Shown here: piece after piece, positions 1 through 64,000 of the stretch
Position numbering within the stretch: position 1 is the first letter of the stretch
Layout of the letters: each line of letters starts with the position of its first letter
Source: Candidatus Hydrogenedentota bacterium
Lineage (GTDB): Bacteria > Hydrogenedentota > Hydrogenedentia > Hydrogenedentales > SLHB01
Assembly (NCBI GenBank): GCA_045863295.1
Contig: BTWA01000001.1
Span: 244,337 to 308,336 of the forward strand
Length of the DNA: 64,000 nt
Reading direction: 5' to 3'
Notes under the pieces: model-generated
What the model saw: the letters and a program-made list of their open reading frames with translations, nothing else
What the model was told of the DNA's origin: nothing
The model's database searches: none
Made by a program: the position numbers and the translations under genes

Positions 1-564
1 GCCGGGCTGATGGCGATGGCCTCGCAGATCGTCGAGGCCCGGAACTGGGGCATGGCGGAAACCGGTCCCACTGTCGAGCGTCTGCGCGTGCTGTATCCAC
101 GGGCCTACTGGCCCGTGGCTGAGGCCCAGGCCCGCGAGGCGGGCGTTGATCCCTATTTGCTGATGGCCATCGCGCGGCAGGAGAGCCTGTTTCAGGCGCG
201 CATCGCGTCCCATGCGGGCGCGACGGGCGTGATGCAGATCATGCCGGGCACGGCGCAGTGGATGGCCAAGGTGGAGCCGTCTGTATCTCCTGACCATGTT
301 GCGAATCTTGAGAATCCCGTCAATTCCATCCGTCTTGGCGCGTTTTACATCACGCGGATGATTGCGCGATCGGACGGCAACCTTGTGTATGCGCTGGCGT
401 CGTACAACGCGGGGCCGGGCAATCTTTCCAAATGGCGCCGGCAATTCGATACGGCCGACATGGACGATTTCATCGAGCGCATTCCGTACACCGAAACCAA
501 GAAATACGTGAAGCGGGTCCTCGGCAATTACGCTGCCTATTACTCCCTGTACGAAACGAAGTAA
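1..564 (+). CDS. Soluble lytic murein transglycosylase, C-terminal SLT domain (5'-truncated by window)
   Basis: SLT motifs IARQES, GATGVMQIMPGTA, ALASYNAGPG, IPYTETKKYVKRV. The frame is open back to base 1. Confidence 0.9.
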   Translation, partial: AGLMAMASQIVEARNWGMAETGPTVERLRVLYPRAYWPVAEAQAREAGVDPYLLMAIARQESLFQARIASHAGATGVMQIMPGTAQWMAKVEPSVSPDHVANLENPVNSIRLGAFYITRMIARSDGNLVYALASYNAGPGNLSKWRRQFDTADMDDFIERIPYTETKKYVKRVLGNYAAYYSLYETK

Positions 565-910
565 TCCCGATCCCTGCAACCCTTTTCCTCGGGTTTGATG
601 CAGGTCTCCACTCTATTGGTGCTTCTTGTTGCATTTGCTTAGCAGCCTGTCGTCCTCTTAAAGTCCGACAATCTGCTAGCGGATTGAAACAAGGGGTATT
701 TATGGTTTTGGTGGGTTTGCGGAATTTCTGTTCTTGTTTTGAGCAGAATGCGCGAAATTTTGCCGGGATTTTGAATTGAGCCTTGGGAGATGCGCGTGTC
801 TGTTGTGGGCGGAAAAGGGTGGACATGGCGCGTAGCCAGCGTCTATCTTTTCGGGCACGGTTCATCCGGGCCGTCACCGCAACCGACAGCGTACAGGTAA
901 GGGGAATGCG

Positions 911-2167
911 ATGACCTCAGGATCCACCACGGCGGACGCCGTTAAGACCAGCCACTACACCGTTTTGCTCGCGGCATTTCTGGGCTGGATGTTCGATGGC
1001 TTCGAGATGGGGCTGTTTCCGCTTGTGGCGGGGCCGGCGTTGCGCAGCATGTACGAAGGCGACGGCAACGTGAACGCGTTCGTGGGCGAGTGGATGGGGT
1101 ATATCACCGCGCTATTCTTGCTGGGCGCGGCGCTGGGTGGCTGGGTATTTGGGTGGCTGGGCGACAAGATTGGCCGCGTTCGCGCGTTGTCCTTGAGCAT
1201 ACTCGTGTATGCCCTTTGCACCGGTTTGGGGTATTTCGCAACGGAACCCTGGCATTTGGGCCTGTTCCGGGTGATTGCGGCGCTGGGCATGGGGGGCGAA
1301 TGGTCGCTGGGGGTGGCGTTGGTGATGGAATGCTGGCCGGAGCGATTCCGTCCCTACATGGCGGGCATCATTGGCGCGGCCGCGAATTTCGGGTTTTTGC
1401 TGATTGGGGTCATCGCGTTGAACAACCCGGTGACGGTGGATTCGTGGCGCTGGATGTGGCTGGTGGGGGTATCGCCGGCCATTCTGGTGTTTTTCATCCG
1501 GTTGTTCGTTCCGGAATCCGAGCGCTGGCAGGAATCCGTGGGTACCGGGCATACCACGCCGTTGCGCGAGGTGTTTGCCCGCAGTCGGATTTCCAGCACC
1601 CTGGTGGGGATCGCCCTGACTTCTGTGGCGTTGATTGGCACGTGGGGATCGGTGCAGTGGATACCGGTTTGGGTGGACAAGATGGTTGGCGCCGAATACC
1701 CGCAAGCCAAGGCGGTGATTGGGATTCTGTCCGCCGCCGGGGCCATTGTGGGGTGTCTGGGCGGGTCGATTTTGTGGCGGAACACAGGCCGCCGAATCTC
1801 GTATTTCATTTTGTGCGTGCTTTCGTTGGGGGTTTGTGGCTACTTGTACACGGCGGGCCTTGACTATGGGCTCCAATTTCAAGTGGTGGTTTTCTTTGCC
1901 GGGCTTACCACGGCGGCGTTTTACGGCTGGTTTCCCCTGTTTCTGCCGGAGATCTTTCCCACGCGGATGCGGGCGACCGGGCAGGGGATTTGTTTTAACA
2001 CGGGCCGGGTGTTCGCGGCGATTGGTTCGGTGACCGGCGGTCAGTTGGTGGCGTTTTTCGATGGCGACTATGCGCGGACGGGTGCGGTGATTACGTTGGT
2101 GTATGTTTTGGGGATGATGGTGATCTGGTTGGCACCGGAGACCCGTGGGAAGCCGTTGCCGGAGTGA
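911..2167 (+). CDS. MFS transporter (sialate/aromatic acid:H+ symporter-like)
   Basis: About 12 hydrophobic segments; motif A GWLGDKIGRVR; GMGGEW; PEIFPTRMRATG; C-terminal PETRGKPL. Confidence 0.9.
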   Translation: MTSGSTTADAVKTSHYTVLLAAFLGWMFDGFEMGLFPLVAGPALRSMYEGDGNVNAFVGEWMGYITALFLLGAALGGWVFGWLGDKIGRVRALSLSILVYALCTGLGYFATEPWHLGLFRVIAALGMGGEWSLGVALVMECWPERFRPYMAGIIGAAANFGFLLIGVIALNNPVTVDSWRWMWLVGVSPAILVFFIRLFVPESERWQESVGTGHTTPLREVFARSRISSTLVGIALTSVALIGTWGSVQWIPVWVDKMVGAEYPQAKAVIGILSAAGAIVGCLGGSILWRNTGRRISYFILCVLSLGVCGYLYTAGLDYGLQFQVVVFFAGLTTAAFYGWFPLFLPEIFPTRMRATGQGICFNTGRVFAAIGSVTGGQLVAFFDGDYARTGAVITLVYVLGMMVIWLAPETRGKPLPE

Positions 2168-2397
2168 AGTGTTTGGCCGATTCTGCCGAAAGATGTATTG
2201 AGCGCGTTTTTGTGTGTGTAGAAACCGTACACCCGAATGAAATCTGGACACCTTTTTGGGTCTGCGTGTTGGGTTCGTGGACAGGAATTCGGGGAAAACT
2301 TTATTCTTGACAAAAGCTAACAAATTCGCCAGGACACGCTAACGGTGCGAAATGCTTAACCGTTTGACGCAATTGGAATTGCGCCACGCGCGGTTTG

Positions 2398-2426
2398 TTG
2401 ACAGTCTGTCCGATATATGCTATAAC
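2398..2426 (+). promoter_or_regulatory. sigma70-type promoter upstream of giant surface protein gene
   Basis: TTGACA (2398-2403), 17-nt spacer, TGc-TATAAC extended -10 (2421-2426). Confidence 0.75.
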
Positions 2427-2612
2427 CGAAGTGACATAATCGGGACATTCGTGTATTGTTGGGCGAGGCATGGCGCGTCCGATTGAACAAGCGGGAGTGC
2501 CAGCACGTTACAACGAAGCAGATGCGAATGGCGCATGGAAATCGCCGGAAATCGGGGCTCCGGACAATCATGTAGTGGGGTGGCCTTGGGTCTCAAGCGA
2601 GATGAAAGTGGA

Positions 2613-2656
2613 GCGCGCCGGCGGACGGTCAACGGCCGTCCGGGCGCGCCCTTTTT
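2613..2656 (+). terminator. Terminator-like hairpin in 5' leader (possible attenuator)
   Basis: GCGCGCC..GGACGGTC-AAC-GGCCGTCC.GGCGCGC followed by CCTTTTT, immediately before RBS GGAGG (2660-2664). Confidence 0.4.
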
Positions 2657-2672
2657 GTCGGAGGAACCGAAC

Positions 2673-5600
2673 GTGAAGCGAGTAGTGTTGTCCCGTATAT
2701 GCGGCGTGGCCGTTGGCGTCATCGCGTTGGCGCTATTCTCGGTTCCCGCCTTCTCCCAAGCGGCGCCTCCATCGGCCACCTTCGATGCCGAAGATCTGGT
2801 TCCTGATGCGTCAGGACTTCTACCAGGCAATGACTGGGCGCAACTCTTCCGTTTTACGATGTCGACTGAAGACGGCGCTGTCCGGACGCTTGACACGTTG
2901 CAATTCGAGATTCAAGCGGATCCGAAGTTGGGCGATCGTTCGTACAACGTTTTGAGCAACGTGGCACGTCCGCAAGACATCCTTCAGATTGCCATTTTCC
3001 AAGAGGGCCGAGATAGCAGCGGAGAATACAGCGGCGTTCTTGACAATCCCGATTTTCTTGTAAAGGGCGAACCCGGTGGTCCGCTGCAGAATACGTTTCT
3101 TGTATTCAATGTGGATTGCACGCTTGTTTCGCCATTTACCCCGTATGGGACCACGGGAGGCAGCATCGGTAACCGGTCGGGCATGACCTTTGATCTGACC
3201 GGACTTGATTCGTTCAACATCCATCCGGGAGCCGACGATGGAAACTCCTATATCGTAGCTTTCCGCACGTCGTCGTCATGGCTCAACGCGCAGACCTTGT
3301 CATTCGAATTGTTGTTCGCGCAGATGGCTCCGTTTCAATTGACCGGCACACCGCCCGACCTGCAACCGATCGACAGCTACACCCCGGATTTTTATGGCGA
3401 TACGCGTGAAACCCTCGATTCCGAGAACGCGTATTGCACGAGCTATGGCGTGTGGGACGTGCAACCGAGTATTGGGTCAGATCAGACCGGGGCCATTTTC
3501 GGCAGTTCCTGGACGTGGCCGAACACACTGTATACGCCGATGGCCGAGTACCGGCGGAACCGGTTCGACAAACCGGGCAATCTGGTGAACTTTGTAACCG
3601 GCGAGTGGCTGGAACTTCGTCAGTTGTTGCCGATTGAACAGATCTCTCCCTTGCTGGGCATCGATATGCACGGTATCCCAACGCCGTTTATTGGCAGCAG
3701 CGGGACGGTACTGGGAGTCGCTGCTCCGGCGCTTATGCAGGTGAACATGGTGTTGACGGACATTGGGGGTTCGAAAACCAATCCCAATGCCATTCCCGGT
3801 GACGGCGGATTTAACCCTCAGACCGGATTGGAGCACTTGACGGACGACGCCGTTGCGTCGGGCGCGGGTGTGATCGTGGAGGATGCGTACCTCGACGACT
3901 TCGCGTTTAACGGCTTGTGGGTGTATCACGATACCAACAACGATTTCATTTTCAACGAGCCTGAAGAACGCGAAGGCGGCGGTATTACGTTTACGGGCGA
4001 CTACCCGATGTTTCCGGGGCGGAATTATGCGCCGTCGGATTGGCAGCACATCCGCAATCCGGCATGGGGCGGCGATCCCGCATGGACGATTTCTTTGGAT
4101 TTCGAAATATTCGGGCGTCGTCGCACGCTCCCGGATGAAGAACCGACGGGTTTACTTGAACCTACACCGGACGGTGATGCGGCAGCCTATCCAACTATTA
4201 TGAATTCAGACTATTACGTTACCGTGCGTCCGGACAGCGGTTTCGCGGATGCAACCACGCTTCCCGGCGATGGCACGGGCATCACACTGGGTGCGGACTT
4301 TCGTGCGTTTATCCAGCCCCGTTTTCCGGCTGGCGCGGCGACGGGCGGCATTTATTCCCAGAACATGGTGCCGAATCCCGGCAATTGGCAGGCGGACCAG
4401 GTGTGGAACATTCCGAATTCGGGCGAGCCGTGGTGGCCGGAAAAGTTTCTAAACTGGTCCAACGTCAAGCCCACCCGCGTTGGCGGCGTCGATATTCATG
4501 ACTTGGTACTGACCTACGAAACGAACAGCATTTACCGCAACCCGTCGGATATGTTCTACGGGCAAAGCGAAATCTCCACAGGAATTGGCCTAATCACCAA
4601 CTTCAGCCGCTGGCTGGATCCCGCGAACATCATTAGTTCGCGATTCTTCAACGGTGACGAAGTCGGTGTCCAGGACTGGATTTTCTTTAACGCATTTGTG
4701 GACGACCACGTGCATGACGCGTTTCAGTTCCCGTACGAGACGGCGCCGTTCAGCCACCCGGACGATCCGCGGTCGACGTTCTATACGCCGCCCGCGCGTC
4801 CGACCGTGCCTTCCTTCGCGACGTGGCCGTTCAACGCGACGGGTTATTTTGCGAATATCGTCGATCGCGTGGAGCGGTATCCGCGCGAATTTGACTGGCC
4901 GGCGGCATCGCGTCAGGCGCGCACGCTGAAGCAGCACATCGACGCGAGTAGCCAACCGACGGCGATGCTGGGCTTCAACCTCGTGGGCGCGGACGACAGC
5001 ATTACCAACGCGTTTGCGCGTCAGCGTCTGGACCAGATCACGATTGCATTCTGGGGTCCTGATTTCACGCCGAGTGATCTCCTTGCTTTGAGTGCGAACG
5101 GCACTGGATCGACATCCGGCATCTCGCTGATTGAAGACACGACGGGTGACGGCGTGTTTGGATTTACGGGAGCGAACGGCATTGATCCCTTAACGGGCGA
5201 CCTACCGGTACCGCTCACGAATCTTGCGTGGCCCAGCGGTCCGGAGCCGGTCGATTTGAATGGCGACGGCACGGCCGACGACATGAACGGCGACGGCGTT
5301 GTGGATACGCTGGACAACGCGTGGGTGGTTCGGCTTCGTCTGGCGCAGCCGTGGGATCTTCCCGTGGTTGACTCGCCGCGCGTCGGCAATACCGGCCCGC
5401 TGGATGAAGAAGAAGACGACGGCGGCGACGGCGGAGATGGCGGCGATGGTGGTGACGGCGGCGACGACGAAGGCGATCGCCGGAGCGTGGGCGGAAAGTC
5501 GAACATCAACCAGCCGTTGTCGCATCTGGAATTCGAAGAGGCGGGCCAGTCCGTGCAACCGCTTGCTTCGGACAAAGTGGTGCACTTGGCAAGCGCGGAT

Positions 5601-7865
5601 GCGCCGGTAACACGGGCGATTGGTCCTCGCGGTAGCGCGGGCGACGATTTGTTCGTCATCGTGCGCGCGTCCGATCAGATGCGCCGGTTCGAGCAGTTCC
5701 GCGTGGTGGTGCCGGCATTTTTGCCGACCCGCGCGGGCAACGAGCGACTGGCCGGTTTTCAGATTACCCCGCAATTGCCCATCAGTCCGGGCATCTACGA
5801 GAAGTTCAATCCCGAAGAAGAGACGACGCTGGACTTTTTCGGCGGTCCTCCGTTTGGGTTTGACTTGATAGAAGCGAACGTGGCGTCCCGCATCACGGCC
5901 ACGGGCGGCGCGACTCAGAACATCACGCGCAACAGCGGCGACACGTCGGTGCTGGGCATTGATGTGAGCACGAACCGTCCTGCGAAGACGGGCCCGTATC
6001 CGGCGTACGACGGCGCGGTGACGTCCAGCTTCACGACGGGGTTGAACGGCGTGGGCGGCGCGGGCACGTTCGTGGTCGCTGGCGCGGCGTTTCCGGCGGG
6101 CGATTTCACCGACTTTTTCCTGATTGACGGCGCCTACCGTGGCTACCGCATTACGGGCAACACGGCGAATACGTTGTTCCTGGAGGCGGGGGTGCCGCAA
6201 GCGGGCGGTTGGTATATCGACAAAGATCCGACGTTCCTGGAACAGGTGATCGTCGAGTTGTACGACGAAGGGAACGACGGCGCGTTTAATTTGTTCGAAG
6301 ACCTGCTGCCGTTGGGCATTTCGCACGAGACGGCGGGCGTGAAGCTGTACCGCGACAACGATTTCAATCCCTCGAACATCAACGGCATTTTCGATCCCGG
6401 CGACTTGTTGGTACCTCTGGACTTCGCGCCATACCTGATTGGTCAGCCGGGCGAACCGGCGTATCAGGTGATGTTCGCGTTTTCTTCGCCGGGCACGAAC
6501 GGTGGTGCGGGCAGTTTCAACCGCCAGTACGTGCCGAACTCGTTCACGGGCGCGCGCGATTCGGGTGCGGATTTCTTCGTGACGGTATCGACCTCCGCGA
6601 ACATTGCGGAGGGGGACAATCTGCGCGCGGCGATTGCCTCGTGGGGACCGAATACACCGACGCTGCCGGACATCGGCGATTTCACGCCGCCGCCGGTGTC
6701 GCGTACGGGTGAATTCGATTTGTTTGACGAATTTCCGTGGGCCTCTCGCGGACTTGGGTTTATCTCGTACTTCAAGCAGTACAACGATGTGACTCCGGCT
6801 CGTCCATACTACTGGGACTACTACGACCAGTATCCGGAGCCGGATCGCAGCCAGACGGGCCTTACGTGGGTGCGTTCTCGCGCCGCGAAGACGGGCTTGT
6901 CCAGCATCCTGACGGTGGTTCCGAAGGCGACGGATCCGAGCGACCTGGTGATCACGTCGGTGTCTCCGACGATTTTGACCAAGACGATCGCGGCGGCCGG
7001 CCTGGTGCTTACGATTACGGGTAACAACTTCGGCACTTCGCCGACGGTGACGCTCAATGGCACTCCGCTGAACGTGCAGAGCGCGACGAACACGCTGATC
7101 ACCGCGCAGATTGCTGGCGGCACCGTGCTGCCATTGAATGTGGTGATCGAACTGCGGGTGACGAATCCGCTGACGTTGAAGACCGATACGTTTACCGGAT
7201 TTACCGTGGTGGATGCGAATCCGGATCAGGCTCCGACGATTACGTCGGTGAATCCGAGTTCGGGCACGTCGGCGGTGTTCCCGGTGACGGTGATAGGCAC
7301 GAACTTCGAAGATCCGCGCGTCATCTTCGGTCAGACCGTGATGCCGCGGGTGAGCTGGTCGCCCACGCAGATTGTGGTGTCGTTCCCGATCAACGGATTG
7401 CCGACGACGGGCGCGATGAACGTGACGGTGGTGAACACGCGCAACGGTGGCGATTTGCTGTCGGTGACGAAGGTCAACGCGTTCACGTACATCAATAACC
7501 CGAGCGGCGGCGGCGGCGGCGGCGGTTTCCTGGGCGGAGGCGGTTTACCGATCGGCGGTTGCTTTATCGCGACGGCCGCGTACGGTTCGCCTTTCGCCGC
7601 GCACCTGGACACGTTCCGTTCGTTCCGCGACGGTGTGCTGTTGAAGTCGGCCCCGGGCGCGGCGTTTGTGGATGCGTATTACCGGATGAGTCCTGCTCTG
7701 GCTGATGAAGTGGCGCAGCGGCCGTGGTTGGCGGTTGTGGTTCGCACGGTGTTGACGCCGGTGGCGTGGTCGCTGGAGCATCCGATGTTCGCGCTATGCG
7801 TGTTGTTGATGGGTCTCTTCGCTGTTCATCGCGTGCGCCGGTTTGCCCGGTCCACGAGCCGATAA
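2673..7865 (+). CDS. Giant secreted surface protein (~1730 aa): signal peptide, internally repeated domains, 2 IPT/TIG domains, CFI-box-CTERM
   Basis: GTG start at 2673 after GGAGG; signal peptide ..LALFSVPAFS; IPT motifs ITSVSP..LTITGNNFG and PTITSVNPSSG..VIGTNF; poly-Gly then CFIATAAYGS..FRSFRD..AFVDAYYRMSP, TM helix, basic tail. Confidence 0.85.
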   Translation: MKRVVLSRICGVAVGVIALALFSVPAFSQAAPPSATFDAEDLVPDASGLLPGNDWAQLFRFTMSTEDGAVRTLDTLQFEIQADPKLGDRSYNVLSNVARPQDILQIAIFQEGRDSSGEYSGVLDNPDFLVKGEPGGPLQNTFLVFNVDCTLVSPFTPYGTTGGSIGNRSGMTFDLTGLDSFNIHPGADDGNSYIVAFRTSSSWLNAQTLSFELLFAQMAPFQLTGTPPDLQPIDSYTPDFYGDTRETLDSENAYCTSYGVWDVQPSIGSDQTGAIFGSSWTWPNTLYTPMAEYRRNRFDKPGNLVNFVTGEWLELRQLLPIEQISPLLGIDMHGIPTPFIGSSGTVLGVAAPALMQVNMVLTDIGGSKTNPNAIPGDGGFNPQTGLEHLTDDAVASGAGVIVEDAYLDDFAFNGLWVYHDTNNDFIFNEPEEREGGGITFTGDYPMFPGRNYAPSDWQHIRNPAWGGDPAWTISLDFEIFGRRRTLPDEEPTGLLEPTPDGDAAAYPTIMNSDYYVTVRPDSGFADATTLPGDGTGITLGADFRAFIQPRFPAGAATGGIYSQNMVPNPGNWQADQVWNIPNSGEPWWPEKFLNWSNVKPTRVGGVDIHDLVLTYETNSIYRNPSDMFYGQSEISTGIGLITNFSRWLDPANIISSRFFNGDEVGVQDWIFFNAFVDDHVHDAFQFPYETAPFSHPDDPRSTFYTPPARPTVPSFATWPFNATGYFANIVDRVERYPREFDWPAASRQARTLKQHIDASSQPTAMLGFNLVGADDSITNAFARQRLDQITIAFWGPDFTPSDLLALSANGTGSTSGISLIEDTTGDGVFGFTGANGIDPLTGDLPVPLTNLAWPSGPEPVDLNGDGTADDMNGDGVVDTLDNAWVVRLRLAQPWDLPVVDSPRVGNTGPLDEEEDDGGDGGDGGDGGDGGDDEGDRRSVGGKSNINQPLSHLEFEEAGQSVQPLASDKVVHLASADAPVTRAIGPRGSAGDDLFVIVRASDQMRRFEQFRVVVPAFLPTRAGNERLAGFQITPQLPISPGIYEKFNPEEETTLDFFGGPPFGFDLIEANVASRITATGGATQNITRNSGDTSVLGIDVSTNRPAKTGPYPAYDGAVTSSFTTGLNGVGGAGTFVVAGAAFPAGDFTDFFLIDGAYRGYRITGNTANTLFLEAGVPQAGGWYIDKDPTFLEQVIVELYDEGNDGAFNLFEDLLPLGISHETAGVKLYRDNDFNPSNINGIFDPGDLLVPLDFAPYLIGQPGEPAYQVMFAFSSPGTNGGAGSFNRQYVPNSFTGARDSGADFFVTVSTSANIAEGDNLRAAIASWGPNTPTLPDIGDFTPPPVSRTGEFDLFDEFPWASRGLGFISYFKQYNDVTPARPYYWDYYDQYPEPDRSQTGLTWVRSRAAKTGLSSILTVVPKATDPSDLVITSVSPTILTKTIAAAGLVLTITGNNFGTSPTVTLNGTPLNVQSATNTLITAQIAGGTVLPLNVVIELRVTNPLTLKTDTFTGFTVVDANPDQAPTITSVNPSSGTSAVFPVTVIGTNFEDPRVIFGQTVMPRVSWSPTQIVVSFPINGLPTTGAMNVTVVNTRNGGDLLSVTKVNAFTYINNPSGGGGGGGFLGGGGLPIGGCFIATAAYGSPFAAHLDTFRSFRDGVLLKSAPGAAFVDAYYRMSPALADEVAQRPWLAVVVRTVLTPVAWSLEHPMFALCVLLMGLFAVHRVRRFARSTSR
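5404..5477 (+). repeat. In-frame acidic low-complexity (DGG)n linker
   Basis: Encodes DEEEDDGGDGGDGGDGGDGGDDEGD. Confidence 0.8.
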
Positions 7866-7876
7866 CGAGGATTTCG

Positions 7877-7904
7877 CCGCCCCCGGAGGTGACTCCGGGG
7901 GCGG
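7877..7904 (+). terminator. Strong hairpin just after stop codon (terminator or mRNA stabiliser)
   Basis: CCGCCCCCGGAG-GTGA-CTCCGGGGGCGG, a perfect 12-bp stem with no clear U-tract. Confidence 0.55.
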
Positions 7905-8125
7905 ATGCTTGCATGCACGCGGCGCAGAGGACTTCGCGAAAGTCCAGCCGCAGAAACGTCTTGCGCCTGTGCGCGGCGATTCGGTAGGCTTGAGGCCGTA
8001 TTGGGTGGTATTTGCCCGGCGCTGACACGGATGGGGCAGCCACCGGTAGAGTTCGACGCGGATGTAGTGCCCCCTCGGGGACCGATGGGGGCGGGGTGTT
8101 CCGGGATGAACGAGGAGCAATTCCC

Positions 8126-10528
8126 GTGAAGAGAAACGTGAATCTGGCAATCAGGGCCGCTCTGGTGTGTGCTGTCGCCGTAGGATGCATCACCCCCGCG
8201 GAGGCCTTTTATCCCTTCGGCTTTTTCAACGCCACGACAGGTGGCGAACTTCAAATCATCAAATGGCCGCTTGGGACGTTGGATCGGAATGGCAACGGGG
8301 ATGTGGACGGACCCGATGACGGCATCCTGTTGAATTTCGAGACTGGCAATGGGACCGACGGGTTTGACTCCACGGAGATAGCGAAGTTTTTGTCGGGATT
8401 GGAGGAGTGGGAGTTTATTTCGACCGCCTACATGGCATTTACCCGCGGCCAAGACATCGTCGACATTCAATCGCCCGCGATCGATCTATTTAACACGGTT
8501 ACGTTCGAATCGGCCGACGATGTTGATGGCGGATCGAGTGTGACCGGCGGCAGCTACGGCGTTACGGTAGTTTCCAACACCTTCGAGGACACCTTCTTCA
8601 CCGTTGGCAACATTACGTTTCCCATCTCGAGCGGGAAGATCATCGAAGCCGACAACATTGTGGCGGCAGTCGCGCGCGAGACCGAAAATACCGAATTCGA
8701 ATTCTTGAAGGGTCTGGGCGTCATTATGGGCGGCACCACAATCGGAATCGGATATAGTCCGCTCGACAACATCGATCCGACGCTCACGGTGAACGCGGGC
8801 CGCAACATTGAACTGCGCGTAGCAACGCTTCCCAATTTCCAGGGGCTGTTTCAGAATGTTGGCGTTACTTCCAGCATGTTGAACGATTTTTGCTTCTACG
8901 ATGACGGGAACAACATCTATATCGATTCCCACCAGGACGTTAGCCCTGACGACATTGCCGCGGTTACGTTTATGTACCCGCGCGCCAATGTTGACTTGCT
9001 TTTTTCGATCGAACAGCGCGCGCGCACTTATGCCATTGACGGATTTCCTTCGTTGCCGATAGCGGGCGGCCATATACTCGCGTGGTGCGATGCGGACAAC
9101 AATCCGGCGACGGCGCGGGTGCCTTGGATCGATACGTTGTCCGGGTTGTATTTTTCCGGCGACAACGATTCCTACCGCGGCCACTTTTCGCTGCATGGGC
9201 TGTTCAAGCAGGTGACGCTGGGCACCGGATTCGTGCCCACGCAAACGTACACGCCGACGTATGTGGTGAGCAATGAGGAATTTGATCCCATTGTATTCGG
9301 CGGCGACGAGCGCACGGTTTACGATACTACGCACGGCGGATTTAACGGGAATCCGCAATCCTATACCGGCCACGGTTTCGACAGCGGTTTCACGTCCGAA
9401 GTATTCAATGAAAATGGGAATCGTGTTGGCAATCTTGCGCAGAATCTTGGAGCGGGCACTCCGCTTGTCTATGACTTGACGCGCCGTTACGTGGTAAGCA
9501 CGGACAGCAACAAGAGTCTGGACACGATTCTTGCGCTGGGCCGTCCGATGTTCGGGACGGAAAGCAAGATTTGTCCGCTCAACGTTGCGGTTGCGGGTAT
9601 GGTTGGTCCCCGGTCGCACGAGACGGTCAATTTGCTGCGCGCGTTTCGCGACGATGTTCTGTTGAAGACGGGCGTTGGAGCATCGATGGTGGATGGGTAT
9701 TACCGGATGTCCCCCGCGATGGCCGCGTATCTTGTCGATCATCCGAATGTGTTGGCGGTGGTGCGGCTGGGAATTGGCGTGAGCAACTGGGTCATCGCGT
9801 ATGCGGAATGGATTCTGGCGATGACCGCGGGGCTGATGATCGTCTCCTTGTTGCGCCGTGCAAATCGCCGCCGTTTGGCTCGCGCGTCGGCCGCGGTTGC
9901 GGTGGCCCTGGGCGTTGCGGGTTCGGCAAATGCGATGCTGCTTCCGATGGACATTACGGACTATACGAAAGTGACGACGGACGTGGTTCAGGGCACGGTT
10001 TGTTCCGTGGAGAGCCGGTGGGCCGACGGCGGTACGCAGATTGTGACGGATGTTTCGATCCGGGTGGACGATGTGGTGAAAGGCCGTAGCAACAAGGGCA
10101 GCCAGTTACACATTCAGTTGCCGACGGGTCGCGTGGGTGCGATTGGGCGGACGTCGCCCAGTCTTCCTGAATTCAAGAAGGACGAGGAAGTTTTGCTGTT
10201 TCTGGATTGCCAGCCGAACGGCAACTATATGGTTTATGCGGGTATCGCGGGCAAGTATCTGGTGACGGAACTGGAAGGGCGCGAAGGCAAGTATGTGACG
10301 GCCGAGACGTTTGCGGCGCAGCGCCGGTTGTTCGCGGAGGCCGAGAAGATCTACCCGGAAGCGAAAGAGGCGCGGCTGGCGCGCGGCGAACGCGCCCCGA
10401 TGACGCGGCCGGTTTATGTGCCGTTGGACGCGCTGAAGGAGCACCTTCGCGAGATTGTGAACGAGTCTGACGAAGCGGGCACGACCGAATCCGCCAAAGC
10501 GCCGGAGACGGTTGCTTCGCTTCGATAA
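8126..10528 (+). CDS. Secreted protein (~800 aa): degenerate matrixin-like domain, internal CFI-box-like segment, TM, second signal-like peptide, C-terminal beta domain
   Basis: GTG start at 8126 after GAGGAG; signal ..CITPAEA; SGKIIEAD, IMGGTTIGIGYS, SSM, VSPDDIAAVTFMYP; LLRAFRDDVLLKT..VDGYYRMSP. Confidence 0.75.
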   Translation: MKRNVNLAIRAALVCAVAVGCITPAEAFYPFGFFNATTGGELQIIKWPLGTLDRNGNGDVDGPDDGILLNFETGNGTDGFDSTEIAKFLSGLEEWEFISTAYMAFTRGQDIVDIQSPAIDLFNTVTFESADDVDGGSSVTGGSYGVTVVSNTFEDTFFTVGNITFPISSGKIIEADNIVAAVARETENTEFEFLKGLGVIMGGTTIGIGYSPLDNIDPTLTVNAGRNIELRVATLPNFQGLFQNVGVTSSMLNDFCFYDDGNNIYIDSHQDVSPDDIAAVTFMYPRANVDLLFSIEQRARTYAIDGFPSLPIAGGHILAWCDADNNPATARVPWIDTLSGLYFSGDNDSYRGHFSLHGLFKQVTLGTGFVPTQTYTPTYVVSNEEFDPIVFGGDERTVYDTTHGGFNGNPQSYTGHGFDSGFTSEVFNENGNRVGNLAQNLGAGTPLVYDLTRRYVVSTDSNKSLDTILALGRPMFGTESKICPLNVAVAGMVGPRSHETVNLLRAFRDDVLLKTGVGASMVDGYYRMSPAMAAYLVDHPNVLAVVRLGIGVSNWVIAYAEWILAMTAGLMIVSLLRRANRRRLARASAAVAVALGVAGSANAMLLPMDITDYTKVTTDVVQGTVCSVESRWADGGTQIVTDVSIRVDDVVKGRSNKGSQLHIQLPTGRVGAIGRTSPSLPEFKKDEEVLLFLDCQPNGNYMVYAGIAGKYLVTELEGREGKYVTAETFAAQRRLFAEAEKIYPEAKEARLARGERAPMTRPVYVPLDALKEHLREIVNESDEAGTTESAKAPETVASLR

Positions 10529-10557
10529 TCCGAGATTTTTGAATTTCCGCCGCATTT

Positions 10558-10582
10558 CCCGCCCTTGGGGCGGGTTTTTTAT
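10558..10582 (+). terminator. Rho-independent terminator
   Basis: CCCGCCC-TTG-GGGCGGG-TTTTTTAT, 30 nt after the stop. Confidence 0.85.
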
Positions 10583-11128
10583 TGTTCACGGGGTGACTGG
10601 CTTGGTTTTTTGGGCGAACCCGGATGTTTCACGACAATGTGGGAATACCTGTGTATCTGGCGTCTTGGCCGAGCCCTGTCCAGACCAAAGTTGGGACCCT
10701 GTGCCTGTGAAATATCCTTCGCGGATGAAGCGTGCGCTATCCTGTGTGAGCATTTTCCATCGCGCACGGCACACGCGCGGTGAAAGATGCGGGCTAAGTT
10801 GAAGTGGCTCAGAAACTTGCGAATCTGGGTGGGGTTTGGCATCATACTTCGCGCCCCGAGTGGCTTGTGGGTTACAGTGGGTGGTCCGTCAACCTTTCCG
10901 TGTTGACCGTCGTTTCCGTTTGGGCCAAGGCCTGCCTTGCACCTTCTGGATTGGTGCATTGACGGCAGGCCGGGGCTGGAAGGGATTCCGGCCGTGGTCC
11001 CGATGGACCTGATTGGGCCGAGTTGGTGTTGAACAACGGGATGAACCGATCCCTCGCCCTGGCTGGTCCAACCCATTAAACACAACGGTCCGCCAATCCA
11101 GAACGTTGACGTATCCTGGCATTACGGA

Positions 11129-12064
11129 GTGGTTATGGTTCGCGGATTACTAATCAGACAGTCTTTCATGGCGCTGGATCTGGCGTTGGCGATCCTTGCG
11201 GCGGTGGTGCTATTCATGGTGACCGGCAAGCTGCTGGACAACGGACGGTTGTCTCCGGTTGACGCGACGGTGGATGAGGCATCGGCGGCGTATGAAGTGC
11301 CTATCTGGCAGGTTGGCGAACGTCCCGCTTACGACGGAATCGTGACCCAGGGATTGTTTGGGGATGCGGGCCGGACAGCGCAGAAAGATGCTCCGGCGGC
11401 ACCGCCGCCCGAGCCGACGGTGGACGTCGCACCGAGCACGTTGAAGCTTTTCGGCGCGGGCGGAGCTTCGCCGGAAGATCCGTTGGGTTTTGCCATTATC
11501 GAGAATGCGGCTGCGCGCACGCCGGAGGAGCGTTTGCAGACGTATTTTATCGGGCAGGAAGTGATGCCTCAGCTCAAGCTGCTGGAGGTGTATCACCGGA
11601 AGGTGATCCTGTTTGACGAGACGAAGAATCAGAAGCAGGAGTTGTCGATGGAAGGGGTGGGCAGCGGTCCTTCGGCCGCGACTGCGTTGGCGGCGAGCGG
11701 CCAGCCCGGGGCGCCCGCGGGAGCGGAGTTTACGCCGGGGATGGCTGTGTTGAGCAAGAACGAGGCGATGGCCGAGTTGAGCAAGTACGATTACAATCAG
11801 TTGATGAGCACGTTGAATCCGCAGATGCATACGGATGAGAACGGCAAGATCAATGGCATTACATCGGACAACATCAATGCGATTCCGTTGGCGCGGCGGA
11901 TCGGGCTGCAGAACGGGGACGTGATACAGTCCGTGAACGGGGTGAACATCGACAGCGAAGAGCGTCTGATCGAGATCTTTACCCGGTTTCAGAATTCCGA
12001 CAGTTTCCGGCTCGATGTGAATCGCGGCGGCCGATCGCAGAACGTTTCGTTTCGCTTGAACTGA
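11129..12064 (+). CDS. gspC: T2SS protein C (TM, HR domain, C-terminal PDZ)
   Basis: N-terminal TM; LKLFG..FAIIEN..Y.IGQ HR-like region; PDZ GLQNGDVIQSVNG; first gene of the gsp operon. Exact start uncertain. Confidence 0.8.
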   Translation: MVMVRGLLIRQSFMALDLALAILAAVVLFMVTGKLLDNGRLSPVDATVDEASAAYEVPIWQVGERPAYDGIVTQGLFGDAGRTAQKDAPAAPPPEPTVDVAPSTLKLFGAGGASPEDPLGFAIIENAAARTPEERLQTYFIGQEVMPQLKLLEVYHRKVILFDETKNQKQELSMEGVGSGPSAATALAASGQPGAPAGAEFTPGMAVLSKNEAMAELSKYDYNQLMSTLNPQMHTDENGKINGITSDNINAIPLARRIGLQNGDVIQSVNGVNIDSEERLIEIFTRFQNSDSFRLDVNRGGRSQNVSFRLN

Positions 12065-12126
12065 TTGGCGCGTCGGCGAATCGCGATTGAGCAAAACGCA
12101 AGGCAGGCAACAGGGGAGTAGCGGCG

Positions 12127-14805
12127 TTGTTGAAGGGGACTCGGACAGCGATAGTCGTGGTGTTTTCGACGACGGGCCTTTGGGCCTGGGCGAGCCCGGC
12201 GCAGATGATTTCGAACCGGGCCGCGCGCACGGCGAACGCGCCGATCGAGGCGGAACTCACCGCCAACCCGGAAGCCGTGGAAGCATTGCGCCAACAGAAC
12301 CAGTACGTTCCGAACCGGGGCCAGGGCGAATTGAAGCAATTGGCCCAAGGCGAGGCGGAAGCGCCGCAGCCCGATCCGAACGCGGTGATAGAGGCGAATG
12401 TGGAGCCGGCTCCCGATCCGAATGCGGAAGCGCCACCGCCGCCGCCGGAACCTTCAGGCATTCAGCCGGTGATTCCTGTGCGGCCGGCGCAGCCGGGGCC
12501 TCCGAATCGGGGTATTCGCGTGCCTTCTTCGGTGCCAGGCGGCCCGGCGGGCGCGCCTCCACCGGCACCGGGCGGCGAGGTGAAGATTACGGAGGGCGCG
12601 GACACGGTTTCGTTGGGCAACACGACGACCGAGCCGTTGCGCAACGACGGCGAACCGCAGGACAAGCCGCTGTATCTCGATTTCAACAATGCGCAATTGA
12701 GCGACGTGATTGAATCGATTGGGCGCATGTTGGGGAAGAATTTCGATATCGATCCGACGGTGGGTCAGCAGCCGGTGACCATTATTTCTCATCAGCGCAT
12801 TCCCGCGGAGTTGTTGTTGAATGTGCTTGAATCCATTTTGACGACGCGCGGCGCGCAGTTGGTGGAGAAGGCGGACGGCTACCTGATTCAAGTGAGGCCC
12901 GTGGGCGAAGACGCGGAGCACCACAAGTTCATTCACGAATCCACTTCGCTACCTGATGGCGACGACGGCAATTACTGGCACATTGTGCAGGTTCAGCATC
13001 AGCGTGCCGAGGAATTGGCGACGATCATCAGCAAGCTGGGATCGAAGTTTGCCACGGCGGATGTGTACGGCAAGACCAACACGTTGATTTTGCACGACAA
13101 CGCGGACGGCATCCGGAACATGCTGATGTTTTTGGAGAAGGTGGATCTGCCCGGGTACAACGAAGTGTTGGAGTATGTGCCGCTGGAATTTGCGCGCGCG
13201 GAAGTTGTGGCGACGCAGTTGCAGGAGATTCTGGTGTCGGCCTCCGGGGAGGCGGCGCCCGCGCCGACGGTTCCCGGGCAGCCGGTGCGTCCGCAGATTG
13301 TGCGGCCGACGACGGCGGGCGGGCGGAACATTGCGAACATCCCGCAGCAGAAGAATCAGACTATTGTTTCGGGCGATCCGTTGTCGATGCAGATTGTGCC
13401 TGACGAGCGGTTAAATGCGTTGATCATCAAGGCCTCCGAGCCGTTGGTGGAAGAGATTTACCGGCTTATTGAGAAGCTTGATCAACCGACTCCGCCGGAT
13501 GCGAATAACATGCATGTGGTGCATCTTCAATATGCGCGCGCGGAAGACGTGGAGGCGGCGCTGGGGGCGCTGCTCGGATCATCGCCGAGGCCGACCGGTG
13601 GCGGCGGTGGCGGCGGCGGCGGCGGTGCAGGCGGCGGGGGAGCCGGCGGTGGGGGCGGCGGTGCCGTGTCGTCGGGCGAAGTGCAGATTTTTGAAAAGAA
13701 CGTAACGATTACGCAGTTCGAGTCGACCAACTCGTTGATCATCATTGCTTCGCCCCAGGATTACGCGGTGATTCAGCAGGTGATCAGCAACATTGACATG
13801 CCGAAGCGGCAAGTGCATGTGGAGGCGGTCATTCTGGAAGTGGGCATCAATGACCGTTACCGGTTGTCGGTGGAAGCGGCGGAATTGACGGCGAACGACT
13901 ATTTCGCGTTGAACAACATTGTGAGTCTGGCCAACGTGCTGAACGATGGACCGCTTGCGGCCACGGAAGGCACGGATTCGCCGGTGTTTGCGGGCGGTAT
14001 AATTGACGGAACCACGGAGATTTCCATTCCCGACGGTGCGGGCGGATTCATCACGGAAGAAGTGCCCAATGTGCCGTTTTTGATGACGGCCTTGGAGAAC
14101 CTGACGGCGTTGGATGTGTTGTCGCGTCCGAGCGTGCTGATTGTGGATAACGAAGAGGCGAACATCGTGGTGGGTCAACAGGTGCCGTTTATCAGCGGCA
14201 ACCAGCGTTCGCTTGGCGACAGCGGCGGCACCAACGCGTTTGTGTTCAATACGATTCAGCGCGAGGACGTGGGTATCAAGATGAAGGTAACTCCGCAGAT
14301 CAGCGAGGGCGACTATGTGCTGATGGAGTTGGAGGTTGAGGTGTCGTCCACCGTGCCGAGCGACGTGGGTCTGGATCCGAACCTGGTGGGTCCGACGGTG
14401 CAATTGTCGCAGGTGACGAACCAGTTGGTGATCAAAGACGGCGCCACGGGCATTGTGGGCGGTTTGATTAGCGAGACGACGGACCGTTCGCGCCGGCAGA
14501 CGCCGGTTCTTGGCGATGTGCCGGTATTGGGTTGGCTGTTCAAGCGCAAGGACGATGTGCGGCGCAAGCGGAATTTGGTGGTGTTGGTGACGCCTCATAT
14601 TCTCAAGGAATACATCGATACGGAACGGCGGACGGAAATTCAGTTGGAAGAGATGCGCGAAGCGAACATGGACGTGTTTTTCGAAAAGGGCATCATCAAG
14701 AAGGTGCAGAAGAAGCACGACATGCGCAAGAATTTCCGGCCGACGATGACGGAAATCGATTCGATACAAAAGGAGCGCTTCACCGGTGCCAATCAGCCGC
14801 AGTAA
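12127..14805 (+). CDS. gspD: T2SS secretin D with Pro-rich N-terminal extension
   Basis: N0 LDFNNAQLSDVI; N-domain repeats (DERLNALII, STNSLII); QVHVEAVILEV; REDVGIKMKVTPQI; PVLGDVPVLGWLF. Confidence 0.93.
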   Translation: MLKGTRTAIVVVFSTTGLWAWASPAQMISNRAARTANAPIEAELTANPEAVEALRQQNQYVPNRGQGELKQLAQGEAEAPQPDPNAVIEANVEPAPDPNAEAPPPPPEPSGIQPVIPVRPAQPGPPNRGIRVPSSVPGGPAGAPPPAPGGEVKITEGADTVSLGNTTTEPLRNDGEPQDKPLYLDFNNAQLSDVIESIGRMLGKNFDIDPTVGQQPVTIISHQRIPAELLLNVLESILTTRGAQLVEKADGYLIQVRPVGEDAEHHKFIHESTSLPDGDDGNYWHIVQVQHQRAEELATIISKLGSKFATADVYGKTNTLILHDNADGIRNMLMFLEKVDLPGYNEVLEYVPLEFARAEVVATQLQEILVSASGEAAPAPTVPGQPVRPQIVRPTTAGGRNIANIPQQKNQTIVSGDPLSMQIVPDERLNALIIKASEPLVEEIYRLIEKLDQPTPPDANNMHVVHLQYARAEDVEAALGALLGSSPRPTGGGGGGGGGGAGGGGAGGGGGGAVSSGEVQIFEKNVTITQFESTNSLIIIASPQDYAVIQQVISNIDMPKRQVHVEAVILEVGINDRYRLSVEAAELTANDYFALNNIVSLANVLNDGPLAATEGTDSPVFAGGIIDGTTEISIPDGAGGFITEEVPNVPFLMTALENLTALDVLSRPSVLIVDNEEANIVVGQQVPFISGNQRSLGDSGGTNAFVFNTIQREDVGIKMKVTPQISEGDYVLMELEVEVSSTVPSDVGLDPNLVGPTVQLSQVTNQLVIKDGATGIVGGLISETTDRSRRQTPVLGDVPVLGWLFKRKDDVRRKRNLVVLVTPHILKEYIDTERRTEIQLEEMREANMDVFFEKGIIKKVQKKHDMRKNFRPTMTEIDSIQKERFTGANQPQ

Positions 14806-14837
14806 CCGCGCCGGGACTTGTCCGGGAGACACTGGTC

Positions 14838-16577
14838 ATGCTGGCTAGCGCACGAGGCACGCTGTTGGGCGAGATCTTGTTCCGCTTGGGGCATGTTCAT
14901 GCGGAGCAGATCGACGAAGCGCTTGAGTTGCAGCGTATCCGGCCGAAGCGCATTGGCGAGATTCTGACCGATCTGGGTTATGTCGAGGAAGACCATGTCC
15001 TGGAGGCGTTGAGCGAGCAGTTTGGCATCCCTTTCGACAACGACGTGAAGAACACGATCGATTCTTCGCTGACGACGAAAGTGCCGATTAATTTCATTCG
15101 CGAATACCAGATGGTGCCGTACAAGCGCAACGGCGCGTGCATCTACGTGGCGATACACGATCCGATGAACCTGCTTCCCCTGGAGGACCTGCGGCTGCTT
15201 CTGGACAGCCCGGTTCAGCCGGTGCTTTGCCGGAAAGAGGCCATTCAGAGCGTGCTCGATTCGTATTTCGATCAGCAGGGCGAGAATGCGGGCGATATGA
15301 TCGACAACATCGTGCTCACGGGCGATGAGGACAGCGACGTGCCGACGCTGGAAGATCTTTCCACGGACCGCGACCTGCTGGATCTTGCAAACGAAGCGCC
15401 TATCATCAAATTAATCAACCTGTTGATTTCCGGGGCCGTGCGCGAGCGGGCGTCGGATATTCACATCGAGCCGTTTGAGCGCGAGGTTCGCGTGCGGTAC
15501 CGGATCGACGGTGTGTTGTACGAGAAGTACTCCGTGCCGAAGTCGCAGCAGGCGGCCATTGTCTCCCGCGTCAAGATCATGGCGAACTTGAATATTGCGG
15601 AGCACCGGCTTCCGCAGGACGGGCGCATCAAGATCCGGCTGAGCGGCAAGGAGATCGACATTCGCGTGTCGATCATTCCGATTGCACACGGCGAGCGTGT
15701 CGTGATGCGCATTTTGGAGAAGGGCACGTTTCTGATTGGGTTGGAAGAATTGGGCATGGATGCCCACGATTACAACCAGATCGACAAGTTGATTCGCAGT
15801 TCTCACGGTATACTTCTGGTGACGGGCCCGACGGGATCTGGAAAATCGACGACGCTGTATGCGTCGTTGCAGCGGGTGAATTCGCCGGACAAAAACATCA
15901 TAACCGTGGAAGATCCGATTGAATACCAGATGACGGGGATAGGGCAGATCCAGGTGCGGCCCAAGATCGGGCTGACGTTCGCGGCCGGGTTGCGGAGCAT
16001 TCTTCGCCAGGACCCGGATGTGATTCTGGTTGGCGAAATCCGCGATTTGGAGACGGCCGACATGGCCATTCAGGCATCGTTGACCGGGCACCTGGTGTTT
16101 TCCACGTTGCATACCAACGACAGTGCGGGCGCGATAACGCGGCTTGTGAACATGGGTATTGAACCGTTTTTGGTGACTTCGTCGACGATTGCGATATTGG
16201 CGCAACGGTTGGTTCGCCGCATATGTCCGAGTTGCCGCGAGGAATATACGCCGGAACCGGAGAGCCTGATCGAACTTGGCGTTCCTCCGCACAAGGTTGT
16301 GGGGTTGAGCGCGTTTCGGGGCACGGGATGCGACAAGTGCCAAGGCCGGGGCTATTTTGGGCGAACGGGGATATTTGAGTTGTTGGTGATGACGCCCGAG
16401 GTGCAGGAAATGACCCTGAAAGGGTACGACTCCAACCTGATCAAGAAGGAGGCCCGCAAGCAGGGCATGCGCACATTGCGCGAAGACGGCGCGGTCAAAG
16501 TGTTTAACGGACACTCCACCATCGAGGAAGTCATGCGCGTGACGCGCGACGATATTCTGATGGAATTGGTGGATTAG
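14838..16577 (+). CDS. gspE: T2SS ATPase E
   Basis: MshEN-like N-terminus; RASDIHIEP; Walker A GPTGSGKS; LRQDPDVILVGEIRD; tetra-Cys CPSC..CDKC. Start set at ATG 14838. Confidence 0.93.
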   Translation: MLASARGTLLGEILFRLGHVHAEQIDEALELQRIRPKRIGEILTDLGYVEEDHVLEALSEQFGIPFDNDVKNTIDSSLTTKVPINFIREYQMVPYKRNGACIYVAIHDPMNLLPLEDLRLLLDSPVQPVLCRKEAIQSVLDSYFDQQGENAGDMIDNIVLTGDEDSDVPTLEDLSTDRDLLDLANEAPIIKLINLLISGAVRERASDIHIEPFEREVRVRYRIDGVLYEKYSVPKSQQAAIVSRVKIMANLNIAEHRLPQDGRIKIRLSGKEIDIRVSIIPIAHGERVVMRILEKGTFLIGLEELGMDAHDYNQIDKLIRSSHGILLVTGPTGSGKSTTLYASLQRVNSPDKNIITVEDPIEYQMTGIGQIQVRPKIGLTFAAGLRSILRQDPDVILVGEIRDLETADMAIQASLTGHLVFSTLHTNDSAGAITRLVNMGIEPFLVTSSTIAILAQRLVRRICPSCREEYTPEPESLIELGVPPHKVVGLSAFRGTGCDKCQGRGYFGRTGIFELLVMTPEVQEMTLKGYDSNLIKKEARKQGMRTLREDGAVKVFNGHSTIEEVMRVTRDDILMELVD

Positions 16578-16592
16578 CGGGGCTCACAGGCC

Positions 16593-17819
16593 ATGGCGGT
16601 TTTCGAATACCAGGCGCTCGCGAAGAACGGCAAGACCGTGAAAGGGATCATCGATGCCGATTCTCCCGTCGCGGCGCGCCGCAAATTGCGCGATCAGGAG
16701 CTTTTTCCGACGCAGTTGATCGAGACGTTTGCGAAGGGCGGCGCGGAAGCGCAGGCGCAGGAGAAGGGCGGTAGCGTCTTTACGCGCGTGTCGCAGCGCG
16801 ATATTGCGATGATGACGCGTCAGGTAGCGGTTCTGTTGCAGGCGGGGATGCCGCTGGTGGAAGCGATGAGCGCGTTGATGCAGCAAACGTCCAACTCGCG
16901 GCTGCGGAAGATCATCTTCGATGCGCGCGATCGGGTGAACGAAGGCGTCACGTTGGCGGATGCGCTGGAACCGCACAAGCGCGTGTTCAGCGAGCTTTAC
17001 CGGAACATGGTCCGGGCGGGCGAGCAGAGCGGTGCGTTGGAGCAGGTGTTGTTCCGTCTCGCGGACATTACCGAACGTCAGGTGAAGCTGAAGAACAAAG
17101 TGACTTCGCTGCTGGCGTATCCGATTCTCATGCTGCTGGTGGGTTTGGGTGTGATTGTTTTCCTGATGATGGTGATTGTGCCCAAGATCACCGAGATATT
17201 CGCCAAGCAGAAGCAGGAATTGCCTTTCGTCACGAAGGCGTTGATAGGAACGTGCAACTTTATCGGCGATTGGTGGTTTGTGATTTTGCTTGCGATCGCG
17301 GCGGCGTTCGTTGCGTGGCGGATTTGGGTATCGAAAGATGCCGGCCGCAGACGCTGGGATCGGATCAAGCTCCGGCTGCCGCTCTTCGGACCGCTGTACA
17401 TCAAGATGATTTGCGTACGATTCGCACGCACGCTGGGCACGATGCTTGAAAGCGGCCTGGTCATGATCAAGGCGCTCGAAGTGGTGAAGACGGTCGTCCA
17501 GAACCGGGTCATTGAAGAAGGCATGGACGAAGTGAAGAGCAGCGTTCGGCGCGGGCGGGATTTGTCGATTCCGTTGAAGGAAATGGGCCATTTCCCGCCG
17601 ATGTTGATACACATGGTGGAATTGGGCGAGCGCAGCGGCGAAATGGAGTCCATGCTTATCAAGGTGGCGGAGACCTACGAGGAAGATGTGGAATTGACGA
17701 TCAACGGGCTGGTGAGCCTGTTGGAGCCTGTCATCATCCTTGTAATGGGTTTATTTGTCGGGTTTTTGGTGATGTCGATCCTGATGCCCATCCTCAGCAT
17801 GGGCAGCGGGATGCGATAA
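16593..17819 (+). CDS. gspF: T2SS inner membrane platform protein F
   Basis: MAVFEYQAL; NMVRAGEQSGALE; GERSGEMESML; LLEPVII. Confidence 0.93.
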   Translation: MAVFEYQALAKNGKTVKGIIDADSPVAARRKLRDQELFPTQLIETFAKGGAEAQAQEKGGSVFTRVSQRDIAMMTRQVAVLLQAGMPLVEAMSALMQQTSNSRLRKIIFDARDRVNEGVTLADALEPHKRVFSELYRNMVRAGEQSGALEQVLFRLADITERQVKLKNKVTSLLAYPILMLLVGLGVIVFLMMVIVPKITEIFAKQKQELPFVTKALIGTCNFIGDWWFVILLAIAAAFVAWRIWVSKDAGRRRWDRIKLRLPLFGPLYIKMICVRFARTLGTMLESGLVMIKALEVVKTVVQNRVIEEGMDEVKSSVRRGRDLSIPLKEMGHFPPMLIHMVELGERSGEMESMLIKVAETYEEDVELTINGLVSLLEPVIILVMGLFVGFLVMSILMPILSMGSGMR

Positions 17820-17900
17820 TACGAGTAGAGCGAAGTATTCCGGCGTTTCCGGATAGTACGCCCGGATGCCGGTGGACAGGACAACAAGGAGAGCCGTGCC

Positions 17901-18341
17901 ATGAAAGAACAGAAGCGGGCACATGTACGTCACAATGCGGGTTTCACGCTCATGGAACTCATGATCGTAATTGTGATTCTTGGGATGCTGGCCGCCGTCG
18001 TCGTGCCCAACATGCTGGGGATTGCGGATCAAGGCAAGGTTACGGCGGCGAAGGCCCAGATCCATTCGTTTCGCCAGGCGCTGACGATGTACAAGCTGGA
18101 GATGAGCAAGTTGCCGACGTCGGCCGAAGGCCTGGATGCCCTCATCAGCAACGGCAAAAAGAATTTTCTCGATCAGGAGGCGCTTCCGTTGGATCCGTGG
18201 GGCAATCCGTATGTGTACCGTTGCCCCGGGTCGGATGGCCGCGATTACGAGATCATGAGTTACGGCGAAGACGGTGTCGAGGGCGGATCTGACTACGCGG
18301 CGGACATCAAGAGTTGGCTCTTGGGCGAAAAAGAGACGTGA
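17901..18341 (+). CDS. gspG: T2SS major pseudopilin G
   Basis: G|FTLMELMIVIVILGMLAA; DPWGNPYVY..PG; SYGEDGVEGG..ADI. Confidence 0.95.
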   Translation: MKEQKRAHVRHNAGFTLMELMIVIVILGMLAAVVVPNMLGIADQGKVTAAKAQIHSFRQALTMYKLEMSKLPTSAEGLDALISNGKKNFLDQEALPLDPWGNPYVYRCPGSDGRDYEIMSYGEDGVEGGSDYAADIKSWLLGEKET

Positions 18342-18351
18342 GCACATCGTA

Positions 18352-19116
18352 ATGTACCGGCAAAGGCGGCAAAGCGGTTTTACGCTGTTTGAATTGGCGG
18401 TGGTGATTGCGCTGGTGGCAGTCGTCATGGCCGTTGCGTTGCCGCAGCTTGCTCCGGCGCTTACGACCGGCAAGTTGGAAGGCGCGGCACGGCGTCTCGC
18501 CGGTTATGGCCGGGCCGCGCTGGCGCATTCCGCATTTTCCAAAGAGCCGTTGGTTTTTCGCATTGATATGGACAAGGGCGAGTATTGGACGGTTCGACGC
18601 ATCGTCAAGGAGGATTCGCTTTTTCTGGAAGAGGAAGAGGCGTCCGACGACGAGGAAACCGCCAAGCAGCCACTTACCAAGGACGTATTGCTGGAAGTGC
18701 TGAGCGAGGGGTCGGTTGACGAACAAAGCGAGCGGCTGATTGAGATTGAGCGGCAGTTTGACGATTACTTCCGGTTTGGTCTTGAGGCACGGGCGCGCAA
18801 CGTCAAACACGACGGGCTGCTTGCGGGGATCAACCCGCTTGAAGACGCCGAGTTCAAGTTGAAAGACGACGAAGGGGAGATTGAAGAGGAGATCAAGATC
18901 AGTCTCCTCGAGCGGACCTACGTGCCGCCCGATGTGCGGATTCAGCGGGTGATCATCGGGGCCGAAGAATTTACCAAGGGCATCGTGGATATCGAAGTAA
19001 CCCCCATGGGCCTTTATGAAACGGTCGAAGTGGAAGTCGGGTCGGAAGAAGGCGGGCTGTATCGCATCACGCTGGATCCGATTACCGGCGGCACCCATTT
19101 GGCCCGAGAGGAGTGA
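18352..19116 (+). CDS. gspH: T2SS minor pseudopilin H (with acidic insertion)
   Basis: G|FTLFELAVVIAL; position after gspG; C-terminal ITLDPITG. Confidence 0.75.
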   Translation: MYRQRRQSGFTLFELAVVIALVAVVMAVALPQLAPALTTGKLEGAARRLAGYGRAALAHSAFSKEPLVFRIDMDKGEYWTVRRIVKEDSLFLEEEEASDDEETAKQPLTKDVLLEVLSEGSVDEQSERLIEIERQFDDYFRFGLEARARNVKHDGLLAGINPLEDAEFKLKDDEGEIEEEIKISLLERTYVPPDVRIQRVIIGAEEFTKGIVDIEVTPMGLYETVEVEVGSEEGGLYRITLDPITGGTHLAREE

Positions 19117-19775
19117 CTCCCATGCCGAGGACACCGCATCGCCGCGAGCGGGGATTTACGTTGGTGGAGATCCTGGTGGCGCTTTCCATTCTCGCGGGAT
19201 CGCTTTTCATATTACTCGAAACGCACTATGCCGGTTTGAACGCGCGGGTCACGCTGCGCGAGAAGGCGCTTGTGCAAGGCTTGCAGGCCAAGGCCATGGG
19301 CGTTGCGGAAACCGACGTGCTGGCGGGCACGCTCACGGGCGAGGGCGATTTTGGGAAGCGGTACCCTGAATTCACTTACGATTTCGAGGCGGCTACCATT
19401 GGCGAATCGCTTCCCGGCCTGTACGAAGTCGTTGTCCGCGTGAATCAGGAAGATAACGAGCCTCTGGAAACGCGGTTCTTCGTCTATTCCTCCCTGTTGG
19501 CCATGGAGACGTATGCGGCGACGGGCGGCGGCGGATTGACGGCTTCCGGCGACTCCATTCAGAACGGCGGGGGCATGACGGGTACTCCGCAGGGCGGCCG
19601 CGGGGGCCGCGGCGGGCAAGGCGGCAACCAGGGTCAGGGCCGCGGCCGTGGCGGCGCGGGTGGATTTGATATCAACAGCCTTCCCCCGAACATACGTGAT
19701 CGCATTCCCCAAAACATCGATCCCGCCATGATAGAACGCGCGCAGCAGATGATGCGCCAGCGAGGCAGACGATAA
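19113..19775 (+). CDS. gspI: T2SS minor pseudopilin I with Gly/Arg-rich tail
   Basis: G|FTLVEILVALSIL; GLYEVVVRV; position between H and J. Confidence 0.8.
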   Translation: MTPMPRTPHRRERGFTLVEILVALSILAGSLFILLETHYAGLNARVTLREKALVQGLQAKAMGVAETDVLAGTLTGEGDFGKRYPEFTYDFEAATIGESLPGLYEVVVRVNQEDNEPLETRFFVYSSLLAMETYAATGGGGLTASGDSIQNGGGMTGTPQGGRGGRGGQGGNQGQGRGRGGAGGFDINSLPPNIRDRIPQNIDPAMIERAQQMMRQRGRR

Positions 19776-20728
19776 TGCGCCGTCGCGGCTTTACCCTGAT
19801 CGAAATACTGATCGCGGTGACGATACTCGCCGTGATTCTGTCCGTCTTGTATGCAAGCTTCGCCAGCGTGACCAGTACGATGGGCGCCACGCGGGTGTCG
19901 ACCGAGGAATTGCGGTTGCGTCAGTTTCTGGAGCGCAGTTTTACGACAAATCTGGCGTCGGTCTTTGTAGACGCGCGCGTATCCGATCCGATGTTGCAAT
20001 TCGTCGGCGTCAACGAAGAAGACAGCAACGGTCCGCGAGATGCGATCCGGTTCGTGTCAACGGCAACGCAGATTGGCGGGCGCGCGCTTCCGGGCGATCT
20101 CAAAGAAGTCCGCTACATGGTGCAGGGAACCGACTCCGAGTTCGACGCCAGTCTTTTTATGGATGACTCCCAGGAGCTTGACATGCCCATGTTGACCGCG
20201 ATCGAGACGCCGGTGCTTGGGTCCAACATGTCCGAATACTTCGCCGACGAGGAATCCGAGACCATTGAAGCGATCGACCCGACCCAGCCGCTGGACGAGG
20301 CGTTCGGCACCGGCGTGATGGAGCAGACCGTGGAGGCGCCTCATTGGAGCGTGCCGGTGCGGTCGCTCGACATCCAATACTTTGACGGTCTTGAGTGGCA
20401 GGAGGAATGGAACTCGCTGGAGATTGGGCGGCTTCCGTGGGCGGTCCGGGTCCGTGTGAATTTTGCGCGCACGGAGGAATATCTGAAGGCGGAAGGCAAT
20501 CAATTCGATCTGGAAGAGGATCCCGATTTCGATCTGGTCGTTTCATTGCCGGCGGGTTCGGGTATGTTGCAGGACGCGCGGACGCAGGAAGACATGGAGC
20601 AGGCGCAAGAAGATGCAGCCGATCAGGCCGCGCAAGGCGACGGCGAAACGCCCGGCGGTCAGGAAGGCGACATTGCACCGGAAAACACGAGCACCTACCG
20701 GCCTTCCGACGGGGGAGAGCCGAAATGA
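19775..20728 (+). CDS. gspJ: T2SS minor pseudopilin J
   Basis: G|FTLIEILIAVTIL; YFDGLEWQEEW..LPWAVRV GspJ-type motif. Confidence 0.85.
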   Translation: MRRRGFTLIEILIAVTILAVILSVLYASFASVTSTMGATRVSTEELRLRQFLERSFTTNLASVFVDARVSDPMLQFVGVNEEDSNGPRDAIRFVSTATQIGGRALPGDLKEVRYMVQGTDSEFDASLFMDDSQELDMPMLTAIETPVLGSNMSEYFADEESETIEAIDPTQPLDEAFGTGVMEQTVEAPHWSVPVRSLDIQYFDGLEWQEEWNSLEIGRLPWAVRVRVNFARTEEYLKAEGNQFDLEEDPDFDLVVSLPAGSGMLQDARTQEDMEQAQEDAADQAAQGDGETPGGQEGDIAPENTSTYRPSDGGEPK

Positions 20729-21792
20729 GCGATCGTATTTCCCATACGTCCCGGCGTCCGGATGAAGGCATCGCCTTGTTGCTGGTGCTTCTGTTCGTGG
20801 TGTTGTTGTCGGTGATCGTGGTGGAATTCAGTTACGAGACGCAAGTGGAGGCATCTCAGGTAGGCGCTTCGTTGCAGGACTTCGAAGCCTACTCGGCTGC
20901 CAAGTCGGGGATTTCCTCCGGCCTTTCCCTGCTGATGGGTGACATGATGGGCATCTCTCCCACCGACGAGCAGGGCAGTACGCAGAGCGCCGAACTGGAT
21001 CAGGCATTTCAGGGAGGCACGGAGTCCGACAGTTTGTTCGAGCCCTGGGCTTCGGGCGTGGCGTTTCAGGAGATCAACAATGCGGTGATGCGTTGTTCGA
21101 TCGACGACGAGTACGGAAAGATCAACGTGAACGCCATTGTGGACAGCCGGTCGGGAGAGACCAACGTGGTCGTGGCGGAGGCGTTGCGCGTCTTGTTTAT
21201 CACGCGCGGCGCGGAGTTTGATCCGGTCGATGCGATCATAGACTGGGTGGATGCCGACGACAGTGCTTCTCCAAACGGCGCGGAGATGGACTACTACATG
21301 GGCCTTGACGTGCCATACGGACCGAAGAACGGGCCGATGGGTTCCGTGGAAGAGCTTCTCCTTATCCACGGCGTAACCACCGACGTGTTTTTCGGCGACC
21401 CCGAACAGAACCAGGTGCCGCTGACCGAGTTGTTGACGGTATTTGGAGACCGGCGCGGCCGGGTCAATGTGAACACCGCCGAACCCGAGGTGCTCGACGC
21501 CATCGGGCAGGCGGCCGGGATGCCGGGGCTGATGGATCTGGTGCTATCGCAGCGCGAAACCATGCCGTTCATGAGTTCCGAGGATTTGCAGGCCCGTGGC
21601 GTGACGTTGGGCGAGCAGGCGGGCGGCCAAGGCCAGATACGAAATCCGTTCATCGTCAACACGCGCGTGTTCCGGTTGTACGGCGACGGACTTTCCGGCG
21701 AATCGCGCGTGCGCGTTGAAGCCTATGTGCGCCGTTATCCGCAATCGGCGGATTCGCCTTTGCGCCTGCTGCAGTGGAGGGTTATTCGTTGA
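20725..21792 (+). CDS. gspK: T2SS minor pseudopilin K
   Basis: G|IALLLVLL (no Glu5); DEYGKINVN; DAIIDWVDADD; GAE..YY; RVNVNTA. ATG overlaps the gspJ stop. Confidence 0.92.
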   Translation: MSDRISHTSRRPDEGIALLLVLLFVVLLSVIVVEFSYETQVEASQVGASLQDFEAYSAAKSGISSGLSLLMGDMMGISPTDEQGSTQSAELDQAFQGGTESDSLFEPWASGVAFQEINNAVMRCSIDDEYGKINVNAIVDSRSGETNVVVAEALRVLFITRGAEFDPVDAIIDWVDADDSASPNGAEMDYYMGLDVPYGPKNGPMGSVEELLLIHGVTTDVFFGDPEQNQVPLTELLTVFGDRRGRVNVNTAEPEVLDAIGQAAGMPGLMDLVLSQRETMPFMSSEDLQARGVTLGEQAGGQGQIRNPFIVNTRVFRLYGDGLSGESRVRVEAYVRRYPQSADSPLRLLQWRVIR

Positions 21793-23342
21793 AGTTACGG
21801 GCGCGCATGGGCGGCATCCTCTTGGCCGGCGACGAGGTTCGGATCGCGGTCGTAAAGACCGGGGGAAAGGTACCCGCATTGCAGGAGGCGCATGCGGCGC
21901 GCGCGGTATACAACGACCCCGAGGGCCGCAGCGAGGCTATCGTGCTCGCCATCCGGGATGTGGTGAGCAAGGTCAAGAACAAGCCTGCCTTGTATGTATT
22001 GTGCGAAAGCGCGCAGTATGCGATCACGCGCACGCTGAACGTTCCTTTCAAAGGGCGATCCAAAGTGAGTTCGGCGGTGCCTTTCGAGCTGGAACAATAC
22101 ATTGCTTTTCCGCTGGAACAGTTGGTTGTGGACCATGCCACCGTAATGGAAAGCGGCAACGCGACCGAAGTGTTGGCCGTCGCGTTGCGGCGCACGCGGC
22201 TGGACGAGCAACTGGCCCTGCTTCAAGCCGCCGGCGTCGAGGCCGAAAGCATAGGTCTTGACGCAGCCGGTTTGACGACGCTCTGGATGGCCGGGCGCAA
22301 GACCTTTGCCGGCCTGCACGCGGCGTTGCACGTGCAGGATACCGGCGGCGTGCTGGTGGTTACCTTCAATAAGACCATCGCCTATCTCCGTCCGGTTCAG
22401 TGGACTCCCGAGACCTTTTTTGCGAACGCGGAATCCGCCGGGCGCGAAGTGCAGAATTCGCTTCGCGCGTTTCAGAGCCAATGGAAAGGCGAAGGCAGCG
22501 TCGAAGACATCACCTTGACGGGCGTGGAACCGGGTCCGGCGGAGTGCACGGAGTTTGAGCGCTGCATTCAGATACCGGTCATTTATGAGAATCTGATTCG
22601 TCACGTCAAAGGCGGTTCGATCGTGGAAGAGGCTGTGCAATCGCCGGGGTACGAGAGCGCGGGCGAAGCGTCGGCGGGAAGTGCCCAGAGCCGTTGGGCG
22701 GCGGTGATTGGTGTGGCAGCCGGGAGCGCGGGCGGCGCCTGCACCTTTGAATTTCGCAAAGGCGATCTTGCGCCTGAAGGCACCGGCCGAATGATTGGCG
22801 CGCACGCGGTGTTTTCCGCGGCGTTGTTTGCGGTGGTTGCGCTTGGCTTTGGCCTGTATTGCTATCTGGACTACCGGCAGAACGCCAAGGAATTGGATCG
22901 CATCGGCACCAAGGCGTGGGAGACCTTCGCGGAAACATTTCCGGCGTCGCAGTACGTGGCGGGTGGGCGGCCCTCGTCGGATGTCGGCGGATCGATTGTG
23001 CTTCAGATGATGGAAGAAGAAACCAACAAGGCGTTGGGCGAGGGCGAATTGCTTGCCGTTGATGTGCTCAGCCAGCCGACCTTGCTCGATATGCTCCAGG
23101 AGATTGCCAAAAGTCTGCCGCCGGACCGCATACTGGTCACCGATGTGGCCGTACGCGCGGTGGGTGGCAAGGGGCAAACAATCACGATCAAAGGGCAGGT
23201 TCTCGATCAGGCCGCGTCGGCCCACGTGCTCGAGCCGTTCAAAGATTCGGAATTGCTGGCGGCCGATGGCGCTCCGCTTATCGCGCAAAAGGGCGACAAG
23301 ACGGAATTCACGATTCTAGCCGTGACGAAACCGAAGGGATAA
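21789..23342 (+). CDS. gspL: T2SS protein L (actin-like cytoplasmic domain, TM, periplasmic domain)
   Basis: VPFKG..VPFELEQYIAFPLEQ; single TM; LDMLQEIAKSLP. Probable TTG start overlapping the gspK stop, with GGAGG upstream. Confidence 0.8.
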   Translation: MKLRARMGGILLAGDEVRIAVVKTGGKVPALQEAHAARAVYNDPEGRSEAIVLAIRDVVSKVKNKPALYVLCESAQYAITRTLNVPFKGRSKVSSAVPFELEQYIAFPLEQLVVDHATVMESGNATEVLAVALRRTRLDEQLALLQAAGVEAESIGLDAAGLTTLWMAGRKTFAGLHAALHVQDTGGVLVVTFNKTIAYLRPVQWTPETFFANAESAGREVQNSLRAFQSQWKGEGSVEDITLTGVEPGPAECTEFERCIQIPVIYENLIRHVKGGSIVEEAVQSPGYESAGEASAGSAQSRWAAVIGVAAGSAGGACTFEFRKGDLAPEGTGRMIGAHAVFSAALFAVVALGFGLYCYLDYRQNAKELDRIGTKAWETFAETFPASQYVAGGRPSSDVGGSIVLQMMEEETNKALGEGELLAVDVLSQPTLLDMLQEIAKSLPPDRILVTDVAVRAVGGKGQTITIKGQVLDQAASAHVLEPFKDSELLAADGAPLIAQKGDKTEFTILAVTKPKG

Positions 23343-23352
23343 ACGAATCCGC

Positions 23353-23880
23353 ATGGCCCCCAATCTGTTCAGCCGGAAAATGGAGCGCCGCGAGCGAATC
23401 CTCGCCCTACTGGCGGGCGCGATCGCGCTGTTCATTGCGTATTACTACCTCCAGGAACCCTGGCGCGCCTACGCGCGATCGCACGGGCAGGTCGTAAGCG
23501 CGCGTCGCAATTTTGAGCTTGTGCAGGAAATGCAAAAGCGCGTCAACGAGGCGCAGCACCAGAAGGATGCCTTGCTGGCCCAACTCACGGGAGCCGCCAG
23601 TGTGGAATTGTGGGCCTACCTGACCGGTGTGGTGCGGGAGCAGGGCCTGGGGTCGCGCGCCGAGGTGGTCAGCAAACCCACGGCGGTTCGGGCCGGCGAT
23701 CGGATGTCGGCGGTACAACTCAGCATGCGCGGCATCAGCACCGAGGAATTGGTGAACGTGCTTCATCGCATCCACAGCGGGAACTACCCTGTCGCGTTAC
23801 AACAGTTACTCAGCCTCAAACCGTCCGCTGACGGCAAGGGTTTGGACTGCAACATGGTTCTCATTGCGCCCAAGCTTTGA
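23353..23880 (+). CDS. gspM: T2SS protein M
   Basis: RRERILA followed by TM, coiled coil and ferredoxin-like C-terminus; follows gspL. Confidence 0.75.
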   Translation: MAPNLFSRKMERRERILALLAGAIALFIAYYYLQEPWRAYARSHGQVVSARRNFELVQEMQKRVNEAQHQKDALLAQLTGAASVELWAYLTGVVREQGLGSRAEVVSKPTAVRAGDRMSAVQLSMRGISTEELVNVLHRIHSGNYPVALQQLLSLKPSADGKGLDCNMVLIAPKL

Positions 23881-24256
23881 CCGTTATTTCCGTGCTCCTC
23901 CCTTCGAATCTCGCATAAAAGAGTTTTCTTGACATTCCCGTGTTCCTCGGTAAGAATGAATCCTTGAATAATGGGTGGCCAGATCCGAGCAGGGTCTTGC
24001 CGCCGTAGGGGTATTTTCTGTTTGACCGGATTGACTTGGGACATTCTCTCGGGGTTCAGGGTTGAGGACGGGACGGGTCGCATCCACGATTCCCGCCGAT
24101 CATTCCAAGGCTGTGGCTGCAGGTTTGTGTTGGGAGATTCCGCACAAACGAGGCCGTTGTGGGTATTATTCGCAGTTTTGGACTTACAACAAGGTAATTG
24201 ATTGACAAAATAGCACCTAAGTGCAAGGATATCAACAACTAGTAGTAGTTTTTACA

Positions 24257-24286
24257 TTGACTTTTCGCACGCCTCTCTGGTAGAGT
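24257..24286 (+). promoter_or_regulatory. Putative sigma70 promoter of pilB-pilT-pilB-pilC operon
   Basis: TTGACT, 18-nt spacer, TGg-TAGAGT, within an AT-rich intergenic region. Confidence 0.5.
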
Positions 24287-24315
24287 TAAGGTGCTGAAGG
24301 CGAGGGTTTTGGACT

Positions 24316-26202
24316 GTGACGAATCAAACCTCCTACAAACCGTTTGGCCAACGCTTGGTTGAGCGCGGCGTCATCACCCAGCAACAGTTGGATGAGGCGC
24401 TGCACAAGAAGCAGACCACGATGGCCCACCGGAAGCTCGGTGAAATCCTCGTCCGTCTCAATTACATCAGCAAGACCCACATTACCGAAGGCCTGGCCGA
24501 TCAACTCGACATCGAAATTGTGCGGATTTCCGACCGGGAGATTCCGGAGCGCATCCGCAATCTTATTGATCCCAGTATTGCCACGTTGTACCGCGTGATC
24601 CCATTGGGTGAAGAGGGGAACACGTTGGTGGTGGCCACGGCCGACCCGACGAACATCAACCAGATAGACAATCTGGAGCGGCTGCTTGAGCGTCCGATCC
24701 GCACCCACCTTGCGACGCCGGAAGAAATCACGGCGGCGCTGGGGAAGTACTACGGCATGGCCGAAAAGACGGTGGAGAGCATGTTGTCCACCGTGAGCAG
24801 CGCGAGCACGATGAGCACGCTGAGCACCATGTCGAACGTCAGTTCCATGTCGTCCATGAGCAGCGTGGGCAGCAGCATGTCGGCGAGCGACATCAGCCTG
24901 AGCAGCATCAGCATGGACAGCATCGAGATGGACGATGTGAAGACGCCGGGCGGCGCGACGGACGACATGGATGATGCGGACAGCCCGGTTGTCAAATACA
25001 TCAACAAGCTGATACTTGAAGCGTTCCGCCTTCGGGCGAGTGATATTCACGTGGAGCCGGGCAAGATCGATTTGAAGGTGCGTTACCGGATTGACGGTGT
25101 GTTGCACTTGATGCCGCCGCCTCCCAAGCGGGCGCAGAAATCGATCATATCGCGTCTGAAGCTGATGGCCGGCATGGACATCAGCGAACGCCGCATTCCC
25201 CAGGACGGCCGCATCAAGATCAATCTTGCGGGCAAGATGGTGGATTTGCGCGTCAGCGCGCTGCCGGCCGTGCACGGCGAATCCGTCGTGATGCGTATTT
25301 TGGACAAGAGCGGTCTGTTGTTGGGCGTGGGTCAGTTGGGCTTTTCGCCCGATGTGCAGCGGCTTTGGGAAGACATTCTGGCATCGGGCACGGGCGTGGT
25401 TCTGGTGACGGGCCCGACGGGTTCCGGCAAAACGACGACCCTGTACGCATCGCTGCACCAGTTGAACAAGTCCGACACCAAGTTGATCACGGTGGAAGAT
25501 CCCGTTGAATACCAGTTGACGGGTATTAATCAGGTACAGATCCACCACGACATTGGCTGGAACTTTGCGCGTGCGTTGCGCGCGATTTTCCGTCAGGACC
25601 CTGACATCGTGATGGTTGGTGAAATTCGTGACCAGGAAACGGCGGAAATCGCGATCAAGGCGGCGTTGACGGGTCACCTTGTGTTTTCGACCTTGCATAC
25701 GAACGACGCGCCGAGCGCGTTCCTTCGCCTGATCGACGTGGGCATTCGTCCGTTCCTGGTGGCCGCGGGTATTCGCGCGGTGCTGGGGCAACGGCTGGTG
25801 CGGACGATTTGCAGCAACTGCAAAGAAAGCTACACGCCGACCGATCTTGAAATAGAGCGCATGGCATTGCCCGACGTGGACTGGGCGCACGCGGAATTGT
25901 TTCACGGCAAGGGATGCGAGAACTGCAACAACACGGGATACTCCGGACGTCTGGGCGTGTACGAATTGCTGGTGAACACGGACGAAATCCGGACCATGAT
26001 TATGAGCGGCGCACCTTCCGGTCAGTTACGCCGGACGGCCCGAATCAACGGCATGCTTACGATGCGCGACGACGGCTGGCGCAAGTGTTTGAGCGGCATC
26101 ACGACCGTCGAAGAAGTAATCCGCGTGACGCAGCCGGACGAACCTATAAAGCGGATTCTGGGCGGAAACGGACAAGCGAAGGAGACGGTCCATGGCGTAT
26201 GA
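24316..26202 (+). CDS. pilB: Type IV pilus extension ATPase PilB-like #1 (Ser/Met-rich linker)
   Basis: MshEN-like N-terminus; RASDIHVEP; GPTGSGKTTT; RQDPDIVMVGEIRD; CSNC..CENC. Confidence 0.85.
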   Translation: MTNQTSYKPFGQRLVERGVITQQQLDEALHKKQTTMAHRKLGEILVRLNYISKTHITEGLADQLDIEIVRISDREIPERIRNLIDPSIATLYRVIPLGEEGNTLVVATADPTNINQIDNLERLLERPIRTHLATPEEITAALGKYYGMAEKTVESMLSTVSSASTMSTLSTMSNVSSMSSMSSVGSSMSASDISLSSISMDSIEMDDVKTPGGATDDMDDADSPVVKYINKLILEAFRLRASDIHVEPGKIDLKVRYRIDGVLHLMPPPPKRAQKSIISRLKLMAGMDISERRIPQDGRIKINLAGKMVDLRVSALPAVHGESVVMRILDKSGLLLGVGQLGFSPDVQRLWEDILASGTGVVLVTGPTGSGKTTTLYASLHQLNKSDTKLITVEDPVEYQLTGINQVQIHHDIGWNFARALRAIFRQDPDIVMVGEIRDQETAEIAIKAALTGHLVFSTLHTNDAPSAFLRLIDVGIRPFLVAAGIRAVLGQRLVRTICSNCKESYTPTDLEIERMALPDVDWAHAELFHGKGCENCNNTGYSGRLGVYELLVNTDEIRTMIMSGAPSGQLRRTARINGMLTMRDDGWRKCLSGITTVEEVIRVTQPDEPIKRILGGNGQAKETVHGV

Positions 26203-27310
26203 GATGGTCAGCCTGTTGCGCATGTTGATTGACCGTGAAGGGTCTGACCTTCATCTTGCTGTGGGCAACCCTCCGGTAGGCCGGGTTCACGGGCATTTGC
26301 AGTATTTTGGCGACGATCCGATGACATCCGACGACACCGAACGCCTGATGAAGAGTATTGCTTCGGTGGACAACCAGCAGGAATTGCAGGAAGTCGGCGG
26401 TTCGGACTTTGGGTTTGCGTTTGAAGACATTGCGCGTTTCCGCGTGTCCATCTTCAAACAGAAGGGCATGGTTGGGCTGGTGTTGCGGTTGATTCCGAAC
26501 CGCATTTTGACCTTTGAAGAAATCGGTTTGCCGCAGTCGTTGAAGAAGGTGATCAATCAGCCCCGCGGGTTGATCCTGGTGACCGGCCCGACGGGGTCGG
26601 GCAAGAGCACGAGCCTTGCGACGATGATCGACTGGCTCAACTCCGAAATGGACCATCACATTATCACGATCGAAGATCCGATCGAATATTACCACCACCA
26701 TAAGAAGAGCATTATCACGCAGCGCGAAGTGGGTGTGGACGTGCCGACGTTCTCCGAAGCGTTGCGGCGCGCGTTGCGGCAGGATCCGGACATCATTCTG
26801 GTCGGTGAAATGCGCGACCTGGATACGATCGGTGCGGCGGTGACGGCAGCTGAAACGGGCCACTTGGTGTTTGGCACGCTGCACACGACGGGCGCGGTGC
26901 GTACGATTGACCGGTTGGTGGACGCGTTTCCGACCAACCAACAGGAACAGATCCGCACGCAGCTTGCGGGTAACCTGAAGTCGATCATTTCGCAGACGCT
27001 GATTCCGCGCAAGAGCGGTTTCGGCCGCGTGGCGGCGTTTGAGGTGATGATCACGACGCCGGCCATTCAGAACCTGATTCGTGAGAACAAGTCGTACCGT
27101 ATTACGTCGGCCATTCAGACCGGCCACAAATACGGCATGAACCTTTTGGACGAACATTTGATTGCCCTTTACCGCAAGGGGCTGGTGAAATACGAAGACT
27201 GCCTGTCCAAATGCCAGATGCCGGAGGAGTTCGAAGCGAACGTGAAGGCATTGGCGGGCGGCCAGTCTCCCGGCGGGAAGCCGGGCGGCGGCGGATCCGC
27301 GGCGGCATAA
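26192..27310 (+). CDS. pilT: Type IV pilus retraction ATPase
   Basis: GSDLHL; GPTGSGKSTSLA; EDPIEY; LRQDPDIILVGEMRD; AAETGHLVFGTLHT; AIQNLIRE (AIRNLIRE motif). Confidence 0.95.
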   Translation: MAYEMVSLLRMLIDREGSDLHLAVGNPPVGRVHGHLQYFGDDPMTSDDTERLMKSIASVDNQQELQEVGGSDFGFAFEDIARFRVSIFKQKGMVGLVLRLIPNRILTFEEIGLPQSLKKVINQPRGLILVTGPTGSGKSTSLATMIDWLNSEMDHHIITIEDPIEYYHHHKKSIITQREVGVDVPTFSEALRRALRQDPDIILVGEMRDLDTIGAAVTAAETGHLVFGTLHTTGAVRTIDRLVDAFPTNQQEQIRTQLAGNLKSIISQTLIPRKSGFGRVAAFEVMITTPAIQNLIRENKSYRITSAIQTGHKYGMNLLDEHLIALYRKGLVKYEDCLSKCQMPEEFEANVKALAGGQSPGGKPGGGGSAAA

Positions 27311-27329
27311 GGCGGCGAGGTAGCGCACA

Positions 27330-29081
27330 ATGGCAGTGGTACGCGACAGACAACTTGGCGACATGCTCGTAGACATGGGCGTGATCAGTCCGCTTGAACT
27401 TGACGAAGCGTTGCAGCGGCAACGGCTCACGGGCGAGATGCTGGGCCGTGTGCTGGTCAAGATGGGGCTGTGCGACGAGCAGGACGTGGTCGATGCGCTG
27501 GGCATGCAACAGGGCATGGAGCGGATCGACGTCACCAAGTTGAAGGTGGGTGACGATGTCCTGAGCAAAATTCCGGCGGACGTGGCGAAGTTCTACATGG
27601 TGGCGCCGGTTCGTTTCAAAGACGGACGTTTGGTGGTTGCGCTGGCGAATCCGCTCGATCTGTCCGTGGTGGACGAGTTGCAGCGCGTGACGGGATTGCA
27701 TATTCAGGGCGCGATCAGCAATGAGGCGGAAGTCGCGCAATTCATCAAATCGAATTATTCCTTCGAAGCGGATTCCATTCAGGAGACGTTGAAGAATCTG
27801 ATCGAACGGGTGGGCGAACGCGAGCTGACGATGGAAGAACTGGGCACGCAGGAAATTGTCGGCGACGTCGACAATCTGGTGCAGTTGGCCCAGGAACCCG
27901 ATGTCATCAAGATCGTAAATCTGGTGTTGCTTGACGCGGTGACGCGGCGGGCATCGGATATTCACTTCGAGACCTACGAAGAGGATTTCCGCATTCGCAT
28001 CCGCATTGACGGCGTGTTGCAGGAAGTGACGAGTCCGCCCAAGGGCATGTCCTTGGCGCTGGTATCCCGCGTCAAGGTCATGTGCAGTATGGACATTGGC
28101 GAGCGGCGGCTGCCGCAGGACGCGCGCATTGACTTGAAGATTGGCGATTCGGAAGTGGACATCCGCGTTGCGACCTTGCCGACGTTGTACGGCGAAAACG
28201 TCGTGATGCGTATTTTGGACAAGACTTCGGTGAAAGCGGATCTGGAAAAGATTGGCATTCATCCCGCGACGTTGAAGAAGATTAAGAACGTTATTGCCAA
28301 GCCGAACGGGATTTTTCTCGTGACCGGCCCCACCGGATCGGGCAAGACGACGACGCTGTATTCCTGTCTTAATGACTTGAACCAGGTGGGCGTGAAGATC
28401 ATTACGACCGAAGACCCGGTGGAATTACAGATCGACCGGATTGTGCAGGTTCAGGTACGCGAGGAAGTGGGACTGACGTTCGCGGCGTGCCTCCGGTCCA
28501 TCCTCCGGCAGGACCCGGACATTGTGATGGTGGGTGAAATCCGCGACTTGGAGACGGCGCAAATCGCCGTCGAGGCGTCGCTCACGGGCCACTTGGTGCT
28601 GAGCACCTTGCACACGAACAGCGCGCCGGAAACGATCACGCGTTTGCTTGATATGGATTTGGAACCGTTCTTGATCGTGTCCTCGCTGGAGGCGATTTTG
28701 GCGCAGCGGCTGGTGCGCACGTTGTGCCGGTATTGCCGCGAGAAATACCGTCCCGACGACGAAGAGATGGACTTGCTGGGGCTTCCCGACAGTTGGCGCA
28801 AAGATCCGGGGCTTGGGTTCTTCAAGCCGGTGGGGTGTCCCGCGTGCGACTATATCGGATATCAGGGCCGCGTGGGTCTGTTTGAAATGCTTGCGGTGGA
28901 CGAGACGATCAAGGATTTGATTTTGAATCGCGCGATGGCCTTCGAGATCCGCGCGCATGCGCGCAAGGCCCTGGGCATGCGCACCCTGCGCGAAGAGGGA
29001 CTGATCAAGTGCGCGCAAGGCATCACAAGCGCGGCGGAGATTCTGGCGCATACGGACAAGTTTGACGACGACTTGGTTTAA
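27330..29081 (+). CDS. pilB: Type IV pilus extension ATPase PilB-like #2
   Basis: RQLGDMLVDMG MshEN-like; RASDIHFE; GPTGSGKTTT; LRQDPDIVMVGEIRD; CRYC..CPAC. Confidence 0.88.
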   Translation: MAVVRDRQLGDMLVDMGVISPLELDEALQRQRLTGEMLGRVLVKMGLCDEQDVVDALGMQQGMERIDVTKLKVGDDVLSKIPADVAKFYMVAPVRFKDGRLVVALANPLDLSVVDELQRVTGLHIQGAISNEAEVAQFIKSNYSFEADSIQETLKNLIERVGERELTMEELGTQEIVGDVDNLVQLAQEPDVIKIVNLVLLDAVTRRASDIHFETYEEDFRIRIRIDGVLQEVTSPPKGMSLALVSRVKVMCSMDIGERRLPQDARIDLKIGDSEVDIRVATLPTLYGENVVMRILDKTSVKADLEKIGIHPATLKKIKNVIAKPNGIFLVTGPTGSGKTTTLYSCLNDLNQVGVKIITTEDPVELQIDRIVQVQVREEVGLTFAACLRSILRQDPDIVMVGEIRDLETAQIAVEASLTGHLVLSTLHTNSAPETITRLLDMDLEPFLIVSSLEAILAQRLVRTLCRYCREKYRPDDEEMDLLGLPDSWRKDPGLGFFKPVGCPACDYIGYQGRVGLFEMLAVDETIKDLILNRAMAFEIRAHARKALGMRTLREEGLIKCAQGITSAAEILAHTDKFDDDLV

Positions 29082-29187
29082 TCGTAGCTGGTCTGGCGGC
29101 CGGCCGATGGATGAATTGGCGGATAGTGCGCGGCGCGTCGGCCGGCATTAATCCGGATTCCCCGGAAGGGGAATGAGGAGACGAACG

Positions 29188-30426
29188 GTGCCGAAGTTTG
29201 CATACAAAGCCATGGACAAACAGGGCAAGCCGATTTTCGGGGTGATCGAAGCCGAGAATCAGGCCCTGGCGATCAACGACGTTCGCAACCTGGGTTTGTA
29301 TCCGACGACCATCCGCGAGGCGCGCAAGAGCGACGAAAAGCGCGCGCGCAAGAAGAAGGGCGGCGTCAACGAGCTTTATTTCGGCGGCGTGAAGACGAAG
29401 CAGATCGTGGTGATGACCCGTCAGCTCGCCACGCTGATCGACGCGGGCCTTCCGCTGTTGCGCAGCATTAACGTGCTAATCGCGCAGCAGAAGCCCTCCA
29501 AACTGAAAGACATTTTGCGGGACATTTCGGCGGACATTCAGTCCGGTACGACGTTTTCCGAGGCGTTGGCGAAGCATCCGAAGCAGTTCGACCGCTTGTT
29601 TGTGAACATGGTTCGCGCGGGTGAGGTCGGCGGTATGCTGGAAGTGGTGTTGAACCGGCTTGCGATTTTCATGGAACGCCGCCAAGCGCTGAAACGGCGC
29701 GTGCGCGGCGCGATGATTTATCCGGTTTGCGTCGTCATATTCGCGGCGGGCATCGTGTTGTTCTTGTTGTCGTTCGTGGTGCCCCAGTTCGCGGAAGTGT
29801 TTTCCGATTTCGGCGCGAAGTTGCCGTGGATGACGCAGTTTTTGATTCAGTGCGGCGATTTCGTGAAGTACAAGTGGTGGCAGATGGCGTTGTGGTTCAA
29901 CGGGACCATCATCACACTGAAGGTCATGTCCAAGATCAAGACGGTGAAGCGGATCATGGATCGCGTGGTGCTCAAGCTGCCGCTGGTCGGCGACCTGGTG
30001 ACCAAGGTGTCCGTGGCGCGTTTTGCCCGTACGCTGGGAACGCTGATCACGTCCGGCGTGCCGATTCTTCAGTCGTTGCGCATCACCAAGGAAACGATCG
30101 GCAACGAAGTGATTGAGAACGCGATTCAAAAGGTGCACGACAGCATCAAGGAAGGCGATACCATCGCGGCGCCGCTCGACGAGGCGAAAGTGTTCCCCGC
30201 CATGGTGGTGAACATGATCGACGTTGGCGAGGAAACCGGCGCGCTCGACGCGATGTTGATGAAAGTGGCGGATATTTACGACGCGGAAGTCGAGGAAGCC
30301 GTGGAGACGATGTTGCGGATGATGGAACCCGCGATCATCATTTTCCTGGGCGGCATCATCGGGTTCATCGTCATTGCCTTGTATTTGCCGATATTCACAC
30401 TGGCCGACGTTATCAGCGGCCAGTAA
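29188..30426 (+). CDS. pilC: Type IV pilus platform protein
   Basis: GTG start after GAGGAG; PKFAYKA; TRQLATLIDAGLP; VRAGEVGGML; GEETGALDAML. Confidence 0.93.
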   Translation: MPKFAYKAMDKQGKPIFGVIEAENQALAINDVRNLGLYPTTIREARKSDEKRARKKKGGVNELYFGGVKTKQIVVMTRQLATLIDAGLPLLRSINVLIAQQKPSKLKDILRDISADIQSGTTFSEALAKHPKQFDRLFVNMVRAGEVGGMLEVVLNRLAIFMERRQALKRRVRGAMIYPVCVVIFAAGIVLFLLSFVVPQFAEVFSDFGAKLPWMTQFLIQCGDFVKYKWWQMALWFNGTIITLKVMSKIKTVKRIMDRVVLKLPLVGDLVTKVSVARFARTLGTLITSGVPILQSLRITKETIGNEVIENAIQKVHDSIKEGDTIAAPLDEAKVFPAMVVNMIDVGEETGALDAMLMKVADIYDAEVEEAVETMLRMMEPAIIIFLGGIIGFIVIALYLPIFTLADVISGQ

Positions 30427-30543
30427 AGATGCGGCGCCGGGGTTGTACCCCGGCGGACGAAGCAACGGAACTCATCCGCATCGGGGCGGAGAACGCAGAC
30501 GGGATCGATGCCGGCAGGCGGCGACCCGCAGGAGTGTATGGAC

Positions 30544-31305
30544 ATGAGGCGCAACGCAGGCTTTACACTGGTGGAGTTGCTGGTGGTCGTGGCCATCATC
30601 GCGATTCTTGCGGGCATCGTTCTGCCACGGGTGGGGCCCTACATTGCCAACGCGCGCAAGGCGAAGGCTCTTTCGGAAATTCGCAGTGCCGAGACGTCGC
30701 TGCAGAAGATGCTGACCGATGCCAATCGCGACAGTTTTGCAGGGAACCGGTTTTTCGAGAATGGAGCAGACCTGGCCGCGATTGCAGCGGGGAGCGATCA
30801 GGATAAAGCGCTCGCGGTATCCTTATATTCGGAAGCATTTTACATACTGCTAAAGCAGGGCCGTTTTGCTGATGGCAAGCTACCGATGATTCCAACGACA
30901 GGTGAACCTCTGAAACTCCACACAGATGTAGTCAACAAACTTGGGACCTCCTATATGGATTTGGCCGCCGATCCATGGGGGCAGCTGTACCAGTTTTTCC
31001 CGGGCCCATGGCAAATTCCGGATGAGGTGCCTTTCCGGATCTTCAAGCCTGATCTGAATATTCCTGGTGGCCCGGTTAGCGATCCCAAATCAGAGCCAGA
31101 ATTGGATGTCGAAGGCAATCCGACGGGAAATACTGTTGGTTATCCCGCGCCCCGCGACTTGACGATCTATATTTGGTCGCGCGGCGCGAATCTGGATTCC
31201 AATCAGGCGTTCAACGATCCCGGCGATTCGCCCGATTATCAGGGTGGCGGCGACGACATTAACAATTGGGACAAGGATCAGAGTTACTCGGTCTTTTATA
31301 ACTAG
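30544..31305 (+). CDS. Probable major pilin, GspG-like globular motifs, Cys-free
   Basis: G|FTLVELLVVVAIIAILAG; DPWGQLY; IWSRGAN..GGGDDINNW; AGGAG RBS. Start 30538 or 30544. Confidence 0.8.
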   Translation: MRRNAGFTLVELLVVVAIIAILAGIVLPRVGPYIANARKAKALSEIRSAETSLQKMLTDANRDSFAGNRFFENGADLAAIAAGSDQDKALAVSLYSEAFYILLKQGRFADGKLPMIPTTGEPLKLHTDVVNKLGTSYMDLAADPWGQLYQFFPGPWQIPDEVPFRIFKPDLNIPGGPVSDPKSEPELDVEGNPTGNTVGYPAPRDLTIYIWSRGANLDSNQAFNDPGDSPDYQGGGDDINNWDKDQSYSVFYN

Positions 31306-31537
31306 TCGTATTTGATGGATCCGGCGTGGAGTGCTGGAGGTGCTAGAAGATCGAATACGTGCGATGGATGGAAACGATGCGGTAACGTCCGGGTAGCCTG
31401 TATGGGGACAGGCCTCCCATGGGCTTGTTGAACAAGTTGATTCGCGGCGGCTCGGGTCGCGCAAAGTTGGAAGACAGCGGGTACAATAGAGAGGGGTTGG
31501 GGCTCTTCTCTAGGTGTAACCTCAGGAGTGATTCAAC

Positions 31538-32449
31538 GTGAATCGCCGGCAGTGGTTTTGTTCCCGAGCGGCCGCGGAGGCGCGTCAAGGCGCGGCGAAG
31601 CGTCGCACGGGGGCACGGGCATACACCTTGGTGGAACTGCTCGTCGTGGTCGCCATCGGGGTGTTGTTGCTCGGAATATCCGTGCCGGCGTTCGTGCGCA
31701 TTGTGTCGGCGGGCAACAACGATCCGCAGAATGGGGCGCGCGAGTTGTTTACCCTGTTGCGTGCGGCGCGTCAATACGCCATTACCAACCGGGTGCCCTG
31801 CGCGGTCGTCTATTCCACCCAACGCCAGTTGGTGGATTCCGCCACCAACGATTGCGCGCGCGTGGCGGACACCTATGCGCTGGCGCGCGGTTTGAACGAC
31901 CGCGAGTTCAGCCAGATGGCTCCGGCGCTGGCGACGTTGCGCTACGCCGACAACACGTTCCGCTATGCCGATCCGGTGAGCATTCGCAATTTGTTTTTCG
32001 TTCCGGTGAACGAAGGAGCGGGGAACTTTCAGGAATTTCCCGGCACGGCGGGTATCGAGAACATCCAGTTTTTCGTTCCCGACTGCACCATACAAGACAC
32101 GTTCCTGTTGCCGGTGCCGGACGCGTTGGGCCTGTTGAACGTGGAGCTGATCGACGTCGACCCAGCGTTGACGGTGGTGCCGGTCGACTATCCCGGGTTT
32201 CCCGTTACCCCAAGTGGGGATCACATCACGAACACGTATCCGGCGCATGTGTTTATGCCGTCGGGCGAGATGTTTACGGCCGTGAGCGATCGGGAGCGGT
32301 ACGTAATTGAAGTCGGCCAAAAGCCCGACGCGTTGCTCTCGAAGCGGTTTATCGAGCCCTCCGGTCCCTACAACACCCTGGCCAACCGCATGGCGCCGGT
32401 GGTGATTGAGCTGTATCGCGGCACCGGCCGATCGCGGATGACGCAATGA
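31538..32449 (+). CDS. Minor pilin (FimT/GspH-like position)
   Basis: A|YTLVELLVVVAIG; LRAARQYAI; VFMPSG; IELYRGTGRS. Confidence 0.8.
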   Translation: MNRRQWFCSRAAAEARQGAAKRRTGARAYTLVELLVVVAIGVLLLGISVPAFVRIVSAGNNDPQNGARELFTLLRAARQYAITNRVPCAVVYSTQRQLVDSATNDCARVADTYALARGLNDREFSQMAPALATLRYADNTFRYADPVSIRNLFFVPVNEGAGNFQEFPGTAGIENIQFFVPDCTIQDTFLLPVPDALGLLNVELIDVDPALTVVPVDYPGFPVTPSGDHITNTYPAHVFMPSGEMFTAVSDRERYVIEVGQKPDALLSKRFIEPSGPYNTLANRMAPVVIELYRGTGRSRMTQ

Positions 32450-32913
32450 GAAACGAGATGGTCATGGAAATGCACGAAACCGGACGCGGAAACCTTGGCG
32501 CCGCGCGGCCCCGCCGCGAGGCCGGCTTTTCGCTGGTGGAGATGTTGATCGCGCTGGCGATATTGCTGGTGGGCGTGGCGGGCGCGTTTCAGTTGTTTCC
32601 GCGCAGCATGCGTCAGGCGCGCCAGGCGCAGGAGCTGCAGGCGATCTCCGAGTTGGCGGATTCCAATTTCGGTCGCGTGAAATTCAGCGGCGCTCGGTCG
32701 TTGTGGCTGGGCAATCTGGAATTCGATACCGCGCTCCGGCTGGTGAACGGACAGGGCCAGTATCTGTACGACGGGTATGTGACCTCGGTGACCCGCGTGG
32801 GCAACGCGGCGGAACAGTACGCGTCGAGCAACTATTTGCAGCGTGTGGTATTCAGCGTGGTGATGCCGGACGGTCGCCGCGAACAGTTCGTGACGTATGT
32901 TACGGAACCGTAG
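32446..32913 (+). CDS. Minor pilin (PilV/GspI-like position)
   Basis: G|FSLVEMLIALAILLVGV; short globular domain. Confidence 0.8.
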   Translation: MRNEMVMEMHETGRGNLGAARPRREAGFSLVEMLIALAILLVGVAGAFQLFPRSMRQARQAQELQAISELADSNFGRVKFSGARSLWLGNLEFDTALRLVNGQGQYLYDGYVTSVTRVGNAAEQYASSNYLQRVVFSVVMPDGRREQFVTYVTEP

Positions 32914-32923
32914 GACGAACGAC

Positions 32924-34078
32924 ATGCGGCGGCATTCTTCATATGGTTTTACCCTGACCGAACTGCTGGTGGCCGTGGCCATTCTGGCGGTGGTGTTCAC
33001 GTCGATCGTCGCCATTTTTGTTGCCAGTGTGCGCGCCATGAAGACCAGCTTCGTGGCGATGGACGCCAACGAACTCGCGCGCACGTCATTCACGACGGTC
33101 GAGAAAGATTTGAAGACGCTCTATGCATCGCGCGATTTCGGCCAGTACTACCAATTTCACGGCACGCCCGTGGGGTTCAGCGGCATTGGCCTGATTCGCA
33201 ACACCCGCGCTTCCGCCGATACCTATTCGCAACTTGGCCGCGTGACCTATGCGCTGTTTCCCAACCCGCAGCCGAATGCGGGCACCGAAGGCGATTTCAG
33301 CGGGTTTGACGGCTACTACAGCTACAACGTGGACGCCACCGGCACGCCGCTGAACGTGACCACGATGTCGCTGGTACGTTTTGTGGAGCCGGGCATCACC
33401 TCGCTCGATCATTATCCCCCGGAATTCTGGGAGACGCTGATGACCGATCCCGAGTTCGGCACCGGCGTAGCGGCGGTCCTCTCGACGGCCTGCAACTGCG
33501 ATCCGTTGAATCCGGTCCAGGTGGCGAGCCTTACGCCCGAGCGCGAGACGTTGCTGAACGCCGCGAAGCGATCGCTGTGGGTAAACCTTATGGCATGGCA
33601 GTTCGAGCCCGGCGTGATTGACCCTGATCTGCAATCGCTGAATGTGTGGGACGGGTTGCTGCGGCCCACGTTTACACTCAATCCGGCGGATTACGTGATT
33701 ACGGAATCGATCCGTACGCCCAACCTGCTCGATCCCGCGTACAACCCGCTGGATACGAATCAAGCTTTTTTCTCGTACGGCGTTCAGTACGAAGGGAACA
33801 CGCTGGGCCAGGGGCTGGAGATGCGTCCCTTCTGGCCGCATTGGGCGCGGCTGGACAGTTGGTCCACGCTGGCCAATCTGAGCAATGCGCAGAATATGTT
33901 TGCGGTTCACAGTATTTACTACGGCAATTTGTCGCCGTTTGCGCCGCGCGTGCCCGAGATGGTCATGGTGCGATTCCCGATGACCTTCGCCAGCCCGTAT
34001 CCCGGCGCGCCGGAGTATTCACGAGAGTTGGAAATTATGGTGGATGTGCCCGTGGGGCAGATGCGGAATCCGCAATGA
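32924..34078 (+). CDS. Minor pilin (PilW/GspJ-like position)
   Basis: G|FTLTELLVAVAIL; AR..FTTVEKDL; C-terminal VPEMVMVR. Confidence 0.8.
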   Translation: MRRHSSYGFTLTELLVAVAILAVVFTSIVAIFVASVRAMKTSFVAMDANELARTSFTTVEKDLKTLYASRDFGQYYQFHGTPVGFSGIGLIRNTRASADTYSQLGRVTYALFPNPQPNAGTEGDFSGFDGYYSYNVDATGTPLNVTTMSLVRFVEPGITSLDHYPPEFWETLMTDPEFGTGVAAVLSTACNCDPLNPVQVASLTPERETLLNAAKRSLWVNLMAWQFEPGVIDPDLQSLNVWDGLLRPTFTLNPADYVITESIRTPNLLDPAYNPLDTNQAFFSYGVQYEGNTLGQGLEMRPFWPHWARLDSWSTLANLSNAQNMFAVHSIYYGNLSPFAPRVPEMVMVRFPMTFASPYPGAPEYSRELEIMVDVPVGQMRNPQ

Positions 34079-37000
34079 CGATGCAATACGAACATACCCG
34101 CAGGTCCAAGGCGGAGCTTTTCGGACGTGCGTTCCCAAGCAGAAGCTTGGGAACGAGGAAGGAAGGACGTGCGTTCCCAAGCAGAAGCTTGGGAATGAGG
34201 AAGGAAGGACGTGCGTTCCCAAGCAGGAGCTTGGGAACGAGGAAAGAAAATGGGCAGCGCGGGGCGGCCTTGCTGGTGGCCATTGGGATCCTGGCCGTGC
34301 TGCTGGCATTGGCGCTGGTGTTTTTCGGCACCAGCCGGGTGGAACTGCGCACCGCGCAGAACGCGAAGAACAGCGTTCAATCGGATTGGCTGGCGCAAGG
34401 CGCGAGCGCGATGGCCATGGCGACCCTGCAGAGCGACGGCGTGCTGCATCCGACCGCGACCTCGCTCGATCACAAATGGAAGACGCTGTATAACGGCCTG
34501 TGGTTTCTGGGCAAGGATTGGGCATTAAACCCGAGCGCGTCGCACCTTCCCAACGTGCGCGCGGATGTTTTGTACAGTACCCTGAGCGGTCCCGAGGCCA
34601 AGGCTCTGTGGGATCAGGATTTTCTATACATTCCCCGCGAACAGGGCAACTCCATTGCCAATTCCGTCGATTTTACCGGTCCGTTCCTGACGTCGTTCAA
34701 CTTCGCGGACGTGAACGCATTTACCATTGAAGAGCAGGTTCACCAGTGGCTTGGCGGCGATAATCCGCTCAGCAACTGGGGCGCGGACAACAACGGCGAC
34801 GGACTCCTCGATTCCTATTGGCTGCCGATGCCGCAAGACGTGTATTACGGCGGACTGGACGTCAACACCGATGGTTTCATCGACGCCAGCGAGGGCGGCG
34901 ACGGCATCGACAACGATCTCGACGGCGAGATTGACGAGGCTGACGAGTTGGCACTTTTTGTTTACTGGGGCGGGCGCGATCAACTCGACAACGACGGCGA
35001 CAGCCTTGTGGACGAAGGCGACGAACAACGTATCTTTGTGACGGCGCCCATTGTGCAACGCGTGTGGAATCCCGTCGCTGAAGTATGGCTCACCTATACA
35101 TTGCTGCAGGATTTTTCGCCGCTGGTGAACCCGGCCGTTCTTGAGGCCTATGCTGGCGGGACCGTCGGTTCCGCCGCGCTGAGCGTCAGCCCGGCCTACA
35201 ACTCGCCGACCGTCGACGTGCTCGACAACGATTACAGTATGATAGGGAATGATTCCTATGGATACATTTATCTTGACGCAGGAAATGAGGATGAATATAC
35301 GGCGAATACGACAGATGAAATCAACTATCCGAAGAAGTACCACAATATAGGGGACGCGTACAGGTCATTTTTTAATCAAGTTGCGATCAATGATTTGGCA
35401 GATTATTTCCGGCTTGCCAAGCAGTCTGGCTTGATAGATTTCGATCCGCTTGATCCGGATCACCTATTGGGACCGCCGGAGCGGTCGAATTCAGCATTCC
35501 AGGTCACGGCAAGCGGCGAAGCCGTCTGCTCATTGGCGGGGCGCGTGGCCGTGTTGATCACCGACGAATCCAGCCGGGTGAATCTGAATACCGCGTCAGG
35601 CCTTGCGTTGAACGACAACTTTCCCTCGCCATCCAATGCGAATGCGATTCAGTCGCCCGCGGATCCCACGGCGACGGAAGTTACTTTTGCGTCCAATCTG
35701 GGTGCGACGCCCTACGAATACGATTCCCGCGTATTGCCGTTGATCGGCCCGGATCGCGCCACGCGGTTTCCGCAGTTTCGCGGCGGCGTGAACAGCGGCA
35801 ACGGCTTTTCCACCACGACCGGTGGCCCCTATGCCGGCACGGCCGATTCCCTGGAATGGGACATGGCGTTTCCGGGCTTCGGCCGCGTGGACGACGACGG
35901 CAACGCCTTCTGGCTCAGCATCGACGGCATCGACAACGACGGCGATGGGCTTACGGACGAATTTTACGAAGGCATCGACGAACCGTCCGAGTTCCGGACG
36001 TTCCGTCCGTACCGTAACCGGATTGCGGAAAGCGACAACGATCTTTCGCTGCTCGACGACGACGAACTGGTGAACGAGATTGGGGAAGCCGGCGATCAGG
36101 CGTTTCTCATTCGCGACAACATGGAGCAGCTCGATGACATCGGCACGGCGATCACCAGCGGTCTGCGCGATCTCGTCACCGTGCATTCCCGCGATGCGAA
36201 CGAGCGCAATCGCATTTATAGTGGGCTGAACGAGACGCTGGGCGTGCAGGGCGGATCCTCCGACATCAGCGGGTTGAAGCTGGACACGAATTTCTCGTCG
36301 GGCGTCAACATCGCCCAGGCGATCCGCGAGAATTGGTTTTACCCGCGCAGCACCTTGATGATGCATGCAATCAACGTGGGTCAGTTCGGCAACCCAGATC
36401 CAATTCCACTAGTTGCAACGGATCCCCCGTTCACGTCGCCCTACTTCACGGTTGACGATATGCTAGTTGCGAATCCGGTGAATCCACCTACATCTGTACC
36501 AAGTTTTCACGAATTGGGGTCATTTGCTCGTGCGTTGCGTGTGTATGATCGCGCGCTTTTCAACACGCCGTTTGGCGAACTGGTGCGACACTATCCAGAT
36601 CCGGTAAATCCTTACTCTGCGCAAATTCCCTTTGATGGAGACGAACCCTATCATTACTGGATCAATGGTAATTCGCTGGACAACTACGCCGTAGGGTTCG
36701 ATGCGGACCCTGAATTGCGCGCGTTGCAGTTGGGGGCGAGCATTGAGGACTTCCGCGACTCCGACCACACGCGCACGGTGTTGACCTCGACCATGCTGGA
36801 CCATTGGTGGCAGGAAGCCGTGGCGCCGGCGGTGTTGCCGCAGATTGTGTACAAGGTTGCGGGCGTGGAGAGCGTGCGGATCACCGAATTCATGGCGCGT
36901 CCCGTGCGCCGGATGGAAGCGGAGGCGACGGTGAATCCGGTACAGGCCGGTTACTCCATCAATCTCGATCCCAACGTATTCACGGATGCGAGCGCGGGAG

Positions 37001-40000
37001 TGGGCCCGGATTTTGATTTTGCCATTGACTCCATGGCGGCCCGCACGGGGTTTGTGGTGCCCGCGGGCGGGCTTGCGTGGCAGCGCAGGCCCGTGGATCC
37101 GGCCAACCTGAACCCGTTCATCGGATCGGGCACCATGGTGAGCAGCAACGCGCAATTGATCGGCGACACCGATACCGCGCCGACAATTATCCGGCCCAAC
37201 ATTGTCCAATACGAATTTGCTCCGACCACGCAATTGCCCCCCGGCAAGTATTACCTGACCGTGAATACGACCGGCACGGCGGGCGTGAGCAACTCCGAGT
37301 TTTTGTTTGCGGTAAAGGTCGGTCTGAGTTCCTCCGATGGCGGCCAGAGCATTCTGGACGACGCATTGGCGTACTATGCCGATCCGTTGAATCCGAATCT
37401 GGTCGATCCGGTGGCGTTGTTTGGCACCGCGTTGCATGAATCGCCCATTGCGGGCCGCTATAACATGGACTTGCAGGCCGATCCGGTGGTGCCCGGCAAT
37501 TTGCCAAGCGGCTGGGTATTTCTGCCGACGACCGAAGGGCCGCTGAATGCGGAAACGCAATTAGGCGTCACTAACAACCGGTATGCCGGTTACGGCGGCT
37601 TCGTGGGCTACACCGTGGAAGTGCCGTCGTTTCAGCCGGTGGGCCAGCGTTTGAGCTTGTACGTGGCGGTGATGAAGTCGGTCAACAACACCAATGAACT
37701 GGCCCTCAACTTCTTCGACTTCAGCCAGGAACCCGATCACGAGTGGGTGGAGCTGACGAATATTGCCGAGACCGCGGTGGACGTGAGCAACTGGGATCTG
37801 CAAATCAGTCCCGGCGGTTCGCTGGCCGATGGCGGGGTGTTCTCCATTCCCCAGGGCACGACCATCGCGCCGAACGGGTCAATCCTGCTTGCGATGAACA
37901 AATTCGATGCACATGTCGCCGATATCGCGCAGGAGACCCCGGGTTCGGCCGCGTCAGACAACTTGACGGCGTTGTACAACTCCTCGCTGCTGAGTCATAC
38001 CGGCATCGCGCTTGCGCGCACTGTGGGAGGCGCGTTTGATTTCATAACGGAACCGCCCCTTCCGATGTACGATCCCATCGCAAGCGCGGTTGCGGCGTAT
38101 AGCACGGCCGTGCCCCCGAACAGCGTGCCCATAGCCGATGACATTGGCGCGCAAAGCATGTTCCTGCGCCGTTCGGATGCGGACTTTCTGGACAACGACG
38201 GCGACGGTCGCGACGATGGCGCCAATGCCGACGCCCTGATCGAGTCTTCGCCCAGCGGAGCGGGATCGGGTAATTTGAATTTCAACGGTCTGGCGACCGG
38301 CGGCACCAACAAGGCATGGGACCGGATCGTGCAGCTACAGTCCCCGGCATTGTCCGTGAATTCGCTGGAGCGGCTGGCGGCCGTGGTATTGGGTGGCGGA
38401 TTCCTGCCGAACTATCCGGAGTTCGACATCGTTGACAACGACAGCGACAACGGGTTGCTGGTGAACGACGGCATCGACAACGATGGCGACGGCGGGATCG
38501 ATGAGGCCGATGAAGGCGTTGAAGAAGGGCGCTTCCGGCGCATCACGGCGGGCCAGAGCGTGCCCGGTTCGTACAGCGCCACGCCCGTGGCCTATAACGT
38601 GCCCGGGTTCACCGATCGCGAGTATATGACGAACCTGGACGGGCCGCCGGAATTCAAGGCGTTCGTGGAACGGCGCTATTTCCCCGGCGAGAACGCCGTG
38701 GTCACCTTGTATCAGGGGGCCGAAGAACTGGGCCGCGTGGTGGATCGCGTCACCTACAACCAGAAAGACGTGGAGAACCGCGCGATCCACGACATCCTGG
38801 ATTGCCCGTATCCGTTGGCGGCCCGGTTGGACGGCGCGACGGCGGGATTCTGGCCGGATAATACGATGGGCGTGGATTTTTACCGTTCGCTGCAGCGCAA
38901 ACATCCGTTGTATCCCGGCGATATGTTTGCGACAAGCAACCGCTGGGAAGCGACGGACGGCAACTACGACGATTGGCACGAGGGCACGAACCGCTGGCAC
39001 TACAACGGCACGACGTTGGTGTCGCGTTTGCAGGGCGCGAGCAGCGGATTCGATTCGATCGACTACGCGCAGTTGTACGGGCATGGTTTCTCCGGCGCAC
39101 CGCTTCGCGCGAAGCATTTCCAGCGTGAGTTGATGCTGCATCAAATGGACTTTTTCCCGCTGGTCAATCCGGGGCAGGAATTCTGGGGCTTCCTGACGGC
39201 CAAAGTGCGGAACCGCACGCTGGGTTCGTCCGGCGATCTGCTTACGATGCCGCAGATGATTTTGTGGAAGTACATGGATTACCCGCAGGCGGCGACGCTG
39301 ACGGCATTCCCGATGGGGCTGGATGCTTTGCCGTTGAACGGGGCCGTGGGCGGGCGTTCCGGTCCGCTGCTGGGCAACGCCTATCCGAAGGATATCCGGT
39401 CGGTGTTGGCCGAAACCACGACCGATTCCATCACGCTGGCCGTGGGCACGGCGGGATTCTATCCGCTATGGCCGACGCCGTCGATGACTTTGGCCGATAA
39501 CGACGCCGTGTTGTGGGACGTGTCCGGCAACAACATCAACGCCGTGACGCGGGGCTGGGCTCCGGTATTCCTGTATTCACTGGACCCGGCGGGCACGGAA
39601 CCCCCCAACACCATCATCAGCAACGGGTCACGGTATCCGAATCTGCCTGCGTCGTATCCAATCCAACTGAATTTTCTGTTGAATCCGTCGTTGCCGCCGG
39701 CGTTCACAAATTTTGGAGACGTGGCGGCCAATCTCATTCCGCGTTGGCCGTTGCCGCAGCGCGCGGTGATGTATGTCGCGGCGAATCCGGCATCGTTCGA
39801 TCCGCGACTTGCGGAACAGGAAATGATCGCGTCCGGCGCGGGCGATGTGTTGAACGATCTCAGCATTCCGGCGGATTCGGGCGCACCGTTCAATGCGCGC
39901 ATGCCTTCGGAATCGCTGTTCACGTGGTCTGGCGATAACGCGGTGCCTAACGGTGAATACGACGTGTACGTGGCCTCGGGCAACTACCTCGATGGCAACC

Positions 40001-41067
40001 GCATGGTGAATTTCCAGGCTGGCGGCCGGTTATCTCTGTTCGGTCAGGCATTCGCCAACGTGGCGAGCGACGCGACCGCGCAATCCTTGTTCAATGCGGG
40101 CATGTTGTTCTCCCTGTTTCAGGCGGAGAACGCGGTGCCAACCGATCTGCGGGTAGACGTGGCGGTCTTTACCGATCGCGACGGCGACGGGCGTGTCTGG
40201 CAGGACGACGGCGACAACGAAGTCACGCGCGACGATTTGAATCCCGCCGAGAACATTGGCTTAAAGCGCGGGTTGGAGCCGAATTCCAACGGATACGAGA
40301 CGTATGTGCATTACGGCACGGTGCGGGTGGAGAACAATTTCCTGGCGGTGTTTGTGCGCAATTGGGCGGGGCCCAACCAGGTGAACCGGTTCTCGCGCGT
40401 GATTTTGTCGCCGCGGAGGCACACGCCGGGCCGCATCAACATCAATACAGCGATCACCAAGGTGCGGAATCTGGGCGGGTCGGCGATTCCGTTCAATCCG
40501 CTGTTGGGTATCCCGGGCGTTCTGGGCCAATACGACATTGCCACCGGGTTCAATGCGCGCCCGGTGTCCGACACGACGTTAATCAGTCCGCTGACCGTTG
40601 CCTGGCAGGAAGCGTATTTGCTGTTGACCGGTACGGCGAGCACGGAAGGCATCATGCAGACGCGTGGCGCGCGCGACAACAACGGCGTCTTCGAGTTTCG
40701 TCCGGACGGGCGGTATTACCTGTTCCCGTCGGAGTTGGTGGCGCGGGGCGATTTGGATGCGTATGCGCGGATGGATCGGTTGGAGCTGTATCCGCGGGTG
40801 TTGTCTCCGAACGCGCCGACGTTGGGCGGATCGGAAGATGTGGTCACTGGCAACGAGATCCTTGCGTCCCAATTCGAGGAAACCAAGGAGCGGTTTTCGC
40901 GCATGGCGGCGATGGTCACCACGCGATCGGACGTATTCGAAATTGTGGTGACCGCGCAAGCCGGGTTCGCGACGGATGAGAACGGCGACGGGGTGGCGGA
41001 TTGGACGAGCGACGAGTTTGTGGTGCTCGGCGAGAAGAAGTTGCGGACGGTGTATGAGCGGCCGTGA
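34075..41067 (+). CDS. Giant (~2330 aa) GspK/PilX-like tip pilin with lamin-tail-like domain and DxDxDG motifs
   Basis: ATG overlaps upstream TGA; QRG|AALLVAIGILAVL (no Glu5); ITDESSRVNLNTA; GRININTA; TTRSDVFEIVVTAQ; EWVELTN..DVSNW. Confidence 0.8.
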   Translation: MTMQYEHTRRSKAELFGRAFPSRSLGTRKEGRAFPSRSLGMRKEGRAFPSRSLGTRKENGQRGAALLVAIGILAVLLALALVFFGTSRVELRTAQNAKNSVQSDWLAQGASAMAMATLQSDGVLHPTATSLDHKWKTLYNGLWFLGKDWALNPSASHLPNVRADVLYSTLSGPEAKALWDQDFLYIPREQGNSIANSVDFTGPFLTSFNFADVNAFTIEEQVHQWLGGDNPLSNWGADNNGDGLLDSYWLPMPQDVYYGGLDVNTDGFIDASEGGDGIDNDLDGEIDEADELALFVYWGGRDQLDNDGDSLVDEGDEQRIFVTAPIVQRVWNPVAEVWLTYTLLQDFSPLVNPAVLEAYAGGTVGSAALSVSPAYNSPTVDVLDNDYSMIGNDSYGYIYLDAGNEDEYTANTTDEINYPKKYHNIGDAYRSFFNQVAINDLADYFRLAKQSGLIDFDPLDPDHLLGPPERSNSAFQVTASGEAVCSLAGRVAVLITDESSRVNLNTASGLALNDNFPSPSNANAIQSPADPTATEVTFASNLGATPYEYDSRVLPLIGPDRATRFPQFRGGVNSGNGFSTTTGGPYAGTADSLEWDMAFPGFGRVDDDGNAFWLSIDGIDNDGDGLTDEFYEGIDEPSEFRTFRPYRNRIAESDNDLSLLDDDELVNEIGEAGDQAFLIRDNMEQLDDIGTAITSGLRDLVTVHSRDANERNRIYSGLNETLGVQGGSSDISGLKLDTNFSSGVNIAQAIRENWFYPRSTLMMHAINVGQFGNPDPIPLVATDPPFTSPYFTVDDMLVANPVNPPTSVPSFHELGSFARALRVYDRALFNTPFGELVRHYPDPVNPYSAQIPFDGDEPYHYWINGNSLDNYAVGFDADPELRALQLGASIEDFRDSDHTRTVLTSTMLDHWWQEAVAPAVLPQIVYKVAGVESVRITEFMARPVRRMEAEATVNPVQAGYSINLDPNVFTDASAGVGPDFDFAIDSMAARTGFVVPAGGLAWQRRPVDPANLNPFIGSGTMVSSNAQLIGDTDTAPTIIRPNIVQYEFAPTTQLPPGKYYLTVNTTGTAGVSNSEFLFAVKVGLSSSDGGQSILDDALAYYADPLNPNLVDPVALFGTALHESPIAGRYNMDLQADPVVPGNLPSGWVFLPTTEGPLNAETQLGVTNNRYAGYGGFVGYTVEVPSFQPVGQRLSLYVAVMKSVNNTNELALNFFDFSQEPDHEWVELTNIAETAVDVSNWDLQISPGGSLADGGVFSIPQGTTIAPNGSILLAMNKFDAHVADIAQETPGSAASDNLTALYNSSLLSHTGIALARTVGGAFDFITEPPLPMYDPIASAVAAYSTAVPPNSVPIADDIGAQSMFLRRSDADFLDNDGDGRDDGANADALIESSPSGAGSGNLNFNGLATGGTNKAWDRIVQLQSPALSVNSLERLAAVVLGGGFLPNYPEFDIVDNDSDNGLLVNDGIDNDGDGGIDEADEGVEEGRFRRITAGQSVPGSYSATPVAYNVPGFTDREYMTNLDGPPEFKAFVERRYFPGENAVVTLYQGAEELGRVVDRVTYNQKDVENRAIHDILDCPYPLAARLDGATAGFWPDNTMGVDFYRSLQRKHPLYPGDMFATSNRWEATDGNYDDWHEGTNRWHYNGTTLVSRLQGASSGFDSIDYAQLYGHGFSGAPLRAKHFQRELMLHQMDFFPLVNPGQEFWGFLTAKVRNRTLGSSGDLLTMPQMILWKYMDYPQAATLTAFPMGLDALPLNGAVGGRSGPLLGNAYPKDIRSVLAETTTDSITLAVGTAGFYPLWPTPSMTLADNDAVLWDVSGNNINAVTRGWAPVFLYSLDPAGTEPPNTIISNGSRYPNLPASYPIQLNFLLNPSLPPAFTNFGDVAANLIPRWPLPQRAVMYVAANPASFDPRLAEQEMIASGAGDVLNDLSIPADSGAPFNARMPSESLFTWSGDNAVPNGEYDVYVASGNYLDGNRMVNFQAGGRLSLFGQAFANVASDATAQSLFNAGMLFSLFQAENAVPTDLRVDVAVFTDRDGDGRVWQDDGDNEVTRDDLNPAENIGLKRGLEPNSNGYETYVHYGTVRVENNFLAVFVRNWAGPNQVNRFSRVILSPRRHTPGRININTAITKVRNLGGSAIPFNPLLGIPGVLGQYDIATGFNARPVSDTTLISPLTVAWQEAYLLLTGTASTEGIMQTRGARDNNGVFEFRPDGRYYLFPSELVARGDLDAYARMDRLELYPRVLSPNAPTLGGSEDVVTGNEILASQFEETKERFSRMAAMVTTRSDVFEIVVTAQAGFATDENGDGVADWTSDEFVVLGEKKLRTVYERP
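34123..34248. repeat. 3 tandem 42-bp REP-like palindromic units, in-frame in prepilin leader
   Basis: GGACGTGCGTTCCCAAGCAGAAGCTTGGGAACGAGGAAGGAA x3 (34123, 34165, 34207); 11-bp stem CGTTCCCAAGC/GCTTGGGAACG. Confidence 0.95.
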
Positions 41068-41268
41068 AGACGGCCCGAGGCGGGATTTTGTCCGGCGCCT
41101 CGGCCTAAGGGAATTGCTTTAACCATTCGGGGATGGGCCGCGGTAGTGGCTCATGGGTTCGTGGGTTTCGTAGAGCAGGTCTGAGCCGATGGGCTGCAGG
41201 CCCGGGGCATAACGGCACTTCGCCGTGGATTGCCTCGGCCGCCGGACCTGAAACAGGAGTCGTAGTGC

Positions 41269-44200
41269 ATGCGCAAGGGGTATCGCAATCACACCGGGGG
41301 GTATTGGGCCGGGTGGATCGCCCTGCTGGCGCTTTGTTTTTCCGCATCGGTGGCGTGGCCGCAGGATGTCGTGGTGTGTCAGACCGGCGACTGCGGATCC
41401 TACACGCAGGACTTCGACAACCTGGAAGAAGGCGTCATCGAAGCGATCCGGCGCGCGCGCACGAGCGGCAATCAGTATGTGACGGTGTTTCTGGTCGAAC
41501 GGGCCGACGGCGCGGCGTGGGAAGGCGGGTTTGGCATCCCCGCGGATGCGAACATCGCGATCCTGGGTGTGCCGTTGGATGCCGACGGCGGCCGGTCGAA
41601 CGACATTGAGATTACGGGCACGGGTTCATTGCCGGCGTTGACGATCAGCACGGAACCCGGCGACTTGCCGGTTGACGCGCAGTATTTTGGCGGCGCGGGC
41701 ACCGGCCTTCGCATTGAAGGCGTGGCCTTGGTGAATAGCACCGAGGGGCTGGTCATCAAGGGCGATGTCGCGACCGGCGATTATATGCCCGTTATTTCAC
41801 GGTGCTATATCTCCGGCAACGCGAGTTCGATCGCCACCGAAGGCAATGGAGTTCGCGTCGAAGGCGAGGCATCGCCTTTGCTGGTCAATTGCAGCATCGT
41901 GAAGAACGAAAACGCAGGCGTGCTGGTGACCGGCACGGAAGGGGCGTTTGCCGAAATACTGCATTGTTCGATTCTCTACAATGAGATGTACGGCGTGCAC
42001 GTCACTGGAACGACGAACAATGCGCGGGTGCGCAATTCGCTGGTGTACCGCAATGGCAACGAGCCAGACGGTACCACGGATGCGAATGATCACGGCGGCC
42101 TCGTGTGGGACACGAATCCATTTATCGATCCCGACACGGGTCCTGTGGCGGGCGGCATTACCGTCATCATCAAAGGGTTTGATTTGACCAGCCCGCTAAT
42201 CAATCCCGGAAATTCGGATACCAATACCCATATCTTTTTCGGGCCAATGCACCATCCCGATACCGAGGCGGTTACATGGGTACTGACCTCGCGCGATGGC
42301 ACGACCGGGTTTGAAGTGCTGACGGTGACATTGCCGCCGTCCTATCTTGGCGCGCCGGGCCCGGTGGATGTGACCATTCAACGGGTTGACACGGGCCAGA
42401 TTCAGACCGTGCGCAACGGGTTTGTCTACGTGGCGGACGGGGGCGAAGCGCCGGTGGTGATGCAAGTGATTGCGGAGCACGGGCCGAGCGCGGGCGGCAA
42501 CATTGTCGCGGTGTACGGGGCGAACTTTGAAGAGCACTGCGACGTGTTCTTCGATTTTGAAGGGTCCATCGGTTCCATCAGCGTGGCGGAGCAATGCGAG
42601 TTTGTGGAATGGCTTTCGTCGGGCCATTTGATTGTGAAAGTGCCTGAATATATCGATCTTGGCGGCAACCGGCGCAAGGTGGATGTTCTGGTGCGCAACA
42701 ATACCACCGGCATCATCAGCGATACGGGCCAATATCGCGAGTACGAATACCGGATCGACGAAGACGATTTGTTGCGGCCTGTCGTGGTGCAGATCGTGCC
42801 GAATTACTTCCGCGACCTGGAGGGCACGGACGGCGCGCAGAACCTGTTGGCCGATGTGGAAGTGTGGGATGCGGAACCCGGCGCGACGATCAAGGTCGGG
42901 GGAATTCTGTGTCCTTACGAAGAGCGCGTGCGGATTTCGACCTCGGATACTCCGCCGGTGGATGTCACGGATCCCGAGAATGCGGAGTTGTGGGAGTTGC
43001 ACAACGTGCGCATTCCCGTGGCCGAATTCGGGTCGGGTGGATCGTACGACGTTGAAGTGACCAATCCGACCGGGTTGTACGATATTTTGCCGAGGGCGTT
43101 CACGTATTACCCCGACGGGGTCGAGCGATTTGAGCCCAACGAGCGGGGATGGCGCCCCTCGAACTTTGTCCGCCGCGACGGCGGCCTTTTGGGCACGCTT
43201 CCGTTCCGGTTGTTGGGCACGGGTTTCGATTGGGAGATCGCCATTCGGGTTCTGGGGAATTCCGGTTTTGGCGGATCGTTTCCGGTGCTTCCGAATCCGC
43301 CGTTGCGCGTATTTCCACACGAAGTCGATCCACCGCACGCACGCCATACGCAGCGCGAGGTGTTCTTCAATTTTCCGCCCGCGCCCGAGCAGGCTCCGTT
43401 TCTGTTCAATCCGGGCACCGGGTTCCTGAACGTCACCATAAACAACGTGGCGACGGCGACCGGCGATTATTCGTCCACGGACGTGCAGGACGTGGAAGAA
43501 CGGTTTTTCTATTCGTCGGCGTTGGAAGAGCCGACGGTGGGCGATCGGTCGCTCTATTTTGAAATCGAATTGCCGCTGGTGGTGGATGCGGGCAACGGCC
43601 CGAACGGCCGCGACATCATTACGATGACCGTGTTGAACTGGCGGAACGCGATGCGGGTGTACGTTGCGGATACCGCTGTAACGAAATACCTCGACGGCGG
43701 CGCGGACGGGTTTTCGGATACCGATCCGGACGCCGATCAGAATAATCCCAGCGACAACGTGCCCGATTTCGCGGAGCCCGCGGTCGGCACGACGGGAACG
43801 ATTCAGTTTGAAGCGCCGCGCCAACCGCAAGGCGTGGCGGGTCCCGTGGATGTGTGGATTCTATTGCCCGACGATGCAACGGCGCACAACACGCAAGCCG
43901 CCGATCTCTATTACTACGCGGAGAAGTCGTATAGCGTGCGGCCGGAGGCGCGACCGATCGTGCGCGCCGTCGTGCCGCGCACGCCGCCGGAAGACACGTT
44001 TACCGATGACAATCCTGTTCGGGTTCTGGGGTCCAACTTTGTTGGGCCGGTGGATCCCGCGGGTTGGTTTACCAACATTTGGCTGGACTGGGGCGACGGC
44101 ACCAATCTCACCGATGGCAACGAGATCTCGCTTGGACCGGTCAGCGGGGCCCCCGGCGCGGGAGCGCCTCCGACGGGCACCTATCAGGTGAATTCGTTTA

Positions 44201-47200
44201 ACGAGATCGAGTTCACGTTGGATCTGCCCACGTTGCGTTCGACGAATCCGTTGTTGTTGTCCGACGTGCCGGTTACGGTGGTGGCGGCGCTGATGAATGC
44301 GGCGGGCGCGGTGTATCAATACAACGGTTCCGATCTCAGCTTTATCCTGACCGATGCGCTTTCGTTCGAGTCGCTCGCGCCCATCATCGATGACGTGACG
44401 CCGTTGGATGGTCCCGTGGAAGGCGGCACGACCGTGACCATCACGGGCCGCAACTTCTTCCCCGACGGCACGACGCCGCCTTATGTGCGGTTCGGCGGCC
44501 GGGAAGCGCGGGTTCTCACCGCGACGCCCGGCGTTTCGGGTTCCCCTGATGTGATCGAAGTGGAATCGCCGCCGGCGCATTTGAATTTGCCGGCGACCGT
44601 CGCGATTCAGTTGATCTCGGTTGACAGCACGGTGCCTAAATTGCGCGAAGCGGTCTCCGAGAAGGAATGGTGGTTCACCTACTTCATGGACGGCAAGCCG
44701 CAGTTGCGGTCCATGTCGCCCAATCACATGGCGTTTGACGACACCTTCACGCAATACGCAACCCTTACGGGATTGAATTTCGACGATGTAGTAATCGTGC
44801 GCTTCTTGGATGCCGCGGATCCGACTGATATTCGCGCGGAACGCACGATGTACAGTGAATCGCCGACGACCATTCAGGTGAAGTTGCCGTTGCCCGGGGA
44901 ACTGGTGACCGAATCCGAAGTGAACGGATTCAACAAGGCCTTGCTGGTGACGGTGCAGAACGACAGTTCGAAAACGCTCGTCGATGCGCAAGCGCAGGAT
45001 CTGATCAGCAATCCGGTTTTGTTTACGGTGTTCGACGACTCCATCGGCGATCTCGAACCGCAAACCGCGACGCTGCTGTTTAATGACGTGTTCTGGAATC
45101 AGCAGGACTATGTAAACGTGCATCCCGGCGAGGGGAGCATTTCCGTCGATCCGTTGCTGGACCCCGGACCGGACGGCGAAGTCGGACCGCGTCTGGTGTT
45201 GACCGATTCGGATACGTGGTGGCTGGGCAAGTTGGCGCTGGGCCGCGAATCGATTTCGGGCATCGTCGACAATCCCTTGCGCGACAAGGCGGGTGAATTT
45301 ACGTTGGTGCCGTTCTCCAGCGAGGATCTCGAATTAGAAGTGCGCCCCGATAGCGCCAATGGTTTCGGCACGCAGGGCAACGGCGAATTCGGATCGCAGG
45401 ATACCGCGCAGCGCGGCCTGCCGGATATTGGCGCGGACGAAATCAACGACTTCCCCGACGATCAATGCTTGTGGTACTACGCGCGCGTGTTTCCGAGTCC
45501 GGTGGGCCGGTTGGATGCGGGCGAATTGCAGATCGACATCCGGTTGATTGGTTCGACCGATGCACCTGAAGTGTACATTGTTCCCCAAGGGTTCCTGCCG
45601 GCGGATGTGGTGGCGGATCCGCCCATTCCGCTCAGCCTGCAGGCGACCCTGGGTGAGAACGCATACCGCTACACCAACGACGAGCCGATCCCGCTCGCGG
45701 AAGACGGCAATCTGGCGAATCCCGACGATCCGGATGAGCCAATTGTGGACGGTCACGCCACGCTCATCATCACGTGTGGCGGCACCATCATCGGCGCCGA
45801 TCCCAGCGATCTGACCGAAGGCGGCTTGATCTTCGATCAGGCTATCACGGGCCGGCACTTCCTGATCGACACCGTGCCGCCGCGCATGTTTGTGGAATAC
45901 CTCGTGCCCGGCAATACCGCCGTGGGCGTGCAGCAATTGATCTTCGATGCGAGCGGCATCACGGTGGGCGGCCTGCCGAGTATCGACGTGTTCCCGCCGA
46001 CGACGGATTATACCGATCAGATCACCGCGCTGAGCGTGGAGCCGTTGTACCACCCGTTCCCCGCGACACCGGCCGTGCTCGGCACCATTCCGCCGTTGAA
46101 CTGGACGCCGGCCACCGATTTCATGCCGCAGGATTACGGCGGCGTGATCGATCTGGCGTTGCGAGGCACGCAGGGCGCGCAGGTATTTTTTAATCGCGGG
46201 TCGCAGGCGAATCCCGATTTTGCCGCGTCGCCGGTGTTGGTGGAATTTCCCATTGGTGTCCGGTTTGTCGATCCGCCGGTGACCAACGACGAGACATTGC
46301 CTCTGGATTCCGCGATGCGCATCAACGGCGACGACTTCTTCACGAGCAGTGACATCCGGCAAGTTTCCGGTTTCCCCGTGTTGGCCGAAGCGTACGCGCA
46401 GTACGCGCGCTTCCGAGTCGTGTCGTCCACCGGCCAGGAGCAATATTTCGTTGATCGTGCATCCGGTTCTCCGAGGCAGGATGTCGTGCCGCAGAATGGC
46501 ACGGCCGCCGATGCGGCGGAAGTGGCGGATGCGGTCATTGGCAACGAGGGCGTGTTCGATCCGGGCTTGGTGCCGGGCGATTCCGTGCCCGATCCGGCGA
46601 GCGTCGAAAATCCGGAAAACGATCAGATGCTTGGATTATGGAACATCCGTTGGGATCGTTCCTACGACACGTCCGCGGATCCGACGGGACCGTATCATGT
46701 GTCGCTGCAATTCGAGGCCGAGGATTTGGCGGGCAACGTGACCCGGCAGGAAATGCTGCTCGATCCGCTGCAACTGTGGTGGTTCCAAAACGTGCAGAGC
46801 CGCCTGTCGCCGAGCCGCGAAGGGCGCCGTGTGAACAGCGCGAATTTCACGCTGAGTCTCGAACGCACCGACGCGCCGATCGTGAACGGCGGTCCACCGC
46901 CAATTTTCATGTATCGCGTGTGGCAGGGCGGGCCTGATTTCGTCAACGACTACAACGCCGTTTACACGCCGGTTAGCGGGTGGAGCGTGTGGTCGCCGGA
47001 CCTGCTCATCAACACCGTCGAGGGATTGGTGCAGCCGGAGCATTGGGTGTTGGTCGTTGTGCAGAGCGCGGATGAAGCAGGCAACGTGGAACCATGGCCC
47101 AATTTCGACGTCGCGTCCGGCGGTCTGAGGCCGGATCCGGATGCGGCCATCGATTTCAGCGATCCCGATACATTGAACACGTATCTCTATCCTGAATACG

Positions 47201-47823
47201 TCGGCCTGACGTTGAGCCAGTTTGCCATCCAGGCGCCGAACTGGCAGCGGTTCTACCTGACCGGGGCGGCCGCGCCGGACACCATCGTGAAGCCGACGTT
47301 CTGGCACAACCAGATAAGCACGGGCAATCCCGAAGCGATTGATGGCGACGAGATCACGTTCGGCCAGTCCACCATCATACCCATGGTGCCGGAATCGCAG
47401 ATCGGGCAGCGGGAAGTGGAAGCGACCTTTGAGTTGTTGCCCGTCCGACCCAGGGACATGGAGCCGTCGAAGCGGATCTACATGGTGTGGCAGCTGCTTC
47501 AGAACGGCGTGGTCCTCATTCCGCCCGATTTTTCAAATCCGCTCACGCCGGAAGAACTGTTGGATCCGGATCTGAACCCAATTCGACTGGCCCTGGATGA
47601 AGGCGTCGCGTTGGGCGATCCAGCCCGGTTGCTGCCGTATACTTATGTCTTTCAGGCGGCGGCGTTTGTCGATGAGAACAACAACAGCCTGTTCGACAAC
47701 CAGGATTATGTGGATCCGAGTCCCGCCTCCGTGCTGTTTGTGGTGACTCCAACCGACATTGCCGGGTTTGTACGGCCGCCCGAAAGCGACGAGCAGCCCA
47801 TCAAAGAAACGGAAACGCAGTGA
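41269..47823 (+). CDS. Giant secreted protein (2184 aa): parallel beta-helix, ~8 IPT/TIG domains, C-terminal Ig-like domains
   Basis: AGGAG RBS; signal peptide; ISRCYISGN, LVNCSIVKN, ILHCSILYN rungs; GPVAGG..IKG, GPSAGG..YGANF, GPVEGGTTVTITGRNF; DLAGN, DEAGN. Confidence 0.8.
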   Translation: MRKGYRNHTGGYWAGWIALLALCFSASVAWPQDVVVCQTGDCGSYTQDFDNLEEGVIEAIRRARTSGNQYVTVFLVERADGAAWEGGFGIPADANIAILGVPLDADGGRSNDIEITGTGSLPALTISTEPGDLPVDAQYFGGAGTGLRIEGVALVNSTEGLVIKGDVATGDYMPVISRCYISGNASSIATEGNGVRVEGEASPLLVNCSIVKNENAGVLVTGTEGAFAEILHCSILYNEMYGVHVTGTTNNARVRNSLVYRNGNEPDGTTDANDHGGLVWDTNPFIDPDTGPVAGGITVIIKGFDLTSPLINPGNSDTNTHIFFGPMHHPDTEAVTWVLTSRDGTTGFEVLTVTLPPSYLGAPGPVDVTIQRVDTGQIQTVRNGFVYVADGGEAPVVMQVIAEHGPSAGGNIVAVYGANFEEHCDVFFDFEGSIGSISVAEQCEFVEWLSSGHLIVKVPEYIDLGGNRRKVDVLVRNNTTGIISDTGQYREYEYRIDEDDLLRPVVVQIVPNYFRDLEGTDGAQNLLADVEVWDAEPGATIKVGGILCPYEERVRISTSDTPPVDVTDPENAELWELHNVRIPVAEFGSGGSYDVEVTNPTGLYDILPRAFTYYPDGVERFEPNERGWRPSNFVRRDGGLLGTLPFRLLGTGFDWEIAIRVLGNSGFGGSFPVLPNPPLRVFPHEVDPPHARHTQREVFFNFPPAPEQAPFLFNPGTGFLNVTINNVATATGDYSSTDVQDVEERFFYSSALEEPTVGDRSLYFEIELPLVVDAGNGPNGRDIITMTVLNWRNAMRVYVADTAVTKYLDGGADGFSDTDPDADQNNPSDNVPDFAEPAVGTTGTIQFEAPRQPQGVAGPVDVWILLPDDATAHNTQAADLYYYAEKSYSVRPEARPIVRAVVPRTPPEDTFTDDNPVRVLGSNFVGPVDPAGWFTNIWLDWGDGTNLTDGNEISLGPVSGAPGAGAPPTGTYQVNSFNEIEFTLDLPTLRSTNPLLLSDVPVTVVAALMNAAGAVYQYNGSDLSFILTDALSFESLAPIIDDVTPLDGPVEGGTTVTITGRNFFPDGTTPPYVRFGGREARVLTATPGVSGSPDVIEVESPPAHLNLPATVAIQLISVDSTVPKLREAVSEKEWWFTYFMDGKPQLRSMSPNHMAFDDTFTQYATLTGLNFDDVVIVRFLDAADPTDIRAERTMYSESPTTIQVKLPLPGELVTESEVNGFNKALLVTVQNDSSKTLVDAQAQDLISNPVLFTVFDDSIGDLEPQTATLLFNDVFWNQQDYVNVHPGEGSISVDPLLDPGPDGEVGPRLVLTDSDTWWLGKLALGRESISGIVDNPLRDKAGEFTLVPFSSEDLELEVRPDSANGFGTQGNGEFGSQDTAQRGLPDIGADEINDFPDDQCLWYYARVFPSPVGRLDAGELQIDIRLIGSTDAPEVYIVPQGFLPADVVADPPIPLSLQATLGENAYRYTNDEPIPLAEDGNLANPDDPDEPIVDGHATLIITCGGTIIGADPSDLTEGGLIFDQAITGRHFLIDTVPPRMFVEYLVPGNTAVGVQQLIFDASGITVGGLPSIDVFPPTTDYTDQITALSVEPLYHPFPATPAVLGTIPPLNWTPATDFMPQDYGGVIDLALRGTQGAQVFFNRGSQANPDFAASPVLVEFPIGVRFVDPPVTNDETLPLDSAMRINGDDFFTSSDIRQVSGFPVLAEAYAQYARFRVVSSTGQEQYFVDRASGSPRQDVVPQNGTAADAAEVADAVIGNEGVFDPGLVPGDSVPDPASVENPENDQMLGLWNIRWDRSYDTSADPTGPYHVSLQFEAEDLAGNVTRQEMLLDPLQLWWFQNVQSRLSPSREGRRVNSANFTLSLERTDAPIVNGGPPPIFMYRVWQGGPDFVNDYNAVYTPVSGWSVWSPDLLINTVEGLVQPEHWVLVVVQSADEAGNVEPWPNFDVASGGLRPDPDAAIDFSDPDTLNTYLYPEYVGLTLSQFAIQAPNWQRFYLTGAAAPDTIVKPTFWHNQISTGNPEAIDGDEITFGQSTIIPMVPESQIGQREVEATFELLPVRPRDMEPSKRIYMVWQLLQNGVVLIPPDFSNPLTPEELLDPDLNPIRLALDEGVALGDPARLLPYTYVFQAAAFVDENNNSLFDNQDYVDPSPASVLFVVTPTDIAGFVRPPESDEQPIKETETQ

Positions 47824-47830
47824 CATTCGC

Positions 47831-47859
47831 TTGCACAGGAACCCATATTGCGGTTTAAT
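47831..47859 (+). promoter_or_regulatory. Putative sigma70 promoter
   Basis: TTGCAC, 17-nt spacer, TTTAAT upstream of the PEGA-FGE gene. Confidence 0.45.
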
Positions 47860-47943
47860 GTCATAAGCCGAGCGCAAGGCCGGAGTTGAGCGGGTCCGCC
47901 GTGCCCATCGTGGCTGTCGGACGGCGAAACAGCAAAAAGCAGT

Positions 47944-49362
47944 GTGAGGCTTATGAAGCGTCAGAGCAGGTATTTGCCAACCCGTCTGCTCGTGTGGGGT
48001 GTCGTGGCGGGTTTGGCGGCGTTGGTGTCCGCGTGCGGGGGCGAAAAACAGCCCCTGCTCAGCAATACCGTGGAAATTCACGCCGAACCCGAAGTGAATG
48101 CCGCCATCATTGTGGACGGAACGCAGATCGGGGAGACCCCCTTGACCCTCACCAATGCGGCCCCCGGACTCATTCTGCTTCAGTTGAAGAAGGAGGGGTA
48201 TCGCGATAAATGGGAATCGGTGGTGGTGCCGCCGGAAGGCAAGGCGGAAATCACGGTCCCGATGGAACTCATCCTCGGGTACCTTTCCATCACCACGGAG
48301 CCGCCTGGCGCTTCGGTGGTCCTCAGCGACGGTACGGAGTTGGGCACCACCCCCATCCTGCGCGCCGGTCTGCCGTTGGGGGAATACACCTACGAAATCA
48401 GGCTCGAAAATCACGAGACGCTTACCCATACCGTGATGGTGGACCGGGAGTCTCTGTTCAAGCTGGCGCACAACCTGAAACCGCGATCCGCCACGCTGGT
48501 GGTTTTCTCAGTGCCCACCGGGGCATCACTCTGGTTGAACAACCAATTGCAGGAAGAGCGCACGCCAGCCCGGCTTTCCGTGGCGCCGGGCACGTATACC
48601 GTGACCGTGCACTCCAAGGGCTACGTTATGTCCGAGGAGGTTGTTTCCGTGAATCCCAACACGGAAAAGCGCCTCGAACTGCGCATGAACGAGGGCAATG
48701 CCCCCCCGGGCATGCTGCTGATTCCCGGGGGTGAGTTCATCATGGGGTCGGATCAGGGGTCGCCCGACGAGCGCCCGGCCCGGAAGCTGTCCCTGGAGGC
48801 CTTTTATCTGGACAAGTACGAAGTCACCAACGAGCAATACAAAGCTGTCTACGCCGCGCACGAATTCGAAGAGGGAGAAGAGGACCACCCGGTTACCGGG
48901 GTCACGTGGCTGGAAGCGGTGAAATACGCGGAAACCGTTGGCAAGCGGCTGCCTACCGAGGCGGAATGGGAGAAAGCGGCCCGCGGAACCGACGGCCGGG
49001 AATATCCGTGGGGCCCCCTGTTTGACAAGACCCTCTGCAACTCCCTGGAGGGGTCCTTGAACAAGACCGAGACCGTCGGGACCTATTTGAACGGCGCCTC
49101 TCCGTATGGTGTAATGGATATGGCAGGAAATGTCTACGAATGGGTCGCCGACTGGTACAACCCCTATCCGGGCAACCAGGTTGTCGACAAGAACTACGGT
49201 CAAGTGTACCGTGTTCTTCGGGGTGGGTCGTTCAAGACCGGGGCTTACGAGGTCCGGTGTCTCCGGCGTACCTTTGATCGCCAGGATCTGGGCCGGAACG
49301 ATTACGGGTTTCGTTGTGCGCTGGATGTAAACGCGGCATCGGGCACGACGCGCGAGCCTTAA
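47944..49362 (+). CDS. Putative lipoprotein with 3 PEGA domains and C-terminal FGE-sulfatase (SUMF1-like) domain
   Basis: Lipobox VSAC; ITTEPPGASV, SVPTGASLWLN; FIMGS..DERP, LDKYEVTN, RLPTEAEWEKAARG, DMAGNVYEW, RVLRGGS, GFRC. Confidence 0.9.
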   Translation: MRLMKRQSRYLPTRLLVWGVVAGLAALVSACGGEKQPLLSNTVEIHAEPEVNAAIIVDGTQIGETPLTLTNAAPGLILLQLKKEGYRDKWESVVVPPEGKAEITVPMELILGYLSITTEPPGASVVLSDGTELGTTPILRAGLPLGEYTYEIRLENHETLTHTVMVDRESLFKLAHNLKPRSATLVVFSVPTGASLWLNNQLQEERTPARLSVAPGTYTVTVHSKGYVMSEEVVSVNPNTEKRLELRMNEGNAPPGMLLIPGGEFIMGSDQGSPDERPARKLSLEAFYLDKYEVTNEQYKAVYAAHEFEEGEEDHPVTGVTWLEAVKYAETVGKRLPTEAEWEKAARGTDGREYPWGPLFDKTLCNSLEGSLNKTETVGTYLNGASPYGVMDMAGNVYEWVADWYNPYPGNQVVDKNYGQVYRVLRGGSFKTGAYEVRCLRRTFDRQDLGRNDYGFRCALDVNAASGTTREP

Positions 49363-49388
49363 AACAATTGTCAAAGGGGATTTTACTC

Positions 49389-49417
49389 TTGACAACGGCC
49401 TTTTTCTTTAATACACT
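49389..49417 (+). promoter_or_regulatory. sigma70 promoter of pilM-secretin operon
   Basis: TTGACA, 17-nt spacer, TACACT; inverted TTGTCAA at 49368-49374. Confidence 0.7.
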
Positions 49418-49556
49418 GGAATCAAAGATTTAGGTACCCTTTTTCTGGTGTTACAGGGCAGTATTTACCCTGTGGCTTGGGATTAGTCGTGAATGCTTGC
49501 ATGCCAAGGCGTTGAGTGGGGGACGTAACGGCCGCGAGCGCCGAAAAGGTGACACC

Positions 49557-51857
49557 ATGGCGAATCTTAAACGAACCCGGGCCAAGAAGCGGTTGGTGCT
49601 GGACGTAGGGGCCAGCGCGGTACGGCTTTGCGAGCTTTCGCAGACCAAGACGGGTTACCAACTCACGCGCTACATGCAACGTGAGTTTCCCATCACGCCC
49701 GACATGAGCGAAGAAGATCAGCTCGCCGCGCGCGTCGAAGTGGTGAAGGCGCTATTGAAAGAATCCAAAGTGCGCCACAAGAAAACCGTGTTCGGCGTTC
49801 CCGGTCAATCGGTGTTCACGCGTACCCGCATGTTGCCTCCCGTCCCTGAGTTTAAACTTACGCAAATCGTTCGTTACGAAATCCAACAGCAAATTCCTTT
49901 CGCGCTCGATCAGATCGCCCATGATTTCCAGGTATTGGAACGCACTGAAGCCGGCGGATACGACGTGCTGATGGCGGCAATCAAAGTGGACGTCGTCGAG
50001 AAGCGCCTCGAATTGGTCAAGCAGATCAAGCGTCAGATCGACATTGTCGATGTAAGCCCATTGTCCGCGTACAACTGGCTGAAGTCGACCGGCGAATTTG
50101 GCGAACAGGGCGAATGCGTCGCCCTGGTGGATGTGGGCGCCGCGACCACCGACATTGTGATTGAGCGCGAAGGCAAATTCCGCTTTACGCGCAGCCTGAA
50201 TATCGGCGGCAACGACGTGACCTCCGCGCTGGCGCGCGAATTCAACATGGAATGGCCCAAGGCCGAACAGTTGAAACGCGAACGCGGTTTCGCACCCTCG
50301 GGCGACGCGCAAAAAGACGGCAAGGGCGGCGAAGTCATAGGCTCGGTGCTGAACCGGCTGGTTTCCGAAGTCAACCGGTCGTTTGCCTATTTCCGTTCGC
50401 AACCCGGCGGCGGTCCAGTATCTCGCGTGATATTGACTGGTGGCGGCGCGTGCCTTCGTAACATCGTGCCGTTCCTGCAGCGGCAATTGGGCGTGGAAGT
50501 GCGCATTGCCCAGCCGCTCGCGGGCCTGGCCATCGCGCCCGGCGCGCAAGAGGCCAACGATCATCCCGAACAAGCGGCCGTGGCATTGGGCTTGGCCTTG
50601 CGCTGCCGTCAGGCGGTGGCGCTTGAGCTGAATCTCATTCCGCCGCGCATCCTCGAAGCGGCGCGCACGCGCGAGCAGGTTTTCTATTGGGCATTGTCCG
50701 CCACCACGCTTGCGCTCATCATGCTTTCGATTATTCCCGTGGAAGCGCAGAAGAACAAGCAGGTCAATGAAAACATCGACCTGTTGAAGCGCACCATGTT
50801 CCAGTACGATCCCGATTTTCAGGCCCAGCAGAATCAGAATCCCTCGGTGTGGAATACCAAGTACGAAGCGCAACTCTCCGCGGCCAAGGCGGAAGTCGAT
50901 CGATACAAGGTTGACGTGGTCACGCTGGATAACTTCTACCGCGAGCGCGTGCCGTGGGTGCGCTACATGGGCATCATTAACGATGCGCGTCCCCGCGGCC
51001 AGATGATGGTATTCGATACCATGGAATCGAGCCTGATGCGCTCCCGCGCGGAGATGGTGCGTCAGGTGGCCCGCCGCAAGGCCAGCGGCCTTGGCAACGT
51101 GCAATTAAGCGCGGGCGACATGGCCGCGCTCAGCGGCGGGTCCGGATCGCTGATTCCCAAAGGCAAGGAGCAGATTTGGGAAGCCGTGCCGTTCGACAAT
51201 ATCGCAGCCGGCGTACCGCTGGATTACGGCCAGCCGGGCGTGGAGGGTTTGACGAGCACCCGCGGCGGATCGAGTTCGTCTTCCTCAGAAGAGAAGCCGC
51301 TCCCCAAGCCGGATCTGGTGAACGCGATTTCCATTTACGGGTACGCACAGAACAACCAGGTGGTGCTCGAATTCGTGGAGAACATCAAGAAGTCGGGCGA
51401 GTTTCTCGGTGGCCAGGGCGTGTACTTCGATCCGGCCACGGTGAATCCGGTTCCGGTTTCCGCGTTGTACAACGCCGGTTCCGAGCGTGCCGGCGCCCAA
51501 CCCAAGCCCGGCACGGGGCTCGGCGATTCCACGGCCTCGGTAAACGATGAAGACGAAGATCGGCGCGAAGGACGCCGGGGCGGCCTTCTGGGCGGCGGCG
51601 GCAGCAGCAGCAGCAGTTCCGGCCCAAGGTCGTATACCGAAAAGGATCTGGCGTTTTACAACCTGGAACAGAGCATTGTGACGTTTGAGGTTCATTTGCA
51701 GTTCAAGGACGAGGTGATTACCGAACAGAAAGTGCTTACTGCCGCGGATGAAGCCATTGCATCCGGCACCGCGGACAGCTATGGCGCTGCAAACGATGAA
51801 GAGGGAATGGACGAGGAGACGATGGAGCGCGAGCAGCGCCGTTTCCGGGGCCGGTAA
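49557..51857 (+). CDS. pilM: PilM fused to PilN-like domain
   Basis: LDVGASAVR; YEIQQQIPF; VDVGAATT; IGGNDVT; LTGGGA; GLALR; then LNLIP, TM, coiled coil and ISIYGYA (PilN-like). Confidence 0.88.
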   Translation: MANLKRTRAKKRLVLDVGASAVRLCELSQTKTGYQLTRYMQREFPITPDMSEEDQLAARVEVVKALLKESKVRHKKTVFGVPGQSVFTRTRMLPPVPEFKLTQIVRYEIQQQIPFALDQIAHDFQVLERTEAGGYDVLMAAIKVDVVEKRLELVKQIKRQIDIVDVSPLSAYNWLKSTGEFGEQGECVALVDVGAATTDIVIEREGKFRFTRSLNIGGNDVTSALAREFNMEWPKAEQLKRERGFAPSGDAQKDGKGGEVIGSVLNRLVSEVNRSFAYFRSQPGGGPVSRVILTGGGACLRNIVPFLQRQLGVEVRIAQPLAGLAIAPGAQEANDHPEQAAVALGLALRCRQAVALELNLIPPRILEAARTREQVFYWALSATTLALIMLSIIPVEAQKNKQVNENIDLLKRTMFQYDPDFQAQQNQNPSVWNTKYEAQLSAAKAEVDRYKVDVVTLDNFYRERVPWVRYMGIINDARPRGQMMVFDTMESSLMRSRAEMVRQVARRKASGLGNVQLSAGDMAALSGGSGSLIPKGKEQIWEAVPFDNIAAGVPLDYGQPGVEGLTSTRGGSSSSSSEEKPLPKPDLVNAISIYGYAQNNQVVLEFVENIKKSGEFLGGQGVYFDPATVNPVPVSALYNAGSERAGAQPKPGTGLGDSTASVNDEDEDRREGRRGGLLGGGGSSSSSSGPRSYTEKDLAFYNLEQSIVTFEVHLQFKDEVITEQKVLTAADEAIASGTADSYGAANDEEGMDEETMEREQRRFRGR

Positions 51858-51921
51858 ACCGTGTTGATGTCCAAGGCAGACCGTTTGTCGTGGCCGGTTT
51901 AATGCGAGTGGTCAAACTGAC

Positions 51922-52953
51922 ATGAAGCGTTCGCAGATAATGATGATAGTCGCCATCGTGGCCGTAGCGGCCGCGCTGGGTGCGGTATACAAATTCTACG
52001 TGCTCGAACGGCTGACCAAATTCGCCTCGGACGAGAAGTATCTGACCGCGCTCAAGACCAAGTACGAAAACATCAGCAAGACCTTTCACGGCACCAAGCC
52101 CGAAGTGGTGGTCGAGGCCTACGCCAACAAAGTACAGCCGTGGCTGGCCGCACTGGATGCCCGGACGGATTACTACACCCTTGGCGGCATCCGCGACATT
52201 GAACCGATTCCCGAGGGCGAAGACGCCCGCTGGTATTACATTCGCAAGGCCCCGGACATGGTGAGGACGATCCAGGAGACGGCGTACAAGCAGAACATCG
52301 GCGTGCCGCCCGATCTCTGGTTTCAATCGCCCCAGCCTCCCCGGCTGCAGGGCATCACCGTGGAAAAGCAGCACGTAGAACGCTGGCTCCAGAACATTCA
52401 AATGGGTTCCGGCATTGTGCAGCAGTTGCTCGATGCCAAGGCTCTGCGGGTCGATGCCATTGAACTGTGGCCCCGCCGGGAAGGATCGTTGCTGTACATC
52501 TATCACGTAGGCGTGAAGATGTGGATGAACATGGAGCAACTGGCCACGTTTCTCAACGATATGCTCAGCGATCGCCGCCGTTGTTTCTTTGTCGACAACA
52601 TCCGTATCCGGAATCCGTACGTGTTGTACGAGAATCCTCCGCTCCAGATCGATCTCGTGTATACCATGTACGAACTGAAACCGACGGCAGACAAAACCAA
52701 GCTTGCCGCTCCGGCCGCGGCTGCGCCGATGATTGCCAGTGCGGCACCGGTTACGCCTGCGCCGGCCGCGACGACGCCGGGCGTCACGCTTCCGGGCGCC
52801 ACGCCGCCCCCGGCCGCCGTGCCGGGTCTGAATCCGGAAGCGGCCGCGGCGCTGCAACAGGCGGCAAGCAGCCGCGATGAAGAGCGGACCGCGCGCCAAA
52901 GCCAGGGCAGCGGCGACTTTTTGGATTGGATATTGTCCTTCTTCCCGTTCTAA
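51922..52953 (+). CDS. PilO-like protein with Ala/Pro-rich tail
   Basis: N-terminal TM; LATFLNDM..FFVDNIRI ferredoxin-like pattern; position after pilMN. Confidence 0.55.
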   Translation: MKRSQIMMIVAIVAVAAALGAVYKFYVLERLTKFASDEKYLTALKTKYENISKTFHGTKPEVVVEAYANKVQPWLAALDARTDYYTLGGIRDIEPIPEGEDARWYYIRKAPDMVRTIQETAYKQNIGVPPDLWFQSPQPPRLQGITVEKQHVERWLQNIQMGSGIVQQLLDAKALRVDAIELWPRREGSLLYIYHVGVKMWMNMEQLATFLNDMLSDRRRCFFVDNIRIRNPYVLYENPPLQIDLVYTMYELKPTADKTKLAAPAAAAPMIASAAPVTPAPAATTPGVTLPGATPPPAAVPGLNPEAAAALQQAASSRDEERTARQSQGSGDFLDWILSFFPF

Positions 52954-53025
52954 TCGGGAAGCAGGTTGAACGATGGAACACAGTACAGATAGCGCGTACG
53001 GCGGAAAAACCGGGCCAAGGTAGCC

Positions 53026-53562
53026 ATGGACCAGATACAAAAATTCGGATTGATGCTGTGGGCGGTCAAGGAAAAGATCGTCCTGGCCTGCCTGGTCGCG
53101 ATCCTGAGTTGGCAGGTGTACAAGGTGGTCATGAGCGCCAACGGCGCCGATGCCGGAGTATCCGTCGGGCCGGTGACGCCGCCAAAGCCGGAGTTGACCG
53201 ATTTGCAGGCGATCGGAGCGGAATCGCCGGGGCCGCCCCCGGAGCCGATTCGGGTGCAGGAATTTACGGCCCTGGTCCGGCGCAACCCGTTTACGGTGTA
53301 TGGCAATGAGGCTGGCGAATCCAGCGGCTCCACGCAAGTGGAAGAAAAGCTGGATCTGACGCTTGAACGCATTGTTCCCTGGAGGGACAACACGGTACGG
53401 GCACAGATACGCACCAAGACATCGCGCGCAGAACCTTATTACGAAGGTCAGTCCGTGGAGGACTTCAGAGTGGACAAGATCGATGCGGAGAAGCAGGAAG
53501 TGACCATCTTTTCCTTCAAGCATCAAAAGCAGTTCGTTTTGAAAGTCGGACAGACCAGTTGA
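53026..53562 (+). CDS. PilP/GspC-like protein
   Basis: N-terminal TM; RRNPF motif; beta-rich C-terminus YEGQ..FRVDKID; position before the secretin. Confidence 0.55.
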   Translation: MDQIQKFGLMLWAVKEKIVLACLVAILSWQVYKVVMSANGADAGVSVGPVTPPKPELTDLQAIGAESPGPPPEPIRVQEFTALVRRNPFTVYGNEAGESSGSTQVEEKLDLTLERIVPWRDNTVRAQIRTKTSRAEPYYEGQSVEDFRVDKIDAEKQEVTIFSFKHQKQFVLKVGQTS

Positions 53563-53619
53563 GCGGAAGCAGAATCTTTTTGTAGTATTGACCGATAATC
53601 GCGGGAGGAATGTAATCCA

Positions 53620-56600
53620 ATGAATGGTCGACGGATGCGGAAGGCCGCCGGAATGTCGTTGCTGTGCCTGCTCGTGGCGGCAATGACGGTATACGGCGGA
53701 GCGTTGACTGCCCAGGCGCAGGGGGCATCGGGCGCCGTGGAAGCTCCAATTGTTACCGAGCCCCAACCCACCGCCGCGGAGAGCGGTCCCGAACCCCAGG
53801 GCGTGAGCCCGGCGGACGAGGCCTACAATGAAGGGGTGGCTCTCTACAACCGGGGCATGTTCCTGGAGGCCTTGAACAGTTTTAACAGGGCCCTTGCGAA
53901 CGATCCCAATCATCCTCACGCGAAGACCATGGCGGAACGCGCCCAGACGAAGTTACAGACCACGGCCGTAGGCCAGGAACCGGCTGTGCTTCAGACGTTC
54001 GAAACCTTCGAAGCCAAGCCCGCGGAATCGGAGACGACTTCCGATGCAGGCATTCCCGAATCGGCCGAAGAACTCCGCTACCAGACGGTGAAGGAACTGC
54101 TTGAGCAAGGCCAATTCCTGCTGGAGAACCGCAAGTTCGAACGTGCCCAGAAATTATTCGAGCGCGCCCTGATTATCGATCCCGAGAACAAGACCGCGGC
54201 CCGTCTGCTGCAAGAAGCGACAATCGGCACCTTTGACGAACGGCTTCCCCGCGAATGGCAGAAACTGGAAATCGACCGCCTCCGCATTCGCGAAAAGAGC
54301 GAACAAATCAAGCAACTCCCCGACGGCGCGGACGCATACGGCATCAAGGACATCACCATCAGCGTTCCGGTCGCCGAAGAAGAATTTGTCCGTGAAGAAG
54401 AAAAGACCGACATCGAAAAAGCGCTGGATGAATTCGTCTCCATTGAATTCGAAGAGGAACACATCAGCAATATTCTCGATTACATCGCGGAATACGCGAG
54501 CATCAACATCGTGCTCGACAGCCGCGTCGTAGACCCGCCGCGCCAACCGGTGCCGCAGGTCCAACCCGGCGTACCGGGCACAGTTCCCGGCGGCGTTCCC
54601 GGAATTCCCGGGCAGCCCGGTTTTGGCGCGCCCCAACCGTTCGGCGTTCCGGGTCAAGGATTTCAGCAACCAGTTCCCGTGCAACAGCCGGCCTTCGAAC
54701 CGACCGGCGATCCCGATGAAGATCGCCGGGCGTCTCGTCGAGGCGGCGGCCTCGGCAACATTCAGTTGCAGGGCGTCAACGGCCAGTTTGCGACCGGCCC
54801 CGGCGGCCAGCCTGTGTCGGATATCGTTTCCGACGGGTACACGGGCATCTTGAAATTGGATGACGTGCCTCTTCGCGATGCCCTCAAGGCTGTGCTCCGC
54901 CCCCTGAATCTTGATTTCAGCGTGCAACCTGGTTTCCTGTGGGTGAGCACGGCCGAAAAGATTCGGACCGAATCGTTCGAAGAAATGGAAACCCGCATCT
55001 ACGAACTGAAAAATGCGGGCGCGGAAACGCTCTTCAAGATTGTCGTGCAGAACCCCGGCGGACTTTCCGGCGGCGGCGGTGGCGGCTTCGGCGGCCAAGG
55101 CGGCGGTTTTGGCGGCCAGGGTGGTTTTGGCGGCGGTCAAGGCGGTTTTGGTGGCGGTGGCTTTGGTGGTCAAAGCGGCGGTTTTGGTGGCGGTGGTTTT
55201 GGCGGCCAAGGTGGCGGTGGCTTCGGCGGCGGTGGCTTTGGCGGTCAAAGCGGTGGTTTTGGCGGCGGTGGTTTTGGCGGCCAAGGTGGTGGTGGTTTTG
55301 GCGGCGGTGGCTTCGGCGGCGGTGGCTTTGGCGGCGGTCAGGGTGGTTTTGGCGGCGGTCAAGGCGGTGGCTTTGGCGGCGGTCAAGGCGGTTTTGGCGG
55401 TGGCCAGGGCGGTTTCGGCGGCGGCTCCATCCAGGTCTCCAATATCTCCCAACTGTTCTCCAACATTAACGACCAACTCGTCGGTGAACCGCCTGCGGTC
55501 ATTGGCATCAGCACGGTTGGCACAGGGCTCGATGCGCGCCAGGGTCAGCAAGGAGCGGGTTTGGGTGCAGGCGGCCGGCGTGACGACGAGTTGGGCGGCG
55601 GCGGCCTCGGCGGCGGCGGTCTTAGCGGCGGCCAGACGGTCGGTACTTCCGGCACGGGATCCAGCTTGGGCAGCTCCGGCGGCTTGGGCGGATTCCAGGG
55701 TCAAGCTGAATTGCTGACCATATTGCAGAGCGCCATTCCCGAGATTGTCGAACCGTTCACCGACGAAGTGTTGTCGTGGATGATCTTCAATCCCACAACC
55801 AACCAACTCATCGTGCACAACACGCCCAGCAATCTGAAGAAAATGGAAGCGATGATCCAGGATCTGGACATTACGCCGAAACAGGTCAGCATCGAAGCGA
55901 AGTTTTTGGCCATATCCGTGACGGATCTCGACAAGATCGGCTTCACGTGGGACCTGACCCTGAGCGATCAGAACAGCCGCAATCGCGTTATTGACGCCAT
56001 CGAAACGCCCGGCGTCTCCGATGCGGACGGCAACCCCGGCTATTTTGCCGATGTCAACGGCGACGGATCGAACGAGATTCTCCCGTTCTATACGCGTCCC
56101 GACGGCACCAACGTAATTAACAACACCGTATCCACCCTTACCGGTACAGGCGCGGTGAATCCCGGACCCGACGGCACGTTTGACCTGAATGCGGTCATCC
56201 TGCAAAACGAGGACGGCGATCAATTGAGCGTTATGATGGACTACCTCAACAGCCTGACGGAGACCGAGTTGTTGAGCGCGCCGCGCGTGACCACGATGAA
56301 CCGCAAACCGGCGGTCATCGCGGATATCCTGACGCAGACGTTCCAGACTCAGGTCTTCCAAGAAATCATTGTGAGCGATTCCGGGTTTGGCGGCGGCGAA
56401 ACGACTGCCTCGGTGCAGCAACCACAATTCTCCACCTTTACGTTCGGTATCGTGTTGTCCGTTACACCGCAAATCAGCGGCAGCAATCAGGTCCGGTTGT
56501 GGCTGAACCCGCAGGTGACCACGCAACAGGGACAAGACGAATTCATCGCGACGTCCACGGTGGACGGAAACACGCAAACCGCGACCATCCGTTTCCCGCG

Positions 56601-56847
56601 CGTGTCGATTCAATCCGTCTGGACCAACGTCATCGTGAACGACGGCGACACGCTTGTGCTGGGCGGGCTCATCACGGATCGCACGACGCGCGGCAAGACC
56701 AAGATGCCGTACGTGGCGGACATTCCGGTGATCGGCTACTTCTTCCGTGGCAAGTCGACGGAAATCACGCAATCGAGCCTGTTGATCTTCACCACGGTGA
56801 ACATCATCGATCCGACCGGTGCACGCTTCTTCGAAGCGGGCGCATAG
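53620..56847 (+). CDS. Secretin (PilQ-like) with N-terminal TPRs and FG/Gly-rich insertion
   Basis: Signal peptide; TPR helices; VSIEFEE; NQLIVHNTPSNL; QVSIEAKF; LSAPRVTTMN; GIVLSVTPQI; PYVADIPVIGYFF. Confidence 0.9.
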   Translation: MNGRRMRKAAGMSLLCLLVAAMTVYGGALTAQAQGASGAVEAPIVTEPQPTAAESGPEPQGVSPADEAYNEGVALYNRGMFLEALNSFNRALANDPNHPHAKTMAERAQTKLQTTAVGQEPAVLQTFETFEAKPAESETTSDAGIPESAEELRYQTVKELLEQGQFLLENRKFERAQKLFERALIIDPENKTAARLLQEATIGTFDERLPREWQKLEIDRLRIREKSEQIKQLPDGADAYGIKDITISVPVAEEEFVREEEKTDIEKALDEFVSIEFEEEHISNILDYIAEYASINIVLDSRVVDPPRQPVPQVQPGVPGTVPGGVPGIPGQPGFGAPQPFGVPGQGFQQPVPVQQPAFEPTGDPDEDRRASRRGGGLGNIQLQGVNGQFATGPGGQPVSDIVSDGYTGILKLDDVPLRDALKAVLRPLNLDFSVQPGFLWVSTAEKIRTESFEEMETRIYELKNAGAETLFKIVVQNPGGLSGGGGGGFGGQGGGFGGQGGFGGGQGGFGGGGFGGQSGGFGGGGFGGQGGGGFGGGGFGGQSGGFGGGGFGGQGGGGFGGGGFGGGGFGGGQGGFGGGQGGGFGGGQGGFGGGQGGFGGGSIQVSNISQLFSNINDQLVGEPPAVIGISTVGTGLDARQGQQGAGLGAGGRRDDELGGGGLGGGGLSGGQTVGTSGTGSSLGSSGGLGGFQGQAELLTILQSAIPEIVEPFTDEVLSWMIFNPTTNQLIVHNTPSNLKKMEAMIQDLDITPKQVSIEAKFLAISVTDLDKIGFTWDLTLSDQNSRNRVIDAIETPGVSDADGNPGYFADVNGDGSNEILPFYTRPDGTNVINNTVSTLTGTGAVNPGPDGTFDLNAVILQNEDGDQLSVMMDYLNSLTETELLSAPRVTTMNRKPAVIADILTQTFQTQVFQEIIVSDSGFGGGETTASVQQPQFSTFTFGIVLSVTPQISGSNQVRLWLNPQVTTQQGQDEFIATSTVDGNTQTATIRFPRVSIQSVWTNVIVNDGDTLVLGGLITDRTTRGKTKMPYVADIPVIGYFFRGKSTEITQSSLLIFTTVNIIDPTGARFFEAGA
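55069..55425 (+). repeat. In-frame GGFGG/GGQ low-complexity repeat (18 FG motifs, 119 aa)
   Basis: Read directly from the translation; includes a duplicated 25-aa unit GGGGFGGQSGGFGGGGFGGQGGGGF. Confidence 0.95.
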
Positions 56848-56874
56848 GACAGACTCCAAAGTCGAAACGGACGT

Positions 56875-56910
56875 GGGCGGCTTCCAAACCGGGAGCCGCC
56901 CCGCTTTTTT
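56875..56910 (+). terminator. Rho-independent terminator after secretin
   Basis: GGGCGGCTTCC-AAACC-GGGAGCCGCCC-CGC-TTTTTT. Confidence 0.7.
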
Positions 56911-56914
56911 GATC

Positions 56915-58186
56915 ATGGCGACGTGGATTTACAATGCAGCGATGTCGGCGGCGGCACCCTTGGGTGCGGCCTATCTGGCGCTGCACCCGAAATACAAACC
57001 GCTGCTTGGCCGGTTCCACCCGCGCCTGCCCGAAGGCGCGCGCATGGAGCGCCCCCTCCTGTTGCACGCATGCAGTGTCGGCGAAGTGAATGTGGCCGCC
57101 ACGTTACACGCGGCGATCGCCCGGCGCTGGCCGGGGATACCCGTTGCCGTGACGGTTTCGACAGTCACGGGGCGCGCTTTGGCCCATCAGAAATTGCCAT
57201 CCGTGCCGGTTCTATGGTTTCCCTTTGATCATTCCCGCGTTGTCCGCCGTTTTTTCCGGGAGATCAATCCTCGGGCAGTATTCCTGCTCGAAACGGAGCT
57301 TTGGCCCAACGCGATTGCGACGGCGGATCGCCACCGGATTCCGGTGGCGGTCTTGAACGGGCGGATTAGCGATCGGGCCTATCCCCGGTACCGGCGCTAC
57401 AAAGGCTGGATCCGGCCTGTGGTGGAACATATTCAGTTGGTCTGCGCGCAGACCGAGGAGCATGCCGGGCGGTTTCGTGAATTGGGAGTTTGCAGCGATT
57501 CGGTCGGAGTGACCGGCAATATGAAATTCGATGGCGTGCGCACCGCCTATACGCCCGGTGAAATGGCGGCCATCCGCGCGTCGTTTGGCTTCGCGGCGGA
57601 TGACCTTGTCCTCGTCTACGGCAGCCTGCGTGCCGGAGATGAACACACCGCGGTTGCGCTGTGGCGGGCCGTCCGGGACTCCCATCCGAGAATTCGGTTT
57701 GTGGTGGCGCCCCGCCATCCGGAGTTTGTGGATACGGTTGCGAATGCGTTTGGCGAGCCCGTGGCGCGGCGAACGCAACCGGCCGAGGATTCCCATTCCG
57801 GTTCGAGCCGCGTGCTCGTGTTGGACACCGTGGGAGAGTTGGCGGGCCTGTACAGCGTTGCCTCGGTCGCGGTTGTCGGCGGCAGCTTTCATCCCGGCGT
57901 GAACGGGCACAATCCTATCGAATCGGCTGCACTCGGCGTGCCCACGCTATTCGGTCCGTACATGAGGAATTTCGCGGATTCCGCGGATGCGCTCCTCCGG
58001 GCGGGCGGTGCCGTTCAGACTCCTGCGGAAGCGTTGGAGGCGGAGGTCCTGCGCCTGATCGCGCACCCGGATCGCGCCTCGCGCCTTGCGGCGAACGGCA
58101 AAGCCGCCATTGCATCCGCCCAGGGGGCGGTGGAACGAACGCTGCGCGCCGTGGAAGAATCAATGCCGGCGGTGTTTCGCGAGTGA
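56915..58186 (+). CDS. waaA: 3-deoxy-D-manno-octulosonic acid (Kdo) transferase
   Basis: HACSVGE; PFD; ETELWPN; NGRISDR; GNMKFD; APRHPE; DTVGEL; GHNPIE. Confidence 0.93.
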   Translation: MATWIYNAAMSAAAPLGAAYLALHPKYKPLLGRFHPRLPEGARMERPLLLHACSVGEVNVAATLHAAIARRWPGIPVAVTVSTVTGRALAHQKLPSVPVLWFPFDHSRVVRRFFREINPRAVFLLETELWPNAIATADRHRIPVAVLNGRISDRAYPRYRRYKGWIRPVVEHIQLVCAQTEEHAGRFRELGVCSDSVGVTGNMKFDGVRTAYTPGEMAAIRASFGFAADDLVLVYGSLRAGDEHTAVALWRAVRDSHPRIRFVVAPRHPEFVDTVANAFGEPVARRTQPAEDSHSGSSRVLVLDTVGELAGLYSVASVAVVGGSFHPGVNGHNPIESAALGVPTLFGPYMRNFADSADALLRAGGAVQTPAEALEAEVLRLIAHPDRASRLAANGKAAIASAQGAVERTLRAVEESMPAVFRE

Positions 58187-58278
58187 ATGCGCACTCGTTG
58201 CGGGAGGCCCGTTCGCTGAACATCGAGTGACCCGAATCAAACCGGATCCGCCAGACGGCCCAGGATATCCCTGACCTC

Positions 58279-59322
58279 ATGCCCTATGTGTTGACGATCG
58301 CCTTGATGATCACGGTTGCCGCGTTGCAGCGGCGGCGATTGATTGCCTTTGCGGATTGGTGCCTGGAACGCGCGGATCAATCGCTCGACGCCGTGCGCAC
58401 ACGCCGCGGGGGCGATTGGCCGGTGGCGCTGGTCTTGCTGTTGCCCGCGCTGGCGGTGTTGGGCGTGTTTGGTGCTGCGCCGTTCGCTTATGCGCTTTAC
58501 CTGAGCGTGCGCACGCTTGAATTGGGCGAGTGGCATTATGTGGGTCTGGATCATTACCGCGAGGCCATTGGCAGTCAGGAAGTCTGGCGGGCCCTGCTCG
58601 TCACGACCTACTACGCGGCGTCCACCATTCCCATCGGGCTGCTGCTGAGCCTTTCCATCGCGTGGCAACTGTATCGCATGCAGTTCGGGAGGACGTTTTT
58701 TCGCACGGCCTATTTCCTGCCGTACGTCACCTCGGCGGTCGCGGCGGCCACGGTCTGGCGCGTTTTGCTTCGCCCGCAACTGGGCGGCGTCAACGGATTT
58801 CTCGAGTCGGTTGGGTTGGAGCCGCAGCGTTGGCTTCTGGAACCGCGGGGCGTGCTGTCTCTTCTAACCGACGGCTGGGCGCCGCACTGGTTCGGCCCCA
58901 GCCTTGGGCTTGCCTGCATCGTTGCCTTCGAGATCTGGCACAGTGCGGGCTTCATGATCGTAGTCTTGCTCGCCGCGTTTACGGCGATACCCCGCGAATT
59001 GGAAGAAGCCGCCCTGATCGACGGCGCAAGCCGGTTACAGGTATTCCGGCACGTGGTGGCGCCGCTGCTTTCGCCGGTCATTTTCTTTCTATTGATCGTC
59101 GGCGTGATTTGGGCGTTTCAGGCGTTCAATAGTTTCTACGCGCTTACCGTGGGCATGCGCCGGCCGGACACACAGAATCTCATCATGCTGATCTACGCGC
59201 AGATCTATGAAAATCAGCGCTACGGGTACGGTTCGGCCATTGCCGTGTTGTTGAGCCTGGGGATTATGCTGCTGTCGTTGGCGCAATGGCGATTGGCCGG
59301 CCGCCGGGTACACTACGAATGA
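58279..59322 (+). CDS. Carbohydrate ABC transporter permease (MalF/UgpA-like)
   Basis: YVGLDHY; FRTAYFLPYV; EAA motif IPRELEEAALIDGA; YGYGSAIA. Confidence 0.9.
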   Translation: MPYVLTIALMITVAALQRRRLIAFADWCLERADQSLDAVRTRRGGDWPVALVLLLPALAVLGVFGAAPFAYALYLSVRTLELGEWHYVGLDHYREAIGSQEVWRALLVTTYYAASTIPIGLLLSLSIAWQLYRMQFGRTFFRTAYFLPYVTSAVAAATVWRVLLRPQLGGVNGFLESVGLEPQRWLLEPRGVLSLLTDGWAPHWFGPSLGLACIVAFEIWHSAGFMIVVLLAAFTAIPRELEEAALIDGASRLQVFRHVVAPLLSPVIFFLLIVGVIWAFQAFNSFYALTVGMRRPDTQNLIMLIYAQIYENQRYGYGSAIAVLLSLGIMLLSLAQWRLAGRRVHYE

Positions 59323-60131
59323 TCTGCCGCGCGATCACCGTTGGCCTTCTTTTGTCCGGCGCAATTATTACACTCTACCCTTTTGCGTGGATGATCGGCA
59401 CGGCGTTTCAGAGCGAAACGCAATCCGCGCTCACAAGGCTATGGTTCTGGCCGGCCGATTGGCACTGGGAAAACGTGGCGGAGACCTTTCGCGCGGCGCC
59501 CTTTGGCCGCTATTTCTACAATACGATGATCACGTCCGTTGTGGTGACCGTTAGCGTTGTCCTCACCTCGCTGTCCGCGGGGTATGCGTTTGCGCGGCTT
59601 CAATTTCCGGGGCGGCGCGGGCTGTTCGCGCTCATCCTCGTCACCATGATGATTCCGTTCGAAGTGGCGCTGATTCCCAACTTCCTGCTCATTCGCGCGT
59701 TGAACTGGTATGACACGTTTGCCGCGCTCATCGTCCCGTGGTGCGCCAACGCATTTTCCATCTTTCTGTTGCGTCAGGCGTTTCTGGGTTTGCCGCGCGA
59801 TTACTTCGACGCCGCGCGTGTCGATGGATGCGGCCACCTGCGTTTCCTCGCGCGGATTGCCGCTCCGCTGGTCAAGCCCATGCTTTCCACCGTGGGCCTC
59901 TTCACCTTTTTGGGAAGCTACAATGCGCTGCTCTGGCCGATCATCGTCACGCAGAGCGAATCGATGCGGGTCGTGCAGTATGGCCTCACCGTATTCTGGG
60001 GATCGGCCGGCGTGCAGATGAATTTGCTCATGTGCGCATCCGCGATTGTGACCGCTCCGACCGTGGCGTTATACTTCCTCGCACAACGCCATTTTGTGGA
60101 CAGTGCCCTCAACGCGGGTATCAAGGGGTAG
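59319..60131 (+). CDS. Carbohydrate ABC transporter permease (MalG/UgpE-like)
   Basis: AGYAFARLQFPGR; MMIPFEV; LPRDYFDAARVDG; LLWPII. Confidence 0.9.
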   Translation: MICRAITVGLLLSGAIITLYPFAWMIGTAFQSETQSALTRLWFWPADWHWENVAETFRAAPFGRYFYNTMITSVVVTVSVVLTSLSAGYAFARLQFPGRRGLFALILVTMMIPFEVALIPNFLLIRALNWYDTFAALIVPWCANAFSIFLLRQAFLGLPRDYFDAARVDGCGHLRFLARIAAPLVKPMLSTVGLFTFLGSYNALLWPIIVTQSESMRVVQYGLTVFWGSAGVQMNLLMCASAIVTAPTVALYFLAQRHFVDSALNAGIKG

Positions 60132-60157
60132 CCCACCACCTTAATCGGGACTGCACT

Positions 60158-61480
60158 ATGCGCCAAACCATTGCCGGCACGCTCACGGTCTTGTGTCTTG
60201 CTCTCCCGGGTTGCGGCGGATCCGGTACAGGGTCCGGACCTGCATCGGAGGATGCGCCGTTTAAGTCGATTGACCCTGCCGCGGTTGTGTTGTGGGACCG
60301 GCAAACACAAGAGTTTTCCGATCTCATCAAAAACATCGCGGATACGTTTAATAAAGACCGCGAAGGATTGCCCGTACGCGTCGAGTACATGGGCGACTAC
60401 AGCGATATCTACCGCAAGGTGACGCTGAGCATTCAAGCGGGCGAACTCCCCTCCATGGCCGTCGGGTACGAAAGCATGACCGCCGAATACGTGCGGTTGG
60501 GCGCGGTCCGGCCCTTGGGCGAGTTCATTCGCGATCCGGAATTGGGTTTTTCGGAAGAGGAGATTGCCGATTTCTTCCCCGGTGTCGTCGACACGAACCG
60601 GTACGGCCAGTTTGGCGGCGAGTACTACTCGTTTCCCTTCTGCAAAAGCGTGCTCACCCTGTTTTTCAACAAGCGCGTGTTGAAGAAGGCCGGTTTCGAC
60701 GGACCGCCGCAAACATGGGACGACTTCCTGGAGCAATGCCGCGCCGTACGGGCCAAGACCGGCAACTACGGGTACGCCCTCAATGCCGACTGTTCCACGC
60801 TCAATGGCATGATCTTCAGCCGGGGCGGCGACATTGTCTCGGGCAATCAATCGCTGTACGACTCGCCCCAATCAATTGCCGCATTCGAATTCCTTGAAAC
60901 GCTCGCGAAAGAAAAACTCGCCTATCAAATCACGCCAGGCACCTACGACGACCGCGAAGCCTTTGCCCAGGACAAAGCGGCCTTCTTCTTCCGGTCAAGT
61001 GTTCACAGACCGTTCACGCAAAAGTTGATGCAGGGCGATCAGGACGCGTGGGGTCTTGCCATGATTCCGCAGGCCGATCCGGCCAATCCGTCCACAGTGT
61101 TGTATGGGCCGAATGTGATGGTCTTCAAAACGGGGAATGAACAAGAACGCGTTGCGTGGGAGTTTATCCGGCACTTCACCTCTCCGGAAATTTCTTCGAA
61201 TTGGGCGCTGATCACTGGGTACATCCCGATGCACAAATCGTCGGCAGCGGACCCGCGCGTTCAGGCCTACTGGAAAGAATGGGAATACAACCGCGTGCCG
61301 TTCGACAGCTTGGCCGTGGCCCGTGCCGAGCCCAATCTCGTGGGCTGGCAGGAAGTACGATCACTGGTGGAACGGGCTTGGTCCGATGTGATGTCTGAAG
61401 TCAAAACAGGCCGGGAAGCCGCGTTGGAATTGAAACAGCAGGCGGATGCGGTGCTCGCACGGTTCCAATCTGCGCGCTGA
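60158..61480 (+). CDS. ABC transporter solute-binding lipoprotein (UgpB-like)
   Basis: Lipobox LPGC; SFPFCKS..LFFNK; PPQTWDDF; AWEFIRHF; TGYIP. Confidence 0.88.
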   Translation: MRQTIAGTLTVLCLALPGCGGSGTGSGPASEDAPFKSIDPAAVVLWDRQTQEFSDLIKNIADTFNKDREGLPVRVEYMGDYSDIYRKVTLSIQAGELPSMAVGYESMTAEYVRLGAVRPLGEFIRDPELGFSEEEIADFFPGVVDTNRYGQFGGEYYSFPFCKSVLTLFFNKRVLKKAGFDGPPQTWDDFLEQCRAVRAKTGNYGYALNADCSTLNGMIFSRGGDIVSGNQSLYDSPQSIAAFEFLETLAKEKLAYQITPGTYDDREAFAQDKAAFFFRSSVHRPFTQKLMQGDQDAWGLAMIPQADPANPSTVLYGPNVMVFKTGNEQERVAWEFIRHFTSPEISSNWALITGYIPMHKSSAADPRVQAYWKEWEYNRVPFDSLAVARAEPNLVGWQEVRSLVERAWSDVMSEVKTGREAALELKQQADAVLARFQSAR

Positions 61481-61485
61481 CCCTG

Positions 61486-62247
61486 CTACTTCGGCTCTTC
61501 AAGACCCATAATCGGCTTCAGCCAGAGCATGATTTGATCGGGCACCGTGGGCACGCCGTCGAGCAGGTCGTGGCCCTGATAGGTGCCCGCATATTCGCGA
61601 AACTCGCACTGACCCTCGGCCTCCTCTTTCAATACCATGCACGTCGATGCCGCGTACGTGTCGCCCTGGGAAGCCATCAGCAGGACCGGCCGGTTGCCGT
61701 ATGCGCTCATGAGACCCGTGCTGGGCACGCCTTTGAGCGATTTGCCAGGAGAGATCATCACCAGCGCCACAATATCCGGTTGATCCAGGGCAAAGTGCAG
61801 GGCAAGGTTCGCGCCTATGTCGACGCCGATAACCGCCATATTGTCAGCGGATACCCCCTCCGCTTCCAATGCGCTCCGCGCCGCGCCGATGTCGCCCAAC
61901 GTTTGAAGCCAATCTTCGGCGTCAAAATCGCGATACGCGCCTCCTTCGTGACCCCGCAAGGTCAGTGACATGACGGCATAGCCGGTTCGTTGCGCCAGCA
62001 GCGCGAGCGGCGTCATTGCATTCAAATCGCGGCCATAGCCATGAATCAGAATCAGGCCGGGAGCGTCGGGCCGCGCGGATTGGAAGTATTCGATGGGCAC
62101 GGGCGCCCCATCCGCGGCAAGAATCTGCCGCTGTTGTCCAGCCGCCGGGCCTCTCGCACTTCGATTGCCGCATCCCGCGCACAACAGGCACGTGAATACC
62201 GCCAATGCAAAGGCGATTCGAGTAGAGTTGGCGATGAGTCGTTTCAT
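61486..62247 (-). CDS. Alpha/beta hydrolase-fold lipoprotein with atypical nucleophile elbow
   Basis: Lipobox CAGC; LILIHG; LRGHEG; IGVDIGAN; LVMISPG; PVLLMASQGD. Confidence 0.75.
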   Translation of the reverse strand: MKRLIANSTRIAFALAVFTCLLCAGCGNRSARGPAAGQQRQILAADGAPVPIEYFQSARPDAPGLILIHGYGRDLNAMTPLALLAQRTGYAVMSLTLRGHEGGAYRDFDAEDWLQTLGDIGAARSALEAEGVSADNMAVIGVDIGANLALHFALDQPDIVALVMISPGKSLKGVPSTGLMSAYGNRPVLLMASQGDTYAASTCMVLKEEAEGQCEFREYAGTYQGHDLLDGVPTVPDQIMLWLKPIMGLEEPK

Positions 62248-62254
62248 AAACAAC

Positions 62255-62286
62255 CGAGGGGATCGGCCATGAGTCCGATCCCCTCG
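62255..62286. terminator. Hairpin between SCP2 and hydrolase genes
   Basis: CGAGGGGATCGG-N8-CCGATCCCCTCG, a 12-bp perfect stem with a weak U-tract on the minus strand. Confidence 0.5.
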
Positions 62287-62313
62287 TCACATGATTCCGT
62301 ACAAAGGCCCCAA

Positions 62314-62637
62314 TTAGATCTTGAAAATGCTCTGGAGTTTCATGGCCAGGCTCATATCGCCTTTGATCTTCAGCTTTCCCGTCAAGAAGGCTGTTTGACC
62401 GTTTAGTTGTCCGGATACGATCTTCAACCAGTTTTCATCCGTTGTGGTCAACGTGATGTTTGGCGTGTCCGCCGTGCCCTGGACAATATCCACAGAACCA
62501 TCGGCCAGCTTCACGTACCACTGCCCGCCGTTGTCGCCGGAGATGTCGAATTGATAAATGCTGTTCATGCCTGCGGTCTTCGCAGGGTCAATCTTGCTGG
62601 AAAGCTCGGAAAAGAACTGTGCAACAGAGTCTGCCAT
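62314..62637 (-). CDS. SCP2 sterol/lipid-binding domain protein
   Basis: YQFDISG..GGQWYV; AFLTGKLKIKGDMSLAMKL; AGGAGG RBS upstream. Confidence 0.92.
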   Translation of the reverse strand: MADSVAQFFSELSSKIDPAKTAGMNSIYQFDISGDNGGQWYVKLADGSVDIVQGTADTPNITLTTTDENWLKIVSGQLNGQTAFLTGKLKIKGDMSLAMKLQSIFKI

Positions 62638-64000
62638 GTCGAAAACTCCCTCCTGGTTTTTTTAGGACCGCACCGATGGCCTTGCAATCGGTTGTCGTGC
62701 CTTGCCCCTGAGTCAAACCCTTCCAACCGTTACGCGCCGGCCCCTCCTGAATGGATTGAAACTGCGCGTGTCACCCGCTGTAAGCAAAGGCGCCGCCTAT
62801 GCTTGGACGTGTTACTCTACCACAGGCGCCGGATCTGGTCAATCTGTATACCTAGCGGTAGGAAGGGGTTCCGCCGGATTGTGGCCGTCTGCGCGTCCCG
62901 CATCCCACGCCCAACCGGAACGCGCTTGCCCTTCTGAAAACCTCGGGCGTTCCCCATCCGGCGCGCCGCGGGCCCGTTCCGTGACGGCCGGTTTCCCTCG
63001 GCCAAAAGCATTCGGAAATCATAGCGCTCTCCAGAGTTTTTTTGTCCGTGACGTGCGCAATTTGGAGACGAGAATCGCGTGCACCTGAATGTGAATCGAA
63101 CGTACATTCTTTCCTCAATCCGAAACCTCGATTTGGATCGCAGTCGCGATCCAAACTCGCACTCGATCGCGTCGAATTTTACAACCGCGAACACACACGA
63201 TTCAGGCGCGACGATTTCCGCGCGCGAGCATGCAAGCGATGCCAAAACTGTCGTTTGCCGTCTTTTTCAAAAAAATTTTTTCAGCCGGGATGAACGCCTG
63301 AAAACCGTTCTTTGCACCCTTTCGAAGGTTGGATCCGGCGATCGCAATTGGACGATCGCATCGTTCGTGATCGCAGATCGGCCTTATTTTATAGGGTGAT
63401 CCACGATCGACGCCGCATTCGCACGCACGAACAAACGGGGAGCGATAACCACTTTGAGCGGTCTCGAATGGTCGTGATCGGGGATAGTCGTAAAGAAATA
63501 AAAAACAAGAAAATGCTTGCTATTTTTTACGTTCTCTGCTACACAAATACTAGTCGGTTGTACAACGGAGCGTCGATGAGGTCTCAAAAGACGACGCAAC
63601 GGTGCCAACGACACGAGCGGAAGGAACAAAAATCCGCTTCCGAAAATTGAATCAAAGTGACGATGCGAACGAAAAATCTTTGCGGTCCAGGTTGGCCAAT
63701 GAACCTATGTCGGAGTGCTGGTCCCACATCGACCCTGGCTTGCGAAAGATGCGTTTCCGGGTACAATTGAGAAGTGAATCGCCGGAAGGCAGTTTGCATC
63801 ACGTGAATGCATGAAGAGTCTCGGAGGAAGGCCGTACGCTCGGTGACAGTGAGCGCAAGATGGCCTTTTCGTGGGGTAGTAGGGAGCAATACGGGGTTCG
63901 ACACGGCAATCTGGACGGGTTGCCGGGCGCCATTTCCCAATTTCCCAATGAAATACCCCGGGATTTCTGTGTACAACGGGCGTCTGAGGCCGCCCGTGCC

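What the first reader, a model, noticed from the sequence alone, without database searches (positions are those of the whole stretch)
24316..56847. Hybrid retractile type IV filament system with T2SS-style pilins and two giant candidate tip proteins
Seen: the machine has T4aP hallmarks (PilT, PilC, PilM/N/O/P-like, two PilB). Its filament genes look T2SS-like: a Cys-free major pilin with GspG motifs (DPWG..Y, S.G..DDI.NW) and a K-type tip pilin with GspK motifs expanded to ~2330 aa. A 2184-aa beta-helix/IPT protein replaces a recognisable PilY1, and the locus adds a PEGA-FGE lipoprotein and a TPR-secretin with an FG-repeat insert. Known: T2SS lacks PilT, and proteobacterial T4aP usually use disulfide-containing pilins and PilY1. 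The four-pilin cassette with a huge K-like member recalls Verru_Chthon cassettes. Inference: a distinct T4F subtype that deploys and retracts very large adhesins.
Basis: partly seen in the sequence, partly recalled or inferred. Interest (0 to 1): 0.85.

Follow-up and report, generated by a model that had tools for sequence, protein, structure and literature searches.

The report
Retractile pilus with giant cap protein
An uncultured bacterial phylum (Hydrogenedentota) keeps a conserved gene cluster for a retractable pilus whose fibre and tip look like those of a protein-secretion system, and whose tip subunit is about 2,300 residues long, far larger than any pilus subunit studied so far.

Summary
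Fifteen co-directional genes (24316-56847) encode two PilB-type ATPases, PilT, PilC, a ~250-aa pilin, three minor pilins and a 2,330-aa GspK-like pilin. They also encode a 2,184-aa exported beta-helix/IPT protein, a PEGA-FGE lipoprotein, a PilM-PilN fusion, two small membrane proteins and a TPR-secretin with a Gly/Phe repeat. A strong terminator closes the set.

The mosaic reading holds. Motors and secretin score nearest to solved T4aP proteins. The major pilin model is nearest to T2SS GspG (Z 8.1, against 4.1 or less for T4aP pilins). The giant K seems to keep its last beta-strand in cis, as GspK does. It is not a T2SS remnant: a complete ordinary T2SS lies directly upstream, and a canonical PilB-PilT pair lies elsewhere.

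The 2,184-aa protein is not PilY1-like. Its conserved C-terminal ~375 aa model as tandem beta-sandwiches ending in a conserved tail.

The layout, T2SS included, recurs in 7 of 7 relatives examined. Giant K occurs in 123 of 135 phylum genomes and the C-terminal module in 116 of 135.

Function (adhesion or capture with retraction) is inferred. The scan noted the front of this operon before, in another genome (e1-1245529). Verdict: new variant of a known kind.

The parts
24316..26202 (+). PilB1, extension-type ATPase (628 aa) with an N-terminal MshEN-type c-di-GMP motif
   Evidence: T2SSE 1.2e-130 and MshEN 1.9e-20. TIGR02538 604 bits (cut-off 675.65), GspE 586 bits, c-di-GMP motif NF053729 55.8 bits (cut-off 38). 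Nearest solved protein is Geobacter PilB at 506 bits, against GspE at 387 bits.
26192..27310 (+). PilT, retraction ATPase (372 aa)
   Evidence: TIGR01420 468.5 bits, over the 319.1 cut-off. Orthologues are 79-84% identical in 7 of 7 relatives.
27330..29081 (+). PilB2, second extension-type ATPase (583 aa), 37% identical to PilB1, with a c-di-GMP motif
   Evidence: T2SSE 3.4e-135. TIGR02538 603 bits and NF053729 62.1 bits. It forms its own clade with 91 support in the quick tree. Solved PilB scores 499 bits against GspE at 419 bits.
29173..30426 (+). PilC/GspF-type inner-membrane platform (417 aa)
   Evidence: T2SSF x2 at 4.2e-65. GspF TIGR02120 scores 429.1 bits, just over its 424 cut-off. Myxococcus PilC scores 428.2 bits, below its 700 cut-off.
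30508..31305 (+). Major pilin, GspG-like and Cys-free once matured (probable start at 30544)
   Evidence: N_methyl 2.2e-9. AF2 model pLDDT 94.5. Nearest structures are EpsG at Z 8.1 (109 of 119 residues aligned, 24% id) and PulG at Z 7.0, against T4aP pilins at Z 2.5-4.1.
31538..32449 (+). Minor pilin in the H position (303 aa)
   Evidence: N_methyl 2.3e-4 and a weak GspH match at 0.0075. The assignment rests on gene order.
32446..32913 (+). Minor pilin in the I position (155 aa)
   Evidence: N_methyl 3.7e-9. Weak PilV, GspI and GspJ N-terminal matches. Found in 7 of 7 relatives.
32897..34078 (+). Minor pilin in the J position (393 aa)
   Evidence: N_methyl 9e-6. The assignment rests on gene order. 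Found by tblastn in 6 of 7 relatives. In the seventh (G001) tblastn gave no match, but a 384-aa frame with a pilin-type N-terminus lies at that position.
34075..41067 (+). Giant GspK-like modular minor pilin (2,330 aa from the first ATG). It has 8 DxDxDG motifs and a lamin-tail domain. The extreme C-terminus is predicted to complete the N-terminal pilin fold.
   Evidence: GspK NF037980 2.7e-10, N-terminus only. hhalign against the phylum's GspK gives prob 93.6 over 87 columns. The C-terminal strands line up with GspK. The two halves are predicted to pack: score 0.76 against a best control of 0.08. LTD 2.1e-8. Present in 123 of 135 phylum genomes.
34123..34248 (+). Three tandem 42-bp hairpin repeats inside the 5' end of the giant K gene, absent from the orthologue consensus
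   Evidence: TRF reports period 42, 3.0 copies, 95% matches. The palindrome is visible. The orthologue consensus starts with a 7-residue leader.
41269..47823 (+). Exported 2,184-aa protein: signal peptide, right-handed beta-helix, IPT/TIG stalk, and a conserved C-terminal ~375-aa module with a conserved tail
   Evidence: Beta_helix 4e-9 and TIG 1.5e-19. The C-terminal module occurs in 93 clusters of 1.84 billion representatives. In full-length hits it sits at the C-terminal end. It is found in 116 of 135 phylum genomes. AF2 model pLDDT 81.8 shows tandem beta-sandwiches.
47944..49362 (+). Lipoprotein with three PEGA domains and an FGE-sulfatase-fold domain (472 aa)
   Evidence: FGE-sulfatase 1.6e-53 and PEGA 1.5e-32 in 3 stretches. 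EgtB 104 bits and GldK/PorK 96.8 bits, both far below their cut-offs. The lipobox was seen by eye. Found in 6 of 7 relatives; not found by tblastn in G091.
49497..51857 (+). PilM fused to a membrane span and a PilN-like periplasmic part (786 aa)
   Evidence: PilM_2 2.4e-49. TIGR01175 176.8 bits (cut-off 133) and Amuc_1101 family 245 bits (cut-off 650). PilN 21 bits, below its 22.8 cut-off.
51922..52953 (+). 343-aa membrane-anchored protein in the PilO/GspM position
   Evidence: No family match. Hydrophobic N-terminus. Homologue found in 5 of 7 relatives at the thresholds used.
53026..53562 (+). 178-aa membrane-anchored protein in the PilP position
   Evidence: No family match. Homologue found in 3 of 7 relatives at the thresholds used.
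53620..56847 (+). Secretin (1,075 aa) with N-terminal TPR repeats and a ~120-aa Gly/Phe low-complexity insert
   Evidence: Secretin 2.5e-30 and TPR_2 7.5e-11. PilQ 149.9, GspD 140.4 and MshL 132.1 bits, all below their cut-offs. Nearest solved protein is V. cholerae T4aP PilQ at 74 bits. A Gly-rich insert with F, Y or M is present in 6 of 6 secretins read.
56875..56901 (+). Terminator-like hairpin that closes the locus
   Evidence: 11-bp stem with 9 GC pairs, followed by a T run.
11129..23880 (+). Separate, complete T2SS (GspC, D, E, F, G, H, I, J, K, L and an M-like gene) directly upstream. The adjacency is conserved.
   Evidence: T2SSC+PDZ, GspD N0 + Secretin_N x3 + Secretin, T2SSE, T2SSF, T2SSK_1st 1.9e-17 and T2SSL. 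GspG lies at 17901-18341. T2SS genes lie directly upstream of PilB1 in 7 of 7 relatives.

Best explanation
This is a complete, single-operon type IV filament machine that is ancestral to, and so far found only in, the uncultured phylum Hydrogenedentota. It is distinct both from the genome's canonical T4aP motor pair and from the ordinary T2SS next to it.

Likely working, with what is shown and what is inferred:
- Two anciently diverged PilB ATPases, both carrying an MshEN c-di-GMP motif, and one PilT act on a PilC platform. The platform is held by a PilM-PilN fusion and two small membrane proteins (the genes and families are shown; their roles are inferred from those families).
- They polymerise and depolymerise a fibre of a ~250-residue GspG-like pilin through a TPR-secretin (inferred).
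- Assembly is primed by an H-I-J-K minor-pilin set. Its K member is a ~250-kDa modular pilin: an N-terminal pilin module, about 1,600 inserted residues rich in Ca-binding-type DxDxDG motifs plus a lamin-tail domain, and a C-terminal segment that returns to complete the pilin beta-sheet in cis, as in T2SS GspK (predicted).
- K therefore sits as a very large cap on the fibre tip (inferred).
- The next gene encodes an exported beta-helix head on an Ig-like stalk. Its conserved C-terminal module and tail are single-copy and almost as widespread in the phylum as K. It is most likely exported through this machine or displayed on it, as an adhesin or glycan-binding head (inferred from synteny only).
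- The expected output is PilT-driven attachment, or capture of particles or polymers (inferred).
For: Gene content and families.

PilT is over its curated cut-off (468.5 against 319.1 bits).

Both PilB copies and the secretin score higher against solved T4aP proteins than against T2SS ones:
- PilB1: 506 against 387 bits.
- PilB2: 499 against 419 bits.
- Secretin: 74 against 51 bits.

Major pilin: the AF2 model (pLDDT 94.5) is closest to EpsG (Z 8.1, rmsd 3.2, 109 of 119 residues aligned, 24% id) and PulG (Z 7.0). T4aP pilins reach Z 2.5-4.1. Foldseek's ten best rows are all T2SS major pseudopilins or a pseudopilus model, though only at E 0.08-0.3.

Giant K:
- N-terminal GspK match at 2.7e-10.
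- hhalign to the phylum's own GspK: prob 93.6, E 2e-7, 87 columns.
- The GRININTA motif and the last two strands align with GspK C-termini.
- No Glu at +5 after the RG|AAL site.
- Complex prediction on residues 58-520 with 2095-2330: score 0.76, best of 3 controls 0.08. That mark was reached by 116 of 157 solved complexes and 2 of 215 mismatched pairs. The runs agree in at least 70% of contacts, and the partner's pLDDT is 55-59. Strand 490-496 pairs with 2288-2295. GspK structures are solved, so this pass shows likeness to that fold.

Conservation:
- K is found in 123 of 135 phylum genomes, and in 82 of 86 high-quality ones.
- The C-terminal module of the large protein is found in 116 of 135 (80 of 86 high-quality), nearly always as one match per genome.
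- By my reading of the tables, the two matches share a contig within about 12 kb in at least 40 genomes.
- The full gene order recurs in 7 of 7 relatives fetched, including one from another family of the phylum.
- Named homologues of the pilin and of K are all 'Candidatus Hydrogenedentes', apart from one 'FCB group' pilin.

A separate canonical PilB (689 bits, over its cut-off) with an adjacent PilT lies elsewhere in the genome. A strong terminator ends the locus.
Against: - There is no evidence of expression or of a fibre.
- The two proteins in the PilO and PilP positions match no family.
- The relations among PilB1, PilB2, canonical PilB and GspE are unresolved in the only tree built. It was a quick tree with no outside references.
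- PilC scores as GspF, just over that cut-off. The PilM-PilN fusion has the architecture of GspL. A secretion-type reading is therefore not excluded.
- The link between the 2,184-aa protein and the filament rests on synteny and co-conservation only.
- About 2,000 residues of K have no recognised fold: a PDB profile search gave 0 hits, and Pfam finds only LTD.
- The C-terminal profile comparison with GspK is weak on its own (prob 25).
- The complex pass may come from the model's memory of GspK.
- Some genes were not detected by tblastn in some relatives: the H-position pilin in 4 of 7, the 178-aa gene in 4 of 7, and PEGA-FGE in 1 of 7.
Confidence: 0.6

Rival explanations
1. This is a second, secretion-type machine: a T2SS-like piston that kept PilT. 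A short GspG-like pseudopilus with a GspK-type cap pushes the neighbouring 2,184-aa beta-helix protein, and perhaps others, through the secretin. No long pilus is made.
For: The major pilin is GspG-like in fold and motifs. K has the cis terminal strand of GspK. PilC passes the GspF cut-off. The PilM-PilN fusion resembles GspL in architecture. A large exported protein with a conserved C-terminal module is encoded inside the locus in nearly every genome. Denise et al. 2019 (PMC6668835, passages read) report a Bacteroidetes 'T2SS' that clusters with T4aP.
Against: A complete conventional T2SS already lies next door. PilT is conserved at 79-84% identity in 7 of 7 loci. Both PilBs and the secretin lean towards solved T4aP proteins. 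No GspC-type gene is recognised in the locus. A 250-kDa cap is hard to reconcile with a periplasmic piston.
Confidence: 0.22
2. This is an ordinary lineage-specific T4aP. The two giant genes are unrelated surface proteins that happen to lie in the operon and take no part in the filament.
For: Most of K and of the 2,184-aa protein match no pilus family. Large surface proteins are common neighbours. Two more large genes lie upstream of the T2SS.
Against: K begins with a pilin-type hydrophobic N-terminus in the K position of an H-I-J-K set and matches GspK. Its two ends are predicted to form one pilin fold. Both giants are single-copy, nearly phylum-wide and fixed in position. The major pilin is not PilA-like.
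Confidence: 0.08
3. This is a DNA- or polymer-uptake pilus. The giant cap binds extracellular DNA or polysaccharide through its lamin-tail domain and Ca-dependent loops, and PilT pulls the ligand to the secretin.
For: The lamin-tail segment is the most conserved part of K across distant relatives: many matches cover only residues ~1510-1690, and the invariant columns are listed. K carries eight DxDxDG motifs. PilT is present. It is recalled, not tested here, that tip minor pilins bind DNA in competence pili and that LTDs occur in extracellular nucleases.
Against: No ComEA, ComEC or nuclease genes lie in the window next to the locus. No DNA-binding domain was recognised. The ligand is pure inference.
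Confidence: 0.1

Closest known systems
Type IVa pilus machines (Myxococcus xanthus, Geobacter, Thermus, Pseudomonas)
   Same: PilB, PilT, PilC, PilM, a secretin, and a major pilin followed by minor pilins. Both PilB copies score best against solved T4aP PilB/PilF, and the secretin against T4aP PilQ.
   Different: There are two PilB paralogues in one operon. PilM and PilN are fused. The major pilin is GspG-like rather than PilA-like. No PilY1 was recognised, and K carries its own terminal strand. There is a 2,330-aa K, and extra PEGA-FGE and beta-helix proteins. All equivalog scores fall below their cut-offs except PilT and generic PilM.
Type II secretion pseudopilus: GspG with the GspH-I-J-K tip (GspIJK 3CI0, EpsG 4LW9, PulG 5WDA)
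   Same: The major subunit fold and the DPWG / DDI.NW-type motifs. The H-I-J-K order. The K N-terminus lacks Glu5. The NxNTA motif and the C-terminal strand are supplied in cis.
   Different: PilT is present. No GspC was recognised. The pilin is twice the size of GspG. K is about seven times the size of the neighbouring GspK, which is ~350 aa once matured. A true T2SS is encoded separately upstream.
Verru_Chthon cassette proteins A-D (TIGR02600, 02598, 02599, 02596)
   Same: A four-gene pilin-like set whose K-like member is giant. There are weak N-terminal matches to A, B, C and D. Earlier scan notes describe these cassettes as orphan tip sets.
   Different: Scores are far below the cut-offs: A gets 39 bits against 332, and only model positions 1-58 are matched. 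Here the set sits inside a full machine with motors and a secretin, in another phylum. K is about twice as long.
MSHA pilus with MshQ, and PilY1/PilC adhesins (Ellison et al. 2026, PMC13533445)
   Same: A large protein gene directly follows the I-J-K-type minor pilins. The ATPases carry MshEN c-di-GMP motifs. The large protein has a conserved extreme C-terminus.
   Different: According to that paper (abstract and sections 5 and 10 read), PilY1 and MshQ supply the last strand of K in trans. Here K appears to have it in cis. The large protein's C-terminal module is beta-sandwich, not a propeller.
CpaL of the Caulobacter Tad pilus, and modular type IV pilins (Raynaud et al. 2021, PMC8179133)
   Same: A pilin module with grafted modules. 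For CpaL, an N-terminal pilin-like domain is completed by the protein's own extreme C-terminus, with a dispensable middle part (PMC13533445, section 10).
   Different: The scale differs: CpaL is ~600 aa, and the most extreme modular pilin in the 2021 InterPro survey was 860 aa (passage read), against 2,000-3,080 aa here. The filament class is also different.
Akkermansia Amuc_1098-1101 pilus-like cluster
   Same: The PilM fusion's best curated match is the Amuc_1101 family (245 bits, 1.9e-72). The secretin matches Amuc_1098 (122.6 bits).
   Different: Both scores are far below the cut-offs (650 and 750). The rest of that cluster was not compared here.

Membership tests
Type IVa pilus (T4aP) | PilT-family retraction ATPase encoded with the system | tested here: met
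   TIGR01420 468.5 bits against a cut-off of 319.1.
Type IVa pilus (T4aP) | PilB extension ATPase (equivalog TIGR02538) | tested here: inconclusive
   604 and 603 bits, below the 675.65 cut-off, with GspE close behind at 586 and 588. Solved PilB scores above solved GspE by 80-120 bits. The tree is unresolved.
Type IVa pilus (T4aP) | PilM-N-O-P alignment complex | tested here: inconclusive
   PilM is met (TIGR01175 176.8 bits against 133). PilN scores 21 bits, below 22.8. The two following genes match nothing.
Type IVa pilus (T4aP) | PilA-type major pilin | tested here: not met
   Myxococcus PilA model scores 34.8 bits against 400, N-terminus only. Structural Z to T4aP pilins is 2.5-4.1, against 8.1 to EpsG.
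Type IVa pilus (T4aP) | PilY1/PilC tip adhesin with a C-terminal propeller | tested here: inconclusive
   No PF05567 match in the 2,184-aa protein. Its conserved C-terminal 400 aa model as beta-sandwiches. The genome-wide search found none, but the control genomes were silent too. The middle of the protein was not folded.
Type II secretion system | GspG-type major pseudopilin | tested here: met
   EpsG Z 8.1 and PulG Z 7.0, and the motifs are present. The GspG equivalog model matches only the N-terminus, at 37.1 bits against 88.85.
Type II secretion system | GspK-type cap with its C-terminal strand in cis | tested here: met
   One search gives a score of 0.76 against a best control of 0.08. 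That pass may reflect likeness to solved GspK.
Type II secretion system | GspC and GspL/GspM, and no PilT | tested here: not met
   PilT is present. No T2SSC, T2SSL or T2SSM match occurs in the locus at E 0.01 or better, while the upstream T2SS has them.
Verru_Chthon cassette (TIGR02596/98/99/02600) | Scores over the curated cut-offs for proteins A, B, C and D | tested here: not met
   A scores 39.0 against 332.3, B 17.5 against 51.4, C 24.2 against 256.5 and D 23.7-25.5 against 70.
MSHA pilus | MshE-type ATPase, MshL secretin, and MshQ after the minor pilins | tested here: inconclusive
   The MshEN c-di-GMP motif is met in both PilBs (55.8 and 62.1 bits against 38). MshL scores 132.1 against 250.2. 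No MshQ model was available to test.
Modular type IV pilin (sense of Raynaud et al. 2021) | N-terminal class III signal / pilin module plus additional modules in one chain | tested here: met
   The RG|AAL hydrophobic N-terminus matches GspK. An LTD and about 2,000 further residues follow.
T9SS PorK/GldK | Equivalog score, and T9SS partner genes | tested here: not met
   GldK TIGR03525 scores 96.8 bits against 350. No other T9SS family was seen in the window.

The most novel reading that the evidence does not exclude
This is a separate class of type IV filament, restricted to Hydrogenedentota, in which T4aP-type extension and retraction motors drive a T2SS-type fibre. Its cap is a ~250-kDa Ca-binding modular GspK. 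The co-conserved beta-helix stalk protein docks on that cap through its conserved C-terminal module and tail. Both giants pass through a secretin whose conserved Gly/aromatic low-complexity insert acts as a flexible gate or seal. The always-adjacent T2SS works with it as one 45-55 kb capture-and-export apparatus.
Probability: 0.18. Interest if true: 0.8.

Novelty: new variant of a known kind. Interest (0 to 1): 0.6.

Why it matters
This locus places a giant GspK-like cap inside a full machine with extension motors, a retraction motor and a secretin. Such caps were previously catalogued only as orphan 'Verru_Chthon' cassettes. The locus therefore gives those unstudied giant pilins a concrete mechanical setting.

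It is also a natural test of the 2026 beta-strand-addition model of tip licensing. Here a K subunit seems to close its fold in cis across an insertion of about 1,600 residues, while a PilY1-positioned partner with a conserved tail still follows it.

It shows how far the modular-pilin principle can be pushed: 2,000-3,000 residues, against 860 in the 2021 survey.

It describes the main surface apparatus of a widespread sludge and sediment phylum that has no cultured members and no literature on pili. The two searches on the phylum and pili returned nothing on the subject, judged from titles and the openings of abstracts.

Tried and rejected
Searches that gave nothing usable:
- ESM Atlas on K residues 1500-2330: no usable hit.
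- Profile of 28 K orthologues against PDB sequences: 0 hits at E up to 1.
- hhalign of the K C-terminus against GspK: only the NxNTA motif, prob 25.
- PF05567 (PilY1) over the whole genome: no match, but the control genomes were silent too, so this is uninformative.
- Expression: no RNA holder was listed.
- Laying four DNA runs on the K leader: contigs broke at the hairpin array, and the hairpin occurs at high depth in other contigs. Nothing could be learned about copy number.

Tree: the careful maximum-likelihood search did not finish in 288 s. Only the quick tree was obtained. It has no outside reference sequences and leaves the deep relations open.

Cross-phylum distribution of the layout could not be tested. 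Every collection search available would have filled up with own-phylum hits.

Rejected readings:
- The 2,184-aa protein as PilY1 (fold).
- Membership in the Verru_Chthon families.
- A T2SS remnant.
- A recent PilB duplication: the two copies are 37% identical and form separate clades.

The single complex-prediction job went to the two ends of K. Docking of the 2,184-aa protein's C-terminal module on K or on the J-position pilin was therefore not modelled.

MacSyFinder TFF-SF models are not available here.

Full report
WHAT IS THERE

Between 24316 and 56847 lie fifteen genes, all on the + strand.
- PilB1 (628 aa)
- PilT (372 aa; TIGR01420 468.5 bits, cut-off 319.1)
- PilB2 (583 aa)
- PilC (417 aa)
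- a pilin of about 250 residues
- three further pilins (303, 155 and 393 aa), each with the N-terminal methylation motif
- a 2,330-aa protein, called K below
- a 2,184-aa protein
- a PEGA x3 + FGE-fold lipoprotein
- a 786-aa PilM fused to a membrane span and a weak PilN match
- two small membrane proteins that match no family
- a 1,075-aa secretin with N-terminal TPR repeats

The secretin carries a Gly/Phe low-complexity insert at residues ~482-603 (DNA repeats at 55074-55425). A strong terminator-like hairpin at 56875-56901 closes the set. The one qualification is that 'PilO/P-like' rests on position alone.

SURROUNDINGS CHANGE THE READING

A complete, conventional T2SS lies directly upstream, at 11129-23880:
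- GspC with PDZ
- GspD with N0 and three Secretin_N domains
- GspE and GspF
- a 146-aa GspG at 17901-18341
- three minor pseudopilins
- a normal-sized GspK (T2SSK_1st 1.9e-17)
- GspL and an M-like gene

Elsewhere the genome holds a PilB that passes the T4aP equivalog cut-off (689 bits), with a PilT beside it. In all there are about nine PilB/GspE-like and nine PilT-like genes. Only one prepilin peptidase was found. The locus is therefore neither a degraded T2SS nor the cell's only pilus. It is an additional, specialised system.

ORGANISM AND CONSERVATION

Source names on homologues of the pilin and of K read 'Candidatus Hydrogenedentes bacterium', with one 'FCB group' pilin. This agrees with earlier scan notes on this genome.

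Phylum-wide counts:
- K has a match in 123 of 135 genomes of the phylum and in 82 of 86 high-quality ones. Open frames run from 2,000 to 3,080 aa.
- In 5.8 billion proteins only 45 relatives of its C-terminal third were scored. All are annotated 'hypothetical' or 'lamin tail domain-containing'.

Gene order in the seven relatives for which I fetched 45-55 kb, one of them from a different family of the phylum:
- The order is the same in 7 of 7: T2SS genes, then PilB1-PilT-PilB2-PilC-pilin-minor pilins-K-large protein-(PEGA-FGE)-PilM/N-small genes-secretin.
- Misses at the tblastn thresholds used: the H-position pilin in 4 of 7, the 343-aa gene in 2 of 7, the 178-aa gene in 4 of 7, and PEGA-FGE in 1 of 7.
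- The J-position pilin gave no tblastn match in 1 of 7 (G001), where a 384-aa frame with a pilin-type N-terminus does lie at that position.
- The full-length 2,184-aa query missed two genomes in which a large frame is nevertheless present.

WHICH KIND OF MACHINE

Curated models do not decide between T4aP and T2SS.
- PilB1 and PilB2 score 604 and 603 bits on PilB and 586 and 588 on GspE. All four are below their cut-offs.
- PilC just passes GspF (429.1 against 424).

Against solved proteins the motors lean towards T4aP:
- PilB1: 506 bits to Geobacter PilB, 387 to GspE.
- PilB2: 499 against 419.
- Secretin: 74 bits to a T4aP PilQ, 51 to the best GspD.

A quick tree of the genome's ATPases plus orthologues gives separate, supported clades for PilB1 (100), PilB2 (91), GspE (100) and the locus PilT (100). 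Their mutual order is left open. No outside references were available, and the careful search did not finish. PilB1 and PilB2 are 37% identical, so they are old paralogues. Both carry the MshE-type c-di-GMP motif over its cut-off.

THE FILAMENT IS T2SS-LIKE

The pilin was modelled with 58 homologues (pLDDT 94.5).
- An all-against-representatives structural search puts EpsG first (Z 8.1, rmsd 3.2, 109 of 119 residues aligned, 24% identity) and PulG second (Z 7.0).
- The next row is a T4b pilin at Z 4.8. T4aP pilins reach Z 2.5-4.1.
- Foldseek agrees in ranking, but only at E 0.08-0.3.
- The DPWG..Y and GGGDDINNW motifs are conserved in the family.

The pilin is about twice the length of GspG. 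BLAST against the neighbouring GspG aligns only the N-terminal helix.

THE GIANT K

Four lines of evidence make K a GspK-type pilin with enormous insertions.
1. It lies in the K position after three pilins.
2. After an RG|AAL site it has a hydrophobic N-terminus without Glu at +5. That region matches GspK (2.7e-10) and Verru_Chthon A (2.5e-10). It also matches the phylum's own GspK by profile comparison (prob 93.6, E 2e-7, 87 columns).
3. The 'GR(I/V)N(I/V)NTA' motif and the last two strands line up with the C-termini of six GspK sequences.
4. A complex prediction packed residues 58-520 against residues 2095-2330.
   - The score was 0.76; the best of 3 controls was 0.08.
   - That mark was reached by 116 of 157 solved complexes and 2 of 215 mismatched pairs.
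   - The runs agree in at least 70% of contacts, and the partner's pLDDT is 55-59.
   - Strand 490-496 pairs with strand 2288-2295, and the N-terminal helix touches both.

GspK structures are solved, so the pass in point 4 shows likeness to that fold. It does not prove the fold.

Between these ends lie about 1,600 residues in which Pfam sees only a lamin-tail domain and a PDB profile search sees nothing. K has eight DxDxDG motifs, many of them invariant.

Ellison et al. 2026 (PMC13533445; abstract and sections 5 and 10 read) report that the last strand of the K subunit is supplied in trans by PilY1, PilC or MshQ in pili. In T2SS GspK and in CpaL it is supplied in cis. By that criterion this tip is of the cis, T2SS/CpaL type.

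Raynaud et al. 2021 (PMC8179133; passages read) found an 860-residue protein to be the most extreme modular pilin in their survey.

THE 2,184-AA PROTEIN

It has a signal peptide (by eye), a right-handed beta-helix near the N-terminus and IPT/TIG domains. Its last ~375 residues form a module with these properties:
- It occurs in only 93 clusters among 1.84 billion representatives. In the full-length hits it sits at the C-terminal end of proteins of 1,000-2,600 aa.
- A profile of it finds 116 of 135 phylum genomes (80 of 86 high-quality), almost always once per genome. A single sequence finds 66 of 135.
- By my reading, it shares a contig with K, within about 12 kb, in at least 40 genomes.

I scanned 28 of the 93 listed relatives, chosen among the longer ones. 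Twenty have the beta-helix (17 over the cut-off) and 14 have TIG. Both ends are therefore conserved, and the stalk between them varies in length.

The module's model (pLDDT 81.8) is a string of beta-sandwiches:
- Foldseek gives SiiE BIg and cadherin-like repeats at E about 7e-5.
- VIA gives FN3/Ig at Z up to 7.5, which is generic.

It is not a PilY1 propeller. The chain ends in a short conserved tail with a Q-P-(I/V)-K core, kept even in the most distant relative read. Whether that tail or module docks on the tip, on the secretin or on the neighbouring lipoprotein was not tested.

MECHANISM PROPOSED

The genes, families, fold assignments and conservation are shown. The rest is inferred from those families.
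- The two PilBs and PilT, on PilC and a PilM/N scaffold, extend and retract a GspG-like fibre through the TPR-secretin.
- The fibre is primed by an I-J-K-type complex.
- The self-closing K subunit of that complex puts a ~250-kDa, probably Ca-stabilised cap on the tip.
- The beta-helix stalk protein is exported or displayed by the same machine.

Rivals, in order of weight:
- a secretion-type piston that kept PilT, with the large protein as its cargo (0.22)
- an uptake pilus for DNA or polymers (0.10)
- an ordinary pilus with unrelated neighbouring genes (0.08)

NOVELTY

- Mosaic or 'generic' type IV filament systems are catalogued in bulk. Denise et al. 2019 (PMC6668835; passages read) list 884 generic systems, find T4aP paraphyletic, and report a Bacteroidetes 'T2SS' that clusters with T4aP.
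- Giant K-like pilins are catalogued as Verru_Chthon cassette A.
- Modular pilins are an accepted concept.
- This scan noted the front of the same operon in another Hydrogenedentota genome (e1-1245529).

What is new is the combination: a full retractile machine with a GspG-like fibre, a 2,000-3,000-residue cis-closing K, a co-conserved stalk protein with a private C-terminal module, a secretin with a conserved Gly/aromatic insert, and fixed adjacency to a T2SS, all across a whole uncultured phylum.

Literature searches found nothing on this:
- 'Hydrogenedentes' with 'type IV pili': 3 papers.
- 'Hydrogenedentota' with 'pilus': 1 paper.
- 'Verru_Chthon cassette': 0 papers.

None of the papers returned concerns pili of this phylum, judged from the listings only. 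Supplements of the cited papers were not read and may hold relevant system tables.

Noticed in passing
window 11129-23880: A complete, conventional T2SS (GspC through an M-like gene, with GspG at 17901-18341) lies directly upstream of the locus. The adjacency is kept in 7 of 7 relatives examined, so the two systems form one conserved supercluster of about 45 kb.
   Followed up: partly
window 2535-7865 and 8012-10528: Two large genes lie upstream of the T2SS: 1,776 aa with IPT/TIG, and 838 aa with no Pfam match. They share a ~75-residue similar segment. Homologues lie in the same place in G053. They may be T2SS cargo.
   Followed up: partly
window 34123-34248: Three tandem 42-bp units, each holding a 10+10 palindrome, sit in the 5' end of the giant K gene, where orthologues have a 7-residue leader. 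In-frame ATG and TTG codons inside the repeats could be the real start. The strict palindrome occurs only 7 times in the genome. It is common in sludge metagenome contigs, which break at it.
   Followed up: partly
window 55060-55700 (secretin residues ~482-695): The secretin's low-complexity insert is conserved as a feature but not in sequence. It reads GGFGG here and in one relative, and GGYGG, SYGSSGSRSG or GGMGG in others (6 of 6 secretins read). The C-terminal part of the PilM/N fusion also has Ser/Gly-rich tracts.
   Followed up: partly
G000:C1:143340-146148 (outside the window): A canonical PilB (689 bits, over the TIGR02538 cut-off) with an adjacent PilT. Further PilM/secretin (C28) and PilB/PilC/GspL-like/secretin (C31) clusters suggest at least four type IV filament systems in this genome.
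   Followed up: no
window 29173-30426: The platform protein of this PilT-containing locus passes the curated GspF equivalog cut-off (429.1 against 424 bits). Automatic annotation would therefore call it a T2SS protein. Several pilin homologues are indeed named 'type II secretion system protein' by their sources.
   Followed up: no
window 38840-38980 (K residues ~1590-1635): This is the most conserved stretch of the giant K, with many invariant aromatic and acidic residues. It lies at the end of the split lamin-tail domain and is what distant relatives match. It is a likely ligand or partner site.
   Followed up: no

Follow-up and report, generated by a model that had tools for sequence, protein, structure and literature searches.

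What a long tract of glycine and phenylalanine might do inside the N3 domain of a secretin is the question raised by this locus, which comes from an uncultured sludge bacterium of the Hydrogenedentota with a genome of 6.3 Mb. A preliminary description of the window (the whole stretch of 64,000 nucleotides analysed here) had noticed the FG motifs of this tract and had proposed that the secretin ring thereby acquires a gel-like seal resembling the nuclear pore sieve, through which giant tip proteins could pass. The tract lies in the following setting, given in window coordinates.

24316 to 53562, plus strand: other genes of a T4P-like cluster, assigned by Pfam and NCBIfam profile matches
53620 to 56847, plus strand: secretin gene P0001 (1075 aa), the last gene of the T4P-like cluster
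53803 to 54312, plus strand: N-terminal TPR region, aa 62-231, fused to the secretin (Pfam TPR_2/TPR_1; AF2 helices 64-231, pLDDT 84-97)
54409 to 54969, plus strand: N0-like domain, aa 264-304 and 401-450, interrupted by a loop of its own (profile match, AF2)
54982 to 55056, plus strand: N3 strand 1 (TRIYEL) and the conserved segment NAGAETLFKIVVQNP before the insert (AF2 strand 457-462)
55057 to 55428, plus strand: Gly/Phe tract 1, aa 480-603, 124 aa (G90 F18 Q11 S4 L1; pLDDT 28-36)
55429 to 55545, plus strand: conserved mid-insert motif of 39 aa, aa 604-642, IQVSNISQLFSNINDQLVGEPPAVIGISTVGTGLDARQG (regex, AF2)
55546 to 55701, plus strand: Gly-rich tract 2, aa 643-694, with Leu, Ser, Thr and Gln among the glycines (composition)
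55702 to 55875, plus strand: remainder of N3, aa 695-752, with helix 697-705, strands 720-724 and 729-734 and helix 736-749 (AF2; Pfam Secretin_N)
55876 to 56844, plus strand: secretin beta-barrel domain, aa 753-1075 (Pfam Secretin, AF2 strands 755-1063, Foldseek)

The host protein is a PilQ-like secretin of the superfamily PF00263. The Pfam Secretin profile matched aa 877-1064 (E 2.5e-30; 105.8 bits against a cut-off of 27.5), the top Foldseek match was V. cholerae PilQ 6w6m (E 7e-17), followed by GspD, InvG, PilQ and pIV, and a PDB profile search returned 6w6m at E 2.9e-41. The NCBIfam equivalog cut-offs were not reached for PilQ (TIGR02515, 149.9 against 284.35) or GspD (TIGR02517, 140.4 against 351.35), and the score to Amuc_1098_fam (NF042912) was 122.6, far under the cut-off of 750. 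Judged by these profile scores, the protein forms a separate subfamily outside the PilQ, GspD and Amuc_1098_fam equivalogs. Its database copy, P0002, starts 11 codons downstream of the P0001 start. The N0-like domain gave a weak two-piece profile match to N0 of 6w6m (residues 154-241; i-E 0.083 and 49), and the loop interrupting it consists of 96 Pro/Gly/Gln/Val-rich residues (aa 305-400, nt 54532-54819; pLDDT 30-41), with both flanking N0 halves predicted confidently by AF2. A further conserved insert, rich in Asp, Asn and Gly, lies near aa 795-830 within the beta-barrel domain.

Upstream of the secretin, the cluster encodes two PilB-like ATPases and one PilT-like ATPase, PilC and a PilM-PilN fusion. 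Its pilin-type products are one giant GspK-like pilin and four prepilin-type proteins, and it further contains genes for an FGE-sulfatase/PEGA protein and a secreted beta-helix/TIG protein of 2184 aa, as well as two genes without an assignment. Since a PilT-like ATPase is present, repeated extension and retraction of the pilus is implied. The giant pilin frame (33646-41067) comprises 2473 aa, and a GspK/Verru_Chthon_A-type N-terminus begins at residue 204, giving a pilin of ~2270 aa.

The composition of the insert was as the preliminary description had reported it. The tract from 55069 to 55700 is in frame with the ORF 53620-56847 and corresponds to aa 484-694; the 18 FG motifs said to occur in 119 aa lie at aa 490-599, within aa 484-602; the second Gly-rich stretch was found at aa 643-694 (G24 L6 S6 Q4 among 52 residues); and the flanking sequences are ETRIYELK ahead of the insert and LLTILQ..NQLIVHNT behind it. 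Tract 1 contains no charged residues and no Pro, and is built from units such as GGGGF and GGGQGGF in which each of the 18 FG stands within GFG and successive Phe residues are 5-8 residues apart. Tract 1, the 39-aa motif and tract 2 together make a looped-out insert of 215 residues per subunit, with an estimated contour of ~45 nm for tract 1 and ~19 nm for tract 2. The AF2 model has a pLDDT of ~30 across aa 471-693, and the mid-insert motif shows a short, low-confidence helix (609-612; pLDDT 39-50) with a counterpart, helix 411-416, in the homolog P0088. Windows of 40 aa with 50% Gly or more are confined to 12 of the 11,514 ORFs (six-frame, 150 aa or longer) of the 6.3-Mb genome, and the Gly stretch of the secretin is the longest of these; the Gly/FG tract is far from a chance occurrence.

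The placement of the insert within N3, also claimed earlier, agrees with the AF2 model, in which N3 elements lie on both sides (strand 457-462 before it and helix 697-705 onward after it). Pfam Secretin_N matched only by its C-terminal half (positions 36-69 at aa 722-755) with 23.3-26.3 bits, under the cut-off of 28.2. The insertion site coincides with, or directly adjoins, the variable N3 loop that is known to be disordered in secretins. The pre-insert segment matches the family consensus ETRYYELRNAGAETLFK, and the pattern YELKNAGAETLFKIVV is similar to strand 1-helix 1 in the GspD encoded in the same window (HLQYARAEDVEAALGALLG, then poly-Gly). In the AF2 models of both P0001 and the short-insert homolog P0088, which was folded for its topology and left the same ambiguity, ETLFKIVV is a low-confidence coil and the first confident N3 helix comes after the insert; a Pfam scan of the fragment upstream of the insert, aimed at placing helix 1, returned no match. 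On these models the site could be strand 1-helix 1 instead of helix 1-strand 2. The caveat that Gly-rich N3 inserts occur in other secretins proved apt, as the T2SS GspD in the window has a poly-Gly/Ala loop of ~35 aa at the same place.

At the DNA level the tract consists of tandem repeats that are imperfect (60-90% matches), their periods being 15, 21, 39, 45 and 75 nt, with a codon pattern common to the units (GGC GGC GGT CAA GGC GGT TTT). In the probable source run, contigs covering 54400-55242, 55215-55332 and 55305-56400 span the tract with zero mismatches; because contigs break within the tract, the precise repeat count is assembler-dependent. Length variants were sought in Logan contigs of four runs, where contigs break at the repeat and gave no usable length signal; all the contig joints have sides of just 21-27 nt at 90% likeness and probably represent other Gly-coding sequences. 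Tract 1 measures 38, 45 and 140 aa in P0047, P0048 and P0052, and 53 versus 111 aa in P0016 versus P0019, with near-identical cores in each set. This variation means either that length is unconstrained or that the repeat was collapsed by metagenome assembly. Of 28 Hydrogenedentota loci, 19 have a contig break in the tract, and 12 of these begin within Gly-rich sequence. The repeat breaks short-read assemblies, so that such secretin genes are often truncated in MAGs.

We surveyed 89 members of the family, and an insert of at least 100 aa was present at the N3 site in 83 and an insert with at least 40% Gly in 71, over a range of 43-67% core identity. Lys accounts for five of 14,610 insert residues and Arg for 2.6%. 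The tracts could not be aligned among homologs, unlike the mid-insert motif, whose core (regex) is present in 70 of the 89. Conservation of Phe, named beforehand as a point on which the FG idea would stand or fall, was not found: at least eight FG occur in only 29 inserts and two or fewer in 44. Phe is the leading hydrophobic or aromatic residue ("sticker") in 39 of the 89, and elsewhere Met/Tyr (with GGMGG units in Met-type relatives), Tyr/Arg or Leu takes its place, with at least 24 switches of sticker type on the family tree. A few members (P0028, P0082) have Ser- or Asn-rich rather than Gly-rich inserts, and period, length and sticker type vary freely among close relatives. The insert is conserved as composition, not as sequence. 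Since a single mutation does not turn a Gly codon into one for F, Y, M or L (R is the exception), these residues have been selected and did not arise by drift.

Sticker density was twice as high in Met/Tyr-type tracts (0.321±0.041, n=25) as in Phe-type tracts (0.148±0.035, n=31; Mann-Whitney p 2.5e-10, phylogeny ignored), and mean hydrophobicity was also higher (0.37 versus 0.21). The values do not show a simple form of compensation in which all sticker types reach equal hydrophobicity, Met/Tyr tracts being more hydrophobic per residue. Outside the family, we examined 94 more full-length related secretins, each representing a 50% cluster, and only four have Gly-rich sequence of at least 40 aa; among PVC-type loci, 8 of 50 have Gly-rich inserts. 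The long Gly-rich insert is, on these sequence surveys, a lineage-specific and lineage-wide trait.

The expectation of a giant tip protein was upheld in that the cluster encodes the GspK-like pilin of ~2270 aa, while the correlation of insert and giant pilin comes down to two independent contrasts. The flanks of 10 kb taken from related loci do not extend as far as upstream giant ORFs. Among PVC relatives, GspK-like frames of 1000 aa or more were found in 6 of 8 genomes with a Gly-rich secretin insert versus 1 of 12 without (Fisher p 0.0044). This raw association was lost in an independent-pairs control, in which the Gly-rich label falls into two clades and gives no significance. In the Hydrogenedentota with Gly-rich secretins, whose MAGs are fragmented, a giant frame (2412 aa) was found in one of five genomes. 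The association of the insert with giant pilins, resting on two independent clades, is suggestive.

The tract is best read as the variable disordered N3 loop common to secretins, much enlarged. As for its function, we give just under an even chance to a cohesive, compressible plug or gasket beneath the secretin gate, for which cohesion, position relative to the lumen and sealing are inferred. Each subunit loops out 215 uncharged, Lys-free residues with hydrophobic or aromatic stickers among the glycines, and the loops of a 12-15-mer would adhere to one another, making a mass that is soft and compressible and lies beneath the gate, at the N3 ring and below it. In the empty channel this mass would serve as an additional plug, and during passage of a pilus with a bulky tip it would yield and act as a self-closing gasket. 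In favour of this reading we count the PilQ-like host in a pilus cluster with its PilT-like ATPase, the match of the site to the variable N3 loop, the low pLDDT, the retention of the insert in the family and its rarity outside it, the selected stickers with their doubled density in Met/Tyr tracts, and what has been described for Nup98 FG domains and abductin. Against it speak the outward threading of the InvG loop, the unstable length of tract 1, the ambiguous helix order, the unequal hydrophobicity of the sticker types, the few Ser- or Asn-rich inserts and the insert volume. By calculation, the summed inserts of 12-15 subunits amount to 217-271 kDa, equivalent when dry to a column of 58-111 Å in a channel of 60-74 Å (widths from the literature) and at 30% volume fraction to one of 194-369 Å, about the whole length of the secretin or more. 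Hydrated inserts are too bulky for the ring interior, so most of the mass must sit outside the ring.

Other explanations share part of this evidence. A selective sieve of the nucleoporin kind, with more than 200 FG motifs forming a lumen gel that admits giant tip pilins specifically, is what had been proposed for this locus, and we now regard it as very improbable. We know of no transport-receptor analogue for the secretin tract. The sieve would fit the 18 FG per uncharged chain, the ~2270-aa pilin in the same cluster and the PVC counts (6/8 versus 1/12); against it stand the lead of Phe in only 39 of 89 inserts with two or fewer FG in 44, a giant-pilin association of two independent contrasts with the giant frame in one of five Hydrogenedentota genomes, a tract of 124 aa versus 500-700 in Nup98, and a summed insert volume that exceeds the ring interior. 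YG phases can be selective too, as PMC9918544 reports, while the FG density here is twice the Nup98 norm, and such density led in vitro to hypercohesive phases that shut out even transport receptors (PMC9918544). The DNA itself invites the thought that replication slippage inflated a Gly-codon array in a permissive surface loop whose role is that of an ordinary short N3 loop. The imperfect tandem repeat with its common codon pattern, the unstable length among near-identical proteins, the contig breaks (19 of 28 loci, 12 starting inside Gly-rich sequence) and the plain poly-Gly/Ala loop of the GspD in the window would all agree with tolerated expansion, but we think it quite unlikely given that at least 100 aa are retained in 83 of 89 members over 43-67% core identity, that Lys is nearly absent, that regular sticker sets lie at least two base changes away from GGN, and that such tracts are rare in related secretins (4/94) and in the genome (12/11,514 ORFs).

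It is also conceivable, if unlikely, that the 39-aa motif is the functional part and the Gly tracts mere flexible tethers, the motif docking to a neighbouring subunit, the N0 ring, the gate or the inner-membrane platform. Its core is kept in 70 of 89 homologs whose tracts are not alignable, a short helix appears in both AF2 models, PVC relatives have conserved short motifs of their own between Gly tracts, and segments of the InvG variable loop gain order and pack between N3 and N1 of adjacent subunits. A plain tether requires neither regular spacing of F, Y, M and L nor exclusion of Lys, Asp and Glu, however, and the pLDDT of the motif is 39-50. Gly-rich repeats can form polyglycine-II bundles, and the tract might likewise fold in the oligomer into such bundles or a beta-rich collar, as an extra ring. 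Apart from that precedent, the regular 5-8-residue period is the sole point in favour of an ordered structure, which we consider extremely improbable, as pLDDT is ~30 throughout, both AF2 models have no secondary structure in the tracts, and period, length and sticker type are free to vary among close relatives.

Returning to the plug or gasket, its significance would lie in the fact that secretin lumens are 6-9 nm wide, and tightness during passage of pili, needles and folded proteins has so far been ascribed to the beta-hairpin gate. A cohesive N3 loop, if real, would be a second, material-like sealing principle in secretins and a rare bacterial case of periplasmic sequence obeying condensate-type rules, for which the Phe, Met/Tyr, Tyr/Arg and Leu types and the Ser- or Asn-rich exceptions offer natural test variants. 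A wider conjecture, to which we assign a low but appreciable probability, is that 12 to 15 tethered Gly-rich chains form a condensate-type, self-healing barrier at a large channel that evolved independently in Hydrogenedentota and some PVC lineages. Such chains, with F/Y/M/L/R stickers and exclusion of Lys, Asp and Glu, would follow the residue rules of eukaryotic cohesive low-complexity domains, and as a rubber-like plug and gasket under the gate would let through a pilus that retracts and bears a very large pilin at its tip, and then reseal; in function they would be a prokaryotic counterpart of the FG phase or of abductin. In a limited full-text search we found no paper on FG or long Gly-rich inserts in secretins.

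Known secretins offer the closest comparison. Variable N3 loops have been described for InvG (residues 217-267) and PulD (288-303); the PulD loop is unresolved in a structure that has N3 constriction sites, the pIV loop is directed into the pore, and BfpB has a Ser-rich N3 hairpin "curtain" below the gate. The InvG loop was proposed to make the periplasmic constriction, and with a filament filling the lumen it leaves the lumen and threads outward between N3 and N1. The earlier statement that the N3 loop faces the lumen agrees with published structures placing the loop at or in the channel, but not with InvG in the presence of a filament. The insert shares with the loops of InvG, PulD, Aeromonas ExeD (6i1x, Gly-rich loop) and BfpB the same domain and the same connection, or the one beside it, ahead of strand 2; those loops are disordered in structures, often Gly/Ser-rich and located at the periplasmic constriction below the gate, and the present insert is likewise Gly-rich and, by AF2, disordered. 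It differs in being four- to ten-fold larger (215 aa versus ~16-51), bipartite around a conserved middle motif, furnished with regular F/Y/M/L stickers and free of Lys. The Amuc_1098-family and PVC T4P secretins have the TPR-N0-N3-secretin architecture in common with this secretin, as well as a PilM-like Amuc_1101-type neighbour and Verru_Chthon-type pilins. Eight of 50 PVC loci have a Gly-rich insert at the same place and most are without a long insert; core identity to the present secretin is only 28-33%.

Nup98-type FG domains resemble the tract in their FG motifs, disorder, extreme charge depletion and anchorage to the wall of a large channel. According to PMC9918544, they have one FG per 12 residues over 500-700 residues, GLFG is prevalent, Tyr is selected against, short spacers give denser and stricter phases, and cohesion is set by overall hydrophobicity and the absence of negative charge, not by Phe itself. 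Nup98 cohesion, on the same account, tolerates other hydrophobic residues, and the secretin family swaps its stickers, although cohesion in the secretin is our inference. The tract differs in its length (124 aa), in its FG density (one per 6.2 residues), in lacking GLFG and in having 73% Gly in place of polar spacers; Tyr-rich variants are common in the secretin family, in contrast to the selection against Tyr described for Nup98, and there is no homology. Abductin is a rubber protein with the consensus GGFGGMGGGX and low Pro, a random-coil compressive elastomer according to PMC13052691, and its composition is nearly identical to that of the tract; the secretin family likewise uses F and M, with Y in addition. 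As abductin occurs outside cells, as a cross-linked material of animals, it differs in kind; the likeness is compositional, without homology, and would at most represent convergence.

The FG-rich sequence belongs to P0001, a 1075-aa protein encoded by the last gene of a T4P-like cluster that spans 24-57 kb of the window and adjoins a canonical T2SS cluster (GspC, D, E, F, pseudopilins, K and L) at ~11-24 kb. The T4P-like cluster also encodes two PilB-like ATPases and one PilT-like ATPase, PilC, four prepilin-type proteins, two giant proteins, an FGE-sulfatase/PEGA protein, a PilM-PilN fusion and two unassigned genes. The features discussed here are:

53620-56847, + strand: secretin P0001, 1075 aa
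P0001 aa 480-603: tract 1 of the insert (90 Gly, 18 Phe, 11 Gln, 4 Ser, 1 Leu), with 18 FG motifs spaced 5-8 residues apart
P0001 aa 604-642: non-repetitive mid-insert piece, 39 aa
P0001 aa 643-694: second Gly-rich stretch
33646-41067: giant frame, 2473 aa, with a GspK / Verru_Chthon_A-type N-terminus at residue 204 and a Lamin-tail domain
41269-47823: second giant protein, 2184 aa, with an ordinary signal peptide and beta-helix and TIG domains

In P0001, Pfam recognized TPR repeats at aa 66-198, a Secretin_N match confined to the second half of that profile (aa 722-755) and, with E 2.5e-30, the Secretin domain at aa 877-1064. AlphaFold2, run on an alignment of 74 sequences, modeled the TPR region, an N0-like domain, the N3 elements and the barrel with confidence. 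The best Foldseek match to this model was V. cholerae PilQ (6w6m, E 7e-17); GspD, InvG, PilQ and pIV came next. Based on these three analyses, P0001 was assigned as a secretin. Since it fell below every curated NCBIfam cut-off tried (PilQ, GspD and Amuc_1098), it represents a distinct subfamily; all of its homologs with names are from Candidatus Hydrogenedentes/Hydrogenedentota, and the DNA also turns up in bioreactor and sludge metagenomes. Early in the secretin domain, at aa ~795-830 (window 56000-56110), lies a conserved Asp/Asn/Gly-rich insert modeled with low to moderate confidence (family consensus YDINGDGxxExIPFYxRPDGS), with a possible resemblance to calcium-binding loops. The FGE-sulfatase domain protein (47944-49362), located between the giant proteins and PilM-PilN, has three PEGA domains and is weakly similar to PorK/GldK, a ring lipoprotein of the T9SS; such a protein is unusual in a pilus cluster.

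The FG and Gly-rich composition noted in the preliminary description was borne out, with its coordinates in frame and equivalent to aa 484-694 of P0001. Such tracts are rare in the genome: of the 11,514 six-frame ORFs that are 150 aa or longer, only 12 had 50% Gly or more over any 40-aa span, and the P0001 tract was the longest. The DNA of tract 1 is an imperfect tandem array whose units have a codon pattern in common (Gly codons: GGC 52, GGT 37, GGA 1, GGG 0). Three tiling contigs of the probable source run cover the tract without mismatch, although its repeat number is assembler-dependent because contigs end within it.

Searching with the P0001 core (aa 695-1075) found 133 proteins at E <= 1e-10, and among the best 120 of these 133, the family set comprised P0003-P0093 (43-67% core identity), which with P0001 makes 92 proteins. 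Both flanking anchors were found in 89 of the 92; P0014, P0073 and P0074, which are without the 5' part, were left out. The insert was 69-230 aa long (median 172) in the 89 homologs, reaching at least 100 aa in 83; its Gly content was 40% or more in 71 homologs and 50% or more in 41. Lys made up five of 14,610 insert residues (zero in 84 proteins) and Arg 2.6%, and the mid-insert motif core was present in 70 of the 89. The leading residue between glycines is not conserved, being Phe in 39, Met/Tyr in 25, Tyr (often with Arg) in 12, Leu in 4, and other or short in 9; at least eight FG motifs were found in 29 inserts and two or fewer in 44. In a FastTree tree built from the cores, these residues (stickers) changed type at least 24 times versus a shuffled mean of 43.8, so sticker type is clustered but labile. 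Sticker density was 0.148±0.035 in Phe-type (n=31) versus 0.321±0.041 in Met/Tyr-type tracts (n=25), and mean hydrophobicity was not equal between these two types. Tract length was very unstable, at 38, 45 and 140 aa in P0047, P0048 and P0052, which have almost the same core, and 53 versus 111 aa in P0016 and P0019; part of this instability may come from collapsed assemblies. What is constant is the composition, which is dominated by Gly and free of charge and of Lys, with F/Y/M/L(/R) at regular intervals. The insert is conserved as a material and not as a sequence. One subclade (P0032, P0042, P0049 and P0053) has other sequence in place of the usual mid-insert motif and interspersed Tyr and Arg (21 and 20 in P0032), resembling the paired Tyr/Arg stickers of eukaryotic proteins that phase-separate.

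Gly-rich segments occurred in all nine complete Hydrogenedentota-type secretins in the genome contigs, and Gly-rich sequence of at least 40 aa in 4 of 94 further related secretins (full-length 50%-cluster representatives), one of them in-family. The secretin ORF was cut at the locus start or contig end in 19 of 28 Hydrogenedentota-type loci, and 12 of these 19 ORFs start within the Gly-rich repeat. Short-read assemblies therefore systematically break this gene, and they may also collapse its repeat. Among PVC-type loci (28-33% identity), 8 of 50 had a Gly-rich insert at the equivalent site, each with peculiar short conserved motifs; one example (L056) has a 125-aa insert with 71 Gly and 14 Met. 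Within the window's own genome, a truncated paralog (C77:4091-5311, +, on a 5.8 kb contig) begins with a signal peptide, continues through an N0-like part and the N3 start to a Gly/Phe tract of 97 aa with 10 FG and the mid-insert motif, and then diverges and stops; a pseudogene, a periplasmic FG protein that stands alone and a misassembly are all possible readings of it. A divergent 572-aa secretin-like frame (C5:117619-119334, -) with a weak Pfam Secretin match has a short GGFGG insert, GGFGGGSFGGGSFGG, following a TLFKIVLKN segment, and no ORFs >900 aa were found within 25 kb of it.

In the AlphaFold2 model, aa 471-693 (pLDDT ~30) lie between a strand (457-462) and a helix (697-705), the latter followed by strands 720-724 and 729-734, helix 736-749 and the barrel. 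With N3 elements modeled on either side, the insert is looped out of N3; it is predicted to be anchored there at both ends and so is no inter-domain linker. The sequence pattern and the AlphaFold2 models disagree on the exact N3 connection that bears it. By sequence, YELKNAGAETLFKIVV before the insert resembles strand 1-helix 1, in which case the insert would occupy the classical variable-loop site. A similar segment in the window's GspD is HLQYARAEDVEAALGALLG, followed by a ~35-aa poly-Gly/Ala loop, and a non-significant alignment with Aeromonas ExeD also favors strand 1-helix 1. In the models of P0001 and the short-insert homolog P0088, this segment is low-confidence coil and the first helix is the one after the insert. 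That GspD-type secretin of the T2SS cluster (12127-14805) has N0 and three Secretin_N matches, and its N3 loop is without aromatics. The N0-like domain of P0001 is likewise interrupted, by a Pro/Gly/Gln/Val-rich loop of 96 aa (aa 305-400, window 54532-54819; 21 Gly, 20 Pro, 14 Gln, 10 Val) with elastin-like VPG units (GVPGTVPGGVPGIPGQPG); PGxPG repeats appear in the family consensus, and P0009, P0058 and P0077 have FG motifs there too.

The product of 33646-41067 is a GspK-like minor pilin, and the position of its pilin N-terminus indicates a true start near codon 204 and a pilin of ~2270 aa. A link between the insert and giant pilins had been proposed. GspK-like frames of at least 1000 aa were found in 6 of 8 PVC genomes whose secretin has a Gly-rich insert versus 1 of 12 without (Fisher p 0.0044), but, as the Gly-rich label falls in two clades, these amount to only two independent pairs, and a giant frame was found in only 1 of 5 Hydrogenedentota genomes. 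The association is no more than suggestive.

The N3 region has been described in published structures of several secretins. In InvG the variable loop (residues 217-267, placed between helix 1 and strand 2), disordered in other secretins, is proposed as a periplasmic constriction, and in the needle-filled form it runs out between N3 and N1 and becomes partly ordered (PMC6155069). PulD has N3 constriction sites, with loop 288-303 not visible (PMC6882859); in pIV a disordered N3 loop is directed to the pore center of a 74 Å N3 ring (bioRxiv text); in BfpB a Ser-rich hairpin of N3 makes up a curtain beneath the gate (PMC12114550); and the VcPilQ channel is 60 Å across at N3 (PMC7545093). The insert is probably a new, much enlarged form of this variable loop. 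Using standard residue volumes, we estimated that 12-15 inserts (217-271 kDa) would, dry, form a column 58-111 Å long if the channel is 60-74 Å wide and, hydrated, one longer than the secretin itself. This is too great for the channel, so much of the mass must lie below or outside the ring and, like the InvG loop, must make way when a pilus occupies the lumen.

The P0001-family loops have the same residue pattern as cohesive low-complexity domains. For Nup98 FG domains, it is reported that cohesion requires no negative charge and sufficient hydrophobicity, that motif swaps are tolerated while hydrophobicity stays, and that shorter spacers make them hypercohesive and stricter (PMC9918544). The nearest composition match is abductin, described as a random-coil compressive rubber with the consensus GGFGGMGGGX (PMC13052691). 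Because of the composition and these two parallels, we read the loops as what would be a mass at the N3 ring that is both cohesive and compressible. The proposed nucleoporin analogy does not hold as a matter of membership or as an FG-specific claim, but it stands as physics, that of an uncharged and cohesive chain of stickers and spacers at the wall of a channel.
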